Part shown: positions 1 to 55,967 of the stretch, piece after piece
How the letters are laid out: the number at the start of each line of letters is the position of its first letter
Numbering within the stretch: position 1 is the first letter of the stretch
Origin: a bacterium
GTDB lineage: Bacteria > Actinomycetota > Acidimicrobiia > Acidimicrobiales > Ilumatobacteraceae
Length of the DNA stretch: 55,967 nucleotides
Assembly: GCA_037133935.1 (NCBI GenBank)
Contig: JBAXNF010000001.1
Coordinates: 1-55,967, forward strand
Direction: 5' to 3'
Position numbers and translations under genes: made by a program
Notes under the pieces: generated by a model
What the model was told of the DNA's origin: nothing
Seen by the model: only the letters and a program-made list of their open reading frames with translations
Databases searched by the model: none

Positions 1-1
1 C

Positions 2-856
2 GATATTCGTGTTGCCGATGAAGCCGCCGCAGTTGTCGCCGCAAAGAAATACTTCAACTACTTTGCACAAGCACGCGTGACTGCGCAACCCGGCAATGAC
101 GCCGCCCTACGCGATGTTGTTCCTGAACAGCGCACACGTATTTACGATGTTCGTCAGGCAATTGAAGCTGTTGCTGACGGCGGACAATTCCTCGAACTTC
201 GCTCTGCTTTTGGTGTAGGAATAGTGACTGCTCTTTTGCGCATTGAAGGCTTTGCCGTGGGCCTTATTGCCAATAATCCCGCTCACCTTGGTGGGGCAAT
301 TGATTCAGATGCTGCCGATAAGGCTTCGCGCTTCATTCAGTTATGCGATGCACATGATCTGCCCATTGTTTCTTTTTGCGATACGCCAGGGTTCATGGTG
401 GGCCCTGAAGCAGAAGAGACTGCGCAAGTACGCCACTTCAGCCGCATGTTCGTGACCGCAGGCAGCATCACTGTTCCTTGGCTCACTGTGGTTTTACGAA
501 AGGGCTACGGCCTTGGCGCACAAGCAATGGCGGGCGGTAGTTTCCACGCCACATCGTTTACTGTTTCTTGGCCAACTGGCGAGTTCGGTGGCATGGGTTT
601 GGAAGGCGCAGTGCGACTTGGCTTCAAAAAAGAACTCGACGCCATTGCCGATCCAGTTGAACGTAAAGCGTTGGAAGACAAACTCATTGCAAGCGCCTAC
701 GAACGTGGCAGTGCCCTCAACATGGCCTCACACATGGAAATAGATGAAGTCATTGACCCAGCCGACACACGTATGCGCATTGCTGGCATGTTGCGTAGCT
801 ACCCACCTACTCCACAACGCACTGGCAAAAAACGCCCGATGATAGATACGTGGTAA
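2..856 (+). CDS. Acyl-CoA carboxylase carboxyltransferase (beta) subunit, C-terminal part; the 5' end lies outside the window
   Basis: The frame is open from nt 2, with no stop before the GTG at 77. The translation has carboxyltransferase-domain strings (GLIANNPAHLGGAIDSDAADKASRFIQLCDAHDLPIVSFCDTPGFMVGPEAE; SWPTGEFGGMGLEGAV). TAA at 854-856. Confidence 0.85.
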   Translation, partial: DIRVADEAAAVVAAKKYFNYFAQARVTAQPGNDAALRDVVPEQRTRIYDVRQAIEAVADGGQFLELRSAFGVGIVTALLRIEGFAVGLIANNPAHLGGAIDSDAADKASRFIQLCDAHDLPIVSFCDTPGFMVGPEAEETAQVRHFSRMFVTAGSITVPWLTVVLRKGYGLGAQAMAGGSFHATSFTVSWPTGEFGGMGLEGAVRLGFKKELDAIADPVERKALEDKLIASAYERGSALNMASHMEIDEVIDPADTRMRIAGMLRSYPPTPQRTGKKRPMIDTW

Positions 857-1918
857 CTACTCCGCTGCAGGTTTAAAGAGTGAATCGAGGACGCCATCTG
901 CAGGAAGCGGAACGAGTTCTGCATCCACTTCAAGTTGGCTGGCAGTTTTATCGGCACAGAACTCACATGCAGAACCACCTTCACGCGAATTGAGAGGCGT
1001 GAGTTCAATGGTTCCTGAAGTTCCCGACCAACCACCCGTTGCCTGCCCTGGTGTTACAGCACCTTCAAGGTAGATCCAAGTTTCTTTCACTGGGTCAATA
1101 ACTACCCGCGACAATTGGTCGGGCAAGTTGCTGTCGTACACGATGATATTAAAAGTTCCGTCGGCAGAGCGAGTAACACCTACAGGCAACAGCGCATGAC
1201 CGGACGACTTCGTATAAATACCCATTGTGGCAAATACACCTTTACGCATACCCCGCAAGGCTCCGTCGAGCACGCCTTTAATTCCTTTTTCACGAATAAC
1301 TGTGGTGTCGGCAACAACCTTCGGAGAAAACTGCGTCGCCCACCAATAGTTAATTTGCTTCAACAACTTTGGGTCGTTGGGGTCGAGGTCGGATACCGAC
1401 TTCGCACCAGGCTGCAGATCTTCTAACTTCACTGCACCGGCTGCCAAAAGTGCACTCATGACCACCATGCCTTCACAACGACCACCAGCAACCTGCTTGT
1501 TGAGTTTGTCGAGCTGAGCTTGTGATTCAGTTGTGAGCACACAGTTTGCTGCTACGCCAGAAATGCACACGTTTGCTGCACCGAATAGCGTGACAAACTC
1601 ATCGGGGTTAAAGGTGTCGCCTGTGTACTGATAGCTGCCCCAGTTAGCAAAAGAAAACTTGCTGTCTTGGCGGTACCCAGAGTCAACACACAATTCACCT
1701 GAACCAAATTCGCTTGGTGCTGGGCCCGAGCAAGAAACATCAGAGGTCTTCGAACCAGCTTTCGCTGCCGATGGCTCTTCCACAATGAGGTCTGCAAGCG
1801 CTGCCTGGGCATCGACTTTCCCGCCACCGCCTGCTGCTCCTCCGCCACACGCCACCAGAAAAGCACTGGCCACAATGACGGCTGAACTCAGCCGCACCAA
1901 GGTTCTACTACGCAACAT
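857..1918 (-). CDS. Lipoprotein carrying an unrecognised Cys-His-Asn domain (paralog A, 353 aa)
   Basis: Long ORF with a signal peptide and lipobox (AFLVAC-GGGAAGGGG). It shares conserved blocks with two other proteins in the window: FSFANWG, GGRCEGM (Cys148, nt 1475-1477), WWATQF, SSGHALLP (His241), YDSN (Asn264), GGWSG..ELTP. It starts 2 nt after the stop of the upstream SBP gene. Confidence 0.8.
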   Translation of the reverse strand: MLRSRTLVRLSSAVIVASAFLVACGGGAAGGGGKVDAQAALADLIVEEPSAAKAGSKTSDVSCSGPAPSEFGSGELCVDSGYRQDSKFSFANWGSYQYTGDTFNPDEFVTLFGAANVCISGVAANCVLTTESQAQLDKLNKQVAGGRCEGMVVMSALLAAGAVKLEDLQPGAKSVSDLDPNDPKLLKQINYWWATQFSPKVVADTTVIREKGIKGVLDGALRGMRKGVFATMGIYTKSSGHALLPVGVTRSADGTFNIIVYDSNLPDQLSRVVIDPVKETWIYLEGAVTPGQATGGWSGTSGTIELTPLNSREGGSACEFCADKTASQLEVDAELVPLPADGVLDSLFKPAAE

Positions 1919-1920
1919 AG

Positions 1921-3051
1921 TTACCCCTTGACCAAAGTACCGGCAGATGCCTTTTTACGTAATTCAGTGTGAATGGCAATTGCAGTATCAAGACCTGTTG
2001 AGTATTTACCCGGCACCATGCGTGCGAGTTCCTCTGGGCTAAAGAACATAAATTCTTTGTAAGGAAGTTCTGAAGGCAACATTGCTTCCAAACTTGCAGA
2101 GCCCGTGTGGGAACCAATGAACATCGCATCGCGAGCTGAGTTCAATGGGTCAAGCATGAAGTTGATGTAGTCATAAGCAGCTTCTTTGTGGCGTGCATCT
2201 TTGACGATGCAGTAGTTGTCCATCCAACCTTCAGTTTTCGGAGCACCTACTCCCCACTTCCACTTGCTTACATCTTGGCCAGCTTCTTTGAGCGCTAGCA
2301 GACAGCGACGCGCATCGCCATTGAATATCTGTGACAGCGCATATGGAGTATCGAGGATGACGCTCTGTGGCGCAGAGTCGAGACCACCAAGGTGCGGCGC
2401 AAGTTCGTTCAACAAAAAGTTCTTGCACGCAGCCATTGCTTCTTCATTGTCGTTGTCCCACTCCAAATCGTTTGCCCAGAAGTACAAACCGGTTGAGTCG
2501 ATAGGCGCATCGAGAAGCGAAGTCTTGCCACTAGCTTCTCCCTTTGCGGCTTCAATGAAGTCATTCCATGTTGCAATGGGTTTTGTCACTACAGAAGAGT
2601 CGTACAACCAACCAACTGTTCCCCATGCTTTACATACCGAGTAGGTATTTTTGCGGTCCCACGGCTGATCGGTGTATTGGGCATCGAGTTGATTGAAGTT
2701 AGGAATTTTCGACAAGTCGAGTTGTTCCAGCAGTTCGCGCCGCACCATTTCTGGAATAAACATTCCAGTTGGCACGACGATGTCGAATCCACTCTTCCCA
2801 TTTGCAGCGGCGAGTTTTGCAATGAGGTCCTCAGACGAGTTGAAAATAGCAACTGTGGTATCGCCCCATGCAGCCAACAGTTCTGGGTCGGTGTAGTCGG
2901 CCCAGCTGTAGAGGTTCATGCGTCGCTCTACCAATGTTGAAGCAGTTGGTCCTGTACTGCCGTAATAGTTATTGACCTTGTCGCCACAACTAGCGAGCGC
3001 TGCAGCGGCTGCGGTGGCACCAATTGCACCCAAGAATTTACGGCGAGACAT
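1921..3051 (-). CDS. PotD/PotF-family (polyamine-type) ABC transporter substrate-binding lipoprotein with a twin-arginine-like signal
   Basis: SBP-like translation (NLYSWADYTDPELL, GFDIVVPTGMFIPEMV, YSVCKAWGTVGWLYD). The signal MSRRKFLGAIGATAAAAALASCG favours the ATG at 3049-3051. The track ORF extends to 3150 (alternative starts 3150 or 3132). Confidence 0.75.
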   Translation of the reverse strand: MSRRKFLGAIGATAAAAALASCGDKVNNYYGSTGPTASTLVERRMNLYSWADYTDPELLAAWGDTTVAIFNSSEDLIAKLAAANGKSGFDIVVPTGMFIPEMVRRELLEQLDLSKIPNFNQLDAQYTDQPWDRKNTYSVCKAWGTVGWLYDSSVVTKPIATWNDFIEAAKGEASGKTSLLDAPIDSTGLYFWANDLEWDNDNEEAMAACKNFLLNELAPHLGGLDSAPQSVILDTPYALSQIFNGDARRCLLALKEAGQDVSKWKWGVGAPKTEGWMDNYCIVKDARHKEAAYDYINFMLDPLNSARDAMFIGSHTGSASLEAMLPSELPYKEFMFFSPEELARMVPGKYSTGLDTAIAIHTELRKKASAGTLVKG

Positions 3052-3188
3052 CGCTGCCTGGAGCCGCTCGGTAATGCCTTCGGCTACCGATTCGTGGGCG
3101 AGAATTCTGATGGGTTCACGATCGTTTGACATACCGAAAGTGTAGTTCAAACAGACGTGTCGCTTGGCAAATGTCGTAGCCTCTCCAT

Positions 3189-4616
3189 GTGCGATACCGA
3201 CGTTTTTTTATCAAAAAAATGCTCTCTATTTGCTGCTTATTTCCCGTCCTTTTGTCCTGCGGGAATACCTCTTCCACGGCACCTGCGCCCACAGAGGCCG
3301 CATCGTCTACAGTCTTGGAAAATTCCCCTCCCGAATGGAAAAAATGTGGCGATATTGAGTGCACCACCATCACGGTTCCCTTCGACTACGCCAGCCCTGA
3401 ACTCGGTACTTTCCAAATTCCCCTCACTCGGCAACGCGCTCTTGACGACGACCTGCGCCAAGGTGTACTTCTGGTAAACCCAGGAGGCCCAGGTGCCCCA
3501 GGAATTTCGCTTGCCCAAAATGCGGCGTACTACTTCAGCAAAGACCTCATGACCCATTTCGACATTGTGGGGTGGGACCCACGCGGAACGGGAGCCTCTA
3601 CCCCCACCTTCGATTGCGGTGATTCCTACAGCGACTTTTTTGCTAACGAACGCACGGTGGCTTCAACGCAGAAATTTGTTGATGCCTGCAAGGCAGAGAA
3701 CCCACAAATTATTTCTCATATGTCTACAGTCGCTTCGGCGCGAGATATTGAGGCCATTCGCATTGCGCTTGGTGAGGAAAAGATCTCGTACTTCGGCTTT
3801 TCCTACGGCAGCACATTGGGCGCAACATGGGCAACGCTTTTCCCCGACACGGTTCAAGGTGCAGTTTTTGATGCGTCCGCCACACCCAATTCAACAAGTG
3901 CCGAGCGCCGGCTGACGCAAGCCGAAGGGTTTGAAAAACAACTCACTGCATTTCTCGCTCAGTGCTCGAAAAACCCGTCGTGTGTTTTCCATAATACCGG
4001 AAGAGCTGAAGAGGCATTTGACGATCTCCTGAAGACCCAGGCCACAGTAAATGCAACCGTTGTCCTTACTGCTACCGCATCTTCCCTTTACGACGACAGC
4101 GCATGGGAAGACCTTGCCAAAGCGCTACGCAGCGCTCAAGACGGTATCGAGGATCTCATACGCGACCTCTACAACTCGTACTATTACCAAGATGCTGGCT
4201 ATGAAGACAGCCGCAATGTTTCCGAGGCATCTATTGCCACCATTTGCGACGACGAGACTCAGCGCATGTCGACAGCAGAAGTTGATGCACAACTCGTTTC
4301 CTTCACACACGTCGCTCCGCGATTCGGAAACTTCTTTGGTCGCGACTACACCTGTTCACTGTGGCCAACTCAAAAATCTTCGCAGGATCAACTAAAAATC
4401 TCCTCCCCTGCCCCCATTGTGGTCATCGGGTCTACCAATGACCCCGTTACCCCACTTACTTCATCTCAAAGCATGAGTTCAGCATTAAAGAATTCTCGTT
4501 TCGTTAGCGTTAACTCGTCGCGTCATACGAGCTACTTAAAAAATGATTGCGCAACTCAACTTGTAGATGCGTTCCTCATCAAAGGAACTTTGCCACCTAA
4601 AAACTCTCGCTGCTAA
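3189..4616 (+). CDS. Secreted alpha/beta-hydrolase, tripeptidyl-aminopeptidase-like (S33 / TAP C-terminal domain type) lipoprotein
   Basis: Lipobox FPVLLSC-GNTSS. NPGGPGAPG oxyanion region and GFSYGS nucleophile elbow. C-terminal IGSTNDPVTPL block typical of the Streptomyces Tap family. Start may be 3189 or the ATG at 3219. Confidence 0.75.
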   Translation: MRYRRFFIKKMLSICCLFPVLLSCGNTSSTAPAPTEAASSTVLENSPPEWKKCGDIECTTITVPFDYASPELGTFQIPLTRQRALDDDLRQGVLLVNPGGPGAPGISLAQNAAYYFSKDLMTHFDIVGWDPRGTGASTPTFDCGDSYSDFFANERTVASTQKFVDACKAENPQIISHMSTVASARDIEAIRIALGEEKISYFGFSYGSTLGATWATLFPDTVQGAVFDASATPNSTSAERRLTQAEGFEKQLTAFLAQCSKNPSCVFHNTGRAEEAFDDLLKTQATVNATVVLTATASSLYDDSAWEDLAKALRSAQDGIEDLIRDLYNSYYYQDAGYEDSRNVSEASIATICDDETQRMSTAEVDAQLVSFTHVAPRFGNFFGRDYTCSLWPTQKSSQDQLKISSPAPIVVIGSTNDPVTPLTSSQSMSSALKNSRFVSVNSSRHTSYLKNDCATQLVDAFLIKGTLPPKNSRC

Positions 4617-6361
4617 GGCAGAACTGTGTCTTCAGATTTACCCACGAGAACTTCCCCCGTGTCGCTTGGTAAGCCCCCTATTGAGGTACTGCTTTTTGAG
4701 ACAGCATGGGTGGTTATAGACGCGATGTCATTTTCGAATTCCGCAATGATGCTCTCATCAAGTTTTTCAGTTTTGTCTTTAGTGTCATGCTCAACTAATT
4801 GGTGAGTTGATTCATTGAAAGACACTTCTTCCTCATCAAAGATGCCATCTTCATCAATTCCGGTTTCAATGTCTTTAAATTCAATCTTGCCAGAATCGTC
4901 AAGAAGATCAACTTCTGCAGTTCCATCAGAGTGCTCAATGAAATCAAATTCTTCCGAGCCATGCATATCTACAAGATCTTCTTCTTCCCCAGATGCTTCA
5001 TCAATGGAATATTCACCCGAGCCATGGATTTTGAGTGAAAATCCATCGCCAGATTCAGAAAGATCTTCAATCGGAAGTGGCACATCAAGTTCACCAATTT
5101 TCTTCGTACCTTTGAGTTCAAAAGACGACTGGTCGGGTCCTTCAATACCTATGGTGAATGACACTTCCTTTACCGTTGTATCAATGATGTCGCCAATGAC
5201 TGGCTCGATCTCTACGCCACCCACGCTTGGGGCAATATCTACAATTGCACCTGTGCCAAAATTGCCACCAAGAAATGGCTGAACAATAACGCCAGGAATT
5301 TGAGTCGATAAATCACGCGAGTCCACTGTGTGGTCTCCAACATGAACAAGTACAGCTGCTTTTGAAACACCGCCGGTTGTAATGAGGACTTCGGTATTTT
5401 GAACGTCGCTCTTCGTTTGAACTTTCGTAGGGCTAGCCCATGGCGCAGTTGGTTTTACTGCTCTATCGGCCATGAGAGTGAGGTCCATAGTTCCCGTGCC
5501 ACCACTCCATACCTTTGCTGCGGAATCAGCATTTGCGGCGGCCATGTTGTATGACCACGATTCTGCTGTTTTATCAATGTCAATATGTGTAATTTTGTCG
5601 GGATAGTTGTTGTCGTATGTAGAGATACGAACAATATTTTTACCATCGGTCGTTACCGCAATTGGCGTGAGTGCATGTCCACCACCATTGCCATAAATAC
5701 CCACTGTTGGTCCCGCATGGTTTCGTAAAGCTTCAGCAACTTTTTCCGCAATGCTTGACGGCGCTAACGCCCGTGACTTAGCGGTTACCGACGACACCTC
5801 GGGAAAAGTCTGTGACACCCACCAACGAGCAATGGACTCTCCTACAGGCAATTGATCTTTCGACAATTCGAATGTTGCTTTTGCACCATCTTGCATCATG
5901 GCTGCAGTTTCACCACCGGTAAATACTCGTTGGCTCAGCACTGCCATACCTTCACAACGACCGCCTGCAATGGCTACATTCATTTCATCGATCCATTGCT
6001 TTGCTGCGGGGAACTCAACACAGCCATTATTGGTGTCCATGCACACCGCTTCTTCTCCGAAAAGAGCAACAGCGAGACTCGCTGTAAATGCATCTGTGGT
6101 AGGTGCACCACCCCAGTTAGCAAAACTAAAACCATCGGTTGCCGGTGCAAGTCCGCTATCGGCACACACCTTGAACTGCGCTTCAACACCTAGATCGGCC
6201 CGCGGCGCATCGACACACTTCGTCAGCCATACTGCAGCGTCAACTGTTGTTTCACTCGCAACAGGAGCGGTGCTCGCACTGGAGCCGCCGCCTCCGCAAG
6301 CTGATAGCAAAATTACCGAGCTGAAAAAGGCAGTCCTTTTGAAATTACGCCGTTGTTTCAT
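4613..6361 (-). CDS. Lipoprotein with the Cys-His-Asn domain (paralog B) plus a highly acidic C-terminal tail (582 aa)
   Basis: The track ORF (4613-6862) runs into the 3' end of the giant gene. The ATG at 6359-6361 is preceded by AAGGAGA and gives MKQRRNFKRTAFFSSVILLSAC-GGGGSS (lipobox). Conserved blocks: FSFANWG, GGRCEGM (Cys136, nt 5954-5956), RWWVSQTF, GGGHALTP (His229), YDNN. It lies 25 nt downstream of the giant gene's stop. Confidence 0.8.
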   Translation of the reverse strand: MKQRRNFKRTAFFSSVILLSACGGGGSSASTAPVASETTVDAAVWLTKCVDAPRADLGVEAQFKVCADSGLAPATDGFSFANWGGAPTTDAFTASLAVALFGEEAVCMDTNNGCVEFPAAKQWIDEMNVAIAGGRCEGMAVLSQRVFTGGETAAMMQDGAKATFELSKDQLPVGESIARWWVSQTFPEVSSVTAKSRALAPSSIAEKVAEALRNHAGPTVGIYGNGGGHALTPIAVTTDGKNIVRISTYDNNYPDKITHIDIDKTAESWSYNMAAANADSAAKVWSGGTGTMDLTLMADRAVKPTAPWASPTKVQTKSDVQNTEVLITTGGVSKAAVLVHVGDHTVDSRDLSTQIPGVIVQPFLGGNFGTGAIVDIAPSVGGVEIEPVIGDIIDTTVKEVSFTIGIEGPDQSSFELKGTKKIGELDVPLPIEDLSESGDGFSLKIHGSGEYSIDEASGEEEDLVDMHGSEEFDFIEHSDGTAEVDLLDDSGKIEFKDIETGIDEDGIFDEEEVSFNESTHQLVEHDTKDKTEKLDESIIAEFENDIASITTHAVSKSSTSIGGLPSDTGEVLVGKSEDTVLP

Positions 6362-6386
6362 TGTTCTCCTTGGTCTAGTGGAGAGT

Positions 6387-9300
6387 TTAGCGGACGTACA
6401 TTTCGAATGACATTGAACGGTTGAGGCCGTTTGATTCGGTGCAACAGAAGGATCCGTCACCTGCAGAGTAGTTATTCCACTGCAAACCAATTCCACCCGA
6501 GGCATCGTCGGATCCGCGAACACCGTTCGGGAAGAGGCCTCCGCCGTTTTCGTTCCAGCCAAAACCCCAACGAGCTTTATGGTTGTCATTCCAGTTAAAG
6601 CCGTAGAAACGAATATCGCGCTGGCGGGTCCATACCCGAGTGTCGAAGCCTGAGTATAAGTAGGCATCACCAATGAACTGCTCCGTCGGATCACTAAAGA
6701 TCTGTAGAGGAGTCTTTGGCCCATTCGGAATGACTTGCTTCCATGTCCAACCATAAGTGTGGCCGGTAATGCTGCCTCCGTTGATACCTGCATCTGGGAA
6801 CACAGCCAGCATGCTGGTTGCCGACATGTAGTTGAATGTGTCGAACTTGGCATTGGTTGCATCGGCAGTCACGCTACCCACATTGCCAACATTCAAATTG
6901 TTTGATGTGGTCCAGTAGTCCGAGCTGTAATAGAAGGTCTGGCTGTCGCGCGGTGCCTTCATTGCCATGGTCCAGCCGCCGCCGTCTATAGCAGAATCCA
7001 TGAGACAGTAGACAGGAGTATTTACTACTGCACCACCCACACTGAGTGCAATGGTGTACATGCCGTTCGCATTGGTGGCAGTTGAGTTCTTAATGTCTAG
7101 GCACGAGCGCTTAATTTCGAACGAGCGAATTGGTCGTACCTGGAAATCCTGTGCTTTCACATGACCCGACATTCCACCATCGGGGAATCCGAGTCGTTTG
7201 GCGAATCCACCATTTTCTTCTGACGACGACCAGTACGAAGCAGATGCAAAACCACCAATGGTTGTGCGTGCTCCGAGCATTGCGGTGAGTTCATCGAGCG
7301 ATGGCAAGTACCAGTCGCCGTAACCGTTATTTGTAAAGTCGGCAGCGCTCTGGCCCGCACCTGAAGTACATGCAGCATCCATGGCAATGGTGTTTGCCTC
7401 ACCAGTTCCTATTGCATAGCCATTCGCCCCAGCAATTGAAGTGGTGTCATCATCGCACCAGGCCATGCTCGATGAAAGATCTGCCGCAGCAGCTTCAAAG
7501 AACTTGCCGGTGGTATTGCCTGTTGATGAAGGAATAAGGAAGATCTTTCCGCCGGCAGGGCCAACGTCGCCAATGCGACACTCACCGCCATCGGCACACA
7601 AAGCACCAATGCTTAGTGGAACACTAAGAGTTGCTCCATTCCAGAAACCACTAGCGGCAAGAGTTGCCGTGATAGTTGCTGTACCAGCACCCACAATAGT
7701 CACTAAGCCCGATGTCGCGTTGACTGTTGCGATGGCAGTGTTTGAACTGCTGTAGGTAACTAGGCCTGGGCTATTTGAAGATGCTGCAGCAGTCACAGTG
7801 AATGGAGCGTCGTCGGCACGGTAACCAGTGCCCGGCAATGCCAACCCACTGAACTGAGGAGTGCCATTGCTCACGCTGATGGAATTCGTAACAGCAACTG
7901 GCGCCTTGAATACACCCCATGCAGTTTGCGTAGCGGTAATGGTGAACGAGCCACTGCCAACGATGCTCACGCGACCCGTATTGGCTTCAATTGTTGCTAC
8001 GGCAGTATCGCTGCTGGTGTACGTGATGACACCATAGTTAGTGAAACTTCCACCCATTTCGTTCATGCCAGAGCTAGATGTGCTCACGTTAAAGTCGGCA
8101 GCGCCGTAGGCCATGGAGTTTGATGGAACCGAAATGCCAGACAGTGTTGGCGTAAATTTACGGCGGTCGGTCTTAGCGAAGAAGCGCACAGGGCGCACGC
8201 GGTTTGCCGCAGTCTTATACGGGTACGACCTAGCGCCGCTCGACATATTGACCGCTACATAGAGTTCTGAATAGTGGTCATTTGACGAGATGTAATCGTT
8301 AGGTGTCAAATTTCCAATGTTGTTGTCGAATAAATGAGTCTTCATCAATTCCACTAACCCCACATTGGGTATTGACCAACCGGTAATTCCATTCGCCGTG
8401 TAGGCATTCGCTTCAACACCAGCGCCAGCTGTACAGTTCCGCAACTGAACCAAAGCCCATTGCTTTGCGATACTTGGATCAAGCATCCAACCAACCGCTC
8501 CAACAAGCGCGGTTGTTGCCCCCGCACCCACGCACCAAACAGTTGGAGCAATATCTGAAGGCGCTGCTTCTACATAGTCATATTCATTTGAGGCATCAGG
8601 GTTGACGTAAATAATGCGGCCACCAGCAGGGCCAATGTCGCCTACTACACAAGACATACCTAGTTGACAATCGGTGAGAGGAGTGAAGGCACGTACGGGC
8701 CGCACGCGGAAGCCCTGCGATTTCACATGACCCGACATTCCACCATCGGGGAAGCCGAGGCGCTTAGCAAATTCACCATTTTCTTCTGACGACGACCAGT
8801 AGGAAGCAGACACAAAGCCGCCAATAGCCGCTCGCCTATCAAACATTTCGGTGAGTTCATTAAGTGACGGCAAGTACCAATCGCCATAACCATTGTTCGC
8901 GTAGTCGGCAGCACTTTGGCCCGCACCAGAAGTACATGCGGTGTCCATGGCAACGGTATTTGCATTACCGGTTCCCACTACATATCCATTTGCACCTATT
9001 GCCGAAGAAACATCATTACACCACGCCATTGCAGTGGAAAGATCACTTGGCGCGGCTTCAAGGTAACGTCCCCACGACTGGTTCGAGCCTGCGTCGTAGA
9101 ACACCACGCCACCACCAGGACCAGTATCGCCAATGCTGCACAAGCCACCAGCAGCACATGCAGTATTCACTGTCAGCGTCACAGTTGAAGTTGCGCCCTT
9201 GTACTGGCCAGTGCCACCAATGTTTGCAGCCAACACTGTGTTGCCCAAACCTTCAATGTGCACGAGGCCTGTTGTTGCATTCACAGTTGCAACTTCGGTA

Positions 9301-16850: not shown

Positions 16851-18125
16851 TTAAAGGGTTTTGCTGGCGATGCAGGCGCCCAAGGTCACACCAGAGGTCA
16901 GACCGATTGTGAAGTGGATTCCGCCATACAGGCGCGAGATGCTCGCCTCTTTTGCAGCTTCGTTGAGCGACGCAAAAGTGCGGGGAGTTACTTCAAACTT
17001 TGCACGCGATTCTTGCGTGAGGCCGTAGCCCGGATCGGTAAATTTCCACTCTCCGAAATAGGAAGTTAAAACATCGGCAGCAGTTTTTGAAATGGTCGAA
17101 TGCCCCGATGGGTATTCCGGAAACGCAGGTGTTGGTAAGTACGACGACCACTGGGCGTCGCTACGTTGCAGCACCGTGATGGGTCGTTCCACCATGTATT
17201 TATATTTTTGGCCAAAGTTCACAATGAATGCATCGGATACCGCCATCGACATGTGGGCAACTACACGGATCAGTTTGACCGCGTCGATATTTTTTTCTAA
17301 GCCTGCGGCAAGTGCAATTTCCAACCAGTGCCCCGAAGGAGTGCCTGTGCGACCGCGACTATCGTCCCAGAAGCGAGCAATACTTTTTTGTTCTTCGGTG
17401 AGATTCTTTGCCACAGTAGCGACTTCTTCTGCAGCATCTTGGAAAGGTGACGATGTGTCTCCCGAAGTTGGAGGAACTGGAAGAGAACATTTTTTTGTGT
17501 CGACAAAAAATGATGTGAGTGTTCCCCAGCCTGGGTCAATAGCTGGCTGATATCCAGGTTGTGTAGGAACCCAGATGCCAGGACCCTTCACATCGGGTGC
17601 CATTATTTTTTTTGATTCTTCAAACCCATCGGTGTTCGTTCGTGCAACCACAGCTTCGGCGATGCTGATGCCGTAACTAATTGATTCATATTCAGCAGTG
17701 GCTGACAAGTTGACTGCGGCCATACGCAAAATACGATCGCGAAATTCACCGAATGTTGTACGTGCGGCAGCGACTAAGAAAATATTTCGAGCAACCGATG
17801 TTCCAGCAGCCAATGCAGCAACTACTAGGTCAATGTTTTCTGCACGTGCTGGCAACTCAGGCACACTGCTGAGTTTCTTAAACAACGAGTCATCACTTGG
17901 TGCCGATGCCAAAAACATTGCATAAGCAACGTTTGCATACAAGCGACTTGCTTTGGTTGGTGCCACGCGATCGCGAGCGACACGAACTGTAAGTTCTGTG
18001 AGAAATTCGCCAACCAACGCATTTGATGCGGCATTACTTGCCTTCGGTTGCGTTGAAGCGCTTGCCGCATGAGTTACAACAATTGAAGATAATAACGTGA
18101 GGATAACAATAAGTTTTTTCAGCAT
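16851..18125 (-). CDS. Secreted PAP2-superfamily / vanadium-dependent haloperoxidase-like protein
   Basis: Signal peptide MLKKLIVILTLLSSIVVTHAASA. It has the complete KxxxxxxRP (K307-P315), PSGH (339-342) and SRxxxxxH (397-404) motif set. Its start overlaps the upstream stop (ATGCTGA, 18119-18125). Confidence 0.75.
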   Translation of the reverse strand: MLKKLIVILTLLSSIVVTHAASASTQPKASNAASNALVGEFLTELTVRVARDRVAPTKASRLYANVAYAMFLASAPSDDSLFKKLSSVPELPARAENIDLVVAALAAGTSVARNIFLVAAARTTFGEFRDRILRMAAVNLSATAEYESISYGISIAEAVVARTNTDGFEESKKIMAPDVKGPGIWVPTQPGYQPAIDPGWGTLTSFFVDTKKCSLPVPPTSGDTSSPFQDAAEEVATVAKNLTEEQKSIARFWDDSRGRTGTPSGHWLEIALAAGLEKNIDAVKLIRVVAHMSMAVSDAFIVNFGQKYKYMVERPITVLQRSDAQWSSYLPTPAFPEYPSGHSTISKTAADVLTSYFGEWKFTDPGYGLTQESRAKFEVTPRTFASLNEAAKEASISRLYGGIHFTIGLTSGVTLGACIASKTL

Positions 18126-18631
18126 GACGGTGAAGCTACTTTCCCGTCAGGCAACTCTGTCTTACACAAAAGGGCCTGTTCAAATGAAGGGGCGTTCAAC
18201 GCGCCAGTGAAGATTGCATCGGTCAAGTAAGCCCGGCTGAAATTTGCATCCGCAATATTTGCCTCGCGAAAGTCTGCCCCAGTGAGCAATGCACCCGAAA
18301 AGTTTGCACCTTGCGCATTGGCCGAGGAAAGCGAGATGCGCACCAAAGTAGAACCCGTGAGATCTGCGCCCGTGAGATCGGCGCCCACAAGATTCGCCTG
18401 AGTTAAATCTGCCCCTACAAATGTGGTGTCCGACAAATTGGCATTACGTAGATCAATTCCGACCATTGTCATTCCTGATAAGTCTTGGCCACTGAGATCT
18501 GCACCAATGCACTCTGCTTCATTCTTTAAGGAGCACTGGCTGCCGACCGATGTGGATGACGAAGTACTACTGCCACCACAACCAGACAATGCGGCACAAG
18601 TCGCCAGTAATAACCACCAATATTTTTTCAT
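18119..18631 (-). CDS. Pentapeptide-repeat lipoprotein
   Basis: Lipobox ALSGC-GGSSTSS, then a continuous A(D/N)LxX run (GADLSGQDLSGMTMVGIDLRNANLSDTTFVGADLTQANLVGADLTGADLTG...). ATGA overlap with the upstream gene at 18628-18631. Confidence 0.85.
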   Translation of the reverse strand: MKKYWWLLLATCAALSGCGGSSTSSSTSVGSQCSLKNEAECIGADLSGQDLSGMTMVGIDLRNANLSDTTFVGADLTQANLVGADLTGADLTGSTLVRISLSSANAQGANFSGALLTGADFREANIADANFSRAYLTDAIFTGALNAPSFEQALLCKTELPDGKVASPSC

Positions 18632-20382
18632 TCTGGCTCAATAACATCTATTACTTGTTGCGGCTTGACATTGTTCAGAACCATTTCTTTGCCCGATAAA
18701 GGGAATGTCACTTTTACTTCATAAATATTTTTGGTGAGCTTCCCCAACCCAAAATGTGTCACACGACCATCATGAGTGAGAAATGAACCCGATGTTCCCA
18801 CATGGGCCAACTGTGGTTCTTCACCTTCAACAGACGTAACAGAAACAAGTGCACCCAACCCATCACGATTCGTCGTGACTCCCTGCACTTTGACACCCAG
18901 CCAAGCACCCACCGATGGAGTTTCGTTATGGAGAAATAGTGGCTTGTTCGCATCACGGGTAACAAACATGTCTTGTCGACCATCGTTGTCGGCGTCGAAC
19001 ACCACAACACCTTTTGAAGGTGTATTGATGTCTATGCCAGCTGCAATTGATTTTTCGGTGAATGCTCCGTTGCCGTTATCGACCCAAAAGCGAAATGGGT
19101 CAGAGGCGTAACACGCTGACGGCGGCATCCAAGTAATGTCCATTCCGTTTGCTGAAGCAATTTCTTTTTTTGCAGCATTTGTGGAGTCGAGAAAACTCAC
19201 CCCCCATCCCCAGAATCCGTTACGCACTCCAGCTTTGTCGGTGATGTCACTGAAAACTCTTTTACCGACATATTCGAAAAGTCTGTTTCCAGTCAAGATC
19301 AAATCTGATTCGTCATCACAATCAACTTTCGCACGTATGGAGGTCACCATCATTACTTGCTTCTGAGGATTACCAAGGAAACCGACAGCCAAGCCCATTC
19401 CGTTTTCTTCTTTGCCTAATTCCGCATCCACTGTGCCATTGGTGAAAGTACCGTCGCCGTTATTCCAGTAAAAACGCGTGGTGTTGAAGTCGGATGCAAT
19501 CATCAAATCAAGGTTGCCATCACCGTCAAAATCGGTAAAGCTCGAACTAAATGAGTACACCAGGTCAACTCGTGACTCAAGTTCAACACCTGCTTCTTTC
19601 GTGACATCAACGAAAACACCCGGTTTACCGGAGGCCCCCAGATTTTTAAATAAACGAGAATGAGACGGTATTACATACACCGATACATCGGCTGGTTGCC
19701 ACTCATTGGTGTGCATGTCGATCCAACCATCGTTGTTGTAGTCGCCAAAACTCACACCCATTCCTGAATGAGGGCGACCATTAATCATTGCTACACCGCG
19801 ATCAACTGCTTCTTCTGTGAACTTTCCTGTTCCGTCATTAATGAACATATATAACTGTTTTCCACCAAGTGAGGTAAGTACAACATCTTGATCGCCATCG
19901 TTGTCAATGTCGGCATAGCCAACACCGTTTGTAGATGAGGGCACCTTTTCGAATGCGGATCCCTTTGTGGCATCAACAAACGACACTTGGTCTTTTGTAC
20001 TGGTGTTGAGATACAGCAGTGGCGAGTTATAAATACGTGTCATCACGATGTCATCGAGCCCATCACCATTAACATCAACAGCTGCCGCTCCACCCGAAGA
20101 ACGCTCGGGATCACATTGCCTTGCAACATCTTTCGACACTGCAGGTGGAGTGACCTTAGGGAACTGGGCAACGATGAGCTTGGGGTCAAAAAGGCAATTC
20201 GGTTCCTTGATGCGTTGACCTTGAGCAATGGAAAAGCCAACTTGTTTCGACATCTCTACAAACTTTGGCAAGGCGTCTGGCACTGCACCGGTGCCGCCAC
20301 TACCTCCACACGAAAATGCGACAGATGCTAGCAACAATGTTGCTAGCACCTGACCACATCTTTTAAAGATGAGGGGACTCAT
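18628..20382 (-). CDS. FG-GAP/VCBS-repeat lipoprotein with a C-terminal ASPIC/UnbV-like region (CRTAC1-family-like)
   Basis: Lipobox VAFSC-GGSGG. Repeated Ca-binding-type loops: VDVNGDGLDDIV, DIDNDGDQDVV, DYNNDGWIDM, DFDGDGNLDL, FDADNDGRQDMF. C-terminal NRDGLGALVSV...GSFLTHDGRVTHFGLG. ATGA overlap with the giant gene's stop at 20379-20382. Confidence 0.8.
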   Translation of the reverse strand: MSPLIFKRCGQVLATLLLASVAFSCGGSGGTGAVPDALPKFVEMSKQVGFSIAQGQRIKEPNCLFDPKLIVAQFPKVTPPAVSKDVARQCDPERSSGGAAAVDVNGDGLDDIVMTRIYNSPLLYLNTSTKDQVSFVDATKGSAFEKVPSSTNGVGYADIDNDGDQDVVLTSLGGKQLYMFINDGTGKFTEEAVDRGVAMINGRPHSGMGVSFGDYNNDGWIDMHTNEWQPADVSVYVIPSHSRLFKNLGASGKPGVFVDVTKEAGVELESRVDLVYSFSSSFTDFDGDGNLDLMIASDFNTTRFYWNNGDGTFTNGTVDAELGKEENGMGLAVGFLGNPQKQVMMVTSIRAKVDCDDESDLILTGNRLFEYVGKRVFSDITDKAGVRNGFWGWGVSFLDSTNAAKKEIASANGMDITWMPPSACYASDPFRFWVDNGNGAFTEKSIAAGIDINTPSKGVVVFDADNDGRQDMFVTRDANKPLFLHNETPSVGAWLGVKVQGVTTNRDGLGALVSVTSVEGEEPQLAHVGTSGSFLTHDGRVTHFGLGKLTKNIYEVKVTFPLSGKEMVLNNVKPQQVIDVIEPE

Positions 20383-23300
20383 CGAATATTAAATCCGTAG
20401 CCCCACAGGTTGATCCATACGTTTCCTGGGTTGGTATTGAAGCCCATGCCCGCATTGATTGCGCGGCCCCAACCACCCCAACCACAACGGAAGTAACGGT
20501 CCCAACGGCCACCACCCCACCAGCACTCTGGCCAACTCCAGTCCATCCATGCAGATCCACCGATGTAGATGGAAATATATGGAGCCCAACTGGTGATAGT
20601 GATATATGAAGCGAAGTAAGTACCGAAGCTCAACTGTACGAAACCGGCGTTGATATAAGTACCCCAGCTCCATGGTCCGGCTGAGGCGGTGAACTGGAAT
20701 GAACCATCACCGTTGATGTAGCCGTACATACGGAACCAGACGCCTGCGAAGTTCAGCCACGCATCGATGATGAAGTAACTGTTGCCGCGGTAACGCTGAC
20801 CGTTATACCAGGCAACGTTGCCTACCTTGACCCAACCGCCGGTGCTGACACCTGGGAAGTTTACTCCAACATAAATTGATGTGTCGAAGGTGCCATCGGC
20901 ACCCACCCACATTGCACCGCCACCTCTAATGCCAGCAATGTCGATAGACACATCGGCGTACACACCAGCTTGACCTGGCTCGTTCGAGATCCGGAAGTTT
21001 CCGCGGCCACCGCCAATACCTGCAGCGCGTAGGTCTGCAGAACCAGTCATTGTGAAGCGAGTAGTTGATCCGTTCTTGTAGAAGTTACCGTTGAAACCTA
21101 CGCTTACGGCACCCATAACATTGATGGTGGAGCTCATGGCGAATTGCCATGTGTTGCCATTCTTCGAACCACTTACGCTGACCGCTGCGTTGAACGCAAC
21201 AAGGTTGAGGTTTCCGGATCCAGCGAAGGAGAAGTTGCCAGAGGTATCGAATGATCCACTGACGTAGACCTGCCCACCAACATCACCAGCACCAATTGAC
21301 CAGTTGGCATTGAAGTCGCCATACACAAGATTTTGTGCACGACCAATGACAACGTTTCCTGAACCGGGGAAACCTCCAAGGCTCATGGGAATGTTGGTTG
21401 CAGCGATGCGGAAGTCACCAGCTGCTGCCGCAACGTTTTGACCCGCACGGTTCAGGATGTTGACTCCAGAGCCGGCCTGCCATACGAACTGACCGCTGAC
21501 TTGTGCCGAGAACACGCCACCAACAGATGCTGTCGCCGTAATAGACACTTGGTTACCATTGAGGAAGCCCGATGCCGTGCCCAAGTTGTAGCCAGCCATT
21601 GCGGCAGAGGCACTGAAGTTGATAGTTGGCGTATTTCCCTTTGTATACGCGATGTCAAATTTACCGTTCAAAGTAACGACACCAGCAATGGTGCGTTGCA
21701 GTTGAAGGCTCGCGTTGAGGGACTGCAATTGGTAGTTCGACATTTGCATATTCAATGCAACTGTTGCGTCGGTACCAAGAACATTGAAACTGCCGCCAGC
21801 GACGATATTTGCATATCCCCTCAATGGCTTCAGGTTCAATGTCACTGTTGCATTACGTACTTCCAGGAATGACGGGACAATGACGAGGTTCGCAATAGAA
21901 CCCGTCATGTCGAGGTAAGGCCCGTCGGTGGTGTTAGCACCAGCCTTACCGCTCACCGAAACTTTCGTAGAGCCAATAGTGACGCCACCAGCAAACGAGA
22001 TGTAGTTATCGGTAGGTGAAACTTTCACACCCATCCGAGTTTCGTCAAGTTTCACTGGACCAACGTTGAAGGCTCCAATAGCCATGTCGGCTTCAAGCGA
22101 GAACGGGCTCGTGCCAATTTTCGCATTCACCGTCACGTTGGTGCCGAAAACTGTTCCTACGAAACCAGCTGCAACACCTGGGGCATACACCACGTTTCCA
22201 ATGGTGCAACCAAATGGCGCAATAGTGATGTTCATGTAAGTAGAGGTCAGAGCACCACCAGCAATGCTTGCAACCTTTGCAGAACCTGCAGCAATGGTTG
22301 TCTTATCTGCTTGCAACGTGCCGGCTTGCAACGAGAAGCACGGCTGAGTGATATCGATGTTTGCAGCCAAACGTACGGCTACTCCCGCTTCCATACCCAA
22401 TGGTGATCTCCAACTAGCTGGCAAGATTGCTGTTGCAGCAATACCCAAACTTGGCAGTGGCATTGGCGCGGTCAGAGTAATACCCATTTGAATTGCGGCT
22501 TCACTAAGCGTGAGGTCGTTTACTCCAAATGCGTTCTTCCATATGAATGGCCCGCCTGTTGCCTTATCTTTTCCAAGACTCAAGCTGAGGCTGATGCGGG
22601 TTGGCGCAACTGTTCCGCGAATTTCTAGTGGAACAGGAGTTTCATTAGACGCACCAGTCAACATTTCTGTTTGACCAATCAAGCTCATTGAAGGCGAAGG
22701 AGATCCACTTACTTCAAAACCAAGAGCTGTGAAGCGCATGGAGGATCCACCCGACTTGTACATGTACCAGTTGTCTGGAGTTGGCAACATGATTTGAATG
22801 GTTGGCAACTTGCCACCCGCTAGGTCTTTGAGCGGAATAGTGATGGGCACATTGGTCAAGTTCGGTTGCTTCAACATCTCGCGCAACCAACTTGGAACAT
22901 TGAAACTAGCAATGAGTACTGGTGTTGCCTTAACGATATTGAGCTTCCCTAAATCTTCAGCTCCCGCCAAGACAACGCCCGTTGCATCGTACGACGACAA
23001 TGCGAAGGAAGCATTCGACAACGTCATCCCCGGTACGGGAGTCCAATCTTTCATTCCTGCCGTAATGAGAACACCCTTCGAGCTAAACGTAGCGCCCATG
23101 CTCAAGGTAGTTCCCAGCAAATTGGAACTGCCCGACACCCCAGCTGTTACACCACCGGCTTTCGTATAAGCAAGCGAGAAACCTGGCTTAGTAATGGTGA
23201 CACCAGACGCAATGTTGATATCTGCAGTGAAGGTTGCGCTCAGGGTTGCTTCGCCCTTGTTGAAACTGCCCTTCACTTCAGTTGGCCCCGTGAATCCGTT

Positions 23301-26300
23301 TCCAAGATCAACAAAGAGTTTCCCTTGCGCTCCAAAACCAATGTCACAAGGTGTGCCAATGTTGCAGGTCGCGTTAATGAGAACACCTGGTTCAGTGATT
23401 TTCAGGCCAGGGAACGGCACATAGTCAGTGCTGGACTTAAAGCCAATACTCATTGTTTTTACATTGTCCTTGCGGACCACGGTTCCCGTCACACCCTTCA
23501 ACGGAATGGAGAAGCCACTAAATGGCGTCCATGATGCCGTTGAGTTTTCAGGTGTTGCAACCACAAATTCGTAATTCGTTGCACTTGTGTAGTTAAAGGT
23601 AAATGGCATCAGTAGTGCACCAGTATCGGTAGCTACCGACAGTTGCCCACTACCCTTCACCGGAGCAGTCGTTGTACCACCCATGCGGATATCTAAACGA
23701 TCAATCATGACGCCCTTGATTACCTCAACAGGCGAGATGACTTTTGCAACAAGGGCATACTCCCAAGGCTTTGAACTTGCAGGCCGTGAAATGGATCCGT
23801 CTATCTCAACTTTGTCTGTCTTAAATGCTGCCGTCATGCTCAATGCACCCGTGGCAAAGGTCCATGAACCAGAAATAGACACGGGTCCAAATGTTGCAGT
23901 GCCCGTTACTTCTTTGATCATCTCTGGCATCGGAAGTGAGAAGCTCAGACGTGGCACGTTGAGTCCAAGATTAATTGAAGGCAAGTTGAGGTTCGGCAAA
24001 CTTGGCGACCAGTTAATGGAAGGGATGCTGATTGATGGAGCCTTCAACATCCAAGCAAACTTGCCAATATCGAAGTCGTAGTCAAAGCCTGGCAATTTGA
24101 ACTTCGGAAATACACATTCCATCAAAACACCAGCACCGAAGGTCACTTCGCAAGTTGTTTTTGTACCAAACAGTTCTACTGTTCCCGACAATTTCGCCGT
24201 GACAGAAGGTTGAGCTGTCTTTGTTGGTGTTGTAGCTGCAGATGTTCCGGTTGCAGGTGCTTTCACTGCAGGAGGAACCGTGAGCACGATTGTTGGTGAT
24301 GTCAACTTGACATCTGCCGAGAAGACCATGTCTGAGAACTTCGCAGTGAAGACGAAAACACCGGCGCTGTCGAGGTTTGCTTCAACTGCAATACTGCTCA
24401 ATGAGTCGATACCAATATCGAACCCGAGAGTTCCTTTCACGTTGAATGTCGTTATGCACTTGGCACCTGTTGCACAATTAAATGCAGCGTTCGCAGTCAC
24501 TTTTTGTATGGTGATTCCAGATACTGGCTTCCAAACAACTGCCGACGACATATCCATCAGCAAACTGGTTCCCGTTGCATTACGAGTGAAAGAACCATTG
24601 ATTTCGCCAAGAACGAGCGGGTCACCACCACCCACTTCAAACGATGAACTGGTTGCCCCAACCGACAGCGTCACCGCATAGTCAGTTGAAGATTTGATAG
24701 CAAAAGTTCCCTTGACCGTGAGCACGGTTCCACCTGGAACGGTGATGCCTACAGCTCCGCTTCCACTAAGTGATGCCTTGCCACCGGGAACTGTGTTTCC
24801 AAAAGTGAACGCGAAGTCTGAGAGTTGAACAACACTATTCAGCTCAATTGGACGCTTTACTTTTCCAGTGAGATTGTACAAATAGCTCTTTGAAAGATCG
24901 GTCTTATCGCCACCAGCTTTATTACTGATGGTTCCGCTCAATTCAAAGACAGGGTCAGAGAACAACGCAGCAAGAGAGAACTCGCCACTTGAGAAGTTCA
25001 CTTCACCTTGAACAGCCAAGTCACTCACTTCTCCACTAGCGCCCGTGAACTCTTTCAACGCAGATGGCATCGCTATTGCAACTATTAAGCGAGGCACTTT
25101 GGCCGAAAGTGGCACCGACTTGAAGGTAGGCAACGAAGGCACCTTTGGCGTGAAGCTAGAGAGATCACGTAATGACCACACAAGTTGACCTGCTTTTAAG
25201 ACAGGCCCATCGGCACCAAAAGCTGCCAAATCTTTTACATCAGCGCTGAGCAACACGTTTTCTTTACTAAACGCTGCAGAGGCACTTACTTTTGTACCAA
25301 ATACGTTCATCGAGCCCGTCATGGTGATGGACGTTGTTTGGTCTGCGGCACCCACCTTTGTGGCCTCGATGGCAAGTGAAGCTTCCGAGAGTTCTAAGCC
25401 TGCTGCTACTTCAATTGAAGCAACTTTTGCTGTGAAAGAAGCCGACTTGGCAGCCGTGTCGAAACTACCTTCAAGGCTTCCCGAACCGACTGTAGAACCT
25501 AAGGTAATTTCTGCCGTTGAACTGAGTTTCATTGCCAACGCACACGCTGCATCGGCAGCGCATTTGGCAGTGACCTCAATTGATGGCGACTTGATTTCAA
25601 GACCTGTCATTGGAGTTGAGTTACCTCCTACAACCTTGATGGCAATATCGCGTGCACCATTTACATTTGCATAAGAACCCGATGCGCTCTTCAAAGGAAT
25701 GACCACATCTTTTGCTGCAGTCCATGAACTGTTAGCTGTAGTTGCCTTCACTGTCAAAGAATGATTCTTTGTATCGGTGTACGACAAGTCGGCGGTGAGT
25801 TCAAGTGCTGAAGGTGCCGTACCAATGGTGACGGTTCCCGAACCAGTAACAATTCCTTCTTCGCTACGTGATGCTGTTAATCCATTTAATACAACGCCAG
25901 TTGTCAGAGTTACTGGGCCTTCTAGCGAACCAGAGAGAGAAACCTTTGCGGCAGTTGTCGGAGAAGTCTTTGTGACCTTGCCAGCAAAGTTCACTACTGT
26001 GCCGAAGAGGTCGACGGCATCGGTCATTGAACCATCAAGAGTGAAGGTTCCATTTGAAGCGATGGCACCATAGACACGAGCCGCTGGTGTTTTACCGTTT
26101 GCTGTAGTACCTGTTGCATTTGCATCGAGCGAAACTGATTTCACACCAGCAGCATCGACGCTAAAGCGCAGTGCTGCACTTGAGGTGTAGCCCGAAGGCA
26201 ACTTCAAGAACGGCATTGCAGCAGCAACAACTTCACCTTCAAATGCGCCAACTGAAGCACCAGCACCTGTGAATGGAATGAATAGACCAACTGCATCGGT

Positions 26301-29300
26301 TGCCGCAATAGCGAACTGTGGTGAACCCCAGTCGGCTGGGCCGGTGAATCGTGCAGTACGGATGGTGAGGCCATAACCCGATACCGAACCTGACGCATCA
26401 GAAACGGTGAGGTAGTTGCCAAGTGAGAAACCGGCACCCGAGAAGCTCACCTTTGAGCTTGCGAGACAAGTGCTTGAAGCCACAGTGAACTTCGTGAGGT
26501 CAAGTCCACCAATGCCAATGGCATCAATAATTGACTGCACACTGCTCAAAGTTTTGTTTGAAGCAGCTTCAACGAAGTTGCACAACGCAGCAGGAGCGCC
26601 ACCTGGCTTCAATTCAAGAGCAACTTCAGCAGTGGCTTTCGCACCAGTGCCGTCGGTTACTACAACTTGCAATACAGCATCGCCGAGTGCGCCAGTAGCT
26701 GCAACAGTTACTGCTGCGGCTGCGGCGTTGTTCAACGTAAGAGCCGTACCTGAAACTTGCGCCCAGGCGTAGCTCAATGTTCCGCTACCTGAACCAGCAG
26801 CTGTGAGTGTGAATGCTTGTGAGGTATCAACTACAACTGGGCCATCGATGCCAGTAATTGTTGCCGATACCACTGGGGCTCCACCTGAACCAATAGTGAC
26901 CGTAATGAAGTCTGTTGACTTCACACCACGTGAGTCGGTTGCTTCAACACGTAATGAAACGGTGACGTTCGCGGCGGGTGCAGTGAAGCTCAAGGTTGCA
27001 GCGTTTGTAGTTGCCGAAGCAATGACCGATGGTGTAGGGCCTGAAGCCTGTGACCATGCGTAAGTGATTGCACCAACACCTGTAGCTGAAGCCGTGAGTG
27101 AAACTGCTGCACTTTGTGCAACGGTGACTGACTTCGCGCCAAAGACGTTGCCGTTTACTGTTACACCAGTAGCGGTGAGTGGGCTATACGTTGCATCGCC
27201 AGTTCCAGTTGTTGGAGCAGTTGCACGAATAACTCCACGTGAAGAAACACTCTGCTGTGGAACACGGCGCAAAACGGATGAACCAGCACCGCTTGAAGTT
27301 TTGCCGGTTGGGCCTTCAACGGTTGGCAGAGGAATAACTACGACAGAAGCACGAGCTGTTGATGAAGAACCAGCTTCAGTTGCCTTCACTTCAAACAAGA
27401 GTGTGGTGTCTGCAGTTACAACAGGAGCCGAGAACGTTGCAGATGGGCCATTAGAAGCCTTGTTGTCTGCCCATTTCACAGCTGGAGTCACAGACTTACA
27501 TTCTCCACCAGAAGCTTTTACATCGGCTTCAGTAGTGCAGAGTTGCTTCCACACGTAAGCAGCTCCATCGCCATTGCCTTCAGTTGTAAGTAGAACGGTA
27601 GAAGCAACACGATTGCCAATTGCATCAACAATTTGATCAACTACAGAATCTGGGCCTTTAACGGTGAACGCCAGCGCTGGGCGCAGATCTACCGAAAGGT
27701 TTGAACCGCGGCCGGCAGCAATATTGCGTGAGGTGCCATAAAGTGAAGCAGCCTGCAAGTTGAGAGTCTTTGAAGACTTACTTGTTGATTCGTAGCTCAA
27801 GCTCAATGCTGGCGTTTCTGCACCAGCCTTCAATGCTGGAGTGCGCGAGCAAATGGTGAAACCAGAAGCAAGCGCCGTACCCAATCGAGCGCACTTCCAT
27901 GACTCACCCTTGACACCAGTGATGCGGCCATCTTTGATACCAGGCACAACAACAAATTGAGCTTTTGCATCGGTGTCACCACTGTTGCGCAGACTCAAAG
28001 TTGCCACTGCGGAACCACCCGGACGAGGGCCAGCTGGAGCCAAGAACGATGGAACCAAATCGGTTGTATCTTCGGAAATTGCAACGGTCATGCCAAAACG
28101 AGCTATTGGCGCTGCAGGAATGCCGAGCATCGTTACATACACAGGCCATTCAGGTTTTCCTACTTTTGCAGAATTAGCCATTTTGACTGTGAGGTTCAAC
28201 ACTGGAGTTGACTTGTCGGGCGCAATTGCAGAAGCGAGTTTAATTTCGCAACGCACAGCGGGGCCAGCCTTCTTTGTTGCCACAGTTGTTACAGGAGCAA
28301 CCGAAGATGCTGTTTCAGCCTTTGCTGCATCGAGCGGTGAAGCGATTTGAGGAATATTTCCGGTTCCTGTTACACAGACCCACTTCCCTGCAGCCGATGT
28401 ATTAATTTTCTGGCTGTCGAGTGATGCCGAGTAACCAGCCGATTTGCCAAAAGCTGGTCCGCTGAAAATTGCAGTGTCGTCGACAAACTGCTCAAACCGT
28501 ACGATCTCACCAGCAGCTAGCGCCTTGCTTCCCAAGTTTTTTGTACTGAATGAATAATTCTGGCTTTGCCCAATACGGATCTTTGTTGCAGATCCATCGG
28601 ATACAACTTTCAATGCACCCTTTTCATCGGAACGGCTCAGTTCAACACCTGGCATCGGAGCCGCTTGAGGCTGAATGACCAAGGTGTGTGCGACGCGGTT
28701 TGCATCTTTGTACTTTTCAGCTTCATTATCTGCAGAAATTGCAGCAATGACTTGTGCCGTACCTGATTCAGTGTCTTCGGTTGCACCAATGGTAAACCCA
28801 ACCGTTTCCGGTGTTTCAGATTCAATTTCTGGCTTCACACAATCTTGCGCAGTTGCGCCTTCACCAGCAGATTCTTCTGGGGTAGTTGAGGTACAGGTCC
28901 AGCCTTCAGCATCGGATGCCAAGCCTTTGAACACAAGACCTTTGCGCATGCTGAGTTTGATGTGGGCATTTTCTGCCGGGCCGTATACCGAACGCACTAA
29001 CGCATCGACTACGACCGAGCCTGGAGGAGAGATACTGCTTTCCTCATCGCGCGGAGCAAGACGAATGGTTACGTCTGGCTCTGGAACTTTACGAACGTCA
29101 ATTGACATTGTCTGGTTTGCTTCAATTGGTGTTGCATCAAGCGCAGTAGTTGAGTTTGCAGAAAGAACCCAGCTTTGTGGCTTTTCCGCAATTGGTGCGG
29201 CTTTTCCAACACGAGCATCAAAGATAATTGGATCGGTATAAGTACCGGGCTTGATATCGGCACCAGTACGGGTACACGACTTGGGTGCAGTTTCGCTATC

Positions 29301-30419
29301 GCACTTCCAGCCTTCGCCACTAATTTTTACCTTTGTGAGGGCCAAGAAAGGGGGAACAACATTTGAGAATTTAATAGAGCCTGATTGTGTTTCAGTACCT
29401 GTTGGCAAGAAACGCAATTCCATATGGAATGGACCACCTGGGTAAACAGGTCCTTTGATTTTTGATTCAATGAAAACGCCTGCAATTCCCTGGCCATTCA
29501 GACCCAATGCCGACTTCACGCGGCGAGTTGAACCAGCCTGAACACCAGAATCTCGTTCAAGACCATTCAACTGCACGACTGCTTCGTTGTTTTTGGTATT
29601 GATGTCGCTTGCTGTATTGGCAACAGCTGTGAGGTGAGTTACCTGCCTAACCACAGCGTTAAATGCAGCAAGATCTCCACCAGTTGATGCGGCTTTAATT
29701 TTGTCGAGCAAGTCTGCAGGCGGAACAGGAATTACTGCATTACTTGCAATATCAAAACGAAGGTCGGCTTGCGCTGTTGCGCCACTTGCCAACAATGCAT
29801 TCACAATTCCCTTGTCTGATTTTTCAACTAGTACGCACTGTAAGCCTTTGCAATCCCAACCGCGGTCGCCAACAACAGAGTCGGCGCCGAGTACAGGACT
29901 TGCATCGAGCAATTTGACAAATGTCGGCATTTCCTGCAATGTGAAAGATACAGGTGACTTTTCACCTGCAACTGCATTACCAATGTTTGTGACATAGACA
30001 ATTCCCATATACACAAAACCAGGGATTGCTGGCCCAACAAGGTTTGCGGCAGCCGAAAGGTCGGCACCACTCTTGTTCTCACCGGCTTCGCCAGCAGGGA
30101 ATTCTTTTGTATCGGGTTTTGCCTGCTCGGTAGGTGGCTGGTCAATACCATTTTTATCTACTGGACCGTCATAGAGCGGCAAAACACTGGTGTCGGTGAG
30201 TCCAGGAACTGAAGTAGTTGTAGTTCCAGCATCAGCAGCAACAGTTGTTGTTGTTTCATCCGCCGCCGTAGTTGCCGTTGTTGCTGGCGTCATTGACGTG
30301 GTGGTCGAAGAGTCGATAGGTGCGCTGGCGTTAGCCGGCATTACTGAGGTTGCTCCGACTGCAAAAACAGTGAGGAGAACTGTTGCATTTCGCGTAATTA
30401 CTCGGGCGTTGATTTTCAT
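20379..30419 (-). CDS. Giant secreted protein (~3,346 aa): Thr-rich linker, DUF11-like and PKD-like modules, then ~2,000 aa of unassigned beta-rich sequence
   Basis: Uninterrupted 10-kb ORF. The ATG at 30417-30419 forms an ATGA overlap with the upstream stop and has AGGA 8 nt upstream; the track start at 30428 is the alternative. SPase-I type signal (LLTVFAVGATSVMPANA-SAP). No lipobox, no LPXTG, no C-terminal TM segment. Confidence 0.9.
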   Translation of the reverse strand: MKINARVITRNATVLLTVFAVGATSVMPANASAPIDSSTTTSMTPATTATTAADETTTTVAADAGTTTTSVPGLTDTSVLPLYDGPVDKNGIDQPPTEQAKPDTKEFPAGEAGENKSGADLSAAANLVGPAIPGFVYMGIVYVTNIGNAVAGEKSPVSFTLQEMPTFVKLLDASPVLGADSVVGDRGWDCKGLQCVLVEKSDKGIVNALLASGATAQADLRFDIASNAVIPVPPADLLDKIKAASTGGDLAAFNAVVRQVTHLTAVANTASDINTKNNEAVVQLNGLERDSGVQAGSTRRVKSALGLNGQGIAGVFIESKIKGPVYPGGPFHMELRFLPTGTETQSGSIKFSNVVPPFLALTKVKISGEGWKCDSETAPKSCTRTGADIKPGTYTDPIIFDARVGKAAPIAEKPQSWVLSANSTTALDATPIEANQTMSIDVRKVPEPDVTIRLAPRDEESSISPPGSVVVDALVRSVYGPAENAHIKLSMRKGLVFKGLASDAEGWTCTSTTPEESAGEGATAQDCVKPEIESETPETVGFTIGATEDTESGTAQVIAAISADNEAEKYKDANRVAHTLVIQPQAAPMPGVELSRSDEKGALKVVSDGSATKIRIGQSQNYSFSTKNLGSKALAAGEIVRFEQFVDDTAIFSGPAFGKSAGYSASLDSQKINTSAAGKWVCVTGTGNIPQIASPLDAAKAETASSVAPVTTVATKKAGPAVRCEIKLASAIAPDKSTPVLNLTVKMANSAKVGKPEWPVYVTMLGIPAAPIARFGMTVAISEDTTDLVPSFLAPAGPRPGGSAVATLSLRNSGDTDAKAQFVVVPGIKDGRITGVKGESWKCARLGTALASGFTICSRTPALKAGAETPALSLSYESTSKSSKTLNLQAASLYGTSRNIAAGRGSNLSVDLRPALAFTVKGPDSVVDQIVDAIGNRVASTVLLTTEGNGDGAAYVWKQLCTTEADVKASGGECKSVTPAVKWADNKASNGPSATFSAPVVTADTTLLFEVKATEAGSSSTARASVVVIPLPTVEGPTGKTSSGAGSSVLRRVPQQSVSSRGVIRATAPTTGTGDATYSPLTATGVTVNGNVFGAKSVTVAQSAAVSLTASATGVGAITYAWSQASGPTPSVIASATTNAATLSFTAPAANVTVSLRVEATDSRGVKSTDFITVTIGSGGAPVVSATITGIDGPVVVDTSQAFTLTAAGSGSGTLSYAWAQVSGTALTLNNAAAAAVTVAATGALGDAVLQVVVTDGTGAKATAEVALELKPGGAPAALCNFVEAASNKTLSSVQSIIDAIGIGGLDLTKFTVASSTCLASSKVSFSGAGFSLGNYLTVSDASGSVSGYGLTIRTARFTGPADWGSPQFAIAATDAVGLFIPFTGAGASVGAFEGEVVAAAMPFLKLPSGYTSSAALRFSVDAAGVKSVSLDANATGTTANGKTPAARVYGAIASNGTFTLDGSMTDAVDLFGTVVNFAGKVTKTSPTTAAKVSLSGSLEGPVTLTTGVVLNGLTASRSEEGIVTGSGTVTIGTAPSALELTADLSYTDTKNHSLTVKATTANSSWTAAKDVVIPLKSASGSYANVNGARDIAIKVVGGNSTPMTGLEIKSPSIEVTAKCAADAACALAMKLSSTAEITLGSTVGSGSLEGSFDTAAKSASFTAKVASIEVAAGLELSEASLAIEATKVGAADQTTSITMTGSMNVFGTKVSASAAFSKENVLLSADVKDLAAFGADGPVLKAGQLVWSLRDLSSFTPKVPSLPTFKSVPLSAKVPRLIVAIAMPSALKEFTGASGEVSDLAVQGEVNFSSGEFSLAALFSDPVFELSGTISNKAGGDKTDLSKSYLYNLTGKVKRPIELNSVVQLSDFAFTFGNTVPGGKASLSGSGAVGITVPGGTVLTVKGTFAIKSSTDYAVTLSVGATSSSFEVGGGDPLVLGEINGSFTRNATGTSLLMDMSSAVVWKPVSGITIQKVTANAAFNCATGAKCITTFNVKGTLGFDIGIDSLSSIAVEANLDSAGVFVFTAKFSDMVFSADVKLTSPTIVLTVPPAVKAPATGTSAATTPTKTAQPSVTAKLSGTVELFGTKTTCEVTFGAGVLMECVFPKFKLPGFDYDFDIGKFAWMLKAPSISIPSINWSPSLPNLNLPSINLGLNVPRLSFSLPMPEMIKEVTGTATFGPVSISGSWTFATGALSMTAAFKTDKVEIDGSISRPASSKPWEYALVAKVISPVEVIKGVMIDRLDIRMGGTTTAPVKGSGQLSVATDTGALLMPFTFNYTSATNYEFVVATPENSTASWTPFSGFSIPLKGVTGTVVRKDNVKTMSIGFKSSTDYVPFPGLKITEPGVLINATCNIGTPCDIGFGAQGKLFVDLGNGFTGPTEVKGSFNKGEATLSATFTADINIASGVTITKPGFSLAYTKAGGVTAGVSGSSNLLGTTLSMGATFSSKGVLITAGMKDWTPVPGMTLSNASFALSSYDATGVVLAGAEDLGKLNIVKATPVLIASFNVPSWLREMLKQPNLTNVPITIPLKDLAGGKLPTIQIMLPTPDNWYMYKSGGSSMRFTALGFEVSGSPSPSMSLIGQTEMLTGASNETPVPLEIRGTVAPTRISLSLSLGKDKATGGPFIWKNAFGVNDLTLSEAAIQMGITLTAPMPLPSLGIAATAILPASWRSPLGMEAGVAVRLAANIDITQPCFSLQAGTLQADKTTIAAGSAKVASIAGGALTSTYMNITIAPFGCTIGNVVYAPGVAAGFVGTVFGTNVTVNAKIGTSPFSLEADMAIGAFNVGPVKLDETRMGVKVSPTDNYISFAGGVTIGSTKVSVSGKAGANTTDGPYLDMTGSIANLVIVPSFLEVRNATVTLNLKPLRGYANIVAGGSFNVLGTDATVALNMQMSNYQLQSLNASLQLQRTIAGVVTLNGKFDIAYTKGNTPTINFSASAAMAGYNLGTASGFLNGNQVSITATASVGGVFSAQVSGQFVWQAGSGVNILNRAGQNVAAAAGDFRIAATNIPMSLGGFPGSGNVVIGRAQNLVYGDFNANWSIGAGDVGGQVYVSGSFDTSGNFSFAGSGNLNLVAFNAAVSVSGSKNGNTWQFAMSSTINVMGAVSVGFNGNFYKNGSTTRFTMTGSADLRAAGIGGGRGNFRISNEPGQAGVYADVSIDIAGIRGGGAMWVGADGTFDTSIYVGVNFPGVSTGGWVKVGNVAWYNGQRYRGNSYFIIDAWLNFAGVWFRMYGYINGDGSFQFTASAGPWSWGTYINAGFVQLSFGTYFASYITITSWAPYISIYIGGSAWMDWSWPECWWGGGRWDRYFRCGWGGWGRAINAGMGFNTNPGNVWINLWGYGFNIR
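20382..20846 (-). other. Trp/Gly/Tyr-rich C-terminal module of the giant protein
   Basis: The last ~155 aa contain 17 Trp by my count (…GPWSWGTYINAGF…SAWMDWSWPECWWGGGRWDRYFRCGWGGWGRAINAGMGFNTNPGNVWINLWGYGFNIR). The rest of the protein is Trp-poor. Confidence 0.6.
22179..26561 (-). repeat. Cryptic ~350-380-aa super-repeats (3-4 copies) in the unassigned core of the giant protein
   Basis: Recurring landmarks at near-constant spacing. (V/L)FGTK at aa 1710 and 2087, with LLGTT at 2438. (K/N)VPRLxxxxxMPxxxKExTG at aa 1777 and 2157. CX5C at aa 1623-1629 (CAADAAC), 1985-1991 (CATGAKC) and 2355-2361 (CNIGTPC). Numbering is from the track ORF. Confidence 0.6.
26604..27668 (-). repeat. Three PKD/Ig-like modules
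   Basis: Recurrent Y-x-W-x-Q...G......(F/T)-x-AP......L-x-V-x-(A/V)-T-D pattern: AAYVWKQL...ATFSAP...LLFEVKATE; ITYAWSQASGPTP...LSFTAPAANVTVSLRVEATDSRG; LSYAWAQVSGTAL...AVLQVVVTDGTG. Confidence 0.55.
27669..30056 (-). repeat. Five ~160-aa DUF11-like (conserved repeat domain) modules
   Basis: Each module ends in a (G/S/K)W-x-C...C signature: GWDCKGLQC, GWKCDSETAPKSC, GWTCTSTT...DC, KWVCVTG...RC, SWKCARLG...IC. Each signature is preceded by a VTNxGN / LRNSG-type strand. Confidence 0.6.
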
Positions 30420-31471
30420 GATGCACATCCTGTTGAAGCGAAACCGGTAAGAGTTCGGGTAGTTCCTGAAGTATTAAAAACGGGGCGATACGCAGGTGTT
30501 GCTACAGCAACACGGTCAAGTGCCGCACGGGCCCTAACGAGAGCTGCTGTATCTGCATTTGCACCCGTGAGTGCAGTTGCAATTCCATCGATGAGTTGGC
30601 TTGGCCCGCCATTACGCAAGGCCGAGATGCAGTCGCTTGTTGACCACAGTGTGTTTTTCCACTTCAGTTCAGCAACTTTCAACGAGACGTTCTTGCAAGT
30701 AGAGGCGGTGGTGCCACTGCACGACAACATAAGGTCGCGGATGGCATTTCCTGTTGCAGCAGAATCGTTGGTCTGATCACCAAGAAGGAACTCGACTCCC
30801 CAACCATTTCCAAGGAAGGCTCCCACTTGTGGAGCAGTTGGGTCGAGGCCACGAATAGACTTAATTCCTGAACCCTTCAATGTTTGCGAAGTGACTTCTT
30901 TAATGATGCTCTTTGCCTTAGTGGTAACGAACGCACAGTTATCGCACACCAATGAACCAGACGACGTGGTGCTGATAGTCCAACGCAAAGTCATTGGAGT
31001 AGCCGTGCCTACCCACTCGGCTTTTGTAACAGTGAGCACACCAGCTGAGTCGGTGTTCCATGTTGCACTTACTGCGCGAGCAGCGTTGCTGGTGAGTGAT
31101 GCCTCTGCAGGAAGAGCAGGACGCGGCGCACCTAGTGGGTTGTCGCTCGCTAAATACGTTGCTTGATAGTTGCCCGGATCAGCAACTACTGCAGCGGCAG
31201 GAACAGGAACAAGCGTTGTTGCGGGCGCTGCAGTTGTTGCAGTTGTTGCTGGTGCCGCAGAAGTCGTTGTAGCAGCCGCAACTGTTGTTGGTGTCTCGCC
31301 AGCAGAACCTTTCGATGGAAGCGTTCCTGAAGCAAGAGTGGTTGTCACCAATGCCGCATTCTTTACGCGAGTCGTATCGGGCCCAGATGAATCTGATTTG
31401 GAACTTCCACACGAGGCAACTGCTACCAGAGCAATTGCCAAGATGGCACATTTAGTAACACGAGATCTCAT
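30416..31471 (-). CDS. Lipoprotein of unknown function with a Thr/Ala-rich linker and a Cys-containing globular part (351 aa)
   Basis: The ATG at 31469-31471 forms an ATGA overlap with the upstream stop and has GGAG 7 nt upstream. It gives MRSRVTKCAILAIALVAVASC-GSSKSDSS. I recognised no domain. Confidence 0.75.
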   Translation of the reverse strand: MRSRVTKCAILAIALVAVASCGSSKSDSSGPDTTRVKNAALVTTTLASGTLPSKGSAGETPTTVAAATTTSAAPATTATTAAPATTLVPVPAAAVVADPGNYQATYLASDNPLGAPRPALPAEASLTSNAARAVSATWNTDSAGVLTVTKAEWVGTATPMTLRWTISTTSSGSLVCDNCAFVTTKAKSIIKEVTSQTLKGSGIKSIRGLDPTAPQVGAFLGNGWGVEFLLGDQTNDSAATGNAIRDLMLSCSGTTASTCKNVSLKVAELKWKNTLWSTSDCISALRNGGPSQLIDGIATALTGANADTAALVRARAALDRVAVATPAYRPVFNTSGTTRTLTGFASTGCAS

Positions 31472-31938
31472 TTGGTTGCTCCACATTTTTCAGAAACGAA
31501 TTTGTTAATAGATTCAGTTGCAGCATCAATGTCGGGTGTTGCATATTTCGCTACTACTGCATCGAACGAGTCAAGAGATGGGTCGCTCTTGAGCGAGTCG
31601 GCCATGGCTTGTGCAGCTGCAGCAACTTTGTCGGCAGCAGATTTAATTTCAGTTGGTGCTTTGCTTGCGGTATCGCTCAAAGCTGCAGCAAGTGCATTGA
31701 TCTTTGTGGTGATTGCAGCAGCATCATCGGTTGACTCAATTTGAGGAAGCTTCGAATTGTTTGCATCTGCAGAGCTGCAGAACTCTTCATACGACACTTC
31801 ACCAGTTGCCGTGGAATTTTCCGAAGCGACCGACGTGTCTTGAGTCGACGAGTCTTGAGACGACGAGTCGCTTCCACCACAAGCCCCTAAGACAAGCAAC
31901 GCCAATAAAGGCAAACTTCGTTTGATAGTGCTTCGCAT
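31468..31938 (-). CDS. Small, probably helical lipoprotein of unknown function (156 aa); first gene of the surface operon
   Basis: MRSTIKRSLPLLALLVLGAC-GGSDSSSQDSS lipobox. AGGGGA lies 7 nt upstream of the ATG. The Ala/Lys/Asp-rich sequence with two distal Cys matches no domain I recognise. Confidence 0.7.
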   Translation of the reverse strand: MRSTIKRSLPLLALLVLGACGGSDSSSQDSSTQDTSVASENSTATGEVSYEEFCSSADANNSKLPQIESTDDAAAITTKINALAAALSDTASKAPTEIKSAADKVAAAAQAMADSLKSDPSLDSFDAVVAKYATPDIDAATESINKFVSEKCGATK

Positions 31939-31973
31939 GAAAGTTCCCCTAGATGATCGCGTTGACTATTTAT

Positions 31974-32002
31974 AAACTAGTTGACAGTCGGCGCCTCTTC
32001 AA
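31974..32002 (-). promoter_or_regulatory. Candidate sigma-70-type promoter of the surface operon
   Basis: Minus strand reads TTGAAG (32002-31997), a 17-nt spacer, then TAGTTT (31979-31974), followed by an A/T-rich TATAAAT. It lies about 35 nt upstream of the ATG at 31938. Sequence pattern only. Confidence 0.3.
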
Positions 32003-32091
32003 GTCGGGTCTAGAAGGTTTCTTCTGACGTTCACCTATTCCCTGACCCAGGGGGTCATCCCTGCAGACCGTCGATACACCTTGATATATAA

Positions 32092-32131
32092 GGAGAGCAA
32101 AGTTGATACATCTAAAGCACCTTTACTCTCC
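32092..32131 (-). terminator. Candidate intrinsic terminator downstream of gatB
   Basis: The arms GGAGAGCAAAG (32092-32102) and CTTTACTCTCC (32121-32131) pair at 10 of 11 positions. On the minus-strand RNA the hairpin is followed by UUAUAUAU. A second perfect partner, CTTTGCTC (32132-39), offers an alternative pairing. Confidence 0.35.
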
Positions 32132-32242
32132 CTTTGCTCATTGAGGTTCCCCGACGGTAACCACAATGTTGACCTTGCTGGCTCATTTTTTGATGACCCC
32201 ATCGACCGAAGAGCTGCCGATGTAGAAGGACCCGAATTGTTG

Positions 32243-33682
32243 TTAGCTGCCTCGCCGTTGCTGCAAGATTGCCGTTACCACTTTGCCATCGGCTTTGCCT
32301 TTGCTGAGTTTCATGATGGTGCCAACAAGTGCACCCATTGCCTTTTCCTCACCTGCGCAATATTTCGCCCATGCATCGGGTTGTGCGGCAATACCTTCGT
32401 CTACAAAACCCTCAATAACGCTGGTATCGAGTGCTTCGAAACCTTTTGTAGCGGCAATCGCAGTTGGGTCTCCCCCGCCGGCTTCCAGCATGTCTCCAAG
32501 AACAGTTTTTGCTTGAGTTGCTGTGAGCTTGCCGTCGCGTTCAAGAACGGTGAGAGCAGCAAGATCTTTGGCGGGCAAACGTGGCGCATTGCCTTCTTCG
32601 GCAAATGACTGCTGCACCCATACCAAAGCACGCCCGGCGTCGCCACCGGAGTTCTTGACCTCTTCTATATAGGTGTCTTGACCGCGCTCTACAACAACTG
32701 CAATTGCTTCGCTGTCTTCCTCGGCACCAGTAAGAGCTGCAAGGTTGGTACGACGAGCTGCTGGCAACACCGGCAATGCAGCACGAACACGTTCTACCCA
32801 TTCTGCATCGGGGGCAAGCATGACGAGGTCGGGTTCGAGGAAGTAACGGTAATCGTTGGCGTCTACTTTGGCGCGCAGTGTGTGCGTACGGCCATCGGTT
32901 TCATCCCAGTGGCGCGTTTCTTGGCGAATAGTGCCACCGGTTTCCAATACATCAATTTGTCGACGAGCCTCGTACTCAATTGCTTTGCCAAGCGAGCGCA
33001 CCGAGTTGACGTTTTTAATTTCACAACGCGTACCGAGTTCGGCCCCGTACTTGCGTACCGAGACGTTGGCATCGCAACGCATGGAGCCCTCTTCCATTTT
33101 GGCATCGCTTGCGCCGACCGCAACAAGAATGGCGCGCAGCTCATTGACATACTGGCGTGCTTGTTCTGCAGTACGCACATCGGGGTGCGACACAATTTCT
33201 ACAAGTGGAACTCCGGCGCGGTTGAAGTCGATGAGTGAGTAATCACTTCCGTGAATACGACCACCAGCACCACCGAAGTGAGTTGACTTGCCGGTGTCTT
33301 CTTCCATGTGTGCTCGCTCTACGCCAATGCGCACGCCGCCTGGCAACATAAGAAAGCCGTCTACGTTGAGCGGTTCGTCGTACTGCGTAATTTGGTACGC
33401 CTTCGACAAGTCGGGGTAGAAATAGTTTTTACGGTGAAACGTGCTTGGCTTCACTGTGCAGTTGAGCGCAAGCCCAATACGCATCGCTAGTTCAACAGCG
33501 TGCTGGTTGAGCACAGGCAATGCACCAGGCAAGCCAAGTGTTACTGGGTCGATATTGGTATTTGGTTCGTCGCCAAAACGGTTTGGCGAACCACTAAAGA
33601 GTTTTGTTTTGGTCGCAAGTTCTACGTGAACCTCAAGCCCAACAACAAGTTCCCAACCTTCAGGTAAGCCATTGTCAATCAT
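32243..33682 (-). CDS. gatB: Asp-tRNA(Asn)/Glu-tRNA(Gln) amidotransferase subunit B
   Basis: Full-length GatB-like translation (WELVVGLEVHVEL, NRAGVPLVEIVS, CDANVSVR, YFLEPDL, C-terminal YqeY-like tail). ATGA overlap with the gatA stop at 33679-33682. Confidence 0.95.
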   Translation of the reverse strand: MIDNGLPEGWELVVGLEVHVELATKTKLFSGSPNRFGDEPNTNIDPVTLGLPGALPVLNQHAVELAMRIGLALNCTVKPSTFHRKNYFYPDLSKAYQITQYDEPLNVDGFLMLPGGVRIGVERAHMEEDTGKSTHFGGAGGRIHGSDYSLIDFNRAGVPLVEIVSHPDVRTAEQARQYVNELRAILVAVGASDAKMEEGSMRCDANVSVRKYGAELGTRCEIKNVNSVRSLGKAIEYEARRQIDVLETGGTIRQETRHWDETDGRTHTLRAKVDANDYRYFLEPDLVMLAPDAEWVERVRAALPVLPAARRTNLAALTGAEEDSEAIAVVVERGQDTYIEEVKNSGGDAGRALVWVQQSFAEEGNAPRLPAKDLAALTVLERDGKLTATQAKTVLGDMLEAGGGDPTAIAATKGFEALDTSVIEGFVDEGIAAQPDAWAKYCAGEEKAMGALVGTIMKLSKGKADGKVVTAILQQRRGS

Positions 33683-35103
33683 GCTGCACTCTCTAACACT
33701 GCGGCTACTTTGAACATTGCTTCTTCACCCAAAGTGGGTGCCAAAATTTGCACGCCAACCGGCATGTTTGCCTGGCCAGTACCAAATGGCACGCTCATTG
33801 CAGGGTGCCCAGCCAAGTTGGTAGGGATGGTGAAAATATCGCAGAGATACATGGTGAGAGGGTCGTCTGTTTTTGCGCCAAACGGGAAGGCAACGGTGGG
33901 CGATGTAGGGGTCAAAATAACATCGGCGTTCACATAGGCCGCAGCAAAGTCGTCGGAAATGAGGCGACGCACTTTTAAGGCTTTGCCGTAATAAGCGTCG
34001 TAATAGCCTGCCGACAATGCATATGTTCCGAGCATGATGCGACGCTTTACTTCATCGCCAAAACCTGCCGCACGCGTATCGGCATACATGGTGTTCATGT
34101 CATTTGCTGCAACACGATTGCCATAACGTACGCCGTCGTAACGAGCAAGGTTGCTGCTCGCTTCTGCCGGCGCAATGAGGTAATACGCGGTGAGCGCATA
34201 CGACAACGAAGGAAGCTTGACATCAACAATTGTCGCTCCAGCTTTTTCCAACGCAATAAATGCTGCGTCAAGACGAGCAAGCACATCGGTATCGGCGCCT
34301 TCGGGCAGGTCGGCAACGCGACCAATGCGCATTCCTTCTACTCCGCGGCCAAGAACCGACACTAAAGAAGGAGCAGGCTTGGGAATACTTGTGGAATCCA
34401 TGGGGTCATACCCGGCAATGATTTCGGTGAGCAATGCTGCATCGGCAACGCTGTGCGAGAACGGACCAATTTGGTCGAGGCTGCTCGCAAAAGCAACTAA
34501 CCCGTAACGACTCACTAAACCGTATGTTGGCTTCACGCCAACGACTCCACATAGCGCAGCTGGTTGACGAATACTTCCGCCAGTATCGCTACCAAGAGAA
34601 ACCGCAGCAAAACCTGCGGCTACTGCAGCAGCACTACCGCCACTACTTCCACCAGGAACGCGCGAAGTGTCGAGCGGGTTACGCGTAGGACCGAATGCAG
34701 AGTTTTCTGTACTAGAACCCATTGCGAATTCATCGAGGTTTGTTTTACCAACGAACACTGCACCGGCCGCAAAAAGCTTGTCGACAACGGTGGCGTTGTA
34801 CGGGGGCTTCCAACCTTCAAGAATTTTTGACGAGCATGTTGTGGGAATGCCACGAGTACACATGTTGTCTTTAATAGCAATGGGAACACCAGCAAGTGGC
34901 CCAACATTTTCGCCACGGGCGATGCGTGCATCAAGGTCTGCCGCACGCTCGCGAGCTTCTGCGCTGGTGACCAAGTTAAAGGCGTGCACTTCTTCTTCGC
35001 GTTGGCTAATGCGTTGCAGATGCTCTTCAACAACAGATGCAGCTGACTGCGTACCGCTTGCAACATTTTGAGCTATGGATATTGCTGAAGTGAAGTTACT
35101 CAT
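33679..35103 (-). CDS. gatA: Glu-tRNA(Gln) amidotransferase subunit A
   Basis: Amidase signature (GGSSGGSAAAVAAG, KDNMCTRGIPTTCSSKIL). The ATG at 35101-35103 overlaps the gatC stop by 8 nt; the longer track ORF (to 35205) would run through gatC. Confidence 0.93.
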   Translation of the reverse strand: MSNFTSAISIAQNVASGTQSAASVVEEHLQRISQREEEVHAFNLVTSAEARERAADLDARIARGENVGPLAGVPIAIKDNMCTRGIPTTCSSKILEGWKPPYNATVVDKLFAAGAVFVGKTNLDEFAMGSSTENSAFGPTRNPLDTSRVPGGSSGGSAAAVAAGFAAVSLGSDTGGSIRQPAALCGVVGVKPTYGLVSRYGLVAFASSLDQIGPFSHSVADAALLTEIIAGYDPMDSTSIPKPAPSLVSVLGRGVEGMRIGRVADLPEGADTDVLARLDAAFIALEKAGATIVDVKLPSLSYALTAYYLIAPAEASSNLARYDGVRYGNRVAANDMNTMYADTRAAGFGDEVKRRIMLGTYALSAGYYDAYYGKALKVRRLISDDFAAAYVNADVILTPTSPTVAFPFGAKTDDPLTMYLCDIFTIPTNLAGHPAMSVPFGTGQANMPVGVQILAPTLGEEAMFKVAAVLESAA

Positions 35104-35398
35104 CTTCGCCTCCAGATGGTGGAACGCGGAAGCGACCTTGTTCGGCAGCAGGTGCCACGCCAAGTACTTCTTCGCGGTCGAGGCAAGGCTGTTCAACATC
35201 GGCACGCAACACGTTGACGAGGGGGAACGGCTGAGTCATGGGCTGAACATCGGCAAGTTGCAAGTTGTCGATGTCGGCGAAATGATCGAGCATGCCGTCG
35301 AGTTGTTGCGTATAACGCTCTACATCGGCGGCAGAAATATTGAGGCGCGCCATACGTGCAACTTTGGCTACATCGGCGGCAGAGAGACGTTCAGACAC
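35096..35398 (-). CDS. gatC: Glu-tRNA(Gln) amidotransferase subunit C
   Basis: 100-aa ORF directly upstream of gatA. The translation is GatC-like (VAKVARMARLNISAADVERYTQQLDGMLDHFADI). Confidence 0.88.
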   Translation of the reverse strand: MSERLSAADVAKVARMARLNISAADVERYTQQLDGMLDHFADIDNLQLADVQPMTQPFPLVNVLRADVEQPCLDREEVLGVAPAAEQGRFRVPPSGGEDE

Positions 35399-35409
35399 AA
35401 GAGTGAATG

Positions 35410-36234
35410 CTACCGAGTAACGGGAGCAAATTGAGGAGGTCGCTTCTCCATGAAACTGGCGACTCCCTCTTTGAAATCGGGCCGCAACTTTGATTCTTCC
35501 ATCAAAATAAGAGACCGTTGCTCAGAAGAACTCAGTGGTTGTGTGGCATCTGCATACACCTGTTCCTTCATCACTTTCATTGATGCGGGTGAAACATTTG
35601 AAGCCAAGTCACTGGCGTAGGCAATGACATGGTCTAGCAAATGGTCGCCAGGAACGACTCCATTGATCAACCCCATTTGATGCGCTTCTTCTGCAAGGAA
35701 CACGCGACCGCTCAACAACACATCAAGTGCATTTGCTGTTCCTACCAAGCGTGGCAATAACCAACTAATTCCGTATTCCGCAATGAGCCCTCGGCGCCCA
35801 AAAGCAGTGGTGAACTTTGCCCCAGCAGCAGCAAATCGAATATCACAGGTCAACGCCTGAACGAGACCGACACCGGCACATGCGCCGTTAATGGCAGCTA
35901 TCACCGGCTTAGGGATGGTCGTTGTATATGAAGGCAATCGCAGTGGACTCACTGCTTCTGCTTTTGTAGCGGGATTCCCTGGCGCATCACCCATTGCTTT
36001 TAATCGGTTCATGTCTGCACCTGCGCAGAAACCTTTTCCCGCACCTGTTACAACAAGAACGCGCACTTCATCATTTGCTACGCACTCGTCCATTAATTCG
36101 AAATAGCGCACAGCTATATCGCCGTTCCAGGCATTCAACCGGTCGGGACGATTCAAGGTGAGTAACGCGACGCCCGGAGCAGGGTGAGAGAGAAGGACTG
36201 TGTCGTTTACTGCAGAGTTATTGGAGGTCGCCAT
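35410..36234 (-). CDS. Enoyl-CoA hydratase/isomerase (crotonase) family protein
   Basis: LLTLNRPDRLNAW, VLVVTGAGKGFCAGADM and AAINGACAGVGL are crotonase oxyanion-hole motifs. Start ambiguous: ATG at 36234, or at 36288, which overlaps lgt by 71 nt. Confidence 0.85.
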   Translation of the reverse strand: MATSNNSAVNDTVLLSHPAPGVALLTLNRPDRLNAWNGDIAVRYFELMDECVANDEVRVLVVTGAGKGFCAGADMNRLKAMGDAPGNPATKAEAVSPLRLPSYTTTIPKPVIAAINGACAGVGLVQALTCDIRFAAAGAKFTTAFGRRGLIAEYGISWLLPRLVGTANALDVLLSGRVFLAEEAHQMGLINGVVPGDHLLDHVIAYASDLASNVSPASMKVMKEQVYADATQPLSSSEQRSLILMEESKLRPDFKEGVASFMEKRPPQFAPVTR

Positions 36235-37072
36235 AAGGAAGAACGTTAGACGGGTCAGGTTCACTACGCCGATACCAGAGCGCCTCATTCACCAAAAAGC
36301 CAATGGAAATGACAAAGACTGTCAAAGAAACCCACTGATTGAGCCGCAATCCACCCACATGATGAGCATCATCAATACGCAGTCCTTCAATGAAAAAGCG
36401 CATCAGGGTGTACCCCGCGCAGTACACAAAAAAGAGTCGCCCGGGTCGCAACGGGATTCTCTTATCGAGGGCAAGCAACACGAAGCACAAAAGTGCACAC
36501 CCGAGTGACTCGTAAAGAAATGTTGGATGAAAAGTAGTACCCACAGGAAAACCAGTGCTCATCGTTTTCTCGGCGCTAATTTCAAGGCCCCACGGCAATG
36601 TGGTTGCTTTGCCAAAAAGTTCCTGGTTGAACCAGTTGCCCCAACGACCAATTGCTTGACCAATTGCTAACGCGGGTGCAGCGCAAGTAACAACGAGTAG
36701 TACGGGCAAACCCTTGCGGTGAGTTGCCCACATACCCACAACTACACCAAGCGCAATGCCACCCCATATGCCAAGGCCGCCTTGCCATACCTTCACAATG
36801 TCGCCATAGTTATTAGAGAAGCGTGACCAATCGGTGACTACGTGATACAGCCGAGCACCAATAACGCCAGCAGGAACTGCCCACATTGCAATGGAACTAA
36901 TGTCTTCACTCGTGCCAACGCCACGAGCCTCAACACGTTTACCTATCAGCCACACAGCGACCACTACGCCAAGCGCAATCATGAGACCATAAGCATTCAT
37001 ACGCACAGGCCCTAGGTTCAACGTTCCCGTCGAGGGGCTCGGGATACTTGCCCATATATGCAGGTGTGGCAT
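36218..37072 (-). CDS. lgt: Prolipoprotein diacylglyceryl transferase
   Basis: Polytopic membrane protein with Lgt motifs (YGLMIALGVVVA, RLYHV, VWQGGLGIWGG, GQAIGRWGNWFNQELFG, HPTFLYES). The ATG at 37072 avoids overlap with the upstream gene. Confidence 0.9.
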   Translation of the reverse strand: MPHLHIWASIPSPSTGTLNLGPVRMNAYGLMIALGVVVAVWLIGKRVEARGVGTSEDISSIAMWAVPAGVIGARLYHVVTDWSRFSNNYGDIVKVWQGGLGIWGGIALGVVVGMWATHRKGLPVLLVVTCAAPALAIGQAIGRWGNWFNQELFGKATTLPWGLEISAEKTMSTGFPVGTTFHPTFLYESLGCALLCFVLLALDKRIPLRPGRLFFVYCAGYTLMRFFIEGLRIDDAHHVGGLRLNQWVSLTVFVISIGFLVNEALWYRRSEPDPSNVLPYGDLQ

Positions 37073-37076
37073 TGAG

Positions 37077-37847
37077 TTAACTTTCCGCCACAGCAAAAGC
37101 GAAATTGACTGCACCTTCAAAAATGATTTGCTTATCGAAGTCTTGAGTAGCAACGTGATAACTGCGTTCTAGTTTCACCTGTTCAACGGGTCCACCGTAT
37201 GTAGCAACAACGAAATCGCTATCGGCTGGGCTAACCACATGGTCTTGGGTTGACGAAAAGAGCAACAACGGTACTTTTGTTTCCGGCAAGCGCTGTGCAA
37301 GTGGTTTTAAACCATCGGCAATGAATGAAAGCAGCGGACGAATGGGTGTGCCGGCATATGCATTTTCCGTTGTCTCAGGGTCGGCGATGTCGCTACCAAT
37401 ACCCGGAATCACTTCAGTGCCCTCGGTCAACATGCCTTCAATAGCACTCACTATTTCATCAGGCATTGCCTGAGTAGCAGGGTTCACGCAAACAATGCCA
37501 GCGATGCTTGGGTGCTGTGCGGCCAGCCACAACGTCAGTGTTCCGCCCATTGACAAACCCATGACCACAACTTTTTCCACACGTAACGCCAACATGGCGT
37601 AAGCAGTATCGGCATCGCGCAACCAATCGCTCCACGTTGTGGGCAGCATGTCTTCAATGTCGGTTCCGTGCCCAGCAAGCCGCGGCATTTCTACATGAAA
37701 GCCGGCCGAAGCACATGCCTCAGCGAGACCACGCATTGAACCAGGGTTGCCTGTAAAGCCATGCACCACCAAAACACCTGTGGTGAGAGTTCCTTGATGA
37801 GACCACGCTTCTGCACCAGCCATTACCTCATGAGTTGCCATGCCCAT
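37077..37847 (-). CDS. Alpha/beta-hydrolase (carboxylesterase / monoacylglycerol-lipase-like)
   Basis: VLVVHGFTGNPGSMR, GLSMGG nucleophile elbow, and a C-terminal DHVV...SYHV (Asp/His) arrangement. Confidence 0.8.
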   Translation of the reverse strand: MGMATHEVMAGAEAWSHQGTLTTGVLVVHGFTGNPGSMRGLAEACASAGFHVEMPRLAGHGTDIEDMLPTTWSDWLRDADTAYAMLALRVEKVVVMGLSMGGTLTLWLAAQHPSIAGIVCVNPATQAMPDEIVSAIEGMLTEGTEVIPGIGSDIADPETTENAYAGTPIRPLLSFIADGLKPLAQRLPETKVPLLLFSSTQDHVVSPADSDFVVATYGGPVEQVKLERSYHVATQDFDKQIIFEGAVNFAFAVAES

Positions 37848-37897
37848 AGTGTAGATCGTTCCGATGAATGGCTCGCCTTCGTGTCTAGCCTAGAACT

Positions 37898-38818
37898 ATG
37901 CGGCAACGTAGAAAATCGGTGGAATCATCTGCCTTCAGTGCCGTTATTCCCGTCATTGCACTTCTTCCAGCCTGGATTGTTTCTACGTCATTTTTCTGGT
38001 GGTGTTTCTCACTCATTTTCCCAGTGAATTTTTTCATTTTCCATTGTGTTGTTGCGCTTGGTGCCGGTCTCATGTTTTTTCTTCCTGCGCAGCGTCTCTT
38101 AGTAGTGCGACTCCTCGGTACTCGTACGCCGAATAAACATGAAATGGAACGACTTGCACCAATAATAAAAGTTGTTGCCCAAAGTGCTCGGCTACATACG
38201 CCGCGATTCATTGTTGCAATTGACGAAAGCACCGACATCAACGCCTTCGCATGTGGTGGGCACATACTTGTTGTGAGTTCGTATGCCGTTCAACATCTCA
38301 GCGACGCTGAACTCACTGGTGTGGTAGCCCATGAAATGAGTCACCACCTTGGTGCACACACCGTTGCATTATCAATAGGGCAATGGCTGAGTTTGCCCAT
38401 CATTGCGTGCGCACGTCTGGGGTTCTTCTTACAAGGTACGGCACTTCGCATTGAAAAATTTCTCGTGCAACGTCACCCGTATTTCCGCCTGCCGAGCAAA
38501 ATAATTACTTTTTTATTTGCTGCGGTCGCTTGGATTTTTCAAGCTTCACTTGTGAGTGCCCACCTTTTAAACAACATCGTGGGAAAAAACGCCGAGTTTC
38601 AGGCCGACGCACGTGCAGTATCACTTGGCTTTGGGAAACAGTTGTCCGCGGCACTTTCTCGATTCACTCTTAGCCATGAGAATTCGCAACATGATTCCCA
38701 CAAGCTCCGCTTGGCAAAAAAGGAATGGCACGAGAAGATCTTTTCGTCTCACCCAGAGGCCCGTACCCGAATTGCTCGCATTGAAGCTCAACTTCGTACG
38801 CAACAACAACGCAGGTAG
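37898..38818 (+). CDS. M48-family (HtpX-like) membrane zinc metalloprotease
   Basis: N-terminal TM segments, HEMSHH (HExxH) motif at VVAHEMSHHLGAH, and a distal SSHPEARTRI segment. Confidence 0.8.
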   Translation: MRQRRKSVESSAFSAVIPVIALLPAWIVSTSFFWWCFSLIFPVNFFIFHCVVALGAGLMFFLPAQRLLVVRLLGTRTPNKHEMERLAPIIKVVAQSARLHTPRFIVAIDESTDINAFACGGHILVVSSYAVQHLSDAELTGVVAHEMSHHLGAHTVALSIGQWLSLPIIACARLGFFLQGTALRIEKFLVQRHPYFRLPSKIITFLFAAVAWIFQASLVSAHLLNNIVGKNAEFQADARAVSLGFGKQLSAALSRFTLSHENSQHDSHKLRLAKKEWHEKIFSSHPEARTRIARIEAQLRTQQQRR

Positions 38819-38827
38819 CCTGTCGAG

Positions 38828-39895
38828 GTGCAACCTCATTCTGGTCAACCCGATAGGGCAATTGAGGCCCCTTCTCCGTTTCTCGCAGCCGCCCGTGGCG
38901 AGCGCGCAAAGCACACCCCTGTGTGGTTTATGCGGCAAGCTGGTCGCAGCCTTCCCGAGTATCGAGCCTTGCGTGGCGAAGGAAGCATTTTAGACGCCAT
39001 TAAAAAACCCGAGCTCGCTGCAGAATTTACATTGCAGCCCGTGCGGCGATACGGCGTTGATGCGGCGGTTCTCTACAGCGACATCGTTGTTTCCTCACAT
39101 GCCGTTGGTTTCGGCATCGATGTAGCGCCTGGCACCGGCCCTGTGGCCCCTACTCCCCTGCGCACCAACGACGACCTCGCTCGACTTCGCCCTCTTGAAC
39201 CCGAATCAGACATGCACTATGTAATGCAAACAATTGACATGTTGGTGAAAGAACTCCAAGTACCACTTCTTGGCTTTGCCGGTGCCCCGTTTACGGTTGC
39301 TAGCTACCTCATTGAAGGAAGGCCAAGCAGAACTTACGAAAACTCTTTTGCAATGATGCGCAACAACAACGTGTTGTGGCACAGCGTGATGGAAAGACTC
39401 ACGCAACACGCTGTTGCACTCGTTTCTGCACAAATTCAACATGGCGCACAGGCGTTTCAAATTTTCGATAGCTGGGTAGGCGCGTTAACAGTTGACGATT
39501 ACAGGAAATATGTGCTTCCGCACACTAAAAATGTGTTTACTGAATTATCTCGATTGCACCCAGAAGTAGCTGGCATTCATTTTGGAGTGAATTGTTCACA
39601 CTTGCTTGAGGCAATGCACGAAGCAGGTGCCTCCATAATGGGTATCGACGCGACTATTACTCTTCAAGCCGTACGTGAACGACTTGGGGCAAATGTTGTG
39701 CTCCAAGGAAACTTGAATACCGATCGTGTCCTTGAAGGCGTGGAACCAGCACTTGCAGCAGCAAATGAAGTTCTTGCGAGCAATGCGCAACACCCAGGTC
39801 ATATTTTCAACCTTGGTCATGGTGTCACACCGCAGTGCAACCCCGATGTTCTCCACGCAATCGTGGAACATGTTCATGAAAGGACAGCGCAATGA
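38828..39895 (+). CDS. hemE: Uroporphyrinogen decarboxylase
   Basis: PVWFMRQAGRSLPEY signature plus a full-length UroD-like translation. GTG start. Confidence 0.93.
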   Translation: MQPHSGQPDRAIEAPSPFLAAARGERAKHTPVWFMRQAGRSLPEYRALRGEGSILDAIKKPELAAEFTLQPVRRYGVDAAVLYSDIVVSSHAVGFGIDVAPGTGPVAPTPLRTNDDLARLRPLEPESDMHYVMQTIDMLVKELQVPLLGFAGAPFTVASYLIEGRPSRTYENSFAMMRNNNVLWHSVMERLTQHAVALVSAQIQHGAQAFQIFDSWVGALTVDDYRKYVLPHTKNVFTELSRLHPEVAGIHFGVNCSHLLEAMHEAGASIMGIDATITLQAVRERLGANVVLQGNLNTDRVLEGVEPALAAANEVLASNAQHPGHIFNLGHGVTPQCNPDVLHAIVEHVHERTAQ

Positions 39896-40815
39896 GTAAC
39901 ACAAAAACAGCAGTTCTTCTCATGGCATACGGAACCCCACGTAGTCGTGAAGAAATTTTGCCCTACTACACCGATATTCGAAGAGGTCGCGTACCCACCG
40001 AAGAACAACTGAGCGACCTCACCGCACGCTATGAGGCCATTGGTGGCTTGTCGCCTCTTGCTGCGCTCACCGAATCTCAACGTGATGCGTTGCAGACAGC
40101 TCTGAACAACATCGCTCCAGACACTTATCACGTTGCTTTAGGGCTGAAACACGCAGCCCCAATGATTGAAGATGCAGTACAACAACTTGCAACTGAAGGT
40201 TTCACAAAAATTATCGCCCTTGTACTCGCCCCGCATTATTCTTCTTTCAGCATTGGCCAATACATAGGTCGCGCAACAGAAGCAGCAACGCCACACGGTA
40301 TTTCTGTTGTGGGCATAACAAGCTGGGCCACCGAAGAAGCATTCATTGCATTTCTCGCAGCCGATATGTCTACAAAATTGGCAGCAATGCCCACCAGCAC
40401 CCATGTGCTCTTCACTGCCCATTCGCTTCCTCAACGCATTATTGATGCCGGCGACCCATACCCCGCCGAACTGCGGTCAACCGCCGTTGCAGTTGCCGCA
40501 AAACTAGGACTCGAAGAAAACGCTCAGTGGTCAATTGCTTGGCAATCTGCTGGTCGCACCCCAGAACCTTGGATTGGTCCCGACATTCTTGACGTCATCG
40601 ATGCACTGGCTACACAAACGACCCCTGTCGCAGGTGTACTCGTGAGTGCTTGTGGCTTCGTGGCTGATCATCTTGAGGTACTTTTTGACCTCGATATTGA
40701 GGCCTTGCATCGCGCTCAGCAACACGGGCTCGCATTTGCGCGAACAGAATGCGTGAATGACAATGAAGCAATAATGAATGCACTCGCTCACCGCGTGCAC
40801 GCAGCCAACCAATGA
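39892..40815 (+). CDS. hemH: Ferrochelatase (coproporphyrin ferrochelatase type), short form
   Basis: AVLLMAYGTP, PHYSSFS and FTAHSLP motifs. ATGA overlap with the hemE stop and an AAAGGA RBS. At 307 aa it has no C-terminal Cys-rich extension. Confidence 0.9.
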   Translation: MSNTKTAVLLMAYGTPRSREEILPYYTDIRRGRVPTEEQLSDLTARYEAIGGLSPLAALTESQRDALQTALNNIAPDTYHVALGLKHAAPMIEDAVQQLATEGFTKIIALVLAPHYSSFSIGQYIGRATEAATPHGISVVGITSWATEEAFIAFLAADMSTKLAAMPTSTHVLFTAHSLPQRIIDAGDPYPAELRSTAVAVAAKLGLEENAQWSIAWQSAGRTPEPWIGPDILDVIDALATQTTPVAGVLVSACGFVADHLEVLFDLDIEALHRAQQHGLAFARTECVNDNEAIMNALAHRVHAANQ

Positions 40816-40826
40816 ATTAAGGCAAA

Positions 40827-42242
40827 ATGCCAGAAGAATCCGTCTCTGCAGAACATCATGTAGTCATTATTGGCGCTGGTATTACCGGCCTGTCATGTGC
40901 ACATTCTCTTCTCACTGCAGCGCCACACCTACAAGTCACACTTCTTGAATCTCAACCCACAACAGGTGGCGTTATTCGCACATCTCCTTTTGCAGGTCTG
41001 CCTCATGTTGATGAAGGTTCCGATGCATTTCTGTTGCGTGTGCCCTTTGCTGCTCAACTAGCAAACGATGTCGGGCTAGGTAGCCAACTCACTTCGCCAT
41101 CATCTGGGCACGCTTCTGTATGGCGCAATGGTTTACATCGGCTACCTGCCGGACTCCTGCTTGGTGTACCCACACAACTTTCCTCGCTCGCTACTTCACG
41201 GCTTATTTCGCCTCGAGGGAAATTGCGTGCTGCACTCGACCTTGTGTTGCCACGCACATCTACTACAAGCGACTCCATTGGTACTTACATGCGTCGGCGC
41301 TTTGGCAATGAAGTACACAACATGCTCATTGACCCCCTTGTGGGCAGCATCTATGCGGCCGACACCGATCACTTTTCACTTGAAATGGTTCCGCAGTTGA
41401 GTGCTCTCGCATCAAGCAGTCGCAGCGTTTTGCTCACTGCTCGGCGTATGCCCAAACCAACACCCGAAGTTGCTGCTACTCCTATTTTTGGAGCTCCTCT
41501 CGCTGGTATGGGTTCCTTAATTAAGGCAACTCAAGAGACCGTCGAAAAACTTGGTGGCACCATTCGCATTAACGCGCATGTTTCTTCGGTAGAGCCTGCT
41601 TCTAGCAATGGGAAATACTCCGTTCACTTCACAGCAAATGGAGCAAGTGAAACACTTACCGCGAACCACGTTGTTGTGTGCTCTCCGGCCAAACACTCTT
41701 CTGGCTTTTTTGCAGAATCGGCGCCACAAGTTTCACAGCTCCTTGCGCAAAGTGCACACGCTTCCGTGGTGATGGTTGCACTTGCGGTGCCCAAAGCATC
41801 ACTACCGCAAACAGCCAGCGGTAGCGGATACTTAGTGCCGAAGCCTGAACAACGCTTTATTACAGCAGTTTCTTTTGCGTCTCAAAAATGGGCACACTTG
41901 AACACCACTGAATCTGCAATTCTGCGTGTGTCACTTGGCCGAGACGCAATGCCCCTCCACGAACATTCCGATGAAGAATTAACTTCGTTCGTTCTTGCCG
42001 ATATCAAGCGCCATCTTCTTGTTGATCTTGAACCAACAGCACTACGAATTACTCGCTGGAAAGAGAGTTTTCCTCAGTATCGCCCGCACCATGTTGCCCA
42101 TGTTGAGCATCTAGAAAAACACTTAGCTGAAAAAATGCCACAAGTGCTCTTGGCAGGAGCGAGTTTCAAAGGAATTGGCGTTCCGTCATGCGTGCAGCAG
42201 GGTGTCGTGAGCGCCCAAAAGATTATTTCGAGTATCCAGTGA
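40827..42242 (+). CDS. hemY: Protoporphyrinogen/coproporphyrinogen III oxidase (HemY/CgoX type), FAD-dependent
   Basis: N-terminal dinucleotide-binding VVIIGAGITGLS, length 471 aa, position next to hemE-hemH, C-terminal GASFKGIGVPSC. Confidence 0.85.
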   Translation: MPEESVSAEHHVVIIGAGITGLSCAHSLLTAAPHLQVTLLESQPTTGGVIRTSPFAGLPHVDEGSDAFLLRVPFAAQLANDVGLGSQLTSPSSGHASVWRNGLHRLPAGLLLGVPTQLSSLATSRLISPRGKLRAALDLVLPRTSTTSDSIGTYMRRRFGNEVHNMLIDPLVGSIYAADTDHFSLEMVPQLSALASSSRSVLLTARRMPKPTPEVAATPIFGAPLAGMGSLIKATQETVEKLGGTIRINAHVSSVEPASSNGKYSVHFTANGASETLTANHVVVCSPAKHSSGFFAESAPQVSQLLAQSAHASVVMVALAVPKASLPQTASGSGYLVPKPEQRFITAVSFASQKWAHLNTTESAILRVSLGRDAMPLHEHSDEELTSFVLADIKRHLLVDLEPTALRITRWKESFPQYRPHHVAHVEHLEKHLAEKMPQVLLAGASFKGIGVPSCVQQGVVSAQKIISSIQ

Positions 42243-42244
42243 AA

Positions 42245-42748
42245 ATGCTTTTGCGGTTTGCCATTTTCGGAACACTATTTGCATCACTCATCTCATTTTC
42301 TTCTTCAGCGCCAACACAAGCTGCCGTTGTACCAAGGCTTGAAAGTTTAGGCAGTATTTCTATCCCTTCAATTGGGGTCACTGCTCCCCTCCATGTAGGC
42401 ATCGGTAAGGCATCGTTGGCTAAAGGGTTTGGTCTTTGGCGAAATACAGCACTCCCGGGGAGTCCAGGCAACACCGTTATTGCAGGTCACCGCACAAGCC
42501 ATACACGTCCGCTTTTCAACATCAACAAAATTGCAATTGGCGATTTTATTTACTTTTACATGCCAGCGGGTATAGCAAAATACAAAGTAACTAAGAAGCA
42601 GATAGTGAAACCCAATGATGTGTGGATTACTCGACAAACCCGAGCTTTCATTGCAACCTTTTTTGCCTGTCATCCGCTGCGCTCCACAGCGCTGCGCTAT
42701 GTAGTGACAGCATCACTTGTAAAATTCACTGAGCAGAAGAAGTCATGA
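42245..42748 (+). CDS. Sortase-family transpeptidase (class E/F-like)
   Basis: Signal/anchor MLLRFAIFGTLFASLISF, His motif NTVIAGHRTSH, Cys motif TFFACHP, distal Arg (LRYVV). It starts 2 nt after the hemY stop. Confidence 0.75.
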   Translation: MLLRFAIFGTLFASLISFSSSAPTQAAVVPRLESLGSISIPSIGVTAPLHVGIGKASLAKGFGLWRNTALPGSPGNTVIAGHRTSHTRPLFNINKIAIGDFIYFYMPAGIAKYKVTKKQIVKPNDVWITRQTRAFIATFFACHPLRSTALRYVVTASLVKFTEQKKS

Positions 42749-44232
42749 AGTTCTCTATGCAATTTATTCGCAGCCGCAACGTGCTGGCTGGCCTATGTAT
42801 TGCATTTGCAATGCCACCCTGGGGTTGGTGGCCCTTTGCCTTCGTTGGGCTAGGTATTTTCCAAATAGCCTCGCAAAAAAGCGCATCAGGTAAACAGGCC
42901 TTTTTTGCAGGCTTCTCACTTGGCCTCGGTTGGTTTCTTCCTACTTTGGCGTGGATGTGGTACATCTCAATTCCTGGCTACATCTTTACTGTGATCTTTT
43001 TTTCATGTCTACATGGTGTTGCAGAATCATTGATATTCGCCAGAGAACCGCGACATTTCCTGCAACCCATAGCGCATGTGCTCGTTGAAGCTCTGCGTTT
43101 TTCTTGGCCATTTGGTGGTGCCCCCATAGCAACTCTTGCGATGACTCAATCAAATACCTGGTTTGCGAGTTTTGGTCGAATTGGTGGAGCACTGCTTGTG
43201 TCGTATCTGACTTGGCAGTTTGCTGTCATTCTTTTCTCGCGATTTCAACTTGTCATCCCCTGCATCGCCACGGGCTTTCTTCTTCTCGCAATTGCGCCCT
43301 CTGGAGAGAATTTCCCCAGCAATACGAAACTGCGTATTGCCTATGTGCAAGGGGGTGGACCACAAGGAACACGTGCCGCAAACACCAGCCCCCGCAATGT
43401 TGTTTTACGTCACCTTGCGGCGACACGAACACTGACCCCCGATCAAAAAATTGACGTGATCATTTGGCCAGAAAATGTCGTTGATGTGCCAACGTTCAAT
43501 ACCTCACGCGAAGCCAAGGAAATTGCTCAAGAGGCAAAACGACTCAATGCGCCGATTTCAATTGGCGTCACCGATGACGTACCGCCTGACAATTTCGCTA
43601 ATGCTCAGGTTGTCGTTACTCCTGAAGGCGACATTACTGACCGTTATGAAAAAGTACGACGCGTTCCCTTTGGCGAATTTATTCCTATGCGCGGTTTTTT
43701 AAAAGCTCTCGGTGCACCAGTTCACCAAGTGCGCCACGATGCAATCAAAGGAAAGACACCCGCAATTAGCGTCATTCCGCTTTCTCATCGCACTATTAGC
43801 GGTGACAATCTTCCGTCTGTTTCATTTGCAACCCCCATTTCGTGGGAAATATTTTTTGGAGGCCGCGTGAACGAAGGAATTGAGCGTGGGGCATCAATTA
43901 TTAAGAACCCCACTAATGGTTCTTCGTATCGTGGAACACTTTTGCAATCTCAACAAATTGCATCATCGCAATTACGTGCTATTGAGTTTGGTCGTACTGT
44001 TGTGCAAGTAGCGCCCACTGGCTTCTCCGCATTCATTTCCCCGAGTGGAAAAGTTTCACAACGCTCGAAGGTCAGTGAGCGTCGTTTAGAAATTGCCGAT
44101 ATTGAGCTACGTAACGGGCGAACCTGGTATTCATATTTAGGCGATTCACCGGTCATTATTTCTCTCCTCATTGCCTTTGCTTTTCTCCTCATTCGCCATC
44201 AGCGCAAAGGACAGATGCAGTCCACAGGCTGA
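42745..44232 (+). CDS. lnt: Apolipoprotein N-acyltransferase-like protein (CN-hydrolase domain) with Ser at the nucleophile position
   Basis: N-terminal polytopic region, then CN-hydrolase motifs: IIWPENVVD (Glu), YEKVRRVPFGEFIP (Lys), PISWEIFFGG (aligns to E. coli PAICYEIILGE; Ser codon TCG at 43840-43842). ATGA overlap with the sortase stop. Confidence 0.75.
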   Translation: MKFSMQFIRSRNVLAGLCIAFAMPPWGWWPFAFVGLGIFQIASQKSASGKQAFFAGFSLGLGWFLPTLAWMWYISIPGYIFTVIFFSCLHGVAESLIFAREPRHFLQPIAHVLVEALRFSWPFGGAPIATLAMTQSNTWFASFGRIGGALLVSYLTWQFAVILFSRFQLVIPCIATGFLLLAIAPSGENFPSNTKLRIAYVQGGGPQGTRAANTSPRNVVLRHLAATRTLTPDQKIDVIIWPENVVDVPTFNTSREAKEIAQEAKRLNAPISIGVTDDVPPDNFANAQVVVTPEGDITDRYEKVRRVPFGEFIPMRGFLKALGAPVHQVRHDAIKGKTPAISVIPLSHRTISGDNLPSVSFATPISWEIFFGGRVNEGIERGASIIKNPTNGSSYRGTLLQSQQIASSQLRAIEFGRTVVQVAPTGFSAFISPSGKVSQRSKVSERRLEIADIELRNGRTWYSYLGDSPVIISLLIAFAFLLIRHQRKGQMQSTG

Positions 44233-44264
44233 GCGCACCTACCAGGCGGTAGCATGACCCGCTT

Positions 44265-45551
44265 ATGAAACATTCGGCCGACCCCCATGGCCCGCTGCGT
44301 ATTGCTTACCTCACTTATCGTGGCAAGCCCCACGTTGGTGGACAAGGCGTATACACCCGTCACCTCACCAAGGCCTTGGCCGACTTAGGGCACCATGTTG
44401 AAGTTTTTGGCGGGCAGCCGTACCCCATTCTCGACCCCCGCGTAGCCCTTCACCAGTTACCCAGCCTCGATATTTTCAACGACCAGTACCCCGGTCGTTT
44501 TCCGGCTTATTGGGAACTCAACAACCTTCCCAACATCGTTGAGGCTGCACAGTTTCTCAAAGGCACCTTTGGTGAGCCAAAGGCTTTCAGCATGCGTGCA
44601 TACCGCGAACTGAAAAAACGAGTAAACGATTTCGACTTGGTGCACGACAACCAGTGCTTGGGCACCGACATTCTCAAAATAGAAAAAATCATTCCCACCA
44701 TCGTCACTCTGCATCACCCCATTACCAAAGATCGCAAATTAGAGATGAGCCACACGAAGAGTCGTTACAAGCGATTCGGAATTGGCCGCTGGTATTCATT
44801 TGTGGAAATGCAAGGCAAAGTTGCTTCCAAAATGCCACGCATTGTTGTGGTCAGCGAGAACTCCATCAACGACATCCACACCGATATGGGTGTGAGCAAA
44901 GACCGCATGCGTCTTGTTCCAGTAGGTGTTGACCCCGAGTTATTCCGTCCGCTTCCTGAAGTGCAACGCAAACCAGGTCAACTCATTACCACCGCATCTG
45001 CCGACGTGGCGCTGAAGGGTCTTTCATACTTGTTGGAAGCACTTGCGAAGCTGCGTACTGAACGCGATGTGCGACTCACCATTATTGGAAAACCAAAAGC
45101 AGGTCATAGCGCCGACCTCATTGCGTCGCTTGGCCTGACCGATGCAATTGACTTTGTTTCTGGTGTGAGCGACGAACGAATTGTGGAACTATACGCAGAG
45201 GCTCAACTTGCCGTGGTTCCAAGCCTCTATGAGGGCTTCAGTCTTCCCGCAATTGAAGCAATGAGTACAGGAATTTGCCTTGTTGCTACCGATGGTGGTG
45301 CGCTACCTGAAGTCACAGGAACAGATGGCGAAACCGTACTGCAGTGCCCTGCAGGCGATGCCGAGGCATTAGCAGCAGCAATTCGGCGAGGCCTCGACGA
45401 CGCAACTTTGCGTGAGCGCATTGGTCTTGCAGGTCGTGAACGCGTTGCAAGCCGGTGGAGTTGGAAACATTGTGCACAACTCACTGTTGAGCAATATCGC
45501 GAAGTACTCGACATGCCCCACAACCGCATCCGACGCCGAAGTGGTAAATAA
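44265..45551 (+). CDS. GT-B glycosyltransferase, family 4-like
   Basis: N-terminal HVGGQGVYTRHL, C-terminal EGFSLPAIEAMSTGICLVATDGGALPEV (E-x7-E type region). Confidence 0.85.
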   Translation: MKHSADPHGPLRIAYLTYRGKPHVGGQGVYTRHLTKALADLGHHVEVFGGQPYPILDPRVALHQLPSLDIFNDQYPGRFPAYWELNNLPNIVEAAQFLKGTFGEPKAFSMRAYRELKKRVNDFDLVHDNQCLGTDILKIEKIIPTIVTLHHPITKDRKLEMSHTKSRYKRFGIGRWYSFVEMQGKVASKMPRIVVVSENSINDIHTDMGVSKDRMRLVPVGVDPELFRPLPEVQRKPGQLITTASADVALKGLSYLLEALAKLRTERDVRLTIIGKPKAGHSADLIASLGLTDAIDFVSGVSDERIVELYAEAQLAVVPSLYEGFSLPAIEAMSTGICLVATDGGALPEVTGTDGETVLQCPAGDAEALAAAIRRGLDDATLRERIGLAGRERVASRWSWKHCAQLTVEQYREVLDMPHNRIRRRSGK

Positions 45552-45553
45552 AA

Positions 45554-46291
45554 ATGCTTACCCTGAAATTCTCTGAGCTTCAATTACAACCTGGGCACCT
45601 TTTTCTCGATGCAGGAGCTGGTTTTGGCCGTCACGCATTTGAAGCCGCTCGCTTGGGAGCCAAAGTGGTTGCGCTTGATTATGCATCAGACGAAGTGGTC
45701 GCTACTCGCAATACTTTTGCCGCAATGGCGGAAGCTGGTGAAATTTCAGCCGATCAATTCATTGCCTGCCTGCGTGGCGATGCAACTCGGCTTCCTTTTG
45801 CCGACAATACATTTGACCGCATAGTTACATCGGAAGTGCTTGAACACATTCATGCTGACACGGCAGCAATTGCCGAGCTGTACCGCGTGCTGAAGCCAGG
45901 TGGAATACTCGGCGTCACTGTTCCGACTTGGTGGCCAGAGAAAATTAACTGGATGCTTTCCGACGAGTACTACGCACCAAAATCGGTGGGTGGCCATGTT
46001 CGTATTTACAGCGCAACAGAATTGAAGGCAAAACTGCGCACAGCAGGACTCACAATAAAGAGTCAACACCATGCACATGCATTGCATAGCCCCTACTGGT
46101 GGTTGCGCTGTGCTGTTGGGCCGCGCAACGAAGAACACAAAGCTGTTCAGGCTTATAAGAAATTTCTCGAGTGGGACATCATGAAACGTCCTACATCCAC
46201 CAAGTACGCAGAACGAATTCTGAGCCCCCTCCTTGGGAAGAGCTACGTGGTGTACTCCCAAAAATCACATGACTATGCGCGGGCAGTATGA
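45554..46291 (+). CDS. Class I SAM-dependent methyltransferase
   Basis: Motif I FLDAGAGFGRH, acidic loop VALDYA, post-I LKPGGILGVTVP. It starts 2 nt after the GT4 stop. Confidence 0.85.
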   Translation: MLTLKFSELQLQPGHLFLDAGAGFGRHAFEAARLGAKVVALDYASDEVVATRNTFAAMAEAGEISADQFIACLRGDATRLPFADNTFDRIVTSEVLEHIHADTAAIAELYRVLKPGGILGVTVPTWWPEKINWMLSDEYYAPKSVGGHVRIYSATELKAKLRTAGLTIKSQHHAHALHSPYWWLRCAVGPRNEEHKAVQAYKKFLEWDIMKRPTSTKYAERILSPLLGKSYVVYSQKSHDYARAV

Positions 46292-47316
46292 ATCACACCA
46301 TCAATATTCCCGGTGTCATCTCGCATGACGAACTCGTACAAACTGCAGCATCAATTGCAAATCTCCAACTTCCCAGTGGAATGATTCCTTGGAATACTGG
46401 CGGGCACTGCGACCCGTGGAATCACGTGGAAACTGCGATGGCACTCGACACCCTCGGGTTGCATCACGAAGCGCGCCATGCATACGAATGGCTTGCCGAT
46501 GTTCAGCGCAGCGATGGCTCTTGGCACAACTATTACCACTCCGATGGAAGTGTGAAAGAAGCAAAACTCGATACCAACGTATGTGCGTATATGGCTGCCG
46601 GACTCTGGCATCACTGGCTGTGCACTGGCGATAAAAAGACCTTGCACTCATTGTGGCCAACAGCAAAAGCTGCGCTGCAGTGGGTGTTGTCTATGCGGCG
46701 TCCCGACGGAACAATTCTGTGGGCCAAAGAAGTCGACGAGTCCCCATGGGACTATGCACTTCTCACTGGGTCGTGCTCTATTCGACATTCGTTGCGGTGT
46801 GGCGCAATGGTCGCTGCACTTCTCGATGACCACGCCGATATTTATTTGCGCGCTGCCGATGCCATTGATGACGTCGTGCGTTCCAACCTCATTGCTTTTG
46901 AACCAAAAGAACGCTTTGCTATGGACTGGTACTACCCCATTCTCACAGGCGCAAAAGAATCTGTTCAAGCAAAAGATCGCCTCGCAATGTTTTACGACAC
47001 TTTTGTGATGGAAGGTCTTGGAGTGCGCTGTGTGAGCGACGAACCATGGGTCACCGCAGCCGAAACTGCAGAATGCTCATTGTCTTATGCCGCCATTGGC
47101 GATTTAGACACAGCGAAAAAACTTTTACAGTGGACTCGCCCACATCGCACCGCCGACGGGTCTTACCTCACGGGAATTGTGCACCCACAACTCATTTCAT
47201 TTCCTGAAAATGAATGCACGGCGTACACGGGTGCCGCAATCATCTTGGCTGCCGATGCAATTGCTAATACTTCACCGGGTGCTCGACTTTTCATGCACGA
47301 CAGTTTTTCAGATTAG
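46288..47316 (+). CDS. Prenyltransferase / terpenoid-cyclase-like (alpha-alpha toroid, QW-type repeats) protein
   Basis: Repeated Q/R-x-x-DG-(S/T)-(W/Y/I) motifs (QRSDGSWHNYY, RRPDGTILWAK, HRTADGSYLTG). ATGA overlap with the methyltransferase stop. Confidence 0.5.
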   Translation: MNHTINIPGVISHDELVQTAASIANLQLPSGMIPWNTGGHCDPWNHVETAMALDTLGLHHEARHAYEWLADVQRSDGSWHNYYHSDGSVKEAKLDTNVCAYMAAGLWHHWLCTGDKKTLHSLWPTAKAALQWVLSMRRPDGTILWAKEVDESPWDYALLTGSCSIRHSLRCGAMVAALLDDHADIYLRAADAIDDVVRSNLIAFEPKERFAMDWYYPILTGAKESVQAKDRLAMFYDTFVMEGLGVRCVSDEPWVTAAETAECSLSYAAIGDLDTAKKLLQWTRPHRTADGSYLTGIVHPQLISFPENECTAYTGAAIILAADAIANTSPGARLFMHDSFSD

Positions 47317-47327
47317 AAAACTGAAAT

Positions 47328-47963
47328 TCACTGTCGCTGTAAAACTCGCAAACTTCCCGTTGCGCTGACTTCAACAAATTTTCCACTTGCGAGAGCTGGT
47401 AAGTAAATGTCTTCATACGGTGGGCGGCCACCATCGGCCGGGTTGGGAAATACATCGTGAATTGCCAACAAGCCGCCCGCCATTACATGTGGCGTCCAAA
47501 ACGCATAGTCCGCACGCGCGGGCTCAACACCGTGTCCACCATCAATGAATAAGAAGCTCAACGGGGTTGTCCAGCGTTCGGCAACGGTAGGTGAATGCCC
47601 TACTACTGCAATCACCACATCGTTGAGTTCGGCATCGGTAATAGTTCGTTGGAAGGTGGGCAAAGTGTTGAGCCTGCCGGTATGTGCATCGACCAGTGTG
47701 ATGTCGTGCGACTCCCAACCTGGCTGATTTTCTTCGCTGCCTTGATGATGGTCTACCGCAAAAAGAACACTGCCATTTTCACGCGCCGCAGCGCCTAACC
47801 AAATAGTTGACCTGCCGCAATACGACCCCACTTCAAGCATGGGTGCATGTGCTATGTCAGAAGCAAGAGATACCGCAGCGTTGAATAACGCATCACCTTC
47901 TTCTTCTGGCATGAACCCCTTTGCCGCCACTGCATGGCGACGCAGATTGGCGTGAATTACCAA
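47328..47963 (-). CDS. Class I SAM-dependent methyltransferase (Methyltransf_24 / O-MT family-3-like)
   Basis: MLEVGSYCGRSTIWLG (motif I), FIDGGHG, and the short 211-aa size. Confidence 0.7.
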   Translation of the reverse strand: MVIHANLRRHAVAAKGFMPEEEGDALFNAAVSLASDIAHAPMLEVGSYCGRSTIWLGAAARENGSVLFAVDHHQGSEENQPGWESHDITLVDAHTGRLNTLPTFQRTITDAELNDVVIAVVGHSPTVAERWTTPLSFLFIDGGHGVEPARADYAFWTPHVMAGGLLAIHDVFPNPADGGRPPYEDIYLPALASGKFVEVSATGSLRVLQRQ

Positions 47964-48616
47964 CGGTCCCAGTGCAAGATGCTGTCTACTGATGGTCGAG
48001 CGGCTGCTTTGAAATCAGTTCCTTTGGTGTAAGCCAATGGCGACAAGCACACTTGCTGCACGGTGTCGAAAGGAATGTCTAGAATATCGGCAACTTGCTG
48101 TTCCATCATGAGGTGCACAGTGGTCCAAGCGGTTCCAAGCCCACGCGCACGTGCTGCCAGCATGAATGACCACATGCCTGGCAAAATGTTGCCAAGCATC
48201 GATGCCGACATCATTGCTGGCGCACCATCGAGTCGAGCTCCTTGTGTGCAACCAATGATGAGCGCAGGCGCATCGCCCATGTGCTCACCTAAGAAGTCGG
48301 CAGAGTCTGCAGAACGCTTTTGCTGATCATTTGCACTGGTTTCGCCCTTATCGATGGAACCGATGTACACACCGTCCATTGACTTGTACATGGAATAGCA
48401 CTGTTGGTATACATCGCCCACTGCTTTTCGCTTGGCGGCATCTTTCACCACGATGAATCCCATGGTCATCATGTTGCTGCCCGAAGGTGACTGCATGGCA
48501 GCAGTTGCACACTCGCGGATGAGCTCATCGGGAACGGGCTTGGAGAAATCGAGGCGCTTGCGTACTGCGCGCGTGGTGGACAAGAGCTGATCTGGAGTTA
48601 AAGGAAGTAAAGACAC
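47957..48616 (-). CDS. Nitroreductase-family flavoprotein
   Basis: RAVRKRLDFSKPVPDELIRECATAAMQSPSGSNMM matches the nitroreductase N-terminal signature. GTG start. Confidence 0.8.
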   Translation of the reverse strand: MSLLPLTPDQLLSTTRAVRKRLDFSKPVPDELIRECATAAMQSPSGSNMMTMGFIVVKDAAKRKAVGDVYQQCYSMYKSMDGVYIGSIDKGETSANDQQKRSADSADFLGEHMGDAPALIIGCTQGARLDGAPAMMSASMLGNILPGMWSFMLAARARGLGTAWTTVHLMMEQQVADILDIPFDTVQQVCLSPLAYTKGTDFKAAARPSVDSILHWDRW

Positions 48617-48643
48617 AGACGAAATGGTAGCCCTTTTTTAGCG

Positions 48644-49858
48644 CTACACGAGAGGTAAAAGTGCATTTGCTCGGGCAACATTGCCCAGCCAGCGACCACT
48701 TGGTTTGATATGCCGCTCTTGTGTTTCCCGATTAACCCCAACGAGACCAAAGGTCGGCCCGTACCCATAGGCCCATTCAAAATTATCGAGCAAACTCCAA
48801 TACATATAACCCTCCACTGGGATGCCATCAGCAATGCAGCGCAAAACGCATCGCAATGCCTCATTGACGTATTCCACACGTTCTTGGTCATTCACTACTG
48901 CAATACCATTTTCGGTGACCATGATGGGCACGCCTCGTGTTTCGGTATAGGCACGACGAATGGTGGCCTCTAAAGCTTGGGGGTAGTACTCGTAGCCCAT
49001 GATGGTGAGTCGGGAATCGGGGTCTGGTTTCATCCGACCCTGCGCATTGAATCTTTCGCGCGTGTAGGTCTGCACGCCGAAAAAATCATCACCAATAGCG
49101 GCTTCAAGAAAACATGTCTCGAGGCCATCGAAACCGTTCTGGCGTTTTGCATGAGCCATTGCAATTTCATCTGGGTTTTCAGATTGTTCATCAACTTGGA
49201 ATTCCGCCATTGCCAGCGTGAGGCCAATGGGCGCAGAAGAAATAGATTTCACTGCATCGCGCGACTTGATATGGGCATCACAAAAAACTGCGTTGACGGT
49301 ATCTCTTGATGATCTACTGCGTTTGCCAGGAGGAAATTGCCCAATGAGATACCCAATGGTGGAAACCATGTTTGGTTCGTTGATAGTGCACCAACGCGCA
49401 ACATCACTGCCCATAAATTGTGCAACTTTTGCGCTGTAACGAGCAAAGAGATCTGCAGTGCGAGGGTTTTCCCACCCACCAAGAGCCGCAACCCACAGTG
49501 GTGTTGTGAAGTGATGCAATGTCACAATGGGCTGTACCCCATTTTCCCAACACGCGGCAATAACACGTTTGTAATGCTGCAAAGCAGCCTGTGAAAACTC
49601 ACCTTCGGCTGGCTCTACACGCGACCACTCGATGCTGAAGCGATATGCCTGCAAACCAAGATCAGCGATGAGCTTGATGTCATTTGGGTACAAGTGATAC
49701 TGGTCGCAACAATCGCCACTCGGTTCTTTACATGGCGTATCGGCACGGTGTTCCCACTCCCACCAATCGTTATTGGTGTTGTTTCCCTCCACTTGATGCG
49801 CTGCTGTGGCAGTGCCCCACAGAAACCCTTTGGGAAATGAAGTTTGAGTGTTTTCCAT
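48644..49858 (-). CDS. GH1 beta-glucosidase
   Basis: FPKGFLWGTATAAHQVEG, TINEPN (acid/base Glu), VTENG (nucleophile Glu), WSLLDNFEW. Confidence 0.92.
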   Translation of the reverse strand: MENTQTSFPKGFLWGTATAAHQVEGNNTNNDWWEWEHRADTPCKEPSGDCCDQYHLYPNDIKLIADLGLQAYRFSIEWSRVEPAEGEFSQAALQHYKRVIAACWENGVQPIVTLHHFTTPLWVAALGGWENPRTADLFARYSAKVAQFMGSDVARWCTINEPNMVSTIGYLIGQFPPGKRSRSSRDTVNAVFCDAHIKSRDAVKSISSAPIGLTLAMAEFQVDEQSENPDEIAMAHAKRQNGFDGLETCFLEAAIGDDFFGVQTYTRERFNAQGRMKPDPDSRLTIMGYEYYPQALEATIRRAYTETRGVPIMVTENGIAVVNDQERVEYVNEALRCVLRCIADGIPVEGYMYWSLLDNFEWAYGYGPTFGLVGVNRETQERHIKPSGRWLGNVARANALLPLV

Positions 49859-49947
49859 AAGTACCTACTGTAGATCAGCATCGCGAGAGGTGAATTCTCG
49901 GAAATGAGCAGAGTTTTTTACCCCAAAAAGTGGCAACATAGAGGAAC

Positions 49948-50808
49948 ATGAATTCTTCACTCAATGACCTTGTCGATCTCTTGGATCTTGAACCCATTGA
50001 GGTCAATATCTTTCGCGGAAAATCACCCGATGAAAACCGCCAACGTGTCTTTGGTGGGCAAGTTGCTGGCCAGGCTCTTGTTGCTGCCGCTCGCACGGTT
50101 GATGAAACCGACCGCCAAGTTCATTCGCTCCATGCATATTTCTTGCGGCCCGGCGACCCTGGCAAACCTATTTTGTATGAGGTAGACCGCCTCCGCGATG
50201 GACGCAGTTTCACCACCCGCCGCGTGGTTGCCATTCAGCATGGCAAAGTTATTTTCAACTTGCAGGCTTCGTTTCACACCGTTGAGCCAGGCGCCGAACA
50301 TCAAATTAAGGGTCCATCGGGCGTACCAGACCCAGAGACACTCCCCGACTTCAAAGAGCGCATGGCTCCATATAAAGACATCATCGGCGAGTGGTACGAC
50401 CGTCCGCGCCCTATCGACCTGCGCTATGTCGACTCTGACCCATTTGCTCGTGAAGGGAACCCCTCGCTCGGACAACGAGTTTGGATGCGCGCCGACGGAC
50501 GACTTCCCGATGACCAGGTTTTGCACACGTGCATCGCAACATATGCGAGCGATTTCACGCTGCTCGATACCACCTTGTTGCCACACGGACTCTCGTGGAA
50601 CTCCAAGGGAGTGCAAATGGCAAGTCTTGACCATGCCATGTGGTTTCACCGCCCGTTCCGCGCCGATGAATGGATGCTCTACGACCAGTACTCCATTTCA
50701 ACATCAAATGCACGAGGCCTTGCTGGTGGCTCTATTTACACTGCTAGTGGCGAACTCGCTGTGACTGTCATTCAAGAAGGACTCATACGCATCAACCACG
50801 ATGCATAA
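49948..50808 (+). CDS. tesB: Acyl-CoA thioesterase II
   Basis: Double hot-dog TesB-like translation (LLDLEPIEVNIFRG, RVFGGQVAGQAL, HSLHAYFLRPGD, DGRSFTTRRV, SLDHAMWFHRPF). Confidence 0.88.
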   Translation: MNSSLNDLVDLLDLEPIEVNIFRGKSPDENRQRVFGGQVAGQALVAAARTVDETDRQVHSLHAYFLRPGDPGKPILYEVDRLRDGRSFTTRRVVAIQHGKVIFNLQASFHTVEPGAEHQIKGPSGVPDPETLPDFKERMAPYKDIIGEWYDRPRPIDLRYVDSDPFAREGNPSLGQRVWMRADGRLPDDQVLHTCIATYASDFTLLDTTLLPHGLSWNSKGVQMASLDHAMWFHRPFRADEWMLYDQYSISTSNARGLAGGSIYTASGELAVTVIQEGLIRINHDA

Positions 50809-51880
50809 AAAACTGCTCTTACTTGGGGCATTGCTCAGTGCAACATGTCTACTGAGTGTGTTGCCAGTTTCGGCTAGCGCAAACAGCACCAAACTTGTTC
50901 TTGTTGCTCAAGCAAAACTGCCTGTTGATATTGCTACACGCATCAATGACCCCGCGCTATACATTGCCGAACAAGATGGCCTTGTGCAACGAATAGTCAA
51001 AGGCAAGAAAACTATTGCTTTAGACCTGAGGAAATACACATCGGCGAGCGGAGAACGCGGACTTTTAGGAATTGTTTTTCATCCCAATGGCAAATATTTG
51101 TATGTCAACTACACCAACCAGCAAGGAAATACAGAAGTAGTTCGCTACGCGATGACTACAGCCAACACTGCAAACATTTCAACGCGCACGGTATTGCTTA
51201 CCGTGAAACAGCCCTATGCCAACCACAATGGTGGCGGTCTGGCTTTTGGGCCAGAGAGTCGTCTCTACGTTGGCACGGGCGATGGTGGTTCTGGTGGGGA
51301 CCCACAACGTGTGGCACTACAAACAAGCTCTCCATTGGGAAAGATTCTTTCGCTCTCGCCCACCGCAAAAAATGAAAAGGCAAATGACCTCAAGGTGTGG
51401 TCGCGCGGGCTGCGCAACCCATGGCGTTTCGAGTTTGACTCTGCGAATAATTTATGGATTGCAGATGTCGGGCAAAATATGTGGGAAGAAGTGAACGTTG
51501 CCTGGGCCGCAAAAGGTGCTGGCAAGAACATCAGTTTCGGTTGGAGCGCCTGGGAAGCTAACACCCGCTTCAACGAAGATGAACCTGCACAACCTCATCA
51601 AAAGCCCGTTTTTACGTACAAACACGGTGATGCTGGCTGCTCTATTTCTGGCGGTACACGAGTTCGCGACCCGCAACTACCCGCTTGGAAAGACTGGTTT
51701 ATTTTTGGTGACTACTGCAGCGGACGAATTACTGCAATTTGGGTGTCTGGTCAAACCACGCAAAAACAAACCATCGTGCAGCGTGATGTTGGATCAATTA
51801 CTGCCGTACGAAGCACTACACAGGGAAAAGTTTTCGTACTCACCTTGGACGGCAAAGTTTTACAACTAATTCAAGGCTAA
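50801..51880 (+). CDS. Secreted PQQ-dependent sugar (glucose/sorbosone) dehydrogenase-like beta-propeller
   Basis: Signal peptide. ERGLLGIVFHP, NHNGGGLAFGP, GDGGSGGDP, GLRNPWRFEFD, DVGQNMWEEV. Confidence 0.82.
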   Translation: MHKKLLLLGALLSATCLLSVLPVSASANSTKLVLVAQAKLPVDIATRINDPALYIAEQDGLVQRIVKGKKTIALDLRKYTSASGERGLLGIVFHPNGKYLYVNYTNQQGNTEVVRYAMTTANTANISTRTVLLTVKQPYANHNGGGLAFGPESRLYVGTGDGGSGGDPQRVALQTSSPLGKILSLSPTAKNEKANDLKVWSRGLRNPWRFEFDSANNLWIADVGQNMWEEVNVAWAAKGAGKNISFGWSAWEANTRFNEDEPAQPHQKPVFTYKHGDAGCSISGGTRVRDPQLPAWKDWFIFGDYCSGRITAIWVSGQTTQKQTIVQRDVGSITAVRSTTQGKVFVLTLDGKVLQLIQG

Positions 51881-51883
51881 GTA

Positions 51884-52888
51884 TTAGCGGCGAGCGCTCA
51901 TGAACATACTGCGCAGCACTTGATAGTTCTCTACGCAGTGTCCGGCACCCAACACCACTGCTTCTAGCGGCATTGGCGACATGCGCACGGGAACATCGGT
52001 TTCTTTTTCAATACGTTGTGCAAGACCGCGCAATAACCCGCCGCCACCCACTAGGTACATACCGCGCTGCAGAAAATCTTGCGCCATTTCTGGCGGCACT
52101 TTTGACAAGCAGCGCGTTACCGAGTTCACAATTTGAGACACCACTTCATCGATGGCAAAACGTACTTCTTCTGGGGTCAACATAATATTTTTTGGCAGGC
52201 CTGTAACAAGGTCGCGCCCACGTACTTGCGCGCCACGTTCATTTGGCATTGGTGTGGCGGTGCCAATTTGAATTTTGATGTCTTCTGCTGTGCGTTCACC
52301 AATAGCTATTCCGTGTTCGCGACGCACATAAGTTTGAATTGCTGCGTCAATGTCGAAACTGCCCACGCGAATTGCTTCAAGGGCAACCACACCACCAAGA
52401 GAAATGACCGCGGTTTCGCTGGTTCCGCCCCCAATATCGATGATCATGTTTCCCACAGGTTCGTCGATGGGCAACTCGGCGCCAATTGCTGCCGCCATTG
52501 GCTGCTCAATGAGCTGCGCTTCGGAAGCTCCTGCCCGACGCGTGGCGTCGGTAACCGCGCGGCGTTCTACTTCCGTAATTGCCGACGGCACACAAATAAC
52601 CACTTTTGGCCGAGTAAAACGAGAAACGCCAACACGCTGCAATAACAATCGAATCATCCGCTCGGTGATATCGAAGTCGGTAATGGCGCCACCGCGTAAT
52701 GGGCGAACGGCCACGATGTACCCCGGTGTACGACCAATCATGTTCCATGCTTCATGGCCAGTTGCCAGCACCTCACCCGTTTTACGGTTGACTGCGATAA
52801 CCGACGGTTCGTTGAGCACGATGCCCTTACCCTTCATATATACAAGGGTGTTGGCGGTGCCAAGGTCTATTGCAAGGTCGCGTGCCAT
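51884..52888 (-). CDS. mreB: Rod-shape-determining actin-like protein MreB
   Basis: DLAIDLGTANTLVY, VICVPSAITEVERRA, IIDIGGGTSE and LVGGGGLLRGL are classic MreB phosphate/adenosine motifs. Confidence 0.93.
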   Translation of the reverse strand: MARDLAIDLGTANTLVYMKGKGIVLNEPSVIAVNRKTGEVLATGHEAWNMIGRTPGYIVAVRPLRGGAITDFDITERMIRLLLQRVGVSRFTRPKVVICVPSAITEVERRAVTDATRRAGASEAQLIEQPMAAAIGAELPIDEPVGNMIIDIGGGTSETAVISLGGVVALEAIRVGSFDIDAAIQTYVRREHGIAIGERTAEDIKIQIGTATPMPNERGAQVRGRDLVTGLPKNIMLTPEEVRFAIDEVVSQIVNSVTRCLSKVPPEMAQDFLQRGMYLVGGGGLLRGLAQRIEKETDVPVRMSPMPLEAVVLGAGHCVENYQVLRSMFMSARR

Positions 52889-52912
52889 GAGATGTTTCTA
52901 GTGTACGCCGTA

Positions 52913-53131
52913 TTACAAGCGCGGTGAGCGACTCTGTCCAGAATCGTCATTTTTGATTTGACGGGCCACAACATTTCGCCGAGCATCGGGTGACAACGCA
53001 TCAATATGGCGTCGGAAATTATCGATGCCATCGTAAATTCCTGTCTTACGATTTTCGCGCAAAAGAATGATGCCCAGTGCAGCAGCACATAGCACTGCCA
53101 GAAAGGTGAAAATATACATTGCTGCTTGCAT
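52913..53131 (-). CDS. Small single-TM membrane protein (hypothetical)
   Basis: ORF between moaE and mreB. One hydrophobic helix (AAMYIFTFLAVLCAAALGIILL) is followed by a basic tail. The ATG at 53131 avoids overlap with moaE (track start 53146). No homology recognised. Confidence 0.35.
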   Translation of the reverse strand: MQAAMYIFTFLAVLCAAALGIILLRENRKTGIYDGIDNFRRHIDALSPDARRNVVARQIKNDDSGQSRSPRL

Positions 53132-53135
53132 GGCG

Positions 53136-53684
53136 TTATCGCGCACTTTCTGTTGTAGGCGAAGTTACTTGTCCGATGTCTTGACTACGTGTTCCCCAGT
53201 CGGAGCCGCCTGCCCATTCTTCTTTTTTCCAAATAGGAACAGAAGCCTTCAAAGCATCAATGCAAAAACGCGCTGCCTCGAAAGCCTCGGGACGATGGCC
53301 CGACGAAACGCACACAATGACAGCACTGTCGCCTAGCTCGAGGTCACCGAGTCGGTGGATCATGGCAATTCTTCCAATGCCCGTCCATGATTTTTGCGCT
53401 TCTTCTGCAATGGCGCGCATGCGAACAACGGCCTGTTCTTCATATGCTTCGTACGTTAACTTTTTCACCTCGTCACGCCCATCAGCATGATTGCGCATTG
53501 TGCCCGAAAAGAGAACGACCGCGCCGCAGCTTGGCAAAATGCTCCATTCGTATGCAGCAGTGACGGGCAAATCTTCATTTGTGACCGCGATCCAGAGCGA
53601 GGAATCGACAGGGCCGTGCACAAGGTCAGCGTACCTCTTCCACCCAATCATCTCTGCGTCATGTGTTTCACTTCGACGAGGCAT
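53136..53684 (-). CDS. moaE: Molybdopterin synthase catalytic subunit
   Basis: GAVVLFSGTMRNH...LTYEAYEEQA...IAMIHRLGDLELGDSAVIVCVSSGHRPEAFEAARFCIDALKASVPIWKKE is MoaE-like. The N-terminus may be shorter (ATG at Met12). Confidence 0.85.
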   Translation of the reverse strand: MPRRSETHDAEMIGWKRYADLVHGPVDSSLWIAVTNEDLPVTAAYEWSILPSCGAVVLFSGTMRNHADGRDEVKKLTYEAYEEQAVVRMRAIAEEAQKSWTGIGRIAMIHRLGDLELGDSAVIVCVSSGHRPEAFEAARFCIDALKASVPIWKKEEWAGGSDWGTRSQDIGQVTSPTTESAR

Positions 53685-53695
53685 AACATCGCCCT

Positions 53696-54895
53696 ATGGG
53701 TGAAAACAGCATGGGTGATAACCCCTTTGGCGGATTGCCATTTTTTGGCGACATGATGAAAGCAATGGCCGGTCAAGGCCCCCTGAATTGGGATATCGCA
53801 CAGCAGTTTGCACTCATGGGTACTTCAACCGAAGGTGGTCAACACAATGTTGACCCTGCTGCTCGCATCGCAATGGAACAACTCATCCCCATTGCCGTCA
53901 TGCATGTAGGCGATGTGCTCGGCGACCATGCACAACACTCGTTGAGCCAAGCAAAATTTGAATACTGCACTCCCTCTCAGTGGTGCCAGTCAACGCTCAA
54001 TGCTTACCAACCACTTTTCAATGATCTTGCCGCAGCCCTCAGCCAGCCGTCGTCTGTCGATGCTGACGCAGAGACCAACATTGACTTGGAAAACTCCGAC
54101 CCAATGTCGCAGATGATGCGCAATCTCACAAGCATGATGGCTCCCTCTCTTCTCGGCATGACTGTGGGTTCCATGATTGGGCAACTCGCACAAAAGGCTT
54201 TTGGTCAATACGACCTGCTGTTGCCGCGTAGCCCAGAAAACACCGTCTTACTTGTTCCTGGCACCATTGATGCCTTTGCAGAAAATTGGAGTTTGCCGAA
54301 TGCCGATATGCGCATGTGGGTGCTCATTCACGAACTTTCAGCACATGCAGTTCTGCAGGTTCCACATATTCGCCGTCGGCTGTTGCAGTCAGTGGAACAA
54401 CATGTGAAAGCATTTCGCCCCGACCCAACAGCTGCATTTGAACGCATGACACATCTTGAGGTCGATTCCGATAACCCCATGGCTGCGCTCCAACATGCTT
54501 TTTCGCAGCCCGAAATTATGCTTGGGGCTGTTATTTCACCCGAACAAGAAGCCATGATGCCCGCACTCGATGCACTTCTTGCCACTCTTGTGGGCATTAT
54601 CGACTGGACAGTTGACATCGTGGCTCAACGCGTTTTGGGCGGAGCAGGTGCTATTGCAGAAGCCGTTCGCCGACGCCGCATTGAAGAATCCCCTGCCGAC
54701 ATTTTTGTAGAACACCTCTTAGGCGTGCGTTACACGCGTGCAGTGGTATCACGAGGCAAAACTTTTGTTGCTGGGGTTATTGAACGCAGTTCACCCGAAA
54801 CGCTTCTCGGAGTACTCGCAAGTGAATCAGATCTTCCTACCCCCGCCGAGGTCGACGCCCCAGGCCTATGGCTCGCCCGCCTTGAATGCGAATAG
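53696..54895 (+). CDS. Zinc-metalloprotease-like protein of the DUF2342 / F420-associated hydrolase type
   Basis: N-terminal NPFGGLPFFGDMMKAM..GPLNWD and central WVLIHELSAHAV metal-site-like motif. The length and layout match this actinobacterial family. Confidence 0.55.
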   Translation: MGENSMGDNPFGGLPFFGDMMKAMAGQGPLNWDIAQQFALMGTSTEGGQHNVDPAARIAMEQLIPIAVMHVGDVLGDHAQHSLSQAKFEYCTPSQWCQSTLNAYQPLFNDLAAALSQPSSVDADAETNIDLENSDPMSQMMRNLTSMMAPSLLGMTVGSMIGQLAQKAFGQYDLLLPRSPENTVLLVPGTIDAFAENWSLPNADMRMWVLIHELSAHAVLQVPHIRRRLLQSVEQHVKAFRPDPTAAFERMTHLEVDSDNPMAALQHAFSQPEIMLGAVISPEQEAMMPALDALLATLVGIIDWTVDIVAQRVLGGAGAIAEAVRRRRIEESPADIFVEHLLGVRYTRAVVSRGKTFVAGVIERSSPETLLGVLASESDLPTPAEVDAPGLWLARLECE

Positions 54896-55967
54896 AAAAC
54901 CGACCCCACATGATAAAAATCAGCAATCCTGATGCCGTTGCAATTCCAATGAGTGCAAAACCTACATCACCAGGTATGCGAAAAAGTACCGGTAGTAACC
55001 CCGCCAGAACCCACGCCAGTTGATTTTGTGTTTCGAAGACTGCAAAGGCACGCGCCCGGTTTGCATCGGGGGCATCGCTTTGTACAACCGACTCAAAGGC
55101 TAGGCGACAAATAGCCGCCGAACAATTGACAGTTGCAGCCAAAATAACGCCTCCTGTTACTCCCCCAACATAAGTGGTTACAAAGCCACAAATGGTGAGC
55201 GCTAAGAGCGCCGACAGCATCATGGTTTCTTCATGCAACTTACGACGCAGCATTGGCGACAGTGCATTACCCGCCATGGTTGCAAGTGTGGAAAGCCCTA
55301 CCGCAAAACCAAACCATAATGTTCCTGCTTTCTGGTCGCGCAACCAAAAAGCAAGATGGAAAAACATGAACCCAACAAGACCTCGCATCAGCCACATAGT
55401 GCGCGAAGCGCGAAGCAACCGTGGAGAATGAAGTTCATCTCGCTCTGCTTGCGTTGGTGGGGATTGTGATACTCGCTCGCCTCGGGGTAATTGTGTTGCC
55501 GACACCACAGCACCGATAAAGAAAACGATTGCAAGGAACAGTGGGGCGCTATCGGAAATGAGTTGTAGCAGACCCGCAGGAATGGCCACAGCAAAGCCCA
55601 CAACACCAGCTAACAGACCCAACCTGCTATTCGCTTCCACTAGATCAGACTCAGATTTCACCACCGTGGGAACAAGTGCCGATTTCGAAATGGAATAGGT
55701 CTTTGACAGCACCATTGCTGCAAAAGCAAGTGGAAAAAGAGTGAGCGAATCGATGCGCCCAATCATGAGAAGTGTCACAATTGCCCTGCCAGCAGCAGCA
55801 AGACATACAACAAGTCGTCTGCCGCCTTTCATGCGGTCGATTACTGGACCAATGAGCGGCGACACCACCGCAAATGGGGCCAAACTCAACGCAAGGAAGA
55901 GAACAACCTTTCCGCGCGCCGCATCGGGGCTCATCGGAAAATCGACGTCCAGGCTGGACGGAAATTC
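54837..55967 (-). CDS. MFS transporter; the 5' end is probably outside the window
   Basis: Multiple TM segments and an MFS motif-A-like GPVIDRMKGGRR. The frame stays open from the ATG at 55934 to the window edge. The 3' end overlaps the convergent gene by 59 nt. Confidence 0.7.
   Translation of the reverse strand, partial: EFPSSLDVDFPMSPDAARGKVVLFLALSLAPFAVVSPLIGPVIDRMKGGRRLVVCLAAAGRAIVTLLMIGRIDSLTLFPLAFAAMVLSKTYSISKSALVPTVVKSESDLVEANSRLGLLAGVVGFAVAIPAGLLQLISDSAPLFLAIVFFIGAVVSATQLPRGERVSQSPPTQAERDELHSPRLLRASRTMWLMRGLVGFMFFHLAFWLRDQKAGTLWFGFAVGLSTLATMAGNALSPMLRRKLHEETMMLSALLALTICGFVTTYVGGVTGGVILAATVNCSAAICRLAFESVVQSDAPDANRARAFAVFETQNQLAWVLAGLLPVLFRIPGDVGFALIGIATASGLLIFIMWGRFSIRIQGGRAIGLGRRPRRG

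Follow-up and report, generated by a model that had tools for sequence, protein, structure and literature searches.

What is built by six consecutive genes whose products all appear to be exported and whose centre is a protein of 3,346 amino acids? The window analysed here, a 55,967-nt stretch from a member of the Ilumatobacteraceae (contig JBAXNF010000001.1), holds such a run, which a preliminary description had read as a surface operon around an orphan giant. The six genes exist as described, are conserved among freshwater Acidimicrobiales and genetically form two separable units. The ORFs, overlaps, domains and export signals of the earlier reading hold up; the orphan status of the giant and the end of the run at 16851 do not.

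Genes, junctions and products

All six ORFs (g1 to g6) were recovered on the minus strand, and the island comprises the following features.

31974..32002, minus strand: promoter-like element (TTGAAG, 17 nt, TAGTTT) upstream of g1, from the gatB-g1 spacer alignment
31468..31938, minus strand: g1, 156-aa lipoprotein (ORF, alignment)
30416..31471, minus strand: g2, 351-aa lipoprotein (ORF, alignment, AF2)
20379..30419, minus strand: g3, 3,346-aa secreted giant protein (ORF, Pfam, self-comparison, profile)
26592..27455, minus strand: PKD-type Ig repeats (K319L-like) of g3, about aa 989-1276 (Pfam/NCBIfam)
22770..26072, minus strand: U1-U3, three tandem homologous units of ~365 aa in g3, aa ~1450-2550 (chunked self-BLAST)
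22815..25715, minus strand: type-B recombination cassette in g3, gene nt ~4,700-7,600, aa ~1,567-2,535 (identity profile)
20382..23381, minus strand: family-defining C-terminal region of g3, aa 2347-3346 (AF2, profile)
18628..20382, minus strand: g4, 584-aa CRTAC1-like FG-GAP/ASPIC beta-propeller lipoprotein (Pfam, PDB)
18119..18631, minus strand: g5, 170-aa pentapeptide-repeat lipoprotein (Pfam Pentapeptide)
16851..18125, minus strand: g6, 424-aa secreted vanadium-haloperoxidase-like enzyme of the PAP2 superfamily (Pfam)
6387..16730, minus strand: g7, second giant, a lipoprotein of about 3,447 aa (domain matches, synteny)
4613..6361, minus strand: g8, lipoprotein of about 582 aa, 25 nt past the g7 stop

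Start and stop codons overlap at every junction from g1 to g6: ATGA at g1/g2 (31468-31471), g2/g3 (30416-30419), g3/g4 (20379-20382) and g4/g5 (18628-18631), and ATGCTGA at g5/g6 (18119-18125). The preliminary description took this unbroken series as the mark of co-translated partners, and it is one argument for a single stoichiometric extracytoplasmic complex in which lipoproteins tether or assemble the giant and g4, g5 and g6 are integral subunits. The export signals on all six products also speak for such a complex, as does a scan of 15.5-33 kb in which promoter-like and terminator-like matches were both not above shuffled expectation. However, of the 18 further same-strand junctions of the window, roughly 7-8 (about 40%) overlap too. 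The genome is compact and overlapping junctions are common in it; a run of five exceeds expectation only modestly, at about 1% on the assumption of independent junctions. In the relatives L001, L005 and L006, g3/g4 and g4/g5 are separated by short gaps; almost all related loci keep the overlapping ATGA at g2/g3. Nor does gene overlap require a 1:1 ratio of a 3,346-aa and a 170-aa protein. Upstream of g1, TTGAAG and TAGTTT are both conserved across the gatB-g1 spacers of five aligned relatives; a consensus promoter scan made no call for this element, so its promoter function is something we infer.

Four of the exported products are predicted to be lipid-anchored, as described earlier, with lipoboxes (read by eye) of LGAC in g1, VASC in g2, AFSC in g4 and LSGC in g5. 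The signal peptides of g3 and g6 are of the AxA type. In line with the anchorless giant of the preliminary description, neither an LPXTG motif nor an additional hydrophobic helix was found in g3.

The g1 and g2 alignments both have an invariant lipobox Cys. In g1, an acidic Ser/Thr linker leads to an Ala-rich, probably helical domain bracketed by two further invariant Cys (C54 and C152), and no homologue was found in Pfam, NCBIfam or the PDB. The g2 protein consists of ~95 aa of disordered Thr/Ala linker and a ~230-aa globular domain in which six Cys are invariant. Pfam gives it no family, and neither its fold nor its sequence matches the PDB. The AF2 model of g2 is confident for core residues 120-260, with a linker pLDDT below 50; outside the core, the model is poor.

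The giant begins with its signal peptide and a Thr-rich linker, followed by ~900 aa without a Pfam match that, by analogy with relatives, would be Ig-like. Next come the PKD repeats. They are the sole part of g3 recognised by Pfam or NCBIfam, with K319L-like PKD domains matching at about aa 1098-1276. Then follow the three beta units, which align with each other at hhalign probabilities of 99.1-99.6%, and a conserved C-terminal beta-meander of ~800 aa. In the AF2 model (mean pLDDT 78.8), the C-terminus is all-beta and has about 65 strands, mostly of 6-21 residues, along which hydrophobic and polar residues alternate; a continuous, long amphipathic antiparallel beta-meander is predicted.

This predicted architecture raises the idea that the giant is neither adhesin nor shield and would instead bind lipid or hydrophobic surfaces, coating, bridging or shuttling lipid at the monoderm envelope. 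A ~1,900-aa amphipathic beta-sheet would work as the apoB-100 beta-belt does, or as a groove of the AsmA/TamB type, with g1 and g2 docking at the membrane. The top Foldseek match is apoB-100, through its beta-belt (E=4.7e-8, probability 1.0), with LptD next; in most strands one face is hydrophobic and the other small-polar, and two dedicated lipoproteins are encoded upstream of g3. However, Foldseek found no close structural match for the C-terminal model, and TM-scores of at most 0.22 place these matches at the level of fold class only. An ordinary two-layer beta-sandwich fits amphipathic strands too, g3 is not related in sequence to any family of lipid-transfer proteins, and a gene whose alleles differ so extremely and exchange cassettes is easier to reconcile with an exposed antigen than with a conserved conduit for lipid. 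Lipid handling is decidedly improbable as the role of the giant.

The giant is no orphan. A profile of its C-terminus retrieves 520 cluster representatives at E<=1e-3 (215 at E<=1e-30), among them YM304_04720 of the cultured Ilumatobacter coccineus, and usually matches close to the C-terminal end of full-length members. Judged by this profile, the family defined by the C-terminal ~1,100 aa comprises 520 clusters or more.

Pfam agrees with the earlier product calls for the three genes that follow. The matches in g4 are FG-GAP_3, FG-GAP and UnbV_ASPIC, and the protein matches the CRTAC1 structure 9ETN (E=1.8e-11). In g6, Pfam reports PAP2, with VCPO_2nd at 26.5 bits, just under its cut-off of 27. 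The enzyme aligns over its full length to the Zobellia vanadium iodoperoxidase (VIPO) 4CIT (E=7.6e-46), with the K-x6-RP, PSGHS and SR-x5-H motifs aligned, and has more than 1,000 homologues, named vanadium-dependent haloperoxidase by NCBI.

The run of exported proteins continues on the same strand with the lipoprotein genes g7 and then g8. The g6-to-g7 spacing is 51-120 nt, and the synteny of g7 is conserved among related loci. Its domains include RCC1 propellers, PA14/GLEYA, Big_2 and Lcl_C. The g8 protein combines an acidic tail with a domain resembling the g7 N-terminal domain, and an AAGGAG Shine-Dalgarno-like motif precedes its start.

Distribution of the units among relatives

Among 36 non-redundant relatives, the constant unit is g1-g2-g3. 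The g1 gene precedes g2 in homologous loci with a visible upstream flank, the gene after g2 encodes a giant of >3,200 aa in all neighbourhoods examined, and every one of the 127 g2 homologues has an identity of at least 52%. The six genes do co-occur: about 20 non-redundant loci, at the gatB-adjacent position, have g4-g5-g6 after g1-g2-g3, and the order persists even where g3 identity has fallen to about 48%. Against an obligate six-part unit, seven non-redundant paralogous triads (L002, L004, L007/L029, L041, L031, L032 and the upstream copy of L008) lack adjacent g4-g6, and g2, g4, g5 and g6 were not found alongside distant giant homologues, including that of Ilumatobacter.

The second unit can also stand alone. 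In L014, from a distant organism of 65% GC, a lipoprotein with 35% identity over the full length of g4 lies beside a fused g5::g6 lipoprotein (identities of 40% to g5 and 35% to g6), with RNase HII and peptidase S8 genes as neighbours and no giant; this is the one independent example of its kind. Fusions of pentapeptide and VCPO domains account for 22 of the 120 listed g6 homologues (P0164-P0180, P0182 and the distant P0220 and P0231), and g5::g6 fusions also occur at L001, L014 and L016. Because the two form one protein in many relatives, a physical interaction of g5 and g6 can be argued.

The conserved six-gene order could reflect a functional link beyond inherited synteny. However, gatB and g7 are as syntenic as the six genes, so synteny alone is no proof of a complex. 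With triads that lack g4-g6 and a g4 and g5::g6 pair that lacks a giant, a single six-part complex is quite unlikely; what stands of that interpretation is the co-linearity, the export, the recurring gene order and the fusions.

The units, though physically separate, could still cooperate. Tethered g4-g6 might oxidatively modify or cross-link g3, g7 or the surrounding wall through hypohalous acid, serving all giant paralogues in trans. In every full locus, g4-g6 sits between g3 and g7, and in L040 a paralogous giant retains its own g4. All three identifiable genomes with paralogous triads (L039 and L041 on one contig; L003 and L007 in one MAG; L004 and L008 in another) also carry locus A with one g4-g6 copy, which makes action on the giants in trans possible. 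The g6 motifs would suit such chemistry, and examples of extracellular matrix cross-linked by haloperoxidases are known from brown algae and, with peroxidasin as the enzyme, from animals. Of course, there are points on the other side: L014 has the enzyme unit with no giant nearby, distant g6 homologues are located among glycosyltransferase genes, a Tyr- or Met-rich target motif was not identified, fresh water is low in halide, and PAP2-type active sites could equally be phosphatases. This cooperation is rather unlikely.

Mosaicism and allelic variation

A new result of the present analysis is that g3, judged by its identity profile, is a mosaic. Its 2.9-kb central cassette has 95-97% aa identity to the paralog-locus giants L004 and L007, but against the orthologues L003 and L008 the value is about 50%. 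The flanks have the opposite pattern. The breakpoints are sharp, at 25,730-25,694 and 22,821-22,802 of the window (1,806 informative sites). The same A-B-A pattern recurs in three independent contigs (L020, L021, L026) and two proteins (P0001, P0257).

Variation is also high in g3 to g6. In loci where gatB is 98-99% and g7 87-90% identical, g3 is 67-80% identical, g4 64%, g5 42% and g6 64%. The last ~250 aa of g3 have 39-72% identity compared to 62-90% for aa 2560-3100, and g4-g6 vary in step with this tip. Such a pattern could suggest a polymorphic-toxin locus for contact-dependent competition, with the tip as effector and the downstream genes as accessory or immunity functions. However, the tip continues the same beta-meander with no toxin-like domain, no small immunity-type ORF follows it, the products of g4-g6 are enzymes or scaffolds that are exported, and their distribution is independent, and the N-terminus and centre of g3 are as variable as the tip. 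A toxin locus is very improbable.

A putative surface island and known systems

With confidence a little above even, we regard 4.6-32 kb of the window as a hypervariable cell-surface gene island of one freshwater member of the Acidimicrobiales, made of separable modules with putative functions. In the first module, g1-g2-g3, the giant would be exported via Sec and lack a covalent anchor. Its N-terminal half (Thr-rich linker, Ig-like and PKD domains) would form a stalk, and its C-terminal ~1,900 aa, three ~365-aa units and a terminal domain, is predicted to form a very long amphipathic antiparallel beta-sheet. The g1 and g2 lipoproteins, on long flexible tethers and with translation probably coupled to g3, may be its dedicated docking or assembly partners on the membrane side.

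The second module, g4-g5-g6, would be an autonomous, membrane-tethered extracytoplasmic enzyme unit. The g5 lipoprotein, a pentapeptide beta-helix, would hold the vanadium-haloperoxidase-like g6, with the g4 propeller lipoprotein adjoining. Its putative chemistry at the cell surface is peroxide-dependent halide oxidation or, alternatively, phosphatase chemistry. The island would evolve by homologous recombination, in which the cassette of central beta units is exchanged among allelic and paralogous giant genes, and the g3 termini and g4-g6 are deeply divergent alleles flanked by near-identical sequence. This is the pattern expected for exposed structures under selection, presumably by phages or grazers.

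Clusters of giant-protein genes have been recognised as flexible genomic islands of the replacement type (PMC3458243, PMC4033161). Compared to known proteins, the modelled g3 C-terminus is alike in fold class to the apoB-100 beta-belt (TM at most 0.22), and g6 keeps the vanadate/phosphate-binding motifs of a proven iodoperoxidase, the Zobellia VIPO.

Gene array and export signals

The cluster lies on the minus strand, and the six consecutive ORFs that the preliminary description had placed there were all seen in the ORF table.

Genes g1 to g6 of the cluster (ORF table)
31938-31468, minus strand: g1, putative lipoprotein
31471-30416, minus strand: g2, putative lipoprotein
30419-20379, minus strand: g3, the 3,346-aa giant protein
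20382-18628, minus strand: g4, putative CRTAC1-like lipoprotein
18631-18119, minus strand: g5, putative pentapeptide-repeat lipoprotein
18125-16851, minus strand: g6, PAP2/vanadium-haloperoxidase-like protein

Reading the sequence at the five junctions gave the four ATGA and one ATGCTGA overlaps already reported, and the genes can be classed as a putative operon on the grounds that they share a strand and that their stop and start codons overlap or abut. Overlapping genes are common in so compact a genome: of the other 18 same-strand junctions in the window, about 7-8 (~40%) overlap as well, so five overlaps in a row represent a modest excess only. Short gaps replace the g3/g4 and g4/g5 overlaps in L001, L005 and L006 (L numbers denote the homologous loci and contigs compared). 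Upstream of g1, a promoter-like element, TTGAAG-17-TAGTTT (32002-31974), is conserved in relatives. A consensus scan for promoters and terminators gave counts at or below the shuffled expectation, with no excess of internal signals. An Rfam scan of the entire window matched no family, and a search for DNA-level repeats in the cluster found none of note.

Export signals of g1-g6 were called by eye and agree with the earlier account. Lipoboxes are present in g1 (LGAC), g2 (VASC), g4 (AFSC) and g5 (LSGC), AxA-type signal peptides in g3 and g6, and the giant is anchorless, with neither an LPXTG motif nor a second hydrophobic helix. The extent of the array needs correction, since exported proteins continue beyond g6 into g7 and g8, with lipoboxes FSAC and LSAC. 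The lipobox cysteine is invariant in the g1 and in the g2 alignment, and homologues of g4 and g5 in L014 likewise have lipoboxes. On these motifs, g1, g2, g4, g5, g7 and g8 are putative lipoproteins. Sortase anchoring of g3 was rejected because an LPXTG-like motif and a C-terminal transmembrane segment are both absent.

The second giant, g7 (6387-16730), has RCC1 propellers and PA14/GLEYA, Big_2 and Lcl_C domains; its start is most likely the ATG at 16730, which comes with a lipoprotein signal. The lipoprotein g8 (4613-6361) has a domain resembling the N-terminal domain of g7 and, at its end, a long acidic tail. In L004, too, a protein of 355 aa similar to g8 stands behind a paralogous copy of g1-g2-g3 (the triad). 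On the other side of the array, gatB, gatA and lgt (36218-37153) lie upstream of g1, and the gatC of L011 and L012 (100 aa) corresponds to a 204-nt gap at 35205-35410, between the gatA and enoyl-CoA hydratase ORFs. The order hydrolase-lgt-ECH-gatCAB is housekeeping synteny and conserved as such, which means that having lgt close by is no specific feature of the lipoprotein cluster.

The spacer between gatB and g1 contains, in relatives, a gene for a thioredoxin/TlpA-like lipoprotein of ~175 aa, of which the window keeps only a ~200-nt remnant (~32040-32240). Its motif is FWFWAPY-[TGA]-(G/S)TCN, where an in-frame TGA, conserved in eight of eight loci examined, stands for the first Cys of CxxC. 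The hairpin CCTCGGTCGAGG follows ~20 nt downstream. The gene looks like one for a selenocysteine (UxxC) redox lipoprotein.

Intact copies of the spacer gene
L003: 1912-2430
L006: ~2015-2530
L011, L012, L024, L026 and L035: intact copy present

Two gene modules

The preliminary description had proposed an extracytoplasmic complex of all six products and named co-occurrence in other genomes as its check. Window proteins were mapped by tblastn onto 52 loci, whose g3 genes, clustered at 99.5% nucleotide identity, make up 36 non-redundant sequences. Co-occurrence was confirmed for part of the cluster. Wherever g3 is at least 48% identical and the upstream flank is visible, the giant is preceded by g1 and then g2, and the g2/g3 overlap is nearly always kept. 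It is not general for the rest, g4-g6 being absent beside seven triads. Where the downstream flank is visible, g4-g5-g6 come next in 20 non-redundant loci and two truncated ones; those with a visible upstream flank are gatB-adjacent, and g7 usually follows. In L040 only g4 stands behind the giant, followed by the next g1. The seven triads with no g4-g6 downstream (L002, L004, L007/L029, L041, L031, L032 and the upstream paralogue of L008) are all paralogous, and some form tandems with the main locus. A single contig carries both L039 and L041, and L003 with L007 and L004 with L008 each share one MAG.

The reverse arrangement is seen in L014, from an organism of 65% GC. There, a g4-like lipoprotein (35% identity over the full length) is directly followed by a pentapeptide-VCPO fusion lipoprotein (40% to g5, 35% to g6); the neighbouring genes are RNase HII and a peptidase S8, and the giant is absent. 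Triads that lack g4-g6, together with this unit that lacks a giant, therefore define two modules genetically, g1-g2-g3 and g4-g5-g6. A single complex of all six proteins, for which the unbroken overlaps had spoken, is judged distinctly unlikely in view of these separations.

Several related genomes carry two or three triads, as in OUVC01000092 (L039, L041), L008:2-2476, L031, L032 and L040. In tandem arrangements, one paralogue immediately precedes g1 and another comes a few kb after g7. Distant giants (that of Ilumatobacter, L017, and those of L018, L019/L048, L049 and L050) have no g2 or g4-g6 neighbours. On the 1.06-Mb contig of L018, genes downstream of the giant (18627-20765) encode proteins with CW_binding_2, a cell-wall-binding repeat found in wall-anchored Firmicutes proteins.

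The family assignments made earlier for the second module were borne out by Pfam. The g4 protein matches FG-GAP_3 (114 bits), FG-GAP and UnbV_ASPIC (37.4 bits), and it also aligns with human CRTAC1 (PDB 9ETN, E=1.8e-11). The g5 protein has three stretches of Pentapeptide repeats (PF00805, tandem A(D/N)LXX; 102.3 bits), with NCBIfam penta_Alr5209 under its cut-off. The g6 protein belongs to the PAP2 superfamily (39.3 bits, cut-off 27.2). VCPO_2nd scored 26.5 bits on g6, slightly under the Pfam cut-off of 27, and every g6 homologue listed carries a precomputed PF22778 match. Residues 30-417 of g6 align to residues 34-437 of the Zobellia galactanivorans VIPO (4CIT) at E=7.6e-46, with the vanadate motifs K-x6-RP (QKYKYMVERP), (P/T)SGHS (PSGHS) and SR-x5-H (SRLYGGIH) in register. 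The family numbers more than 1,000 proteins under the NCBI name vanadium-dependent haloperoxidase. PAP2 phosphatases use the same residues, so the g6 sequence does not discriminate between haloperoxidase and phosphatase; the protein is best described as a vanadium-haloperoxidase-like (VHPO-like) enzyme of putative activity.

Many g6 homologues are pentapeptide-VCPO fusions, both close (proteins P0164-P0182) and distant (P0220, P0231), and L001 and L016 have such a fusion at the same locus position. These fusions support the suggestion that the g5 lipoprotein carries the VHPO-like g6. P0223, a distant g6 homologue, is fused to a 7-bladed lactonase-type beta-propeller (PF10282) and so connects a propeller with a VHPO-like enzyme for a second time, independently. 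Elsewhere, on Anaerolineae-type contigs, the g6 homologue stands alone amid glycosyltransferase genes. In the Anaerolineae-type L015 and L052, distant VCPO-like homologues lie directly behind a gene for Mannosyl_trans2 (PF04188), and glycosyltransferases of families GT4 and GT9 are encoded a few genes further downstream. That branch may accordingly have a role in envelope glycans or polyprenyl phosphate.

A different relation between the modules would be that they are separate and that the haloperoxidase unit chemically services flanking giants in trans. The three paralogous triads with an identifiable genome are compatible with this, since each of their genomes also has one g4-g6 copy. We nevertheless hold service in trans to be unlikely. 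In the literature, we found no paper that ties these Acidimicrobiia giants or a VHPO/pentapeptide/FG-GAP trio to any function.

The giant protein and its mosaic centre

The preliminary description called g3 an orphan. A first word-indexed search with its last 1,000 aa returned only 15 proteins, all from freshwater metagenomes or Acidimicrobiales/Actinomycetota MAGs. Searching 1.84 billion cluster representatives with an HMM profile of these proteins gave 520 matches at E<=1e-3 (215 at E<=1e-30), and the orphan label must be dropped. Most matching proteins are 2,000-3,500 aa long, and full-length ones are usually matched close to their C-terminus. One matching cluster includes YM304_04720 (WP_041297919.1, 3,470 aa) of Ilumatobacter coccineus YM16-304. 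A domain scan of four family members gave K319L-like PKD in three, DUF11 in two, Fn3 in one and weak CARDB and A2M matches in one; all of these lie N-terminal to the unannotated C-terminal region. In g3 itself, Pfam finds K319L-like PKD repeats only. A relaxed scan of six segments yielded PKD and nothing else, which leaves ~90% of the protein without a Pfam model. The Pfam scans gave no match to autotransporter, intimin or any further barrel models, and an autotransporter-type protein was rejected. The idea of a polymorphic-toxin locus was likewise rejected as extremely unlikely.

Chunked self-BLAST and hhalign found three tandem homologous units of ~365 aa, with pairwise hhalign probabilities of 99.1-99.6%. 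The same methods found no sequence relation between these units and the last 800 aa.

Tandem units of g3 (self-BLAST/hhalign)
~aa 1450-1810: U1, first unit
aa 1810-2177: U2, second unit
aa 2177-2550: U3, third unit

An AlphaFold2 model of aa 2347-3346, made from 13 aligned sequences, has a mean pLDDT of 78.8, with values of 80-93 across most of residues 300-900. It is all-beta, with ~65 antiparallel strands, mostly of 6-21 residues and joined by mostly short turns. Most strands have a hydrophobic face (V, I, L, F, A) and a small-polar face (S, T, N, G). We conclude that g3 belongs, by prediction, to the class of very long amphipathic beta-meanders, which could be shaped as a belt, groove or sandwich. 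Foldseek against the PDB retrieved apoB-100 (E=4.7e-8), LptD, Deinococcus SlpA, SprA and pilus ushers, all at TM-scores of 0.22 or less, and its search of viral structures gave low-TM beta-meander matches only. A PDB sequence search with the C-terminal profile returned nothing meaningful. Homology of the AsmA/TamB or apoB type was rejected, as the best TM-score, 0.22, does not exceed 0.5 and neither Pfam nor PDB gave a sequence match. A giant acting as a lipid-binding or bridging beta-belt machine would suit the amphipathic strands; at such TM-scores we regard it as very unlikely. Ilumatobacter, a cultured member of the host lineage, is described as Gram-positive, and an outer membrane is therefore not expected in the host.

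The g1 protein consists of a lipoprotein signal, an acidic Ser/Thr linker and a ~100-aa Ala-rich domain, which is bounded by two invariant Cys and has a conserved DP(T/S)L..F motif. No homologue of g1 was found in Pfam, NCBIfam or the PDB, and its profile matched only designed coiled coils and signal peptides in the PDB. The g2 domain has six invariant Cys, and its 127 homologues (all at least 52% identical) include not a single annotated protein. In the AlphaFold2 model of g2 (mean pLDDT 60.7), residues 6-116, comprising signal peptide and Thr/Ala linker, fall below 50; residues 120-260 form a confident core and the remainder is poor. The g2 profile matched nothing in the PDB and Foldseek nothing at E<1; Pfam matched neither g1 nor g2.

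Sliding-window identity of g3 to seven full-length relatives revealed a mosaic. Its orthologues in L003 and L008 are 93-94% identical at aa 600-1550 and 2560-3100 and only ~50% at aa 1620-2480. This central stretch is 95-97% identical to L004 and L007, both giants from the paralogous locus that lacks g4-g6. The centre comes in two types, type A in L003, L005, L006 and L008 (mutual identity 86-95%) and type B in the window. Mapped on 1,806 informative sites, both switches are sharp and fall within gene nt 4690-4726 and 7599-7618 (window 25,730-25,694 and 22,821-22,802). The same A-B-A pattern, a type-B centre between type-A flanks, is found in full-length contigs L020 and L021, in proteins P0001 and P0257, and in L026, whose flanks differ in being L005-like and whose g4-g6 represent a third allele. 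An assembly chimera was rejected on the strength of identical junctions in JGI contigs of independent origin and in proteins with other flanks. Because A-B-A recurs in independent sequences, the mosaic is real recombination. No dedicated recombination signal was found.

Variation extends beyond the centre. The first 600 and last 250 aa of g3 are strongly variable, and in L005, L006, L025 and L028 the flanking gatB (98-99%) and g7 (87-90%) are far closer to the window than g3 (67-80%), g4 (64%), g5 (42%) and g6 (64%). A fixed site, near-identical flanks, deeply divergent alleles and homologous recombination together mark the region as a replacement flexible genomic island.

The best-supported reading, which we consider somewhat probable, is that of a hypervariable cell-surface island of two modules. 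The giant would be exported via Sec and present an Ig/PKD stalk and a huge amphipathic beta-sheet. The tethered g1 and g2, made by coupled translation, may hold or assemble it at the membrane. The second module would be an autonomous membrane-tethered enzyme unit, in which g5 bears g6 with the CRTAC1-like g4 alongside.

One could go further and see the triad as an unrecognised envelope structure of monoderm Acidimicrobiia. The sheet, roughly tens of nm long with ~130 strands by extrapolation and of the apoB-belt/AsmA-groove class, would be docked to the membrane by its two dedicated lipoproteins, and its task would be to coat a hydrophobic surface, to bridge one or to carry lipid. Paralogous giant genes would exchange cassettes and in this way reprogram the central beta units of the sheet, and the neighbouring tethered pentapeptide-haloperoxidase unit would chemically service it. 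That all of this holds jointly is a long shot. Such an apoB-/AsmA-like machine, an amphipathic beta-sheet in a monoderm envelope, would be highly interesting if true.

Significance and known systems

The Acidimicrobiales of the window, which we take to be of the acIV-type lineage, are abundant freshwater bacterioplankton, and to our knowledge almost nothing is established about their cell surface. Eight exported proteins take up ~27 kb of the 56-kb window, and relatives carry up to three triads, one protein family thereby occupying a sizeable part of a small genome. Variable giant surface proteins in replacement islands are already known, and no new principle is seen here. What is new is the g3 family with the fold predicted for it, the lipoprotein pair as an obligate companion, an internal cassette common to a paralogous gene and the recurrent FG-GAP/pentapeptide/VHPO unit. 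With ~90% of g3 outside Pfam and at least 520 clusters, a large uncharacterised family with an unusual predicted fold is defined, and experiments are feasible because one member belongs to the cultivable I. coccineus. Cassette exchange with such sharp boundaries offers a clean example from nature of exposed-protein diversification in streamlined planktonic bacteria. From the recurrent pentapeptide-haloperoxidase fusion beside a CRTAC1-like propeller, a physical partnership can be predicted; functional leads of this sort are rare for extracytoplasmic pentapeptide-repeat proteins and for bacterial CRTAC1/ASPIC proteins.

The apoB-100 beta-belt, LptD/AsmA-type proteins, SlpA and SprA share with g3 long runs of amphipathic antiparallel beta-hairpins, a resemblance of fold class only (TM <=0.22, no sequence similarity). 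A cultured counterpart, itself uncharacterised, is YM304_04720, which aligns with profile positions 9-1138 (E=2e-104) at its own C-terminus. It is comparable in size, has a weak precomputed K319L-like PKD match and the annotation 'PKD domain-containing protein', and its start is overlapped by a small-protein gene. Unlike g3, to which it is distantly related, it has no g2 or g4-g6 alongside, and its upstream partner is a TM-anchored acidic protein of 162 aa lacking significant similarity to g1. The two small proteins share a layout of membrane anchor, acidic linker and helical domain between two Cys, which does not amount to callable homology; a g1 homologue was rejected at an hhalign probability of 0.14%.

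Like CRTAC1, g4 has FG-GAP Ca-binding blades and a C-terminal UnbV_ASPIC, but it is a bacterial lipoprotein; we know of no function for bacterial CRTAC1/ASPIC members. Similarly, g6 can be compared with bacterial VHPOs such as NapH1 and with the Zobellia enzyme; it aligns over its full length with the latter and keeps all three motifs, but differs in being paired (and in relatives fused) with a pentapeptide lipoprotein and in adjoining a CRTAC1-like propeller.

Neisseria pilE/pilS and Borrelia vlsE achieve antigenic variation through gene conversion from paralogous cassettes. As in these systems, an internal segment of g3 is swapped for that of a paralogue, with sharp breakpoints in conserved sequence. 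However, the donor here is a complete, apparently expressed paralogue rather than a silent cassette, and the exchange is seen between population variants, not within one clone.

Giant-protein clusters are a recognised class of replacement flexible genomic islands, for which a link to phage recognition has been proposed (PMC3458243, PMC4033161). In GI3 and GI10 of Alteromonas macleodii (PMC3458243, PMC4033161), as in the window, a very large Ig-domain surface protein occupies a fixed chromosomal site, with near-identical flanks and divergent alleles exchanged via homologous recombination. Unlike those islands, the giant described here always comes with two dedicated lipoprotein genes, is mostly an unannotated beta-meander, belongs to a monoderm actinobacterium and contains an internal 2.9-kb cassette common to a paralogous gene in related genomes.

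Follow-up and report, generated by a model that had tools for sequence, protein, structure and literature searches.

Tandem triplication and lineage exchange of an all-β module in a giant secreted protein of freshwater Ilumatobacteraceae

The β-belt of ApoB100, from the large lipid transfer protein superfamily (9e9r, 9ea7 and 9bde), is a very long antiparallel amphipathic ribbon with strands of 10–16 residues and tight turns, and in Foldseek it ranks first for the C-terminal domain of the giant protein reported here. However, the TM-score is 0.25 at 10% identity with no sequence relationship, and the giant protein is bacterial and secreted, has no vitellogenin-type N-terminal domain and binds lipid only hypothetically. 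LptD and other large β-barrel proteins (the FimD/PapC ushers, VDAC/Tom40, SprA and Deinococcus SlpA), which make up most of the Foldseek lists, have the same up-and-down antiparallel meander with an apolar face, but the TM-scores are 0.1–0.27 and there is no evidence for a closed barrel in the giant protein. In addition, the host is an Acidimicrobiales actinobacterium, monoderm and without an outer membrane by established taxonomy, and the protein ends in ...GFNIR, not in the aromatic β-signal residue of outer-membrane barrels. The AsmA-like/TamB (DUF490) and bridge-like lipid transfer proteins are also giant, β-rich and repetitive with a hydrophobic surface, whereas the present protein has no Pfam AsmA/DUF490 match, no AsmA or TamB protein among the Foldseek matches listed and no N-terminal membrane anchor, in a monoderm host. 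Giant Ig-repeat adhesins (Big_2/BIg/PKD/DUF11; the LapA, SiiE and Ebh types) are likewise Sec-secreted proteins of thousands of residues with tandem repeats, the N-terminal third of the giant protein is Ig/PKD-like, and the copy number of the module differs among relatives; unlike the ∼100-aa Ig fold, however, the repeat unit here is two-lobed, spans ∼360 aa and is matched by nothing in Pfam, NCBIfam or PDB, and no Ca-binding, RTX or sortase signal was found in the protein. Finally, mosaic surface-protein genes combine a hypervariable middle with conserved ends, as in the central domain of flagellin and the variable regions of pilins and porins. The present gene shares with them conserved termini, a deeply divergent centre, exchange between lineages by homologous recombination and changes at exposed positions, but belongs to another family and fold and has a cassette of ∼3–4 kb.

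The window, the whole stretch of 55,967 nucleotides that was analysed, derives from a freshwater member of the Ilumatobacteraceae (Acidimicrobiales) and encodes a giant protein with a module that was undescribed until now. The open reading frame reaches 30428 (3,349 codons), whereas the gene-caller product on the source contig has 3,346 aa; all residue numbers given here are counted from 30428 and not from the called start. The features, all on the reverse strand, are as follows.

20379..30419 (−): gene of the giant secreted protein, 3,346 aa from the called start MKINAR (ORF list and translation)
30327..30419 (−): Sec-type signal peptide (MKINARVITRNATVLLTVFAVGATSVMPANA / SAP), read from the sequence
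27429..30326 (−): Thr/Ala-rich linker (aa 35–130), then a putative set of about six Ig-like domains (aa 131–1000), from composition and Cys pairs
26583..27428 (−): two PKD-like (K319L-like) Ig domains, Pfam PF22352, E = 9.6e-14, two stretches
26109..26582 (−): cap domain preceding the modules, aa 1283–1440, Cys pair 1283/1321
25020..26108 (−): module R1, aa 1441–1803, CX5C at aa 1623–1629 (window 25542–25562)
23883..25019 (−): module R2, aa 1804–2182, CX5C at aa 1985–1991 (window 24456–24476)
22773..23882 (−): module R3, aa 2183–2552, CX5C at aa 2355–2361 (window 23346–23366)
20382..22772 (−): conserved C-terminal domain of ∼800 aa, aa 2553–3349, from the family alignment and the AlphaFold model
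21730..25727 (−): recombination cassette, aa ∼1570–2900, 90–99% nucleotide identity to the P0004/L018 lineage

At its called start (30419) the gene overlaps the stop of the upstream lipoprotein gene by 4 nt, and at its 3′ end it shares 20379–20382 with the start of the FG-GAP gene. Several properties point to an extracellular location: the signal peptide, with which full-length relatives likewise start, the lipoprotein and secreted neighbours, the absence of any other hydrophobic or transmembrane segment in the giant protein, and the 26 Cys residues of the mature protein, all of which fall into 13 close pairs. In the N-terminal region, each Ig-like domain has a close Cys pair (193/198, 376/385, 512/530, 685/727, 846/860 and 964/977) and a W-x-C motif, and the corresponding region of relatives gives weak DUF11/CLIPPER matches; in the PKD-like region, aa 1106–1185 pair with aa 1203–1279 in an internal BLASTP comparison. 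The cap is 84–97% identical to that of the orthologues nearest the window and ∼60% identical to that of more distant clades. The C-terminal domain comprises ∼55 antiparallel strands, carries the motifs GWxNAFGxxGLT and PCF...APxGC (Cys 2697/2741), and is rich in Trp, Tyr, Phe and Gly over its last 160 aa.

The centre of the protein is a genuine tandem triplication of an all-β module of ∼350–370 aa, the copies of which are old and diverged. When tiles of the protein were compared with the masked remainder by BLASTP, off-diagonal matches appeared at offsets of 354–379 and 727–733, with E-values down to 2.5e-20 and 23–29% identity over 200–300 aa, and the pairwise identity of R1, R2 and R3 is 25–28%, in line with the low identity noted in the initial annotation. 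Each module consists of two lobes joined at a hairpin that bears a conserved Cys-X(3–9)-Cys pair, and across eight units from three proteins this pair and six further columns are invariant. The alternative that β-rich low-complexity sequence mimics repeats by its composition, with no true duplication, draws on the fact that the hairpin pattern inflates profile–profile scores, such that a module aligned with its own reverse reaches 95.5% probability (E = 1.6e-8). However, direct Smith–Waterman scores between units are decisive on this point, being 205–251 compared with 62–92 for reversed and 50–53 ± 9 for shuffled sequences (z = 18–23); the R1–R3 alignment is colinear across 330–340 columns, in which the Cys pair and the motifs line up, and relatives with one, two or three copies differ by entire modules, so that an artefact is almost certainly not the explanation. 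R1, R2 and R3 are moreover orthologous one-to-one in every recovered locus spanning the repeat block, in a set of 13 species-level genomes, three of which are truncated.

The periodicity of ∼360 aa proposed from the sequence is thus far above chance, and all of the landmark positions on which it was based lie within one residue of those found here: the CX5C pairs CAADAAC, CATGAKC and CNIGTPC, with spacings of 362 and 370 aa and no other CX5C in the 3,349 codons, VFGTK, LFGTK and LLGTT at aa 1709, 2086 and 2437, KVPRL and NVPRL at aa 1777 and 2157, and KEFTG and KEVTG at aa 1792 and 2172. The CX5C form is conserved at the same position in R1–R3 but broadens to CX3–9C in the wider family. The extent of ∼1,450 aa was too generous, since the three copies together take up 1,112 aa (aa 1441–2552, window 22773–26108): aa 1290–1440 belong to the separate cap, which has no detectable kinship to the C-terminal domain or to the module (hhalign probability versus the module <5%), and aa 2553–2750 are the start of the C-terminal domain. 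Of the suggested ancient triplication or quadruplication, the former stands, whereas no significant fourth copy emerged with an HMM of R1–R3. Quadruplication is not shown by the C-terminal domain either, whose profile match to the module (96% probability) does not surpass that of the module with its own reverse (95.5%).

The modules and the C-terminal domain are predicted to form long antiparallel amphipathic β-meander sheets. The AlphaFold model of R2 (pLDDT 80.5, pTM 0.70) has 56% strand and that of the C-terminal domain (pLDDT 84.8, pTM 0.46) 73%, which agrees with the β-rich character ascribed to the region and its C-terminal continuation, but the hairpin meander replaces the β-solenoid that had been suggested, and no β-helix, TamB/AsmA or adhesin fold is among the Foldseek matches listed. 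In the R2 model Cys182 ends strand 169–183 and Cys188 lies in the loop preceding strand 191–200; R2 also has an additional Cys pair (2093/2105), and the model has low confidence in its loop rich in Pro, Thr and Ala. One strand face is hydrophobic (V/I/L/F/A) and the other polar (S/T/N/K), with a face hydropathy difference of 3.06 in the C-terminal domain (shuffled 1.42 ± 0.15) and 2.64 in R2 (shuffled 1.61 ± 0.25). Such sheets could bind lipid or other hydrophobic material along the apolar face, either as a belt, as ApoB100 does round LDL, or lining a groove of the Lpt/AsmA type, with more modules giving a longer belt or conduit. The best Foldseek matches of the C-terminal domain, ApoB100 (9e9r, E = 2.4e-6, probability 1.0) followed by LptD (4q35 and 5iv9, E ∼1e-5), are consistent with this role, as are the strongly amphipathic strands with their V/I/A/F/L face and a PAP2-family (lipid-phosphatase-like) gene within the conserved cluster. 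However, the ApoB100 and LptD matches have TM-scores of 0.14–0.25 and an r.m.s.d. of >30 Å, and scores this low reflect a generic hairpin meander and not the fold. No AsmA, TamB, VPS13 or LptA-type protein is found in Pfam or among the Foldseek matches listed, the protein has no membrane anchor, the host lacks an outer membrane that a bridge could reach, and one would not expect a cargo groove to be the recombining part that varies most, with its changes on the polar face. A lipid belt or bridge is therefore quite unlikely.

The recombining cassette, which was invisible to the initial annotation, is a new finding and the most informative property of the locus: the hypervariable repeat block has been exchanged between lineages by homologous recombination as a cassette of ∼3–4 kb. 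Compared with L003, otherwise the closest relative (gatB 98% identical), the protein is 92% identical in the N-terminal Ig region, 97% in the PKD-like region and cap and 94% in the C-terminal domain, but only 49% identical over aa 1650–2500, and within the cassette aa ∼1600–2550 (window ∼22780–25630) show 39–73% nucleotide identity. Compared with P0004 the pattern is inverted, with 96% identity over aa 1650–2500 and 66, 84 and 86% in the same three flanks. The breakpoints of the nucleotide mosaic lie near aa 1600, 2550 and 2900, and in other metagenome and metatranscriptome contigs only window ∼21720–25730 is matched at ≥95% identity, with a common loose end at 25727. The dS value is 1.8 (saturated) in the cassette versus 0.34–0.61 in the flanks, which argues for an old allele and not fast evolution alone; dN/dS is 0.2–0.26 versus 0.05–0.13 and, with dS saturated, does not exceed 1. 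No L003-type allele turned up in assemblies of the samples that contain the allele of the window, and assemblies cannot prove absence. Allele substitutions fall mostly on the polar face, the inter-allele identity in R2 being 35% at polar-face positions, 58% at hydrophobic-face positions and 44% in loops.

Swapping of a block between lineages is often seen in exposed cell-surface structures, and such a structure, exposed and variable, is the likeliest role of the protein and the best explanation as a whole, with a probability of roughly 55%. The giant protein would reside in or on the envelope of a Gram-positive-type cell, and its partners would probably be the co-transcribed lipoproteins. It weighs against this reading that no recognized wall or membrane anchor (LPXTG, lipobox, SLH, LysM or WxL) was detected. 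The modules would form its outward-facing, length-setting part, whether shield, spacer or adhesin, and their exposed face may have diversified because phages, grazers or variable ligands recognize it, while folding, assembly or attachment, the invariant tasks, would fall to the conserved cap and C-terminal domain.

A variable central part would also suit a self-assembling S-layer-like or sheath-like layer, in which copies tile the surface by their conserved domains and the modules form the variable outer face. River metatranscriptome assemblies contain the gene: in four of them contigs span the whole gene at a word depth of ∼7–56, above the ∼1–11 of the adjacent housekeeping genes gatB and gatA, which might suggest abundance, but assembled-contig depth does not measure it, being a poor expression measure with possible DNA carry-over. 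The protein is secreted, rich in β-strand and S/T/N/G and without an anchor motif, and it gives weak Foldseek matches to the Deinococcus SlpA/SDBC S-layer complexes (8agd, 7zgx and 8ae1; E 6e-4 to 2.4e-3), with TM-scores of ∼0.1. Since 3,346 aa is far above the typical size of an S-layer protein and, to our knowledge, no lattice has been reported for Ilumatobacter, such a layer is unlikely.

The conserved gene order is gatB, two lipoprotein genes, the giant gene, an FG-GAP/ASPIC gene, a pentapeptide lipoprotein gene, PAP2 and a second giant gene, and it is kept in every recovered locus that is long enough, across the 13 species genomes; the neighbours of the giant gene encode lipobox lipoproteins and secreted proteins. 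This fixed, syntenic core-genome position beside gatCAB, with no island, argues against a secreted antagonist of the pore-former or polymorphic-toxin type, in which variable modules would bind a receptor and the C-terminal β domain would insert into the target membrane. The size, secretion, variable middle and conserved amphipathic β C-terminus with its aromatic-rich end would fit an antagonist, membrane β-barrels are the nearest structural neighbours of the C-terminal domain in Foldseek, and the neighbouring FG-GAP protein has a weak TcdB_toxin_midN match (E = 0.004, below the cut-off). However, barrels are matched at TM-scores of ≤0.27, neither the protein nor its neighbours carry a toxin, RHS/YD, immunity or secretion-system domain, and polymorphic toxins vary at the C-terminal tip and not in the middle, which together make this role very unlikely.

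Neither the module nor the C-terminal domain has a match in Pfam, NCBIfam or PDB sequence searches; no described repeat family fits, in keeping with the initial annotation, which could name no motif in the region. An exhaustive HMMER search of 1.84 billion proteins gave 112 representative relatives at E ≤ 1e-3, every named one annotated as "hypothetical", and the named members and genome matches are nearly all from Acidimicrobiales, including the cultured Ilumatobacter coccineus (YM304_04720). Distant members do not share the FG-GAP, pentapeptide and PAP2 neighbours, and the proposed complex is therefore clade-specific at best. The C-terminal domain follows the module or modules in 90 of 115 family proteins, and the Cys pair, with a spacing of 3–9, is present in 69 of 117 modules. 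Two or three modules occur in some relatives, but most have a single one, the prevalent state across the wider family, which makes the triplication a lineage-specific expansion. Among the three copies, R3 is the one that the single module of one-module relatives resembles most. Lobes are also repeated alone, with seven N-lobe copies in one relative (P0012) and six C-lobe copies in another (P0010).

The giant protein carries three tandem copies of a new two-lobed, all-beta module, which are the product of a true and old triplication. The protein is encoded by the following ORF, in which the start called by the gene caller lies at window position 30419 (MKINAR) and gives a product of 3,346 amino acids; residues are numbered throughout from window position 30428, as in the initial annotation.

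Window 20379-30428, minus strand: giant gene ORF, 3,349 codons

The repeat landmarks reported in the initial annotation were all found, each within one residue: CX5C pairs at residues 1623, 1985 and 2355 (362 and 370 residues apart; no other CX5C in the giant protein), an FGTK-type motif at residues 1709, 2086 and 2437, and the VPRL...KE(F/V)TG motif at residues 1777 and 2157. The internal periodicity was confirmed by self-comparison, both by BLAST of tiles and by Smith-Waterman alignment. Tiles compared with a self-masked copy of the protein gave colinear matches at offsets of about 362, 370 and 728 residues, with E-values down to 2.5e-20 and 23-29% identity across 200-300 residues. The three units obtained by cutting at residues 1441, 1804, 2183 and 2552 (modules R1, R2 and R3) are 25.5-28.4% identical over 326-340 paired columns, in agreement with the proposal of an old triplication with low identity between the repeats, and the Smith-Waterman scores between units are 205-251, compared with 50-53 +/- 9 for shuffled and 62-92 for reversed sequences. 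Because the three units are cut at residues 1441-2552, the repeat block comprises 1,112 residues (window 22773-26108) in place of the roughly 1,450 first proposed. A quadruplication, which had also been considered, receives no support, as an HMM of the three units found no significant fourth copy in the giant protein outside residues 1441-2552. The cap, which extends from residue 1283 to approximately 1440-1449, was considered as a further copy of the module and rejected, being unrelated to it by profile comparison; it is a distinct stretch with its own cysteine pair. Residues 2553-3349 form a separate conserved domain. The comparison of the module with this C-terminal domain by hhalign gave a probability of 96% (E = 4.8e-9), and the relationship is treated as unproven because the reversed control scores about the same. 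In hhalign runs on the hairpin-meander alignments (module and C-terminal domain), a profile matched its own reversed copy with a probability of 95.5% and E = 1.6e-8 (module), so that profile-profile homology between beta-meanders needs a reversed-sequence control. A sub-repeat of about 72-90 columns within the module (86%, weak) fails the same control.

A word-indexed search for relatives returned three proteins only; an exhaustive HMMER search of 1.84 billion proteins, with a profile of eight module copies, returned 112 cluster representatives at E <= 1e-3, including 64 at E <= 1e-10 and 26 at E <= 1e-30, mostly 2,000-3,600 residues in length. Most of these relatives contain one module copy, four family proteins (P0002, P0005, P0008 and P0065) contain two, and the window protein, P0001, P0004 and P0006 contain three. 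The family protein P0012 carries seven N-terminal halves and P0010 six C-terminal halves of the module alone, which indicates that the module consists of two lobes. A cysteine pair is located at the lobe junction, with both cysteines present in 69 of the 117 modules that cover the site and a spacing of 3-9 (mode 5-6), and the C-terminal domain of about 800 residues, with the conserved motifs GWxNAFGxxGLT, PCF...APxGC and GDF, comes after the module or modules in 90 of 115 proteins. The family is thus defined by a two-lobed module of about 345 residues with Cys-X(3-9)-Cys at the junction, followed by a domain of about 800 residues, and a signal peptide is present at the N-terminus of every full-length member. 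The named members are all annotated as 'hypothetical' or 'PKD/Ig-like domain-containing' proteins and derive mostly from Acidimicrobiales MAGs; one is labelled as from an Acidobacteria MAG, and one is found in the cultured Ilumatobacter coccineus YM16-304 (YM304_04720; WP_041297919.1 / BAN00786.1). In multi-module proteins the last module is the closest to the single module of one-module proteins; this is suggestive of extra copies having been added, probably, on the N-terminal side.

The initial annotation had found no motif in the region that could be named, and no described repeat family was found to account for it: Pfam, NCBIfam, profile searches of PDB sequences and Foldseek searches of the PDB (models of R2 and of the C-terminal domain) and of BFVD (R2) gave no true match. 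In the whole giant protein, Pfam at E <= 1 detected only two K319L-like PKD domains at residues 1106-1279, and NCBIfam detected only the same Ig-like stretches; in five family members, Pfam gave only weak DUF11 and PKD matches in the N-terminal parts. Matches to tandem Ig-like repeats of about 100 residues (Big, PKD, cadherin or DUF11 profiles) fall in the N-terminal third only, and the repeat region has none. The giant protein has no match to the AsmA, AsmA_2 or DUF490 profiles (Pfam at E <= 1; NCBIfam) or to RHS_repeat (Pfam and NCBIfam), and none in Pfam to beta-helix or haemagglutinin repeats, Vitellogenin_N or another LLTP domain; among the PDB sequences, neither the module profile nor that of the C-terminal domain found anything meaningful. 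The family, the locus and the protein were not found described in the literature. Taken together, this is an undescribed family, combining a two-lobed beta-meander module of about 350 residues with a beta domain of about 800 residues, with Acidimicrobiales as the source of nearly all its named members and genome hits.

Focusing on the predicted structure, the AlphaFold2 model of R2 from the eight-unit alignment (pLDDT 80.5, pTM 0.70) consists of 26 beta-strands plus a single short helix at the C-terminus, on the MPxxxKEVTG motif, and the model of the C-terminal domain from 17 sequences (pLDDT 84.8, pTM 0.46) comprises some 55 strands 10-16 residues in length, most of them connected by two-residue turns. 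The C-terminal domain model is 73% strand, which bears out the beta-rich character proposed earlier, including its C-terminal continuation. The strands are amphipathic, with V/I/A/F/L on one face and S/N/G/T/Y on the other, and in the C-terminal domain the difference in hydropathy between the faces is 3.06, compared with 1.42 +/- 0.15 after shuffling within strands. The predicted architecture is one of amphipathic antiparallel meanders, and an apolar face of this kind needs to be buried in some way. An uninterrupted amphipathic hairpin meander that runs over hundreds of residues with no membrane context is rarely predicted with confidence. In the R2 model, Cys182 ends strand 169-183 and Cys188 is located in the loop before strand 191-200, and the two would make a disulfide-stapled hairpin. 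All 26 cysteines of the mature giant protein fall into 13 neighbouring pairs, 5-44 residues apart and roughly one per predicted domain, a sequence pattern that suggests one disulfide per domain. The cleavable signal peptide is the sole hydrophobic segment of the giant protein, which has no transmembrane segment, and this, together with the pairing of all cysteines, fits an exported protein. R2 alone contains a Pro/Thr/Ala-rich insertion (PPAVKAPATGTSAATTPTKTAQPS), at about residues 2054-2077 (window 24140-24210, minus strand), where the AlphaFold confidence is low (pLDDT about 52); the insertion probably forms a loop that is flexible or glycosylated.

Neither the PDB nor BFVD gave a Foldseek match to the R2 model at E <= 1e-3. 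The best matches of the C-terminal domain were the beta-belt of ApoB100 (E = 2.4e-6) and LptD, followed by SlpA, ushers and VDAC/Tom40, all with TM-scores <= 0.27 and rmsd >= 20 A; at such TM-scores, the ApoB100- and LptD-type matches are analogues of the local hairpin-meander architecture and not of the fold. The ApoB/LLTP belt and the C-terminal domain have an amphipathic antiparallel beta ribbon in common, but the 10% identity, the TM-score of 0.25 and the lack of a vitellogenin-type domain do not indicate homology. A closed outer-membrane beta-barrel is not supported, the best TM-scores to known barrels being 0.1-0.27, and the host is presumed from its taxonomy to be monoderm. No beta-helix and no Tc, teneurin or RHS chain is present among the matches listed for either model, and no TamB, AsmA or VPS13-type chain among the 50 matches listed per model. 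A TamB-like fold, one of those raised by the initial annotation, is accordingly disfavoured, as are AsmA/TamB proteins as a functional parallel: these have an inner-membrane anchor and a periplasm-spanning role in diderms, whereas the giant protein has a cleavable signal peptide and its Acidimicrobiales/Ilumatobacteraceae host is, from its taxonomy, presumably monoderm. The beta-solenoid does not agree with the models either: solenoid adhesins of the FhaB or pertactin type have coils of short parallel strands with a period of 18-25 residues, and in the models antiparallel strands of 10-16 residues are joined by two-residue turns. The earlier interpretation is supported in part: the triplication and the beta-rich character are retained, but not a quadruplication, nor a beta-solenoid or TamB-like fold.

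The giant gene is located in a conserved cluster together with the following neighbours.

Window 16851-20382 and 30416-31938, minus strand: four lipobox proteins and one further secreted protein
Lipobox proteins: 156 aa; 356 aa; FG-GAP/ASPIC, 584 aa; pentapeptide-repeat, 170 aa
Further secreted protein: PAP2/vanadium-haloperoxidase-like, 424 aa

When one genome per GTDB species was scanned, 13 loci with 49-80% identity were recovered, from Acidimicrobiales, Ilumatobacteraceae or unclassified Actinomycetota MAGs of lakes and rivers; the MAG names indicate Rimov, Mendota and Pavin. In every recovered locus of sufficient length the gene order is gatB, the 156-aa lipoprotein, the 356-aa lipoprotein and the giant gene, followed on the 3' side by the FG-GAP/ASPIC lipoprotein, the pentapeptide-repeat lipoprotein, PAP2 and a second giant gene, and start and stop codons overlap in places at the junctions of the cluster. 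The FG-GAP, pentapeptide and PAP2 neighbours are conserved within the close clade and are not shared by distant members of the family, and a small upstream ORF in the Ilumatobacter coccineus-type locus has no similarity to the lipoproteins of the window. R1, R2 and R3 each match their positional counterpart in every locus that spans the repeat block, so that the triplication predates this clade. Three of the loci (L009, L013 and L014) are titled 'uncultured Bifidobacterium sp.', yet have an Acidimicrobiales-type locus; L009 shows full synteny, with a gatB 80% identical, and the Bifidobacterium labels are probably wrong. In four riverine metatranscriptome assemblies, contigs with at least 85% identity span the whole giant gene, which is thus transcribed in situ; the word depth is about 7-56, compared with about 1-11 for the adjacent gatB/gatA region in the same assemblies, and since these are assembly depths with possible DNA carry-over they are no measure of expression level.

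The repeat block is also the site of recombination. Compared with its closest relative, the locus L003, whose gatB is 98% identical, the window protein shows a protein identity of 92% in the N-terminal Ig part, 97% in the PKD domains and cap and 94% in the C-terminal domain, but only 49% over residues 1650-2500, which is less than the roughly 60% between the deepest orthologue clades in the same region. Compared with P0004, encoded at the locus L018, residues 1650-2500 are 96% identical and the flanks only 66%, 84% and 86%. The nucleotide profiles of the two loci are reciprocal: identity to L003 is 74-97% over residues 1-1600, 77-94% from residue 2551 to the end and 39-73% in between, and identity to L018 is 90-99% only over residues of about 1580-2900. 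The dS is about 1.8 in the cassette and 0.34-0.61 in the flanks; the cassette is accordingly an old allele acquired through recombination, rather than simply a part of the gene that evolves fast. Its dN/dS is 0.23-0.26, compared with 0.05-0.11 for the flanks. A metagenome and a river metatranscriptome from other studies (X8 and X6) lend independent support: only window positions of about 21720-25730 are present in them at >=95% identity, and both diverge at position 25727. As judged from these comparisons, a cassette of about 3-4 kb has been exchanged between lineages. The L003-type allele was not found in assemblies of samples with the window allele, although assemblies cannot show absence. 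Between the alleles of R2, the polar strand face is 35% identical, the apolar face 58% and the loops 44%, which on the model would mean a preserved fold with a changing exposed face.

Further variable zones are present in the giant gene.

Window 29080-30326, minus strand: residues of about 1-450 (signal peptide, linker and first Ig domains), 33-57% nucleotide identity to L018
Window 20382-21130, minus strand: aromatic-rich last 250 residues or so, 68% protein identity to the relatives' loci L004/L005, compared with about 90% for the rest of the C-terminal domain

From the above, we infer that the giant protein is a secreted, repetitive surface protein whose building block is an undescribed module. 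It would most likely be a cell-surface structure of a monoderm cell, in which the modules would form the exposed, length-setting and variable part, and the cap and C-terminal domain would serve in constant assembly or attachment, perhaps together with the co-transcribed lipoproteins. No anchor motif was recognised in the giant protein. A belt around lipid or other hydrophobic cargo, an S-layer-like lattice and a secreted pore-former each fit some of the features, but all three agree less well than such a cell-surface structure with the taxonomy, with where the variability lies and with the fixed place of the locus in the core genome. A more far-reaching idea, which we regard as improbable, is that the approximately 2,000 residues from residue 1283 to the C-terminus form one continuous amphipathic beta-belt over or enclosing a hydrophobic phase on a Gram-positive-type cell surface, as a bacterial counterpart of the ApoB100 belt, with the module number setting the belt length and the polar face antigenically swapped between lineages. 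The hydrophobic phase might then be lipid, a hydrophobic envelope layer or a captured particle, and such a belt, if real, would amount to a cell-envelope architecture of a kind not known before.

Returning to the cell-surface structure, the Ilumatobacteraceae (acIV lineage) are abundant freshwater bacterioplankton and, to our knowledge, almost nothing is known of their cell surface. The movement of a piece of about 3-4 kb of a core, syntenic gene between lineages is a clean case of cassette exchange, which makes the giant protein a probable interface with phages, grazers or substrates, and the cassette is a possible marker for strain-level population dynamics in lakes. The member in the cultured I. 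coccineus strain and the mosaic cassette make the family experimentally approachable.

Two further ORFs of the same region are of note.

Window 6387-16799, minus strand: second giant secreted protein of the same conserved cluster, 3,470 aa
Window 4613-6862, minus strand: 749-aa ORF overlapping the end of the second giant gene

The second giant protein contains Big_2 repeats, a PA14/GLEYA domain, two RCC1-type propeller regions and Lcl_C domains; its N-terminal 700 residues or so are 52-91% identical in most of the relatives' loci and 40% in L014, and its C-terminal part is matched only by short pieces of about 35-57% identity. The 749-aa ORF probably starts at an internal Met, from which the sequence reads MKQRRNFKRT...LLSAC|GGG, with a lipobox, and its N-terminal domain (ATDGFSFANWGG...GGRCEGMAV) resembles by eye that of the second giant protein (ATDGWSFPNFPS...SGHCEGLVAL). 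Finally, in the locus of the LacPavin MAG (L007:5-2998), the 3' end of a second paralogue, comprising the C-terminal domain preceded by the end of the last module, with 53-54% identity, is located directly upstream of the two lipoprotein genes, in the place occupied by gatB in other loci.
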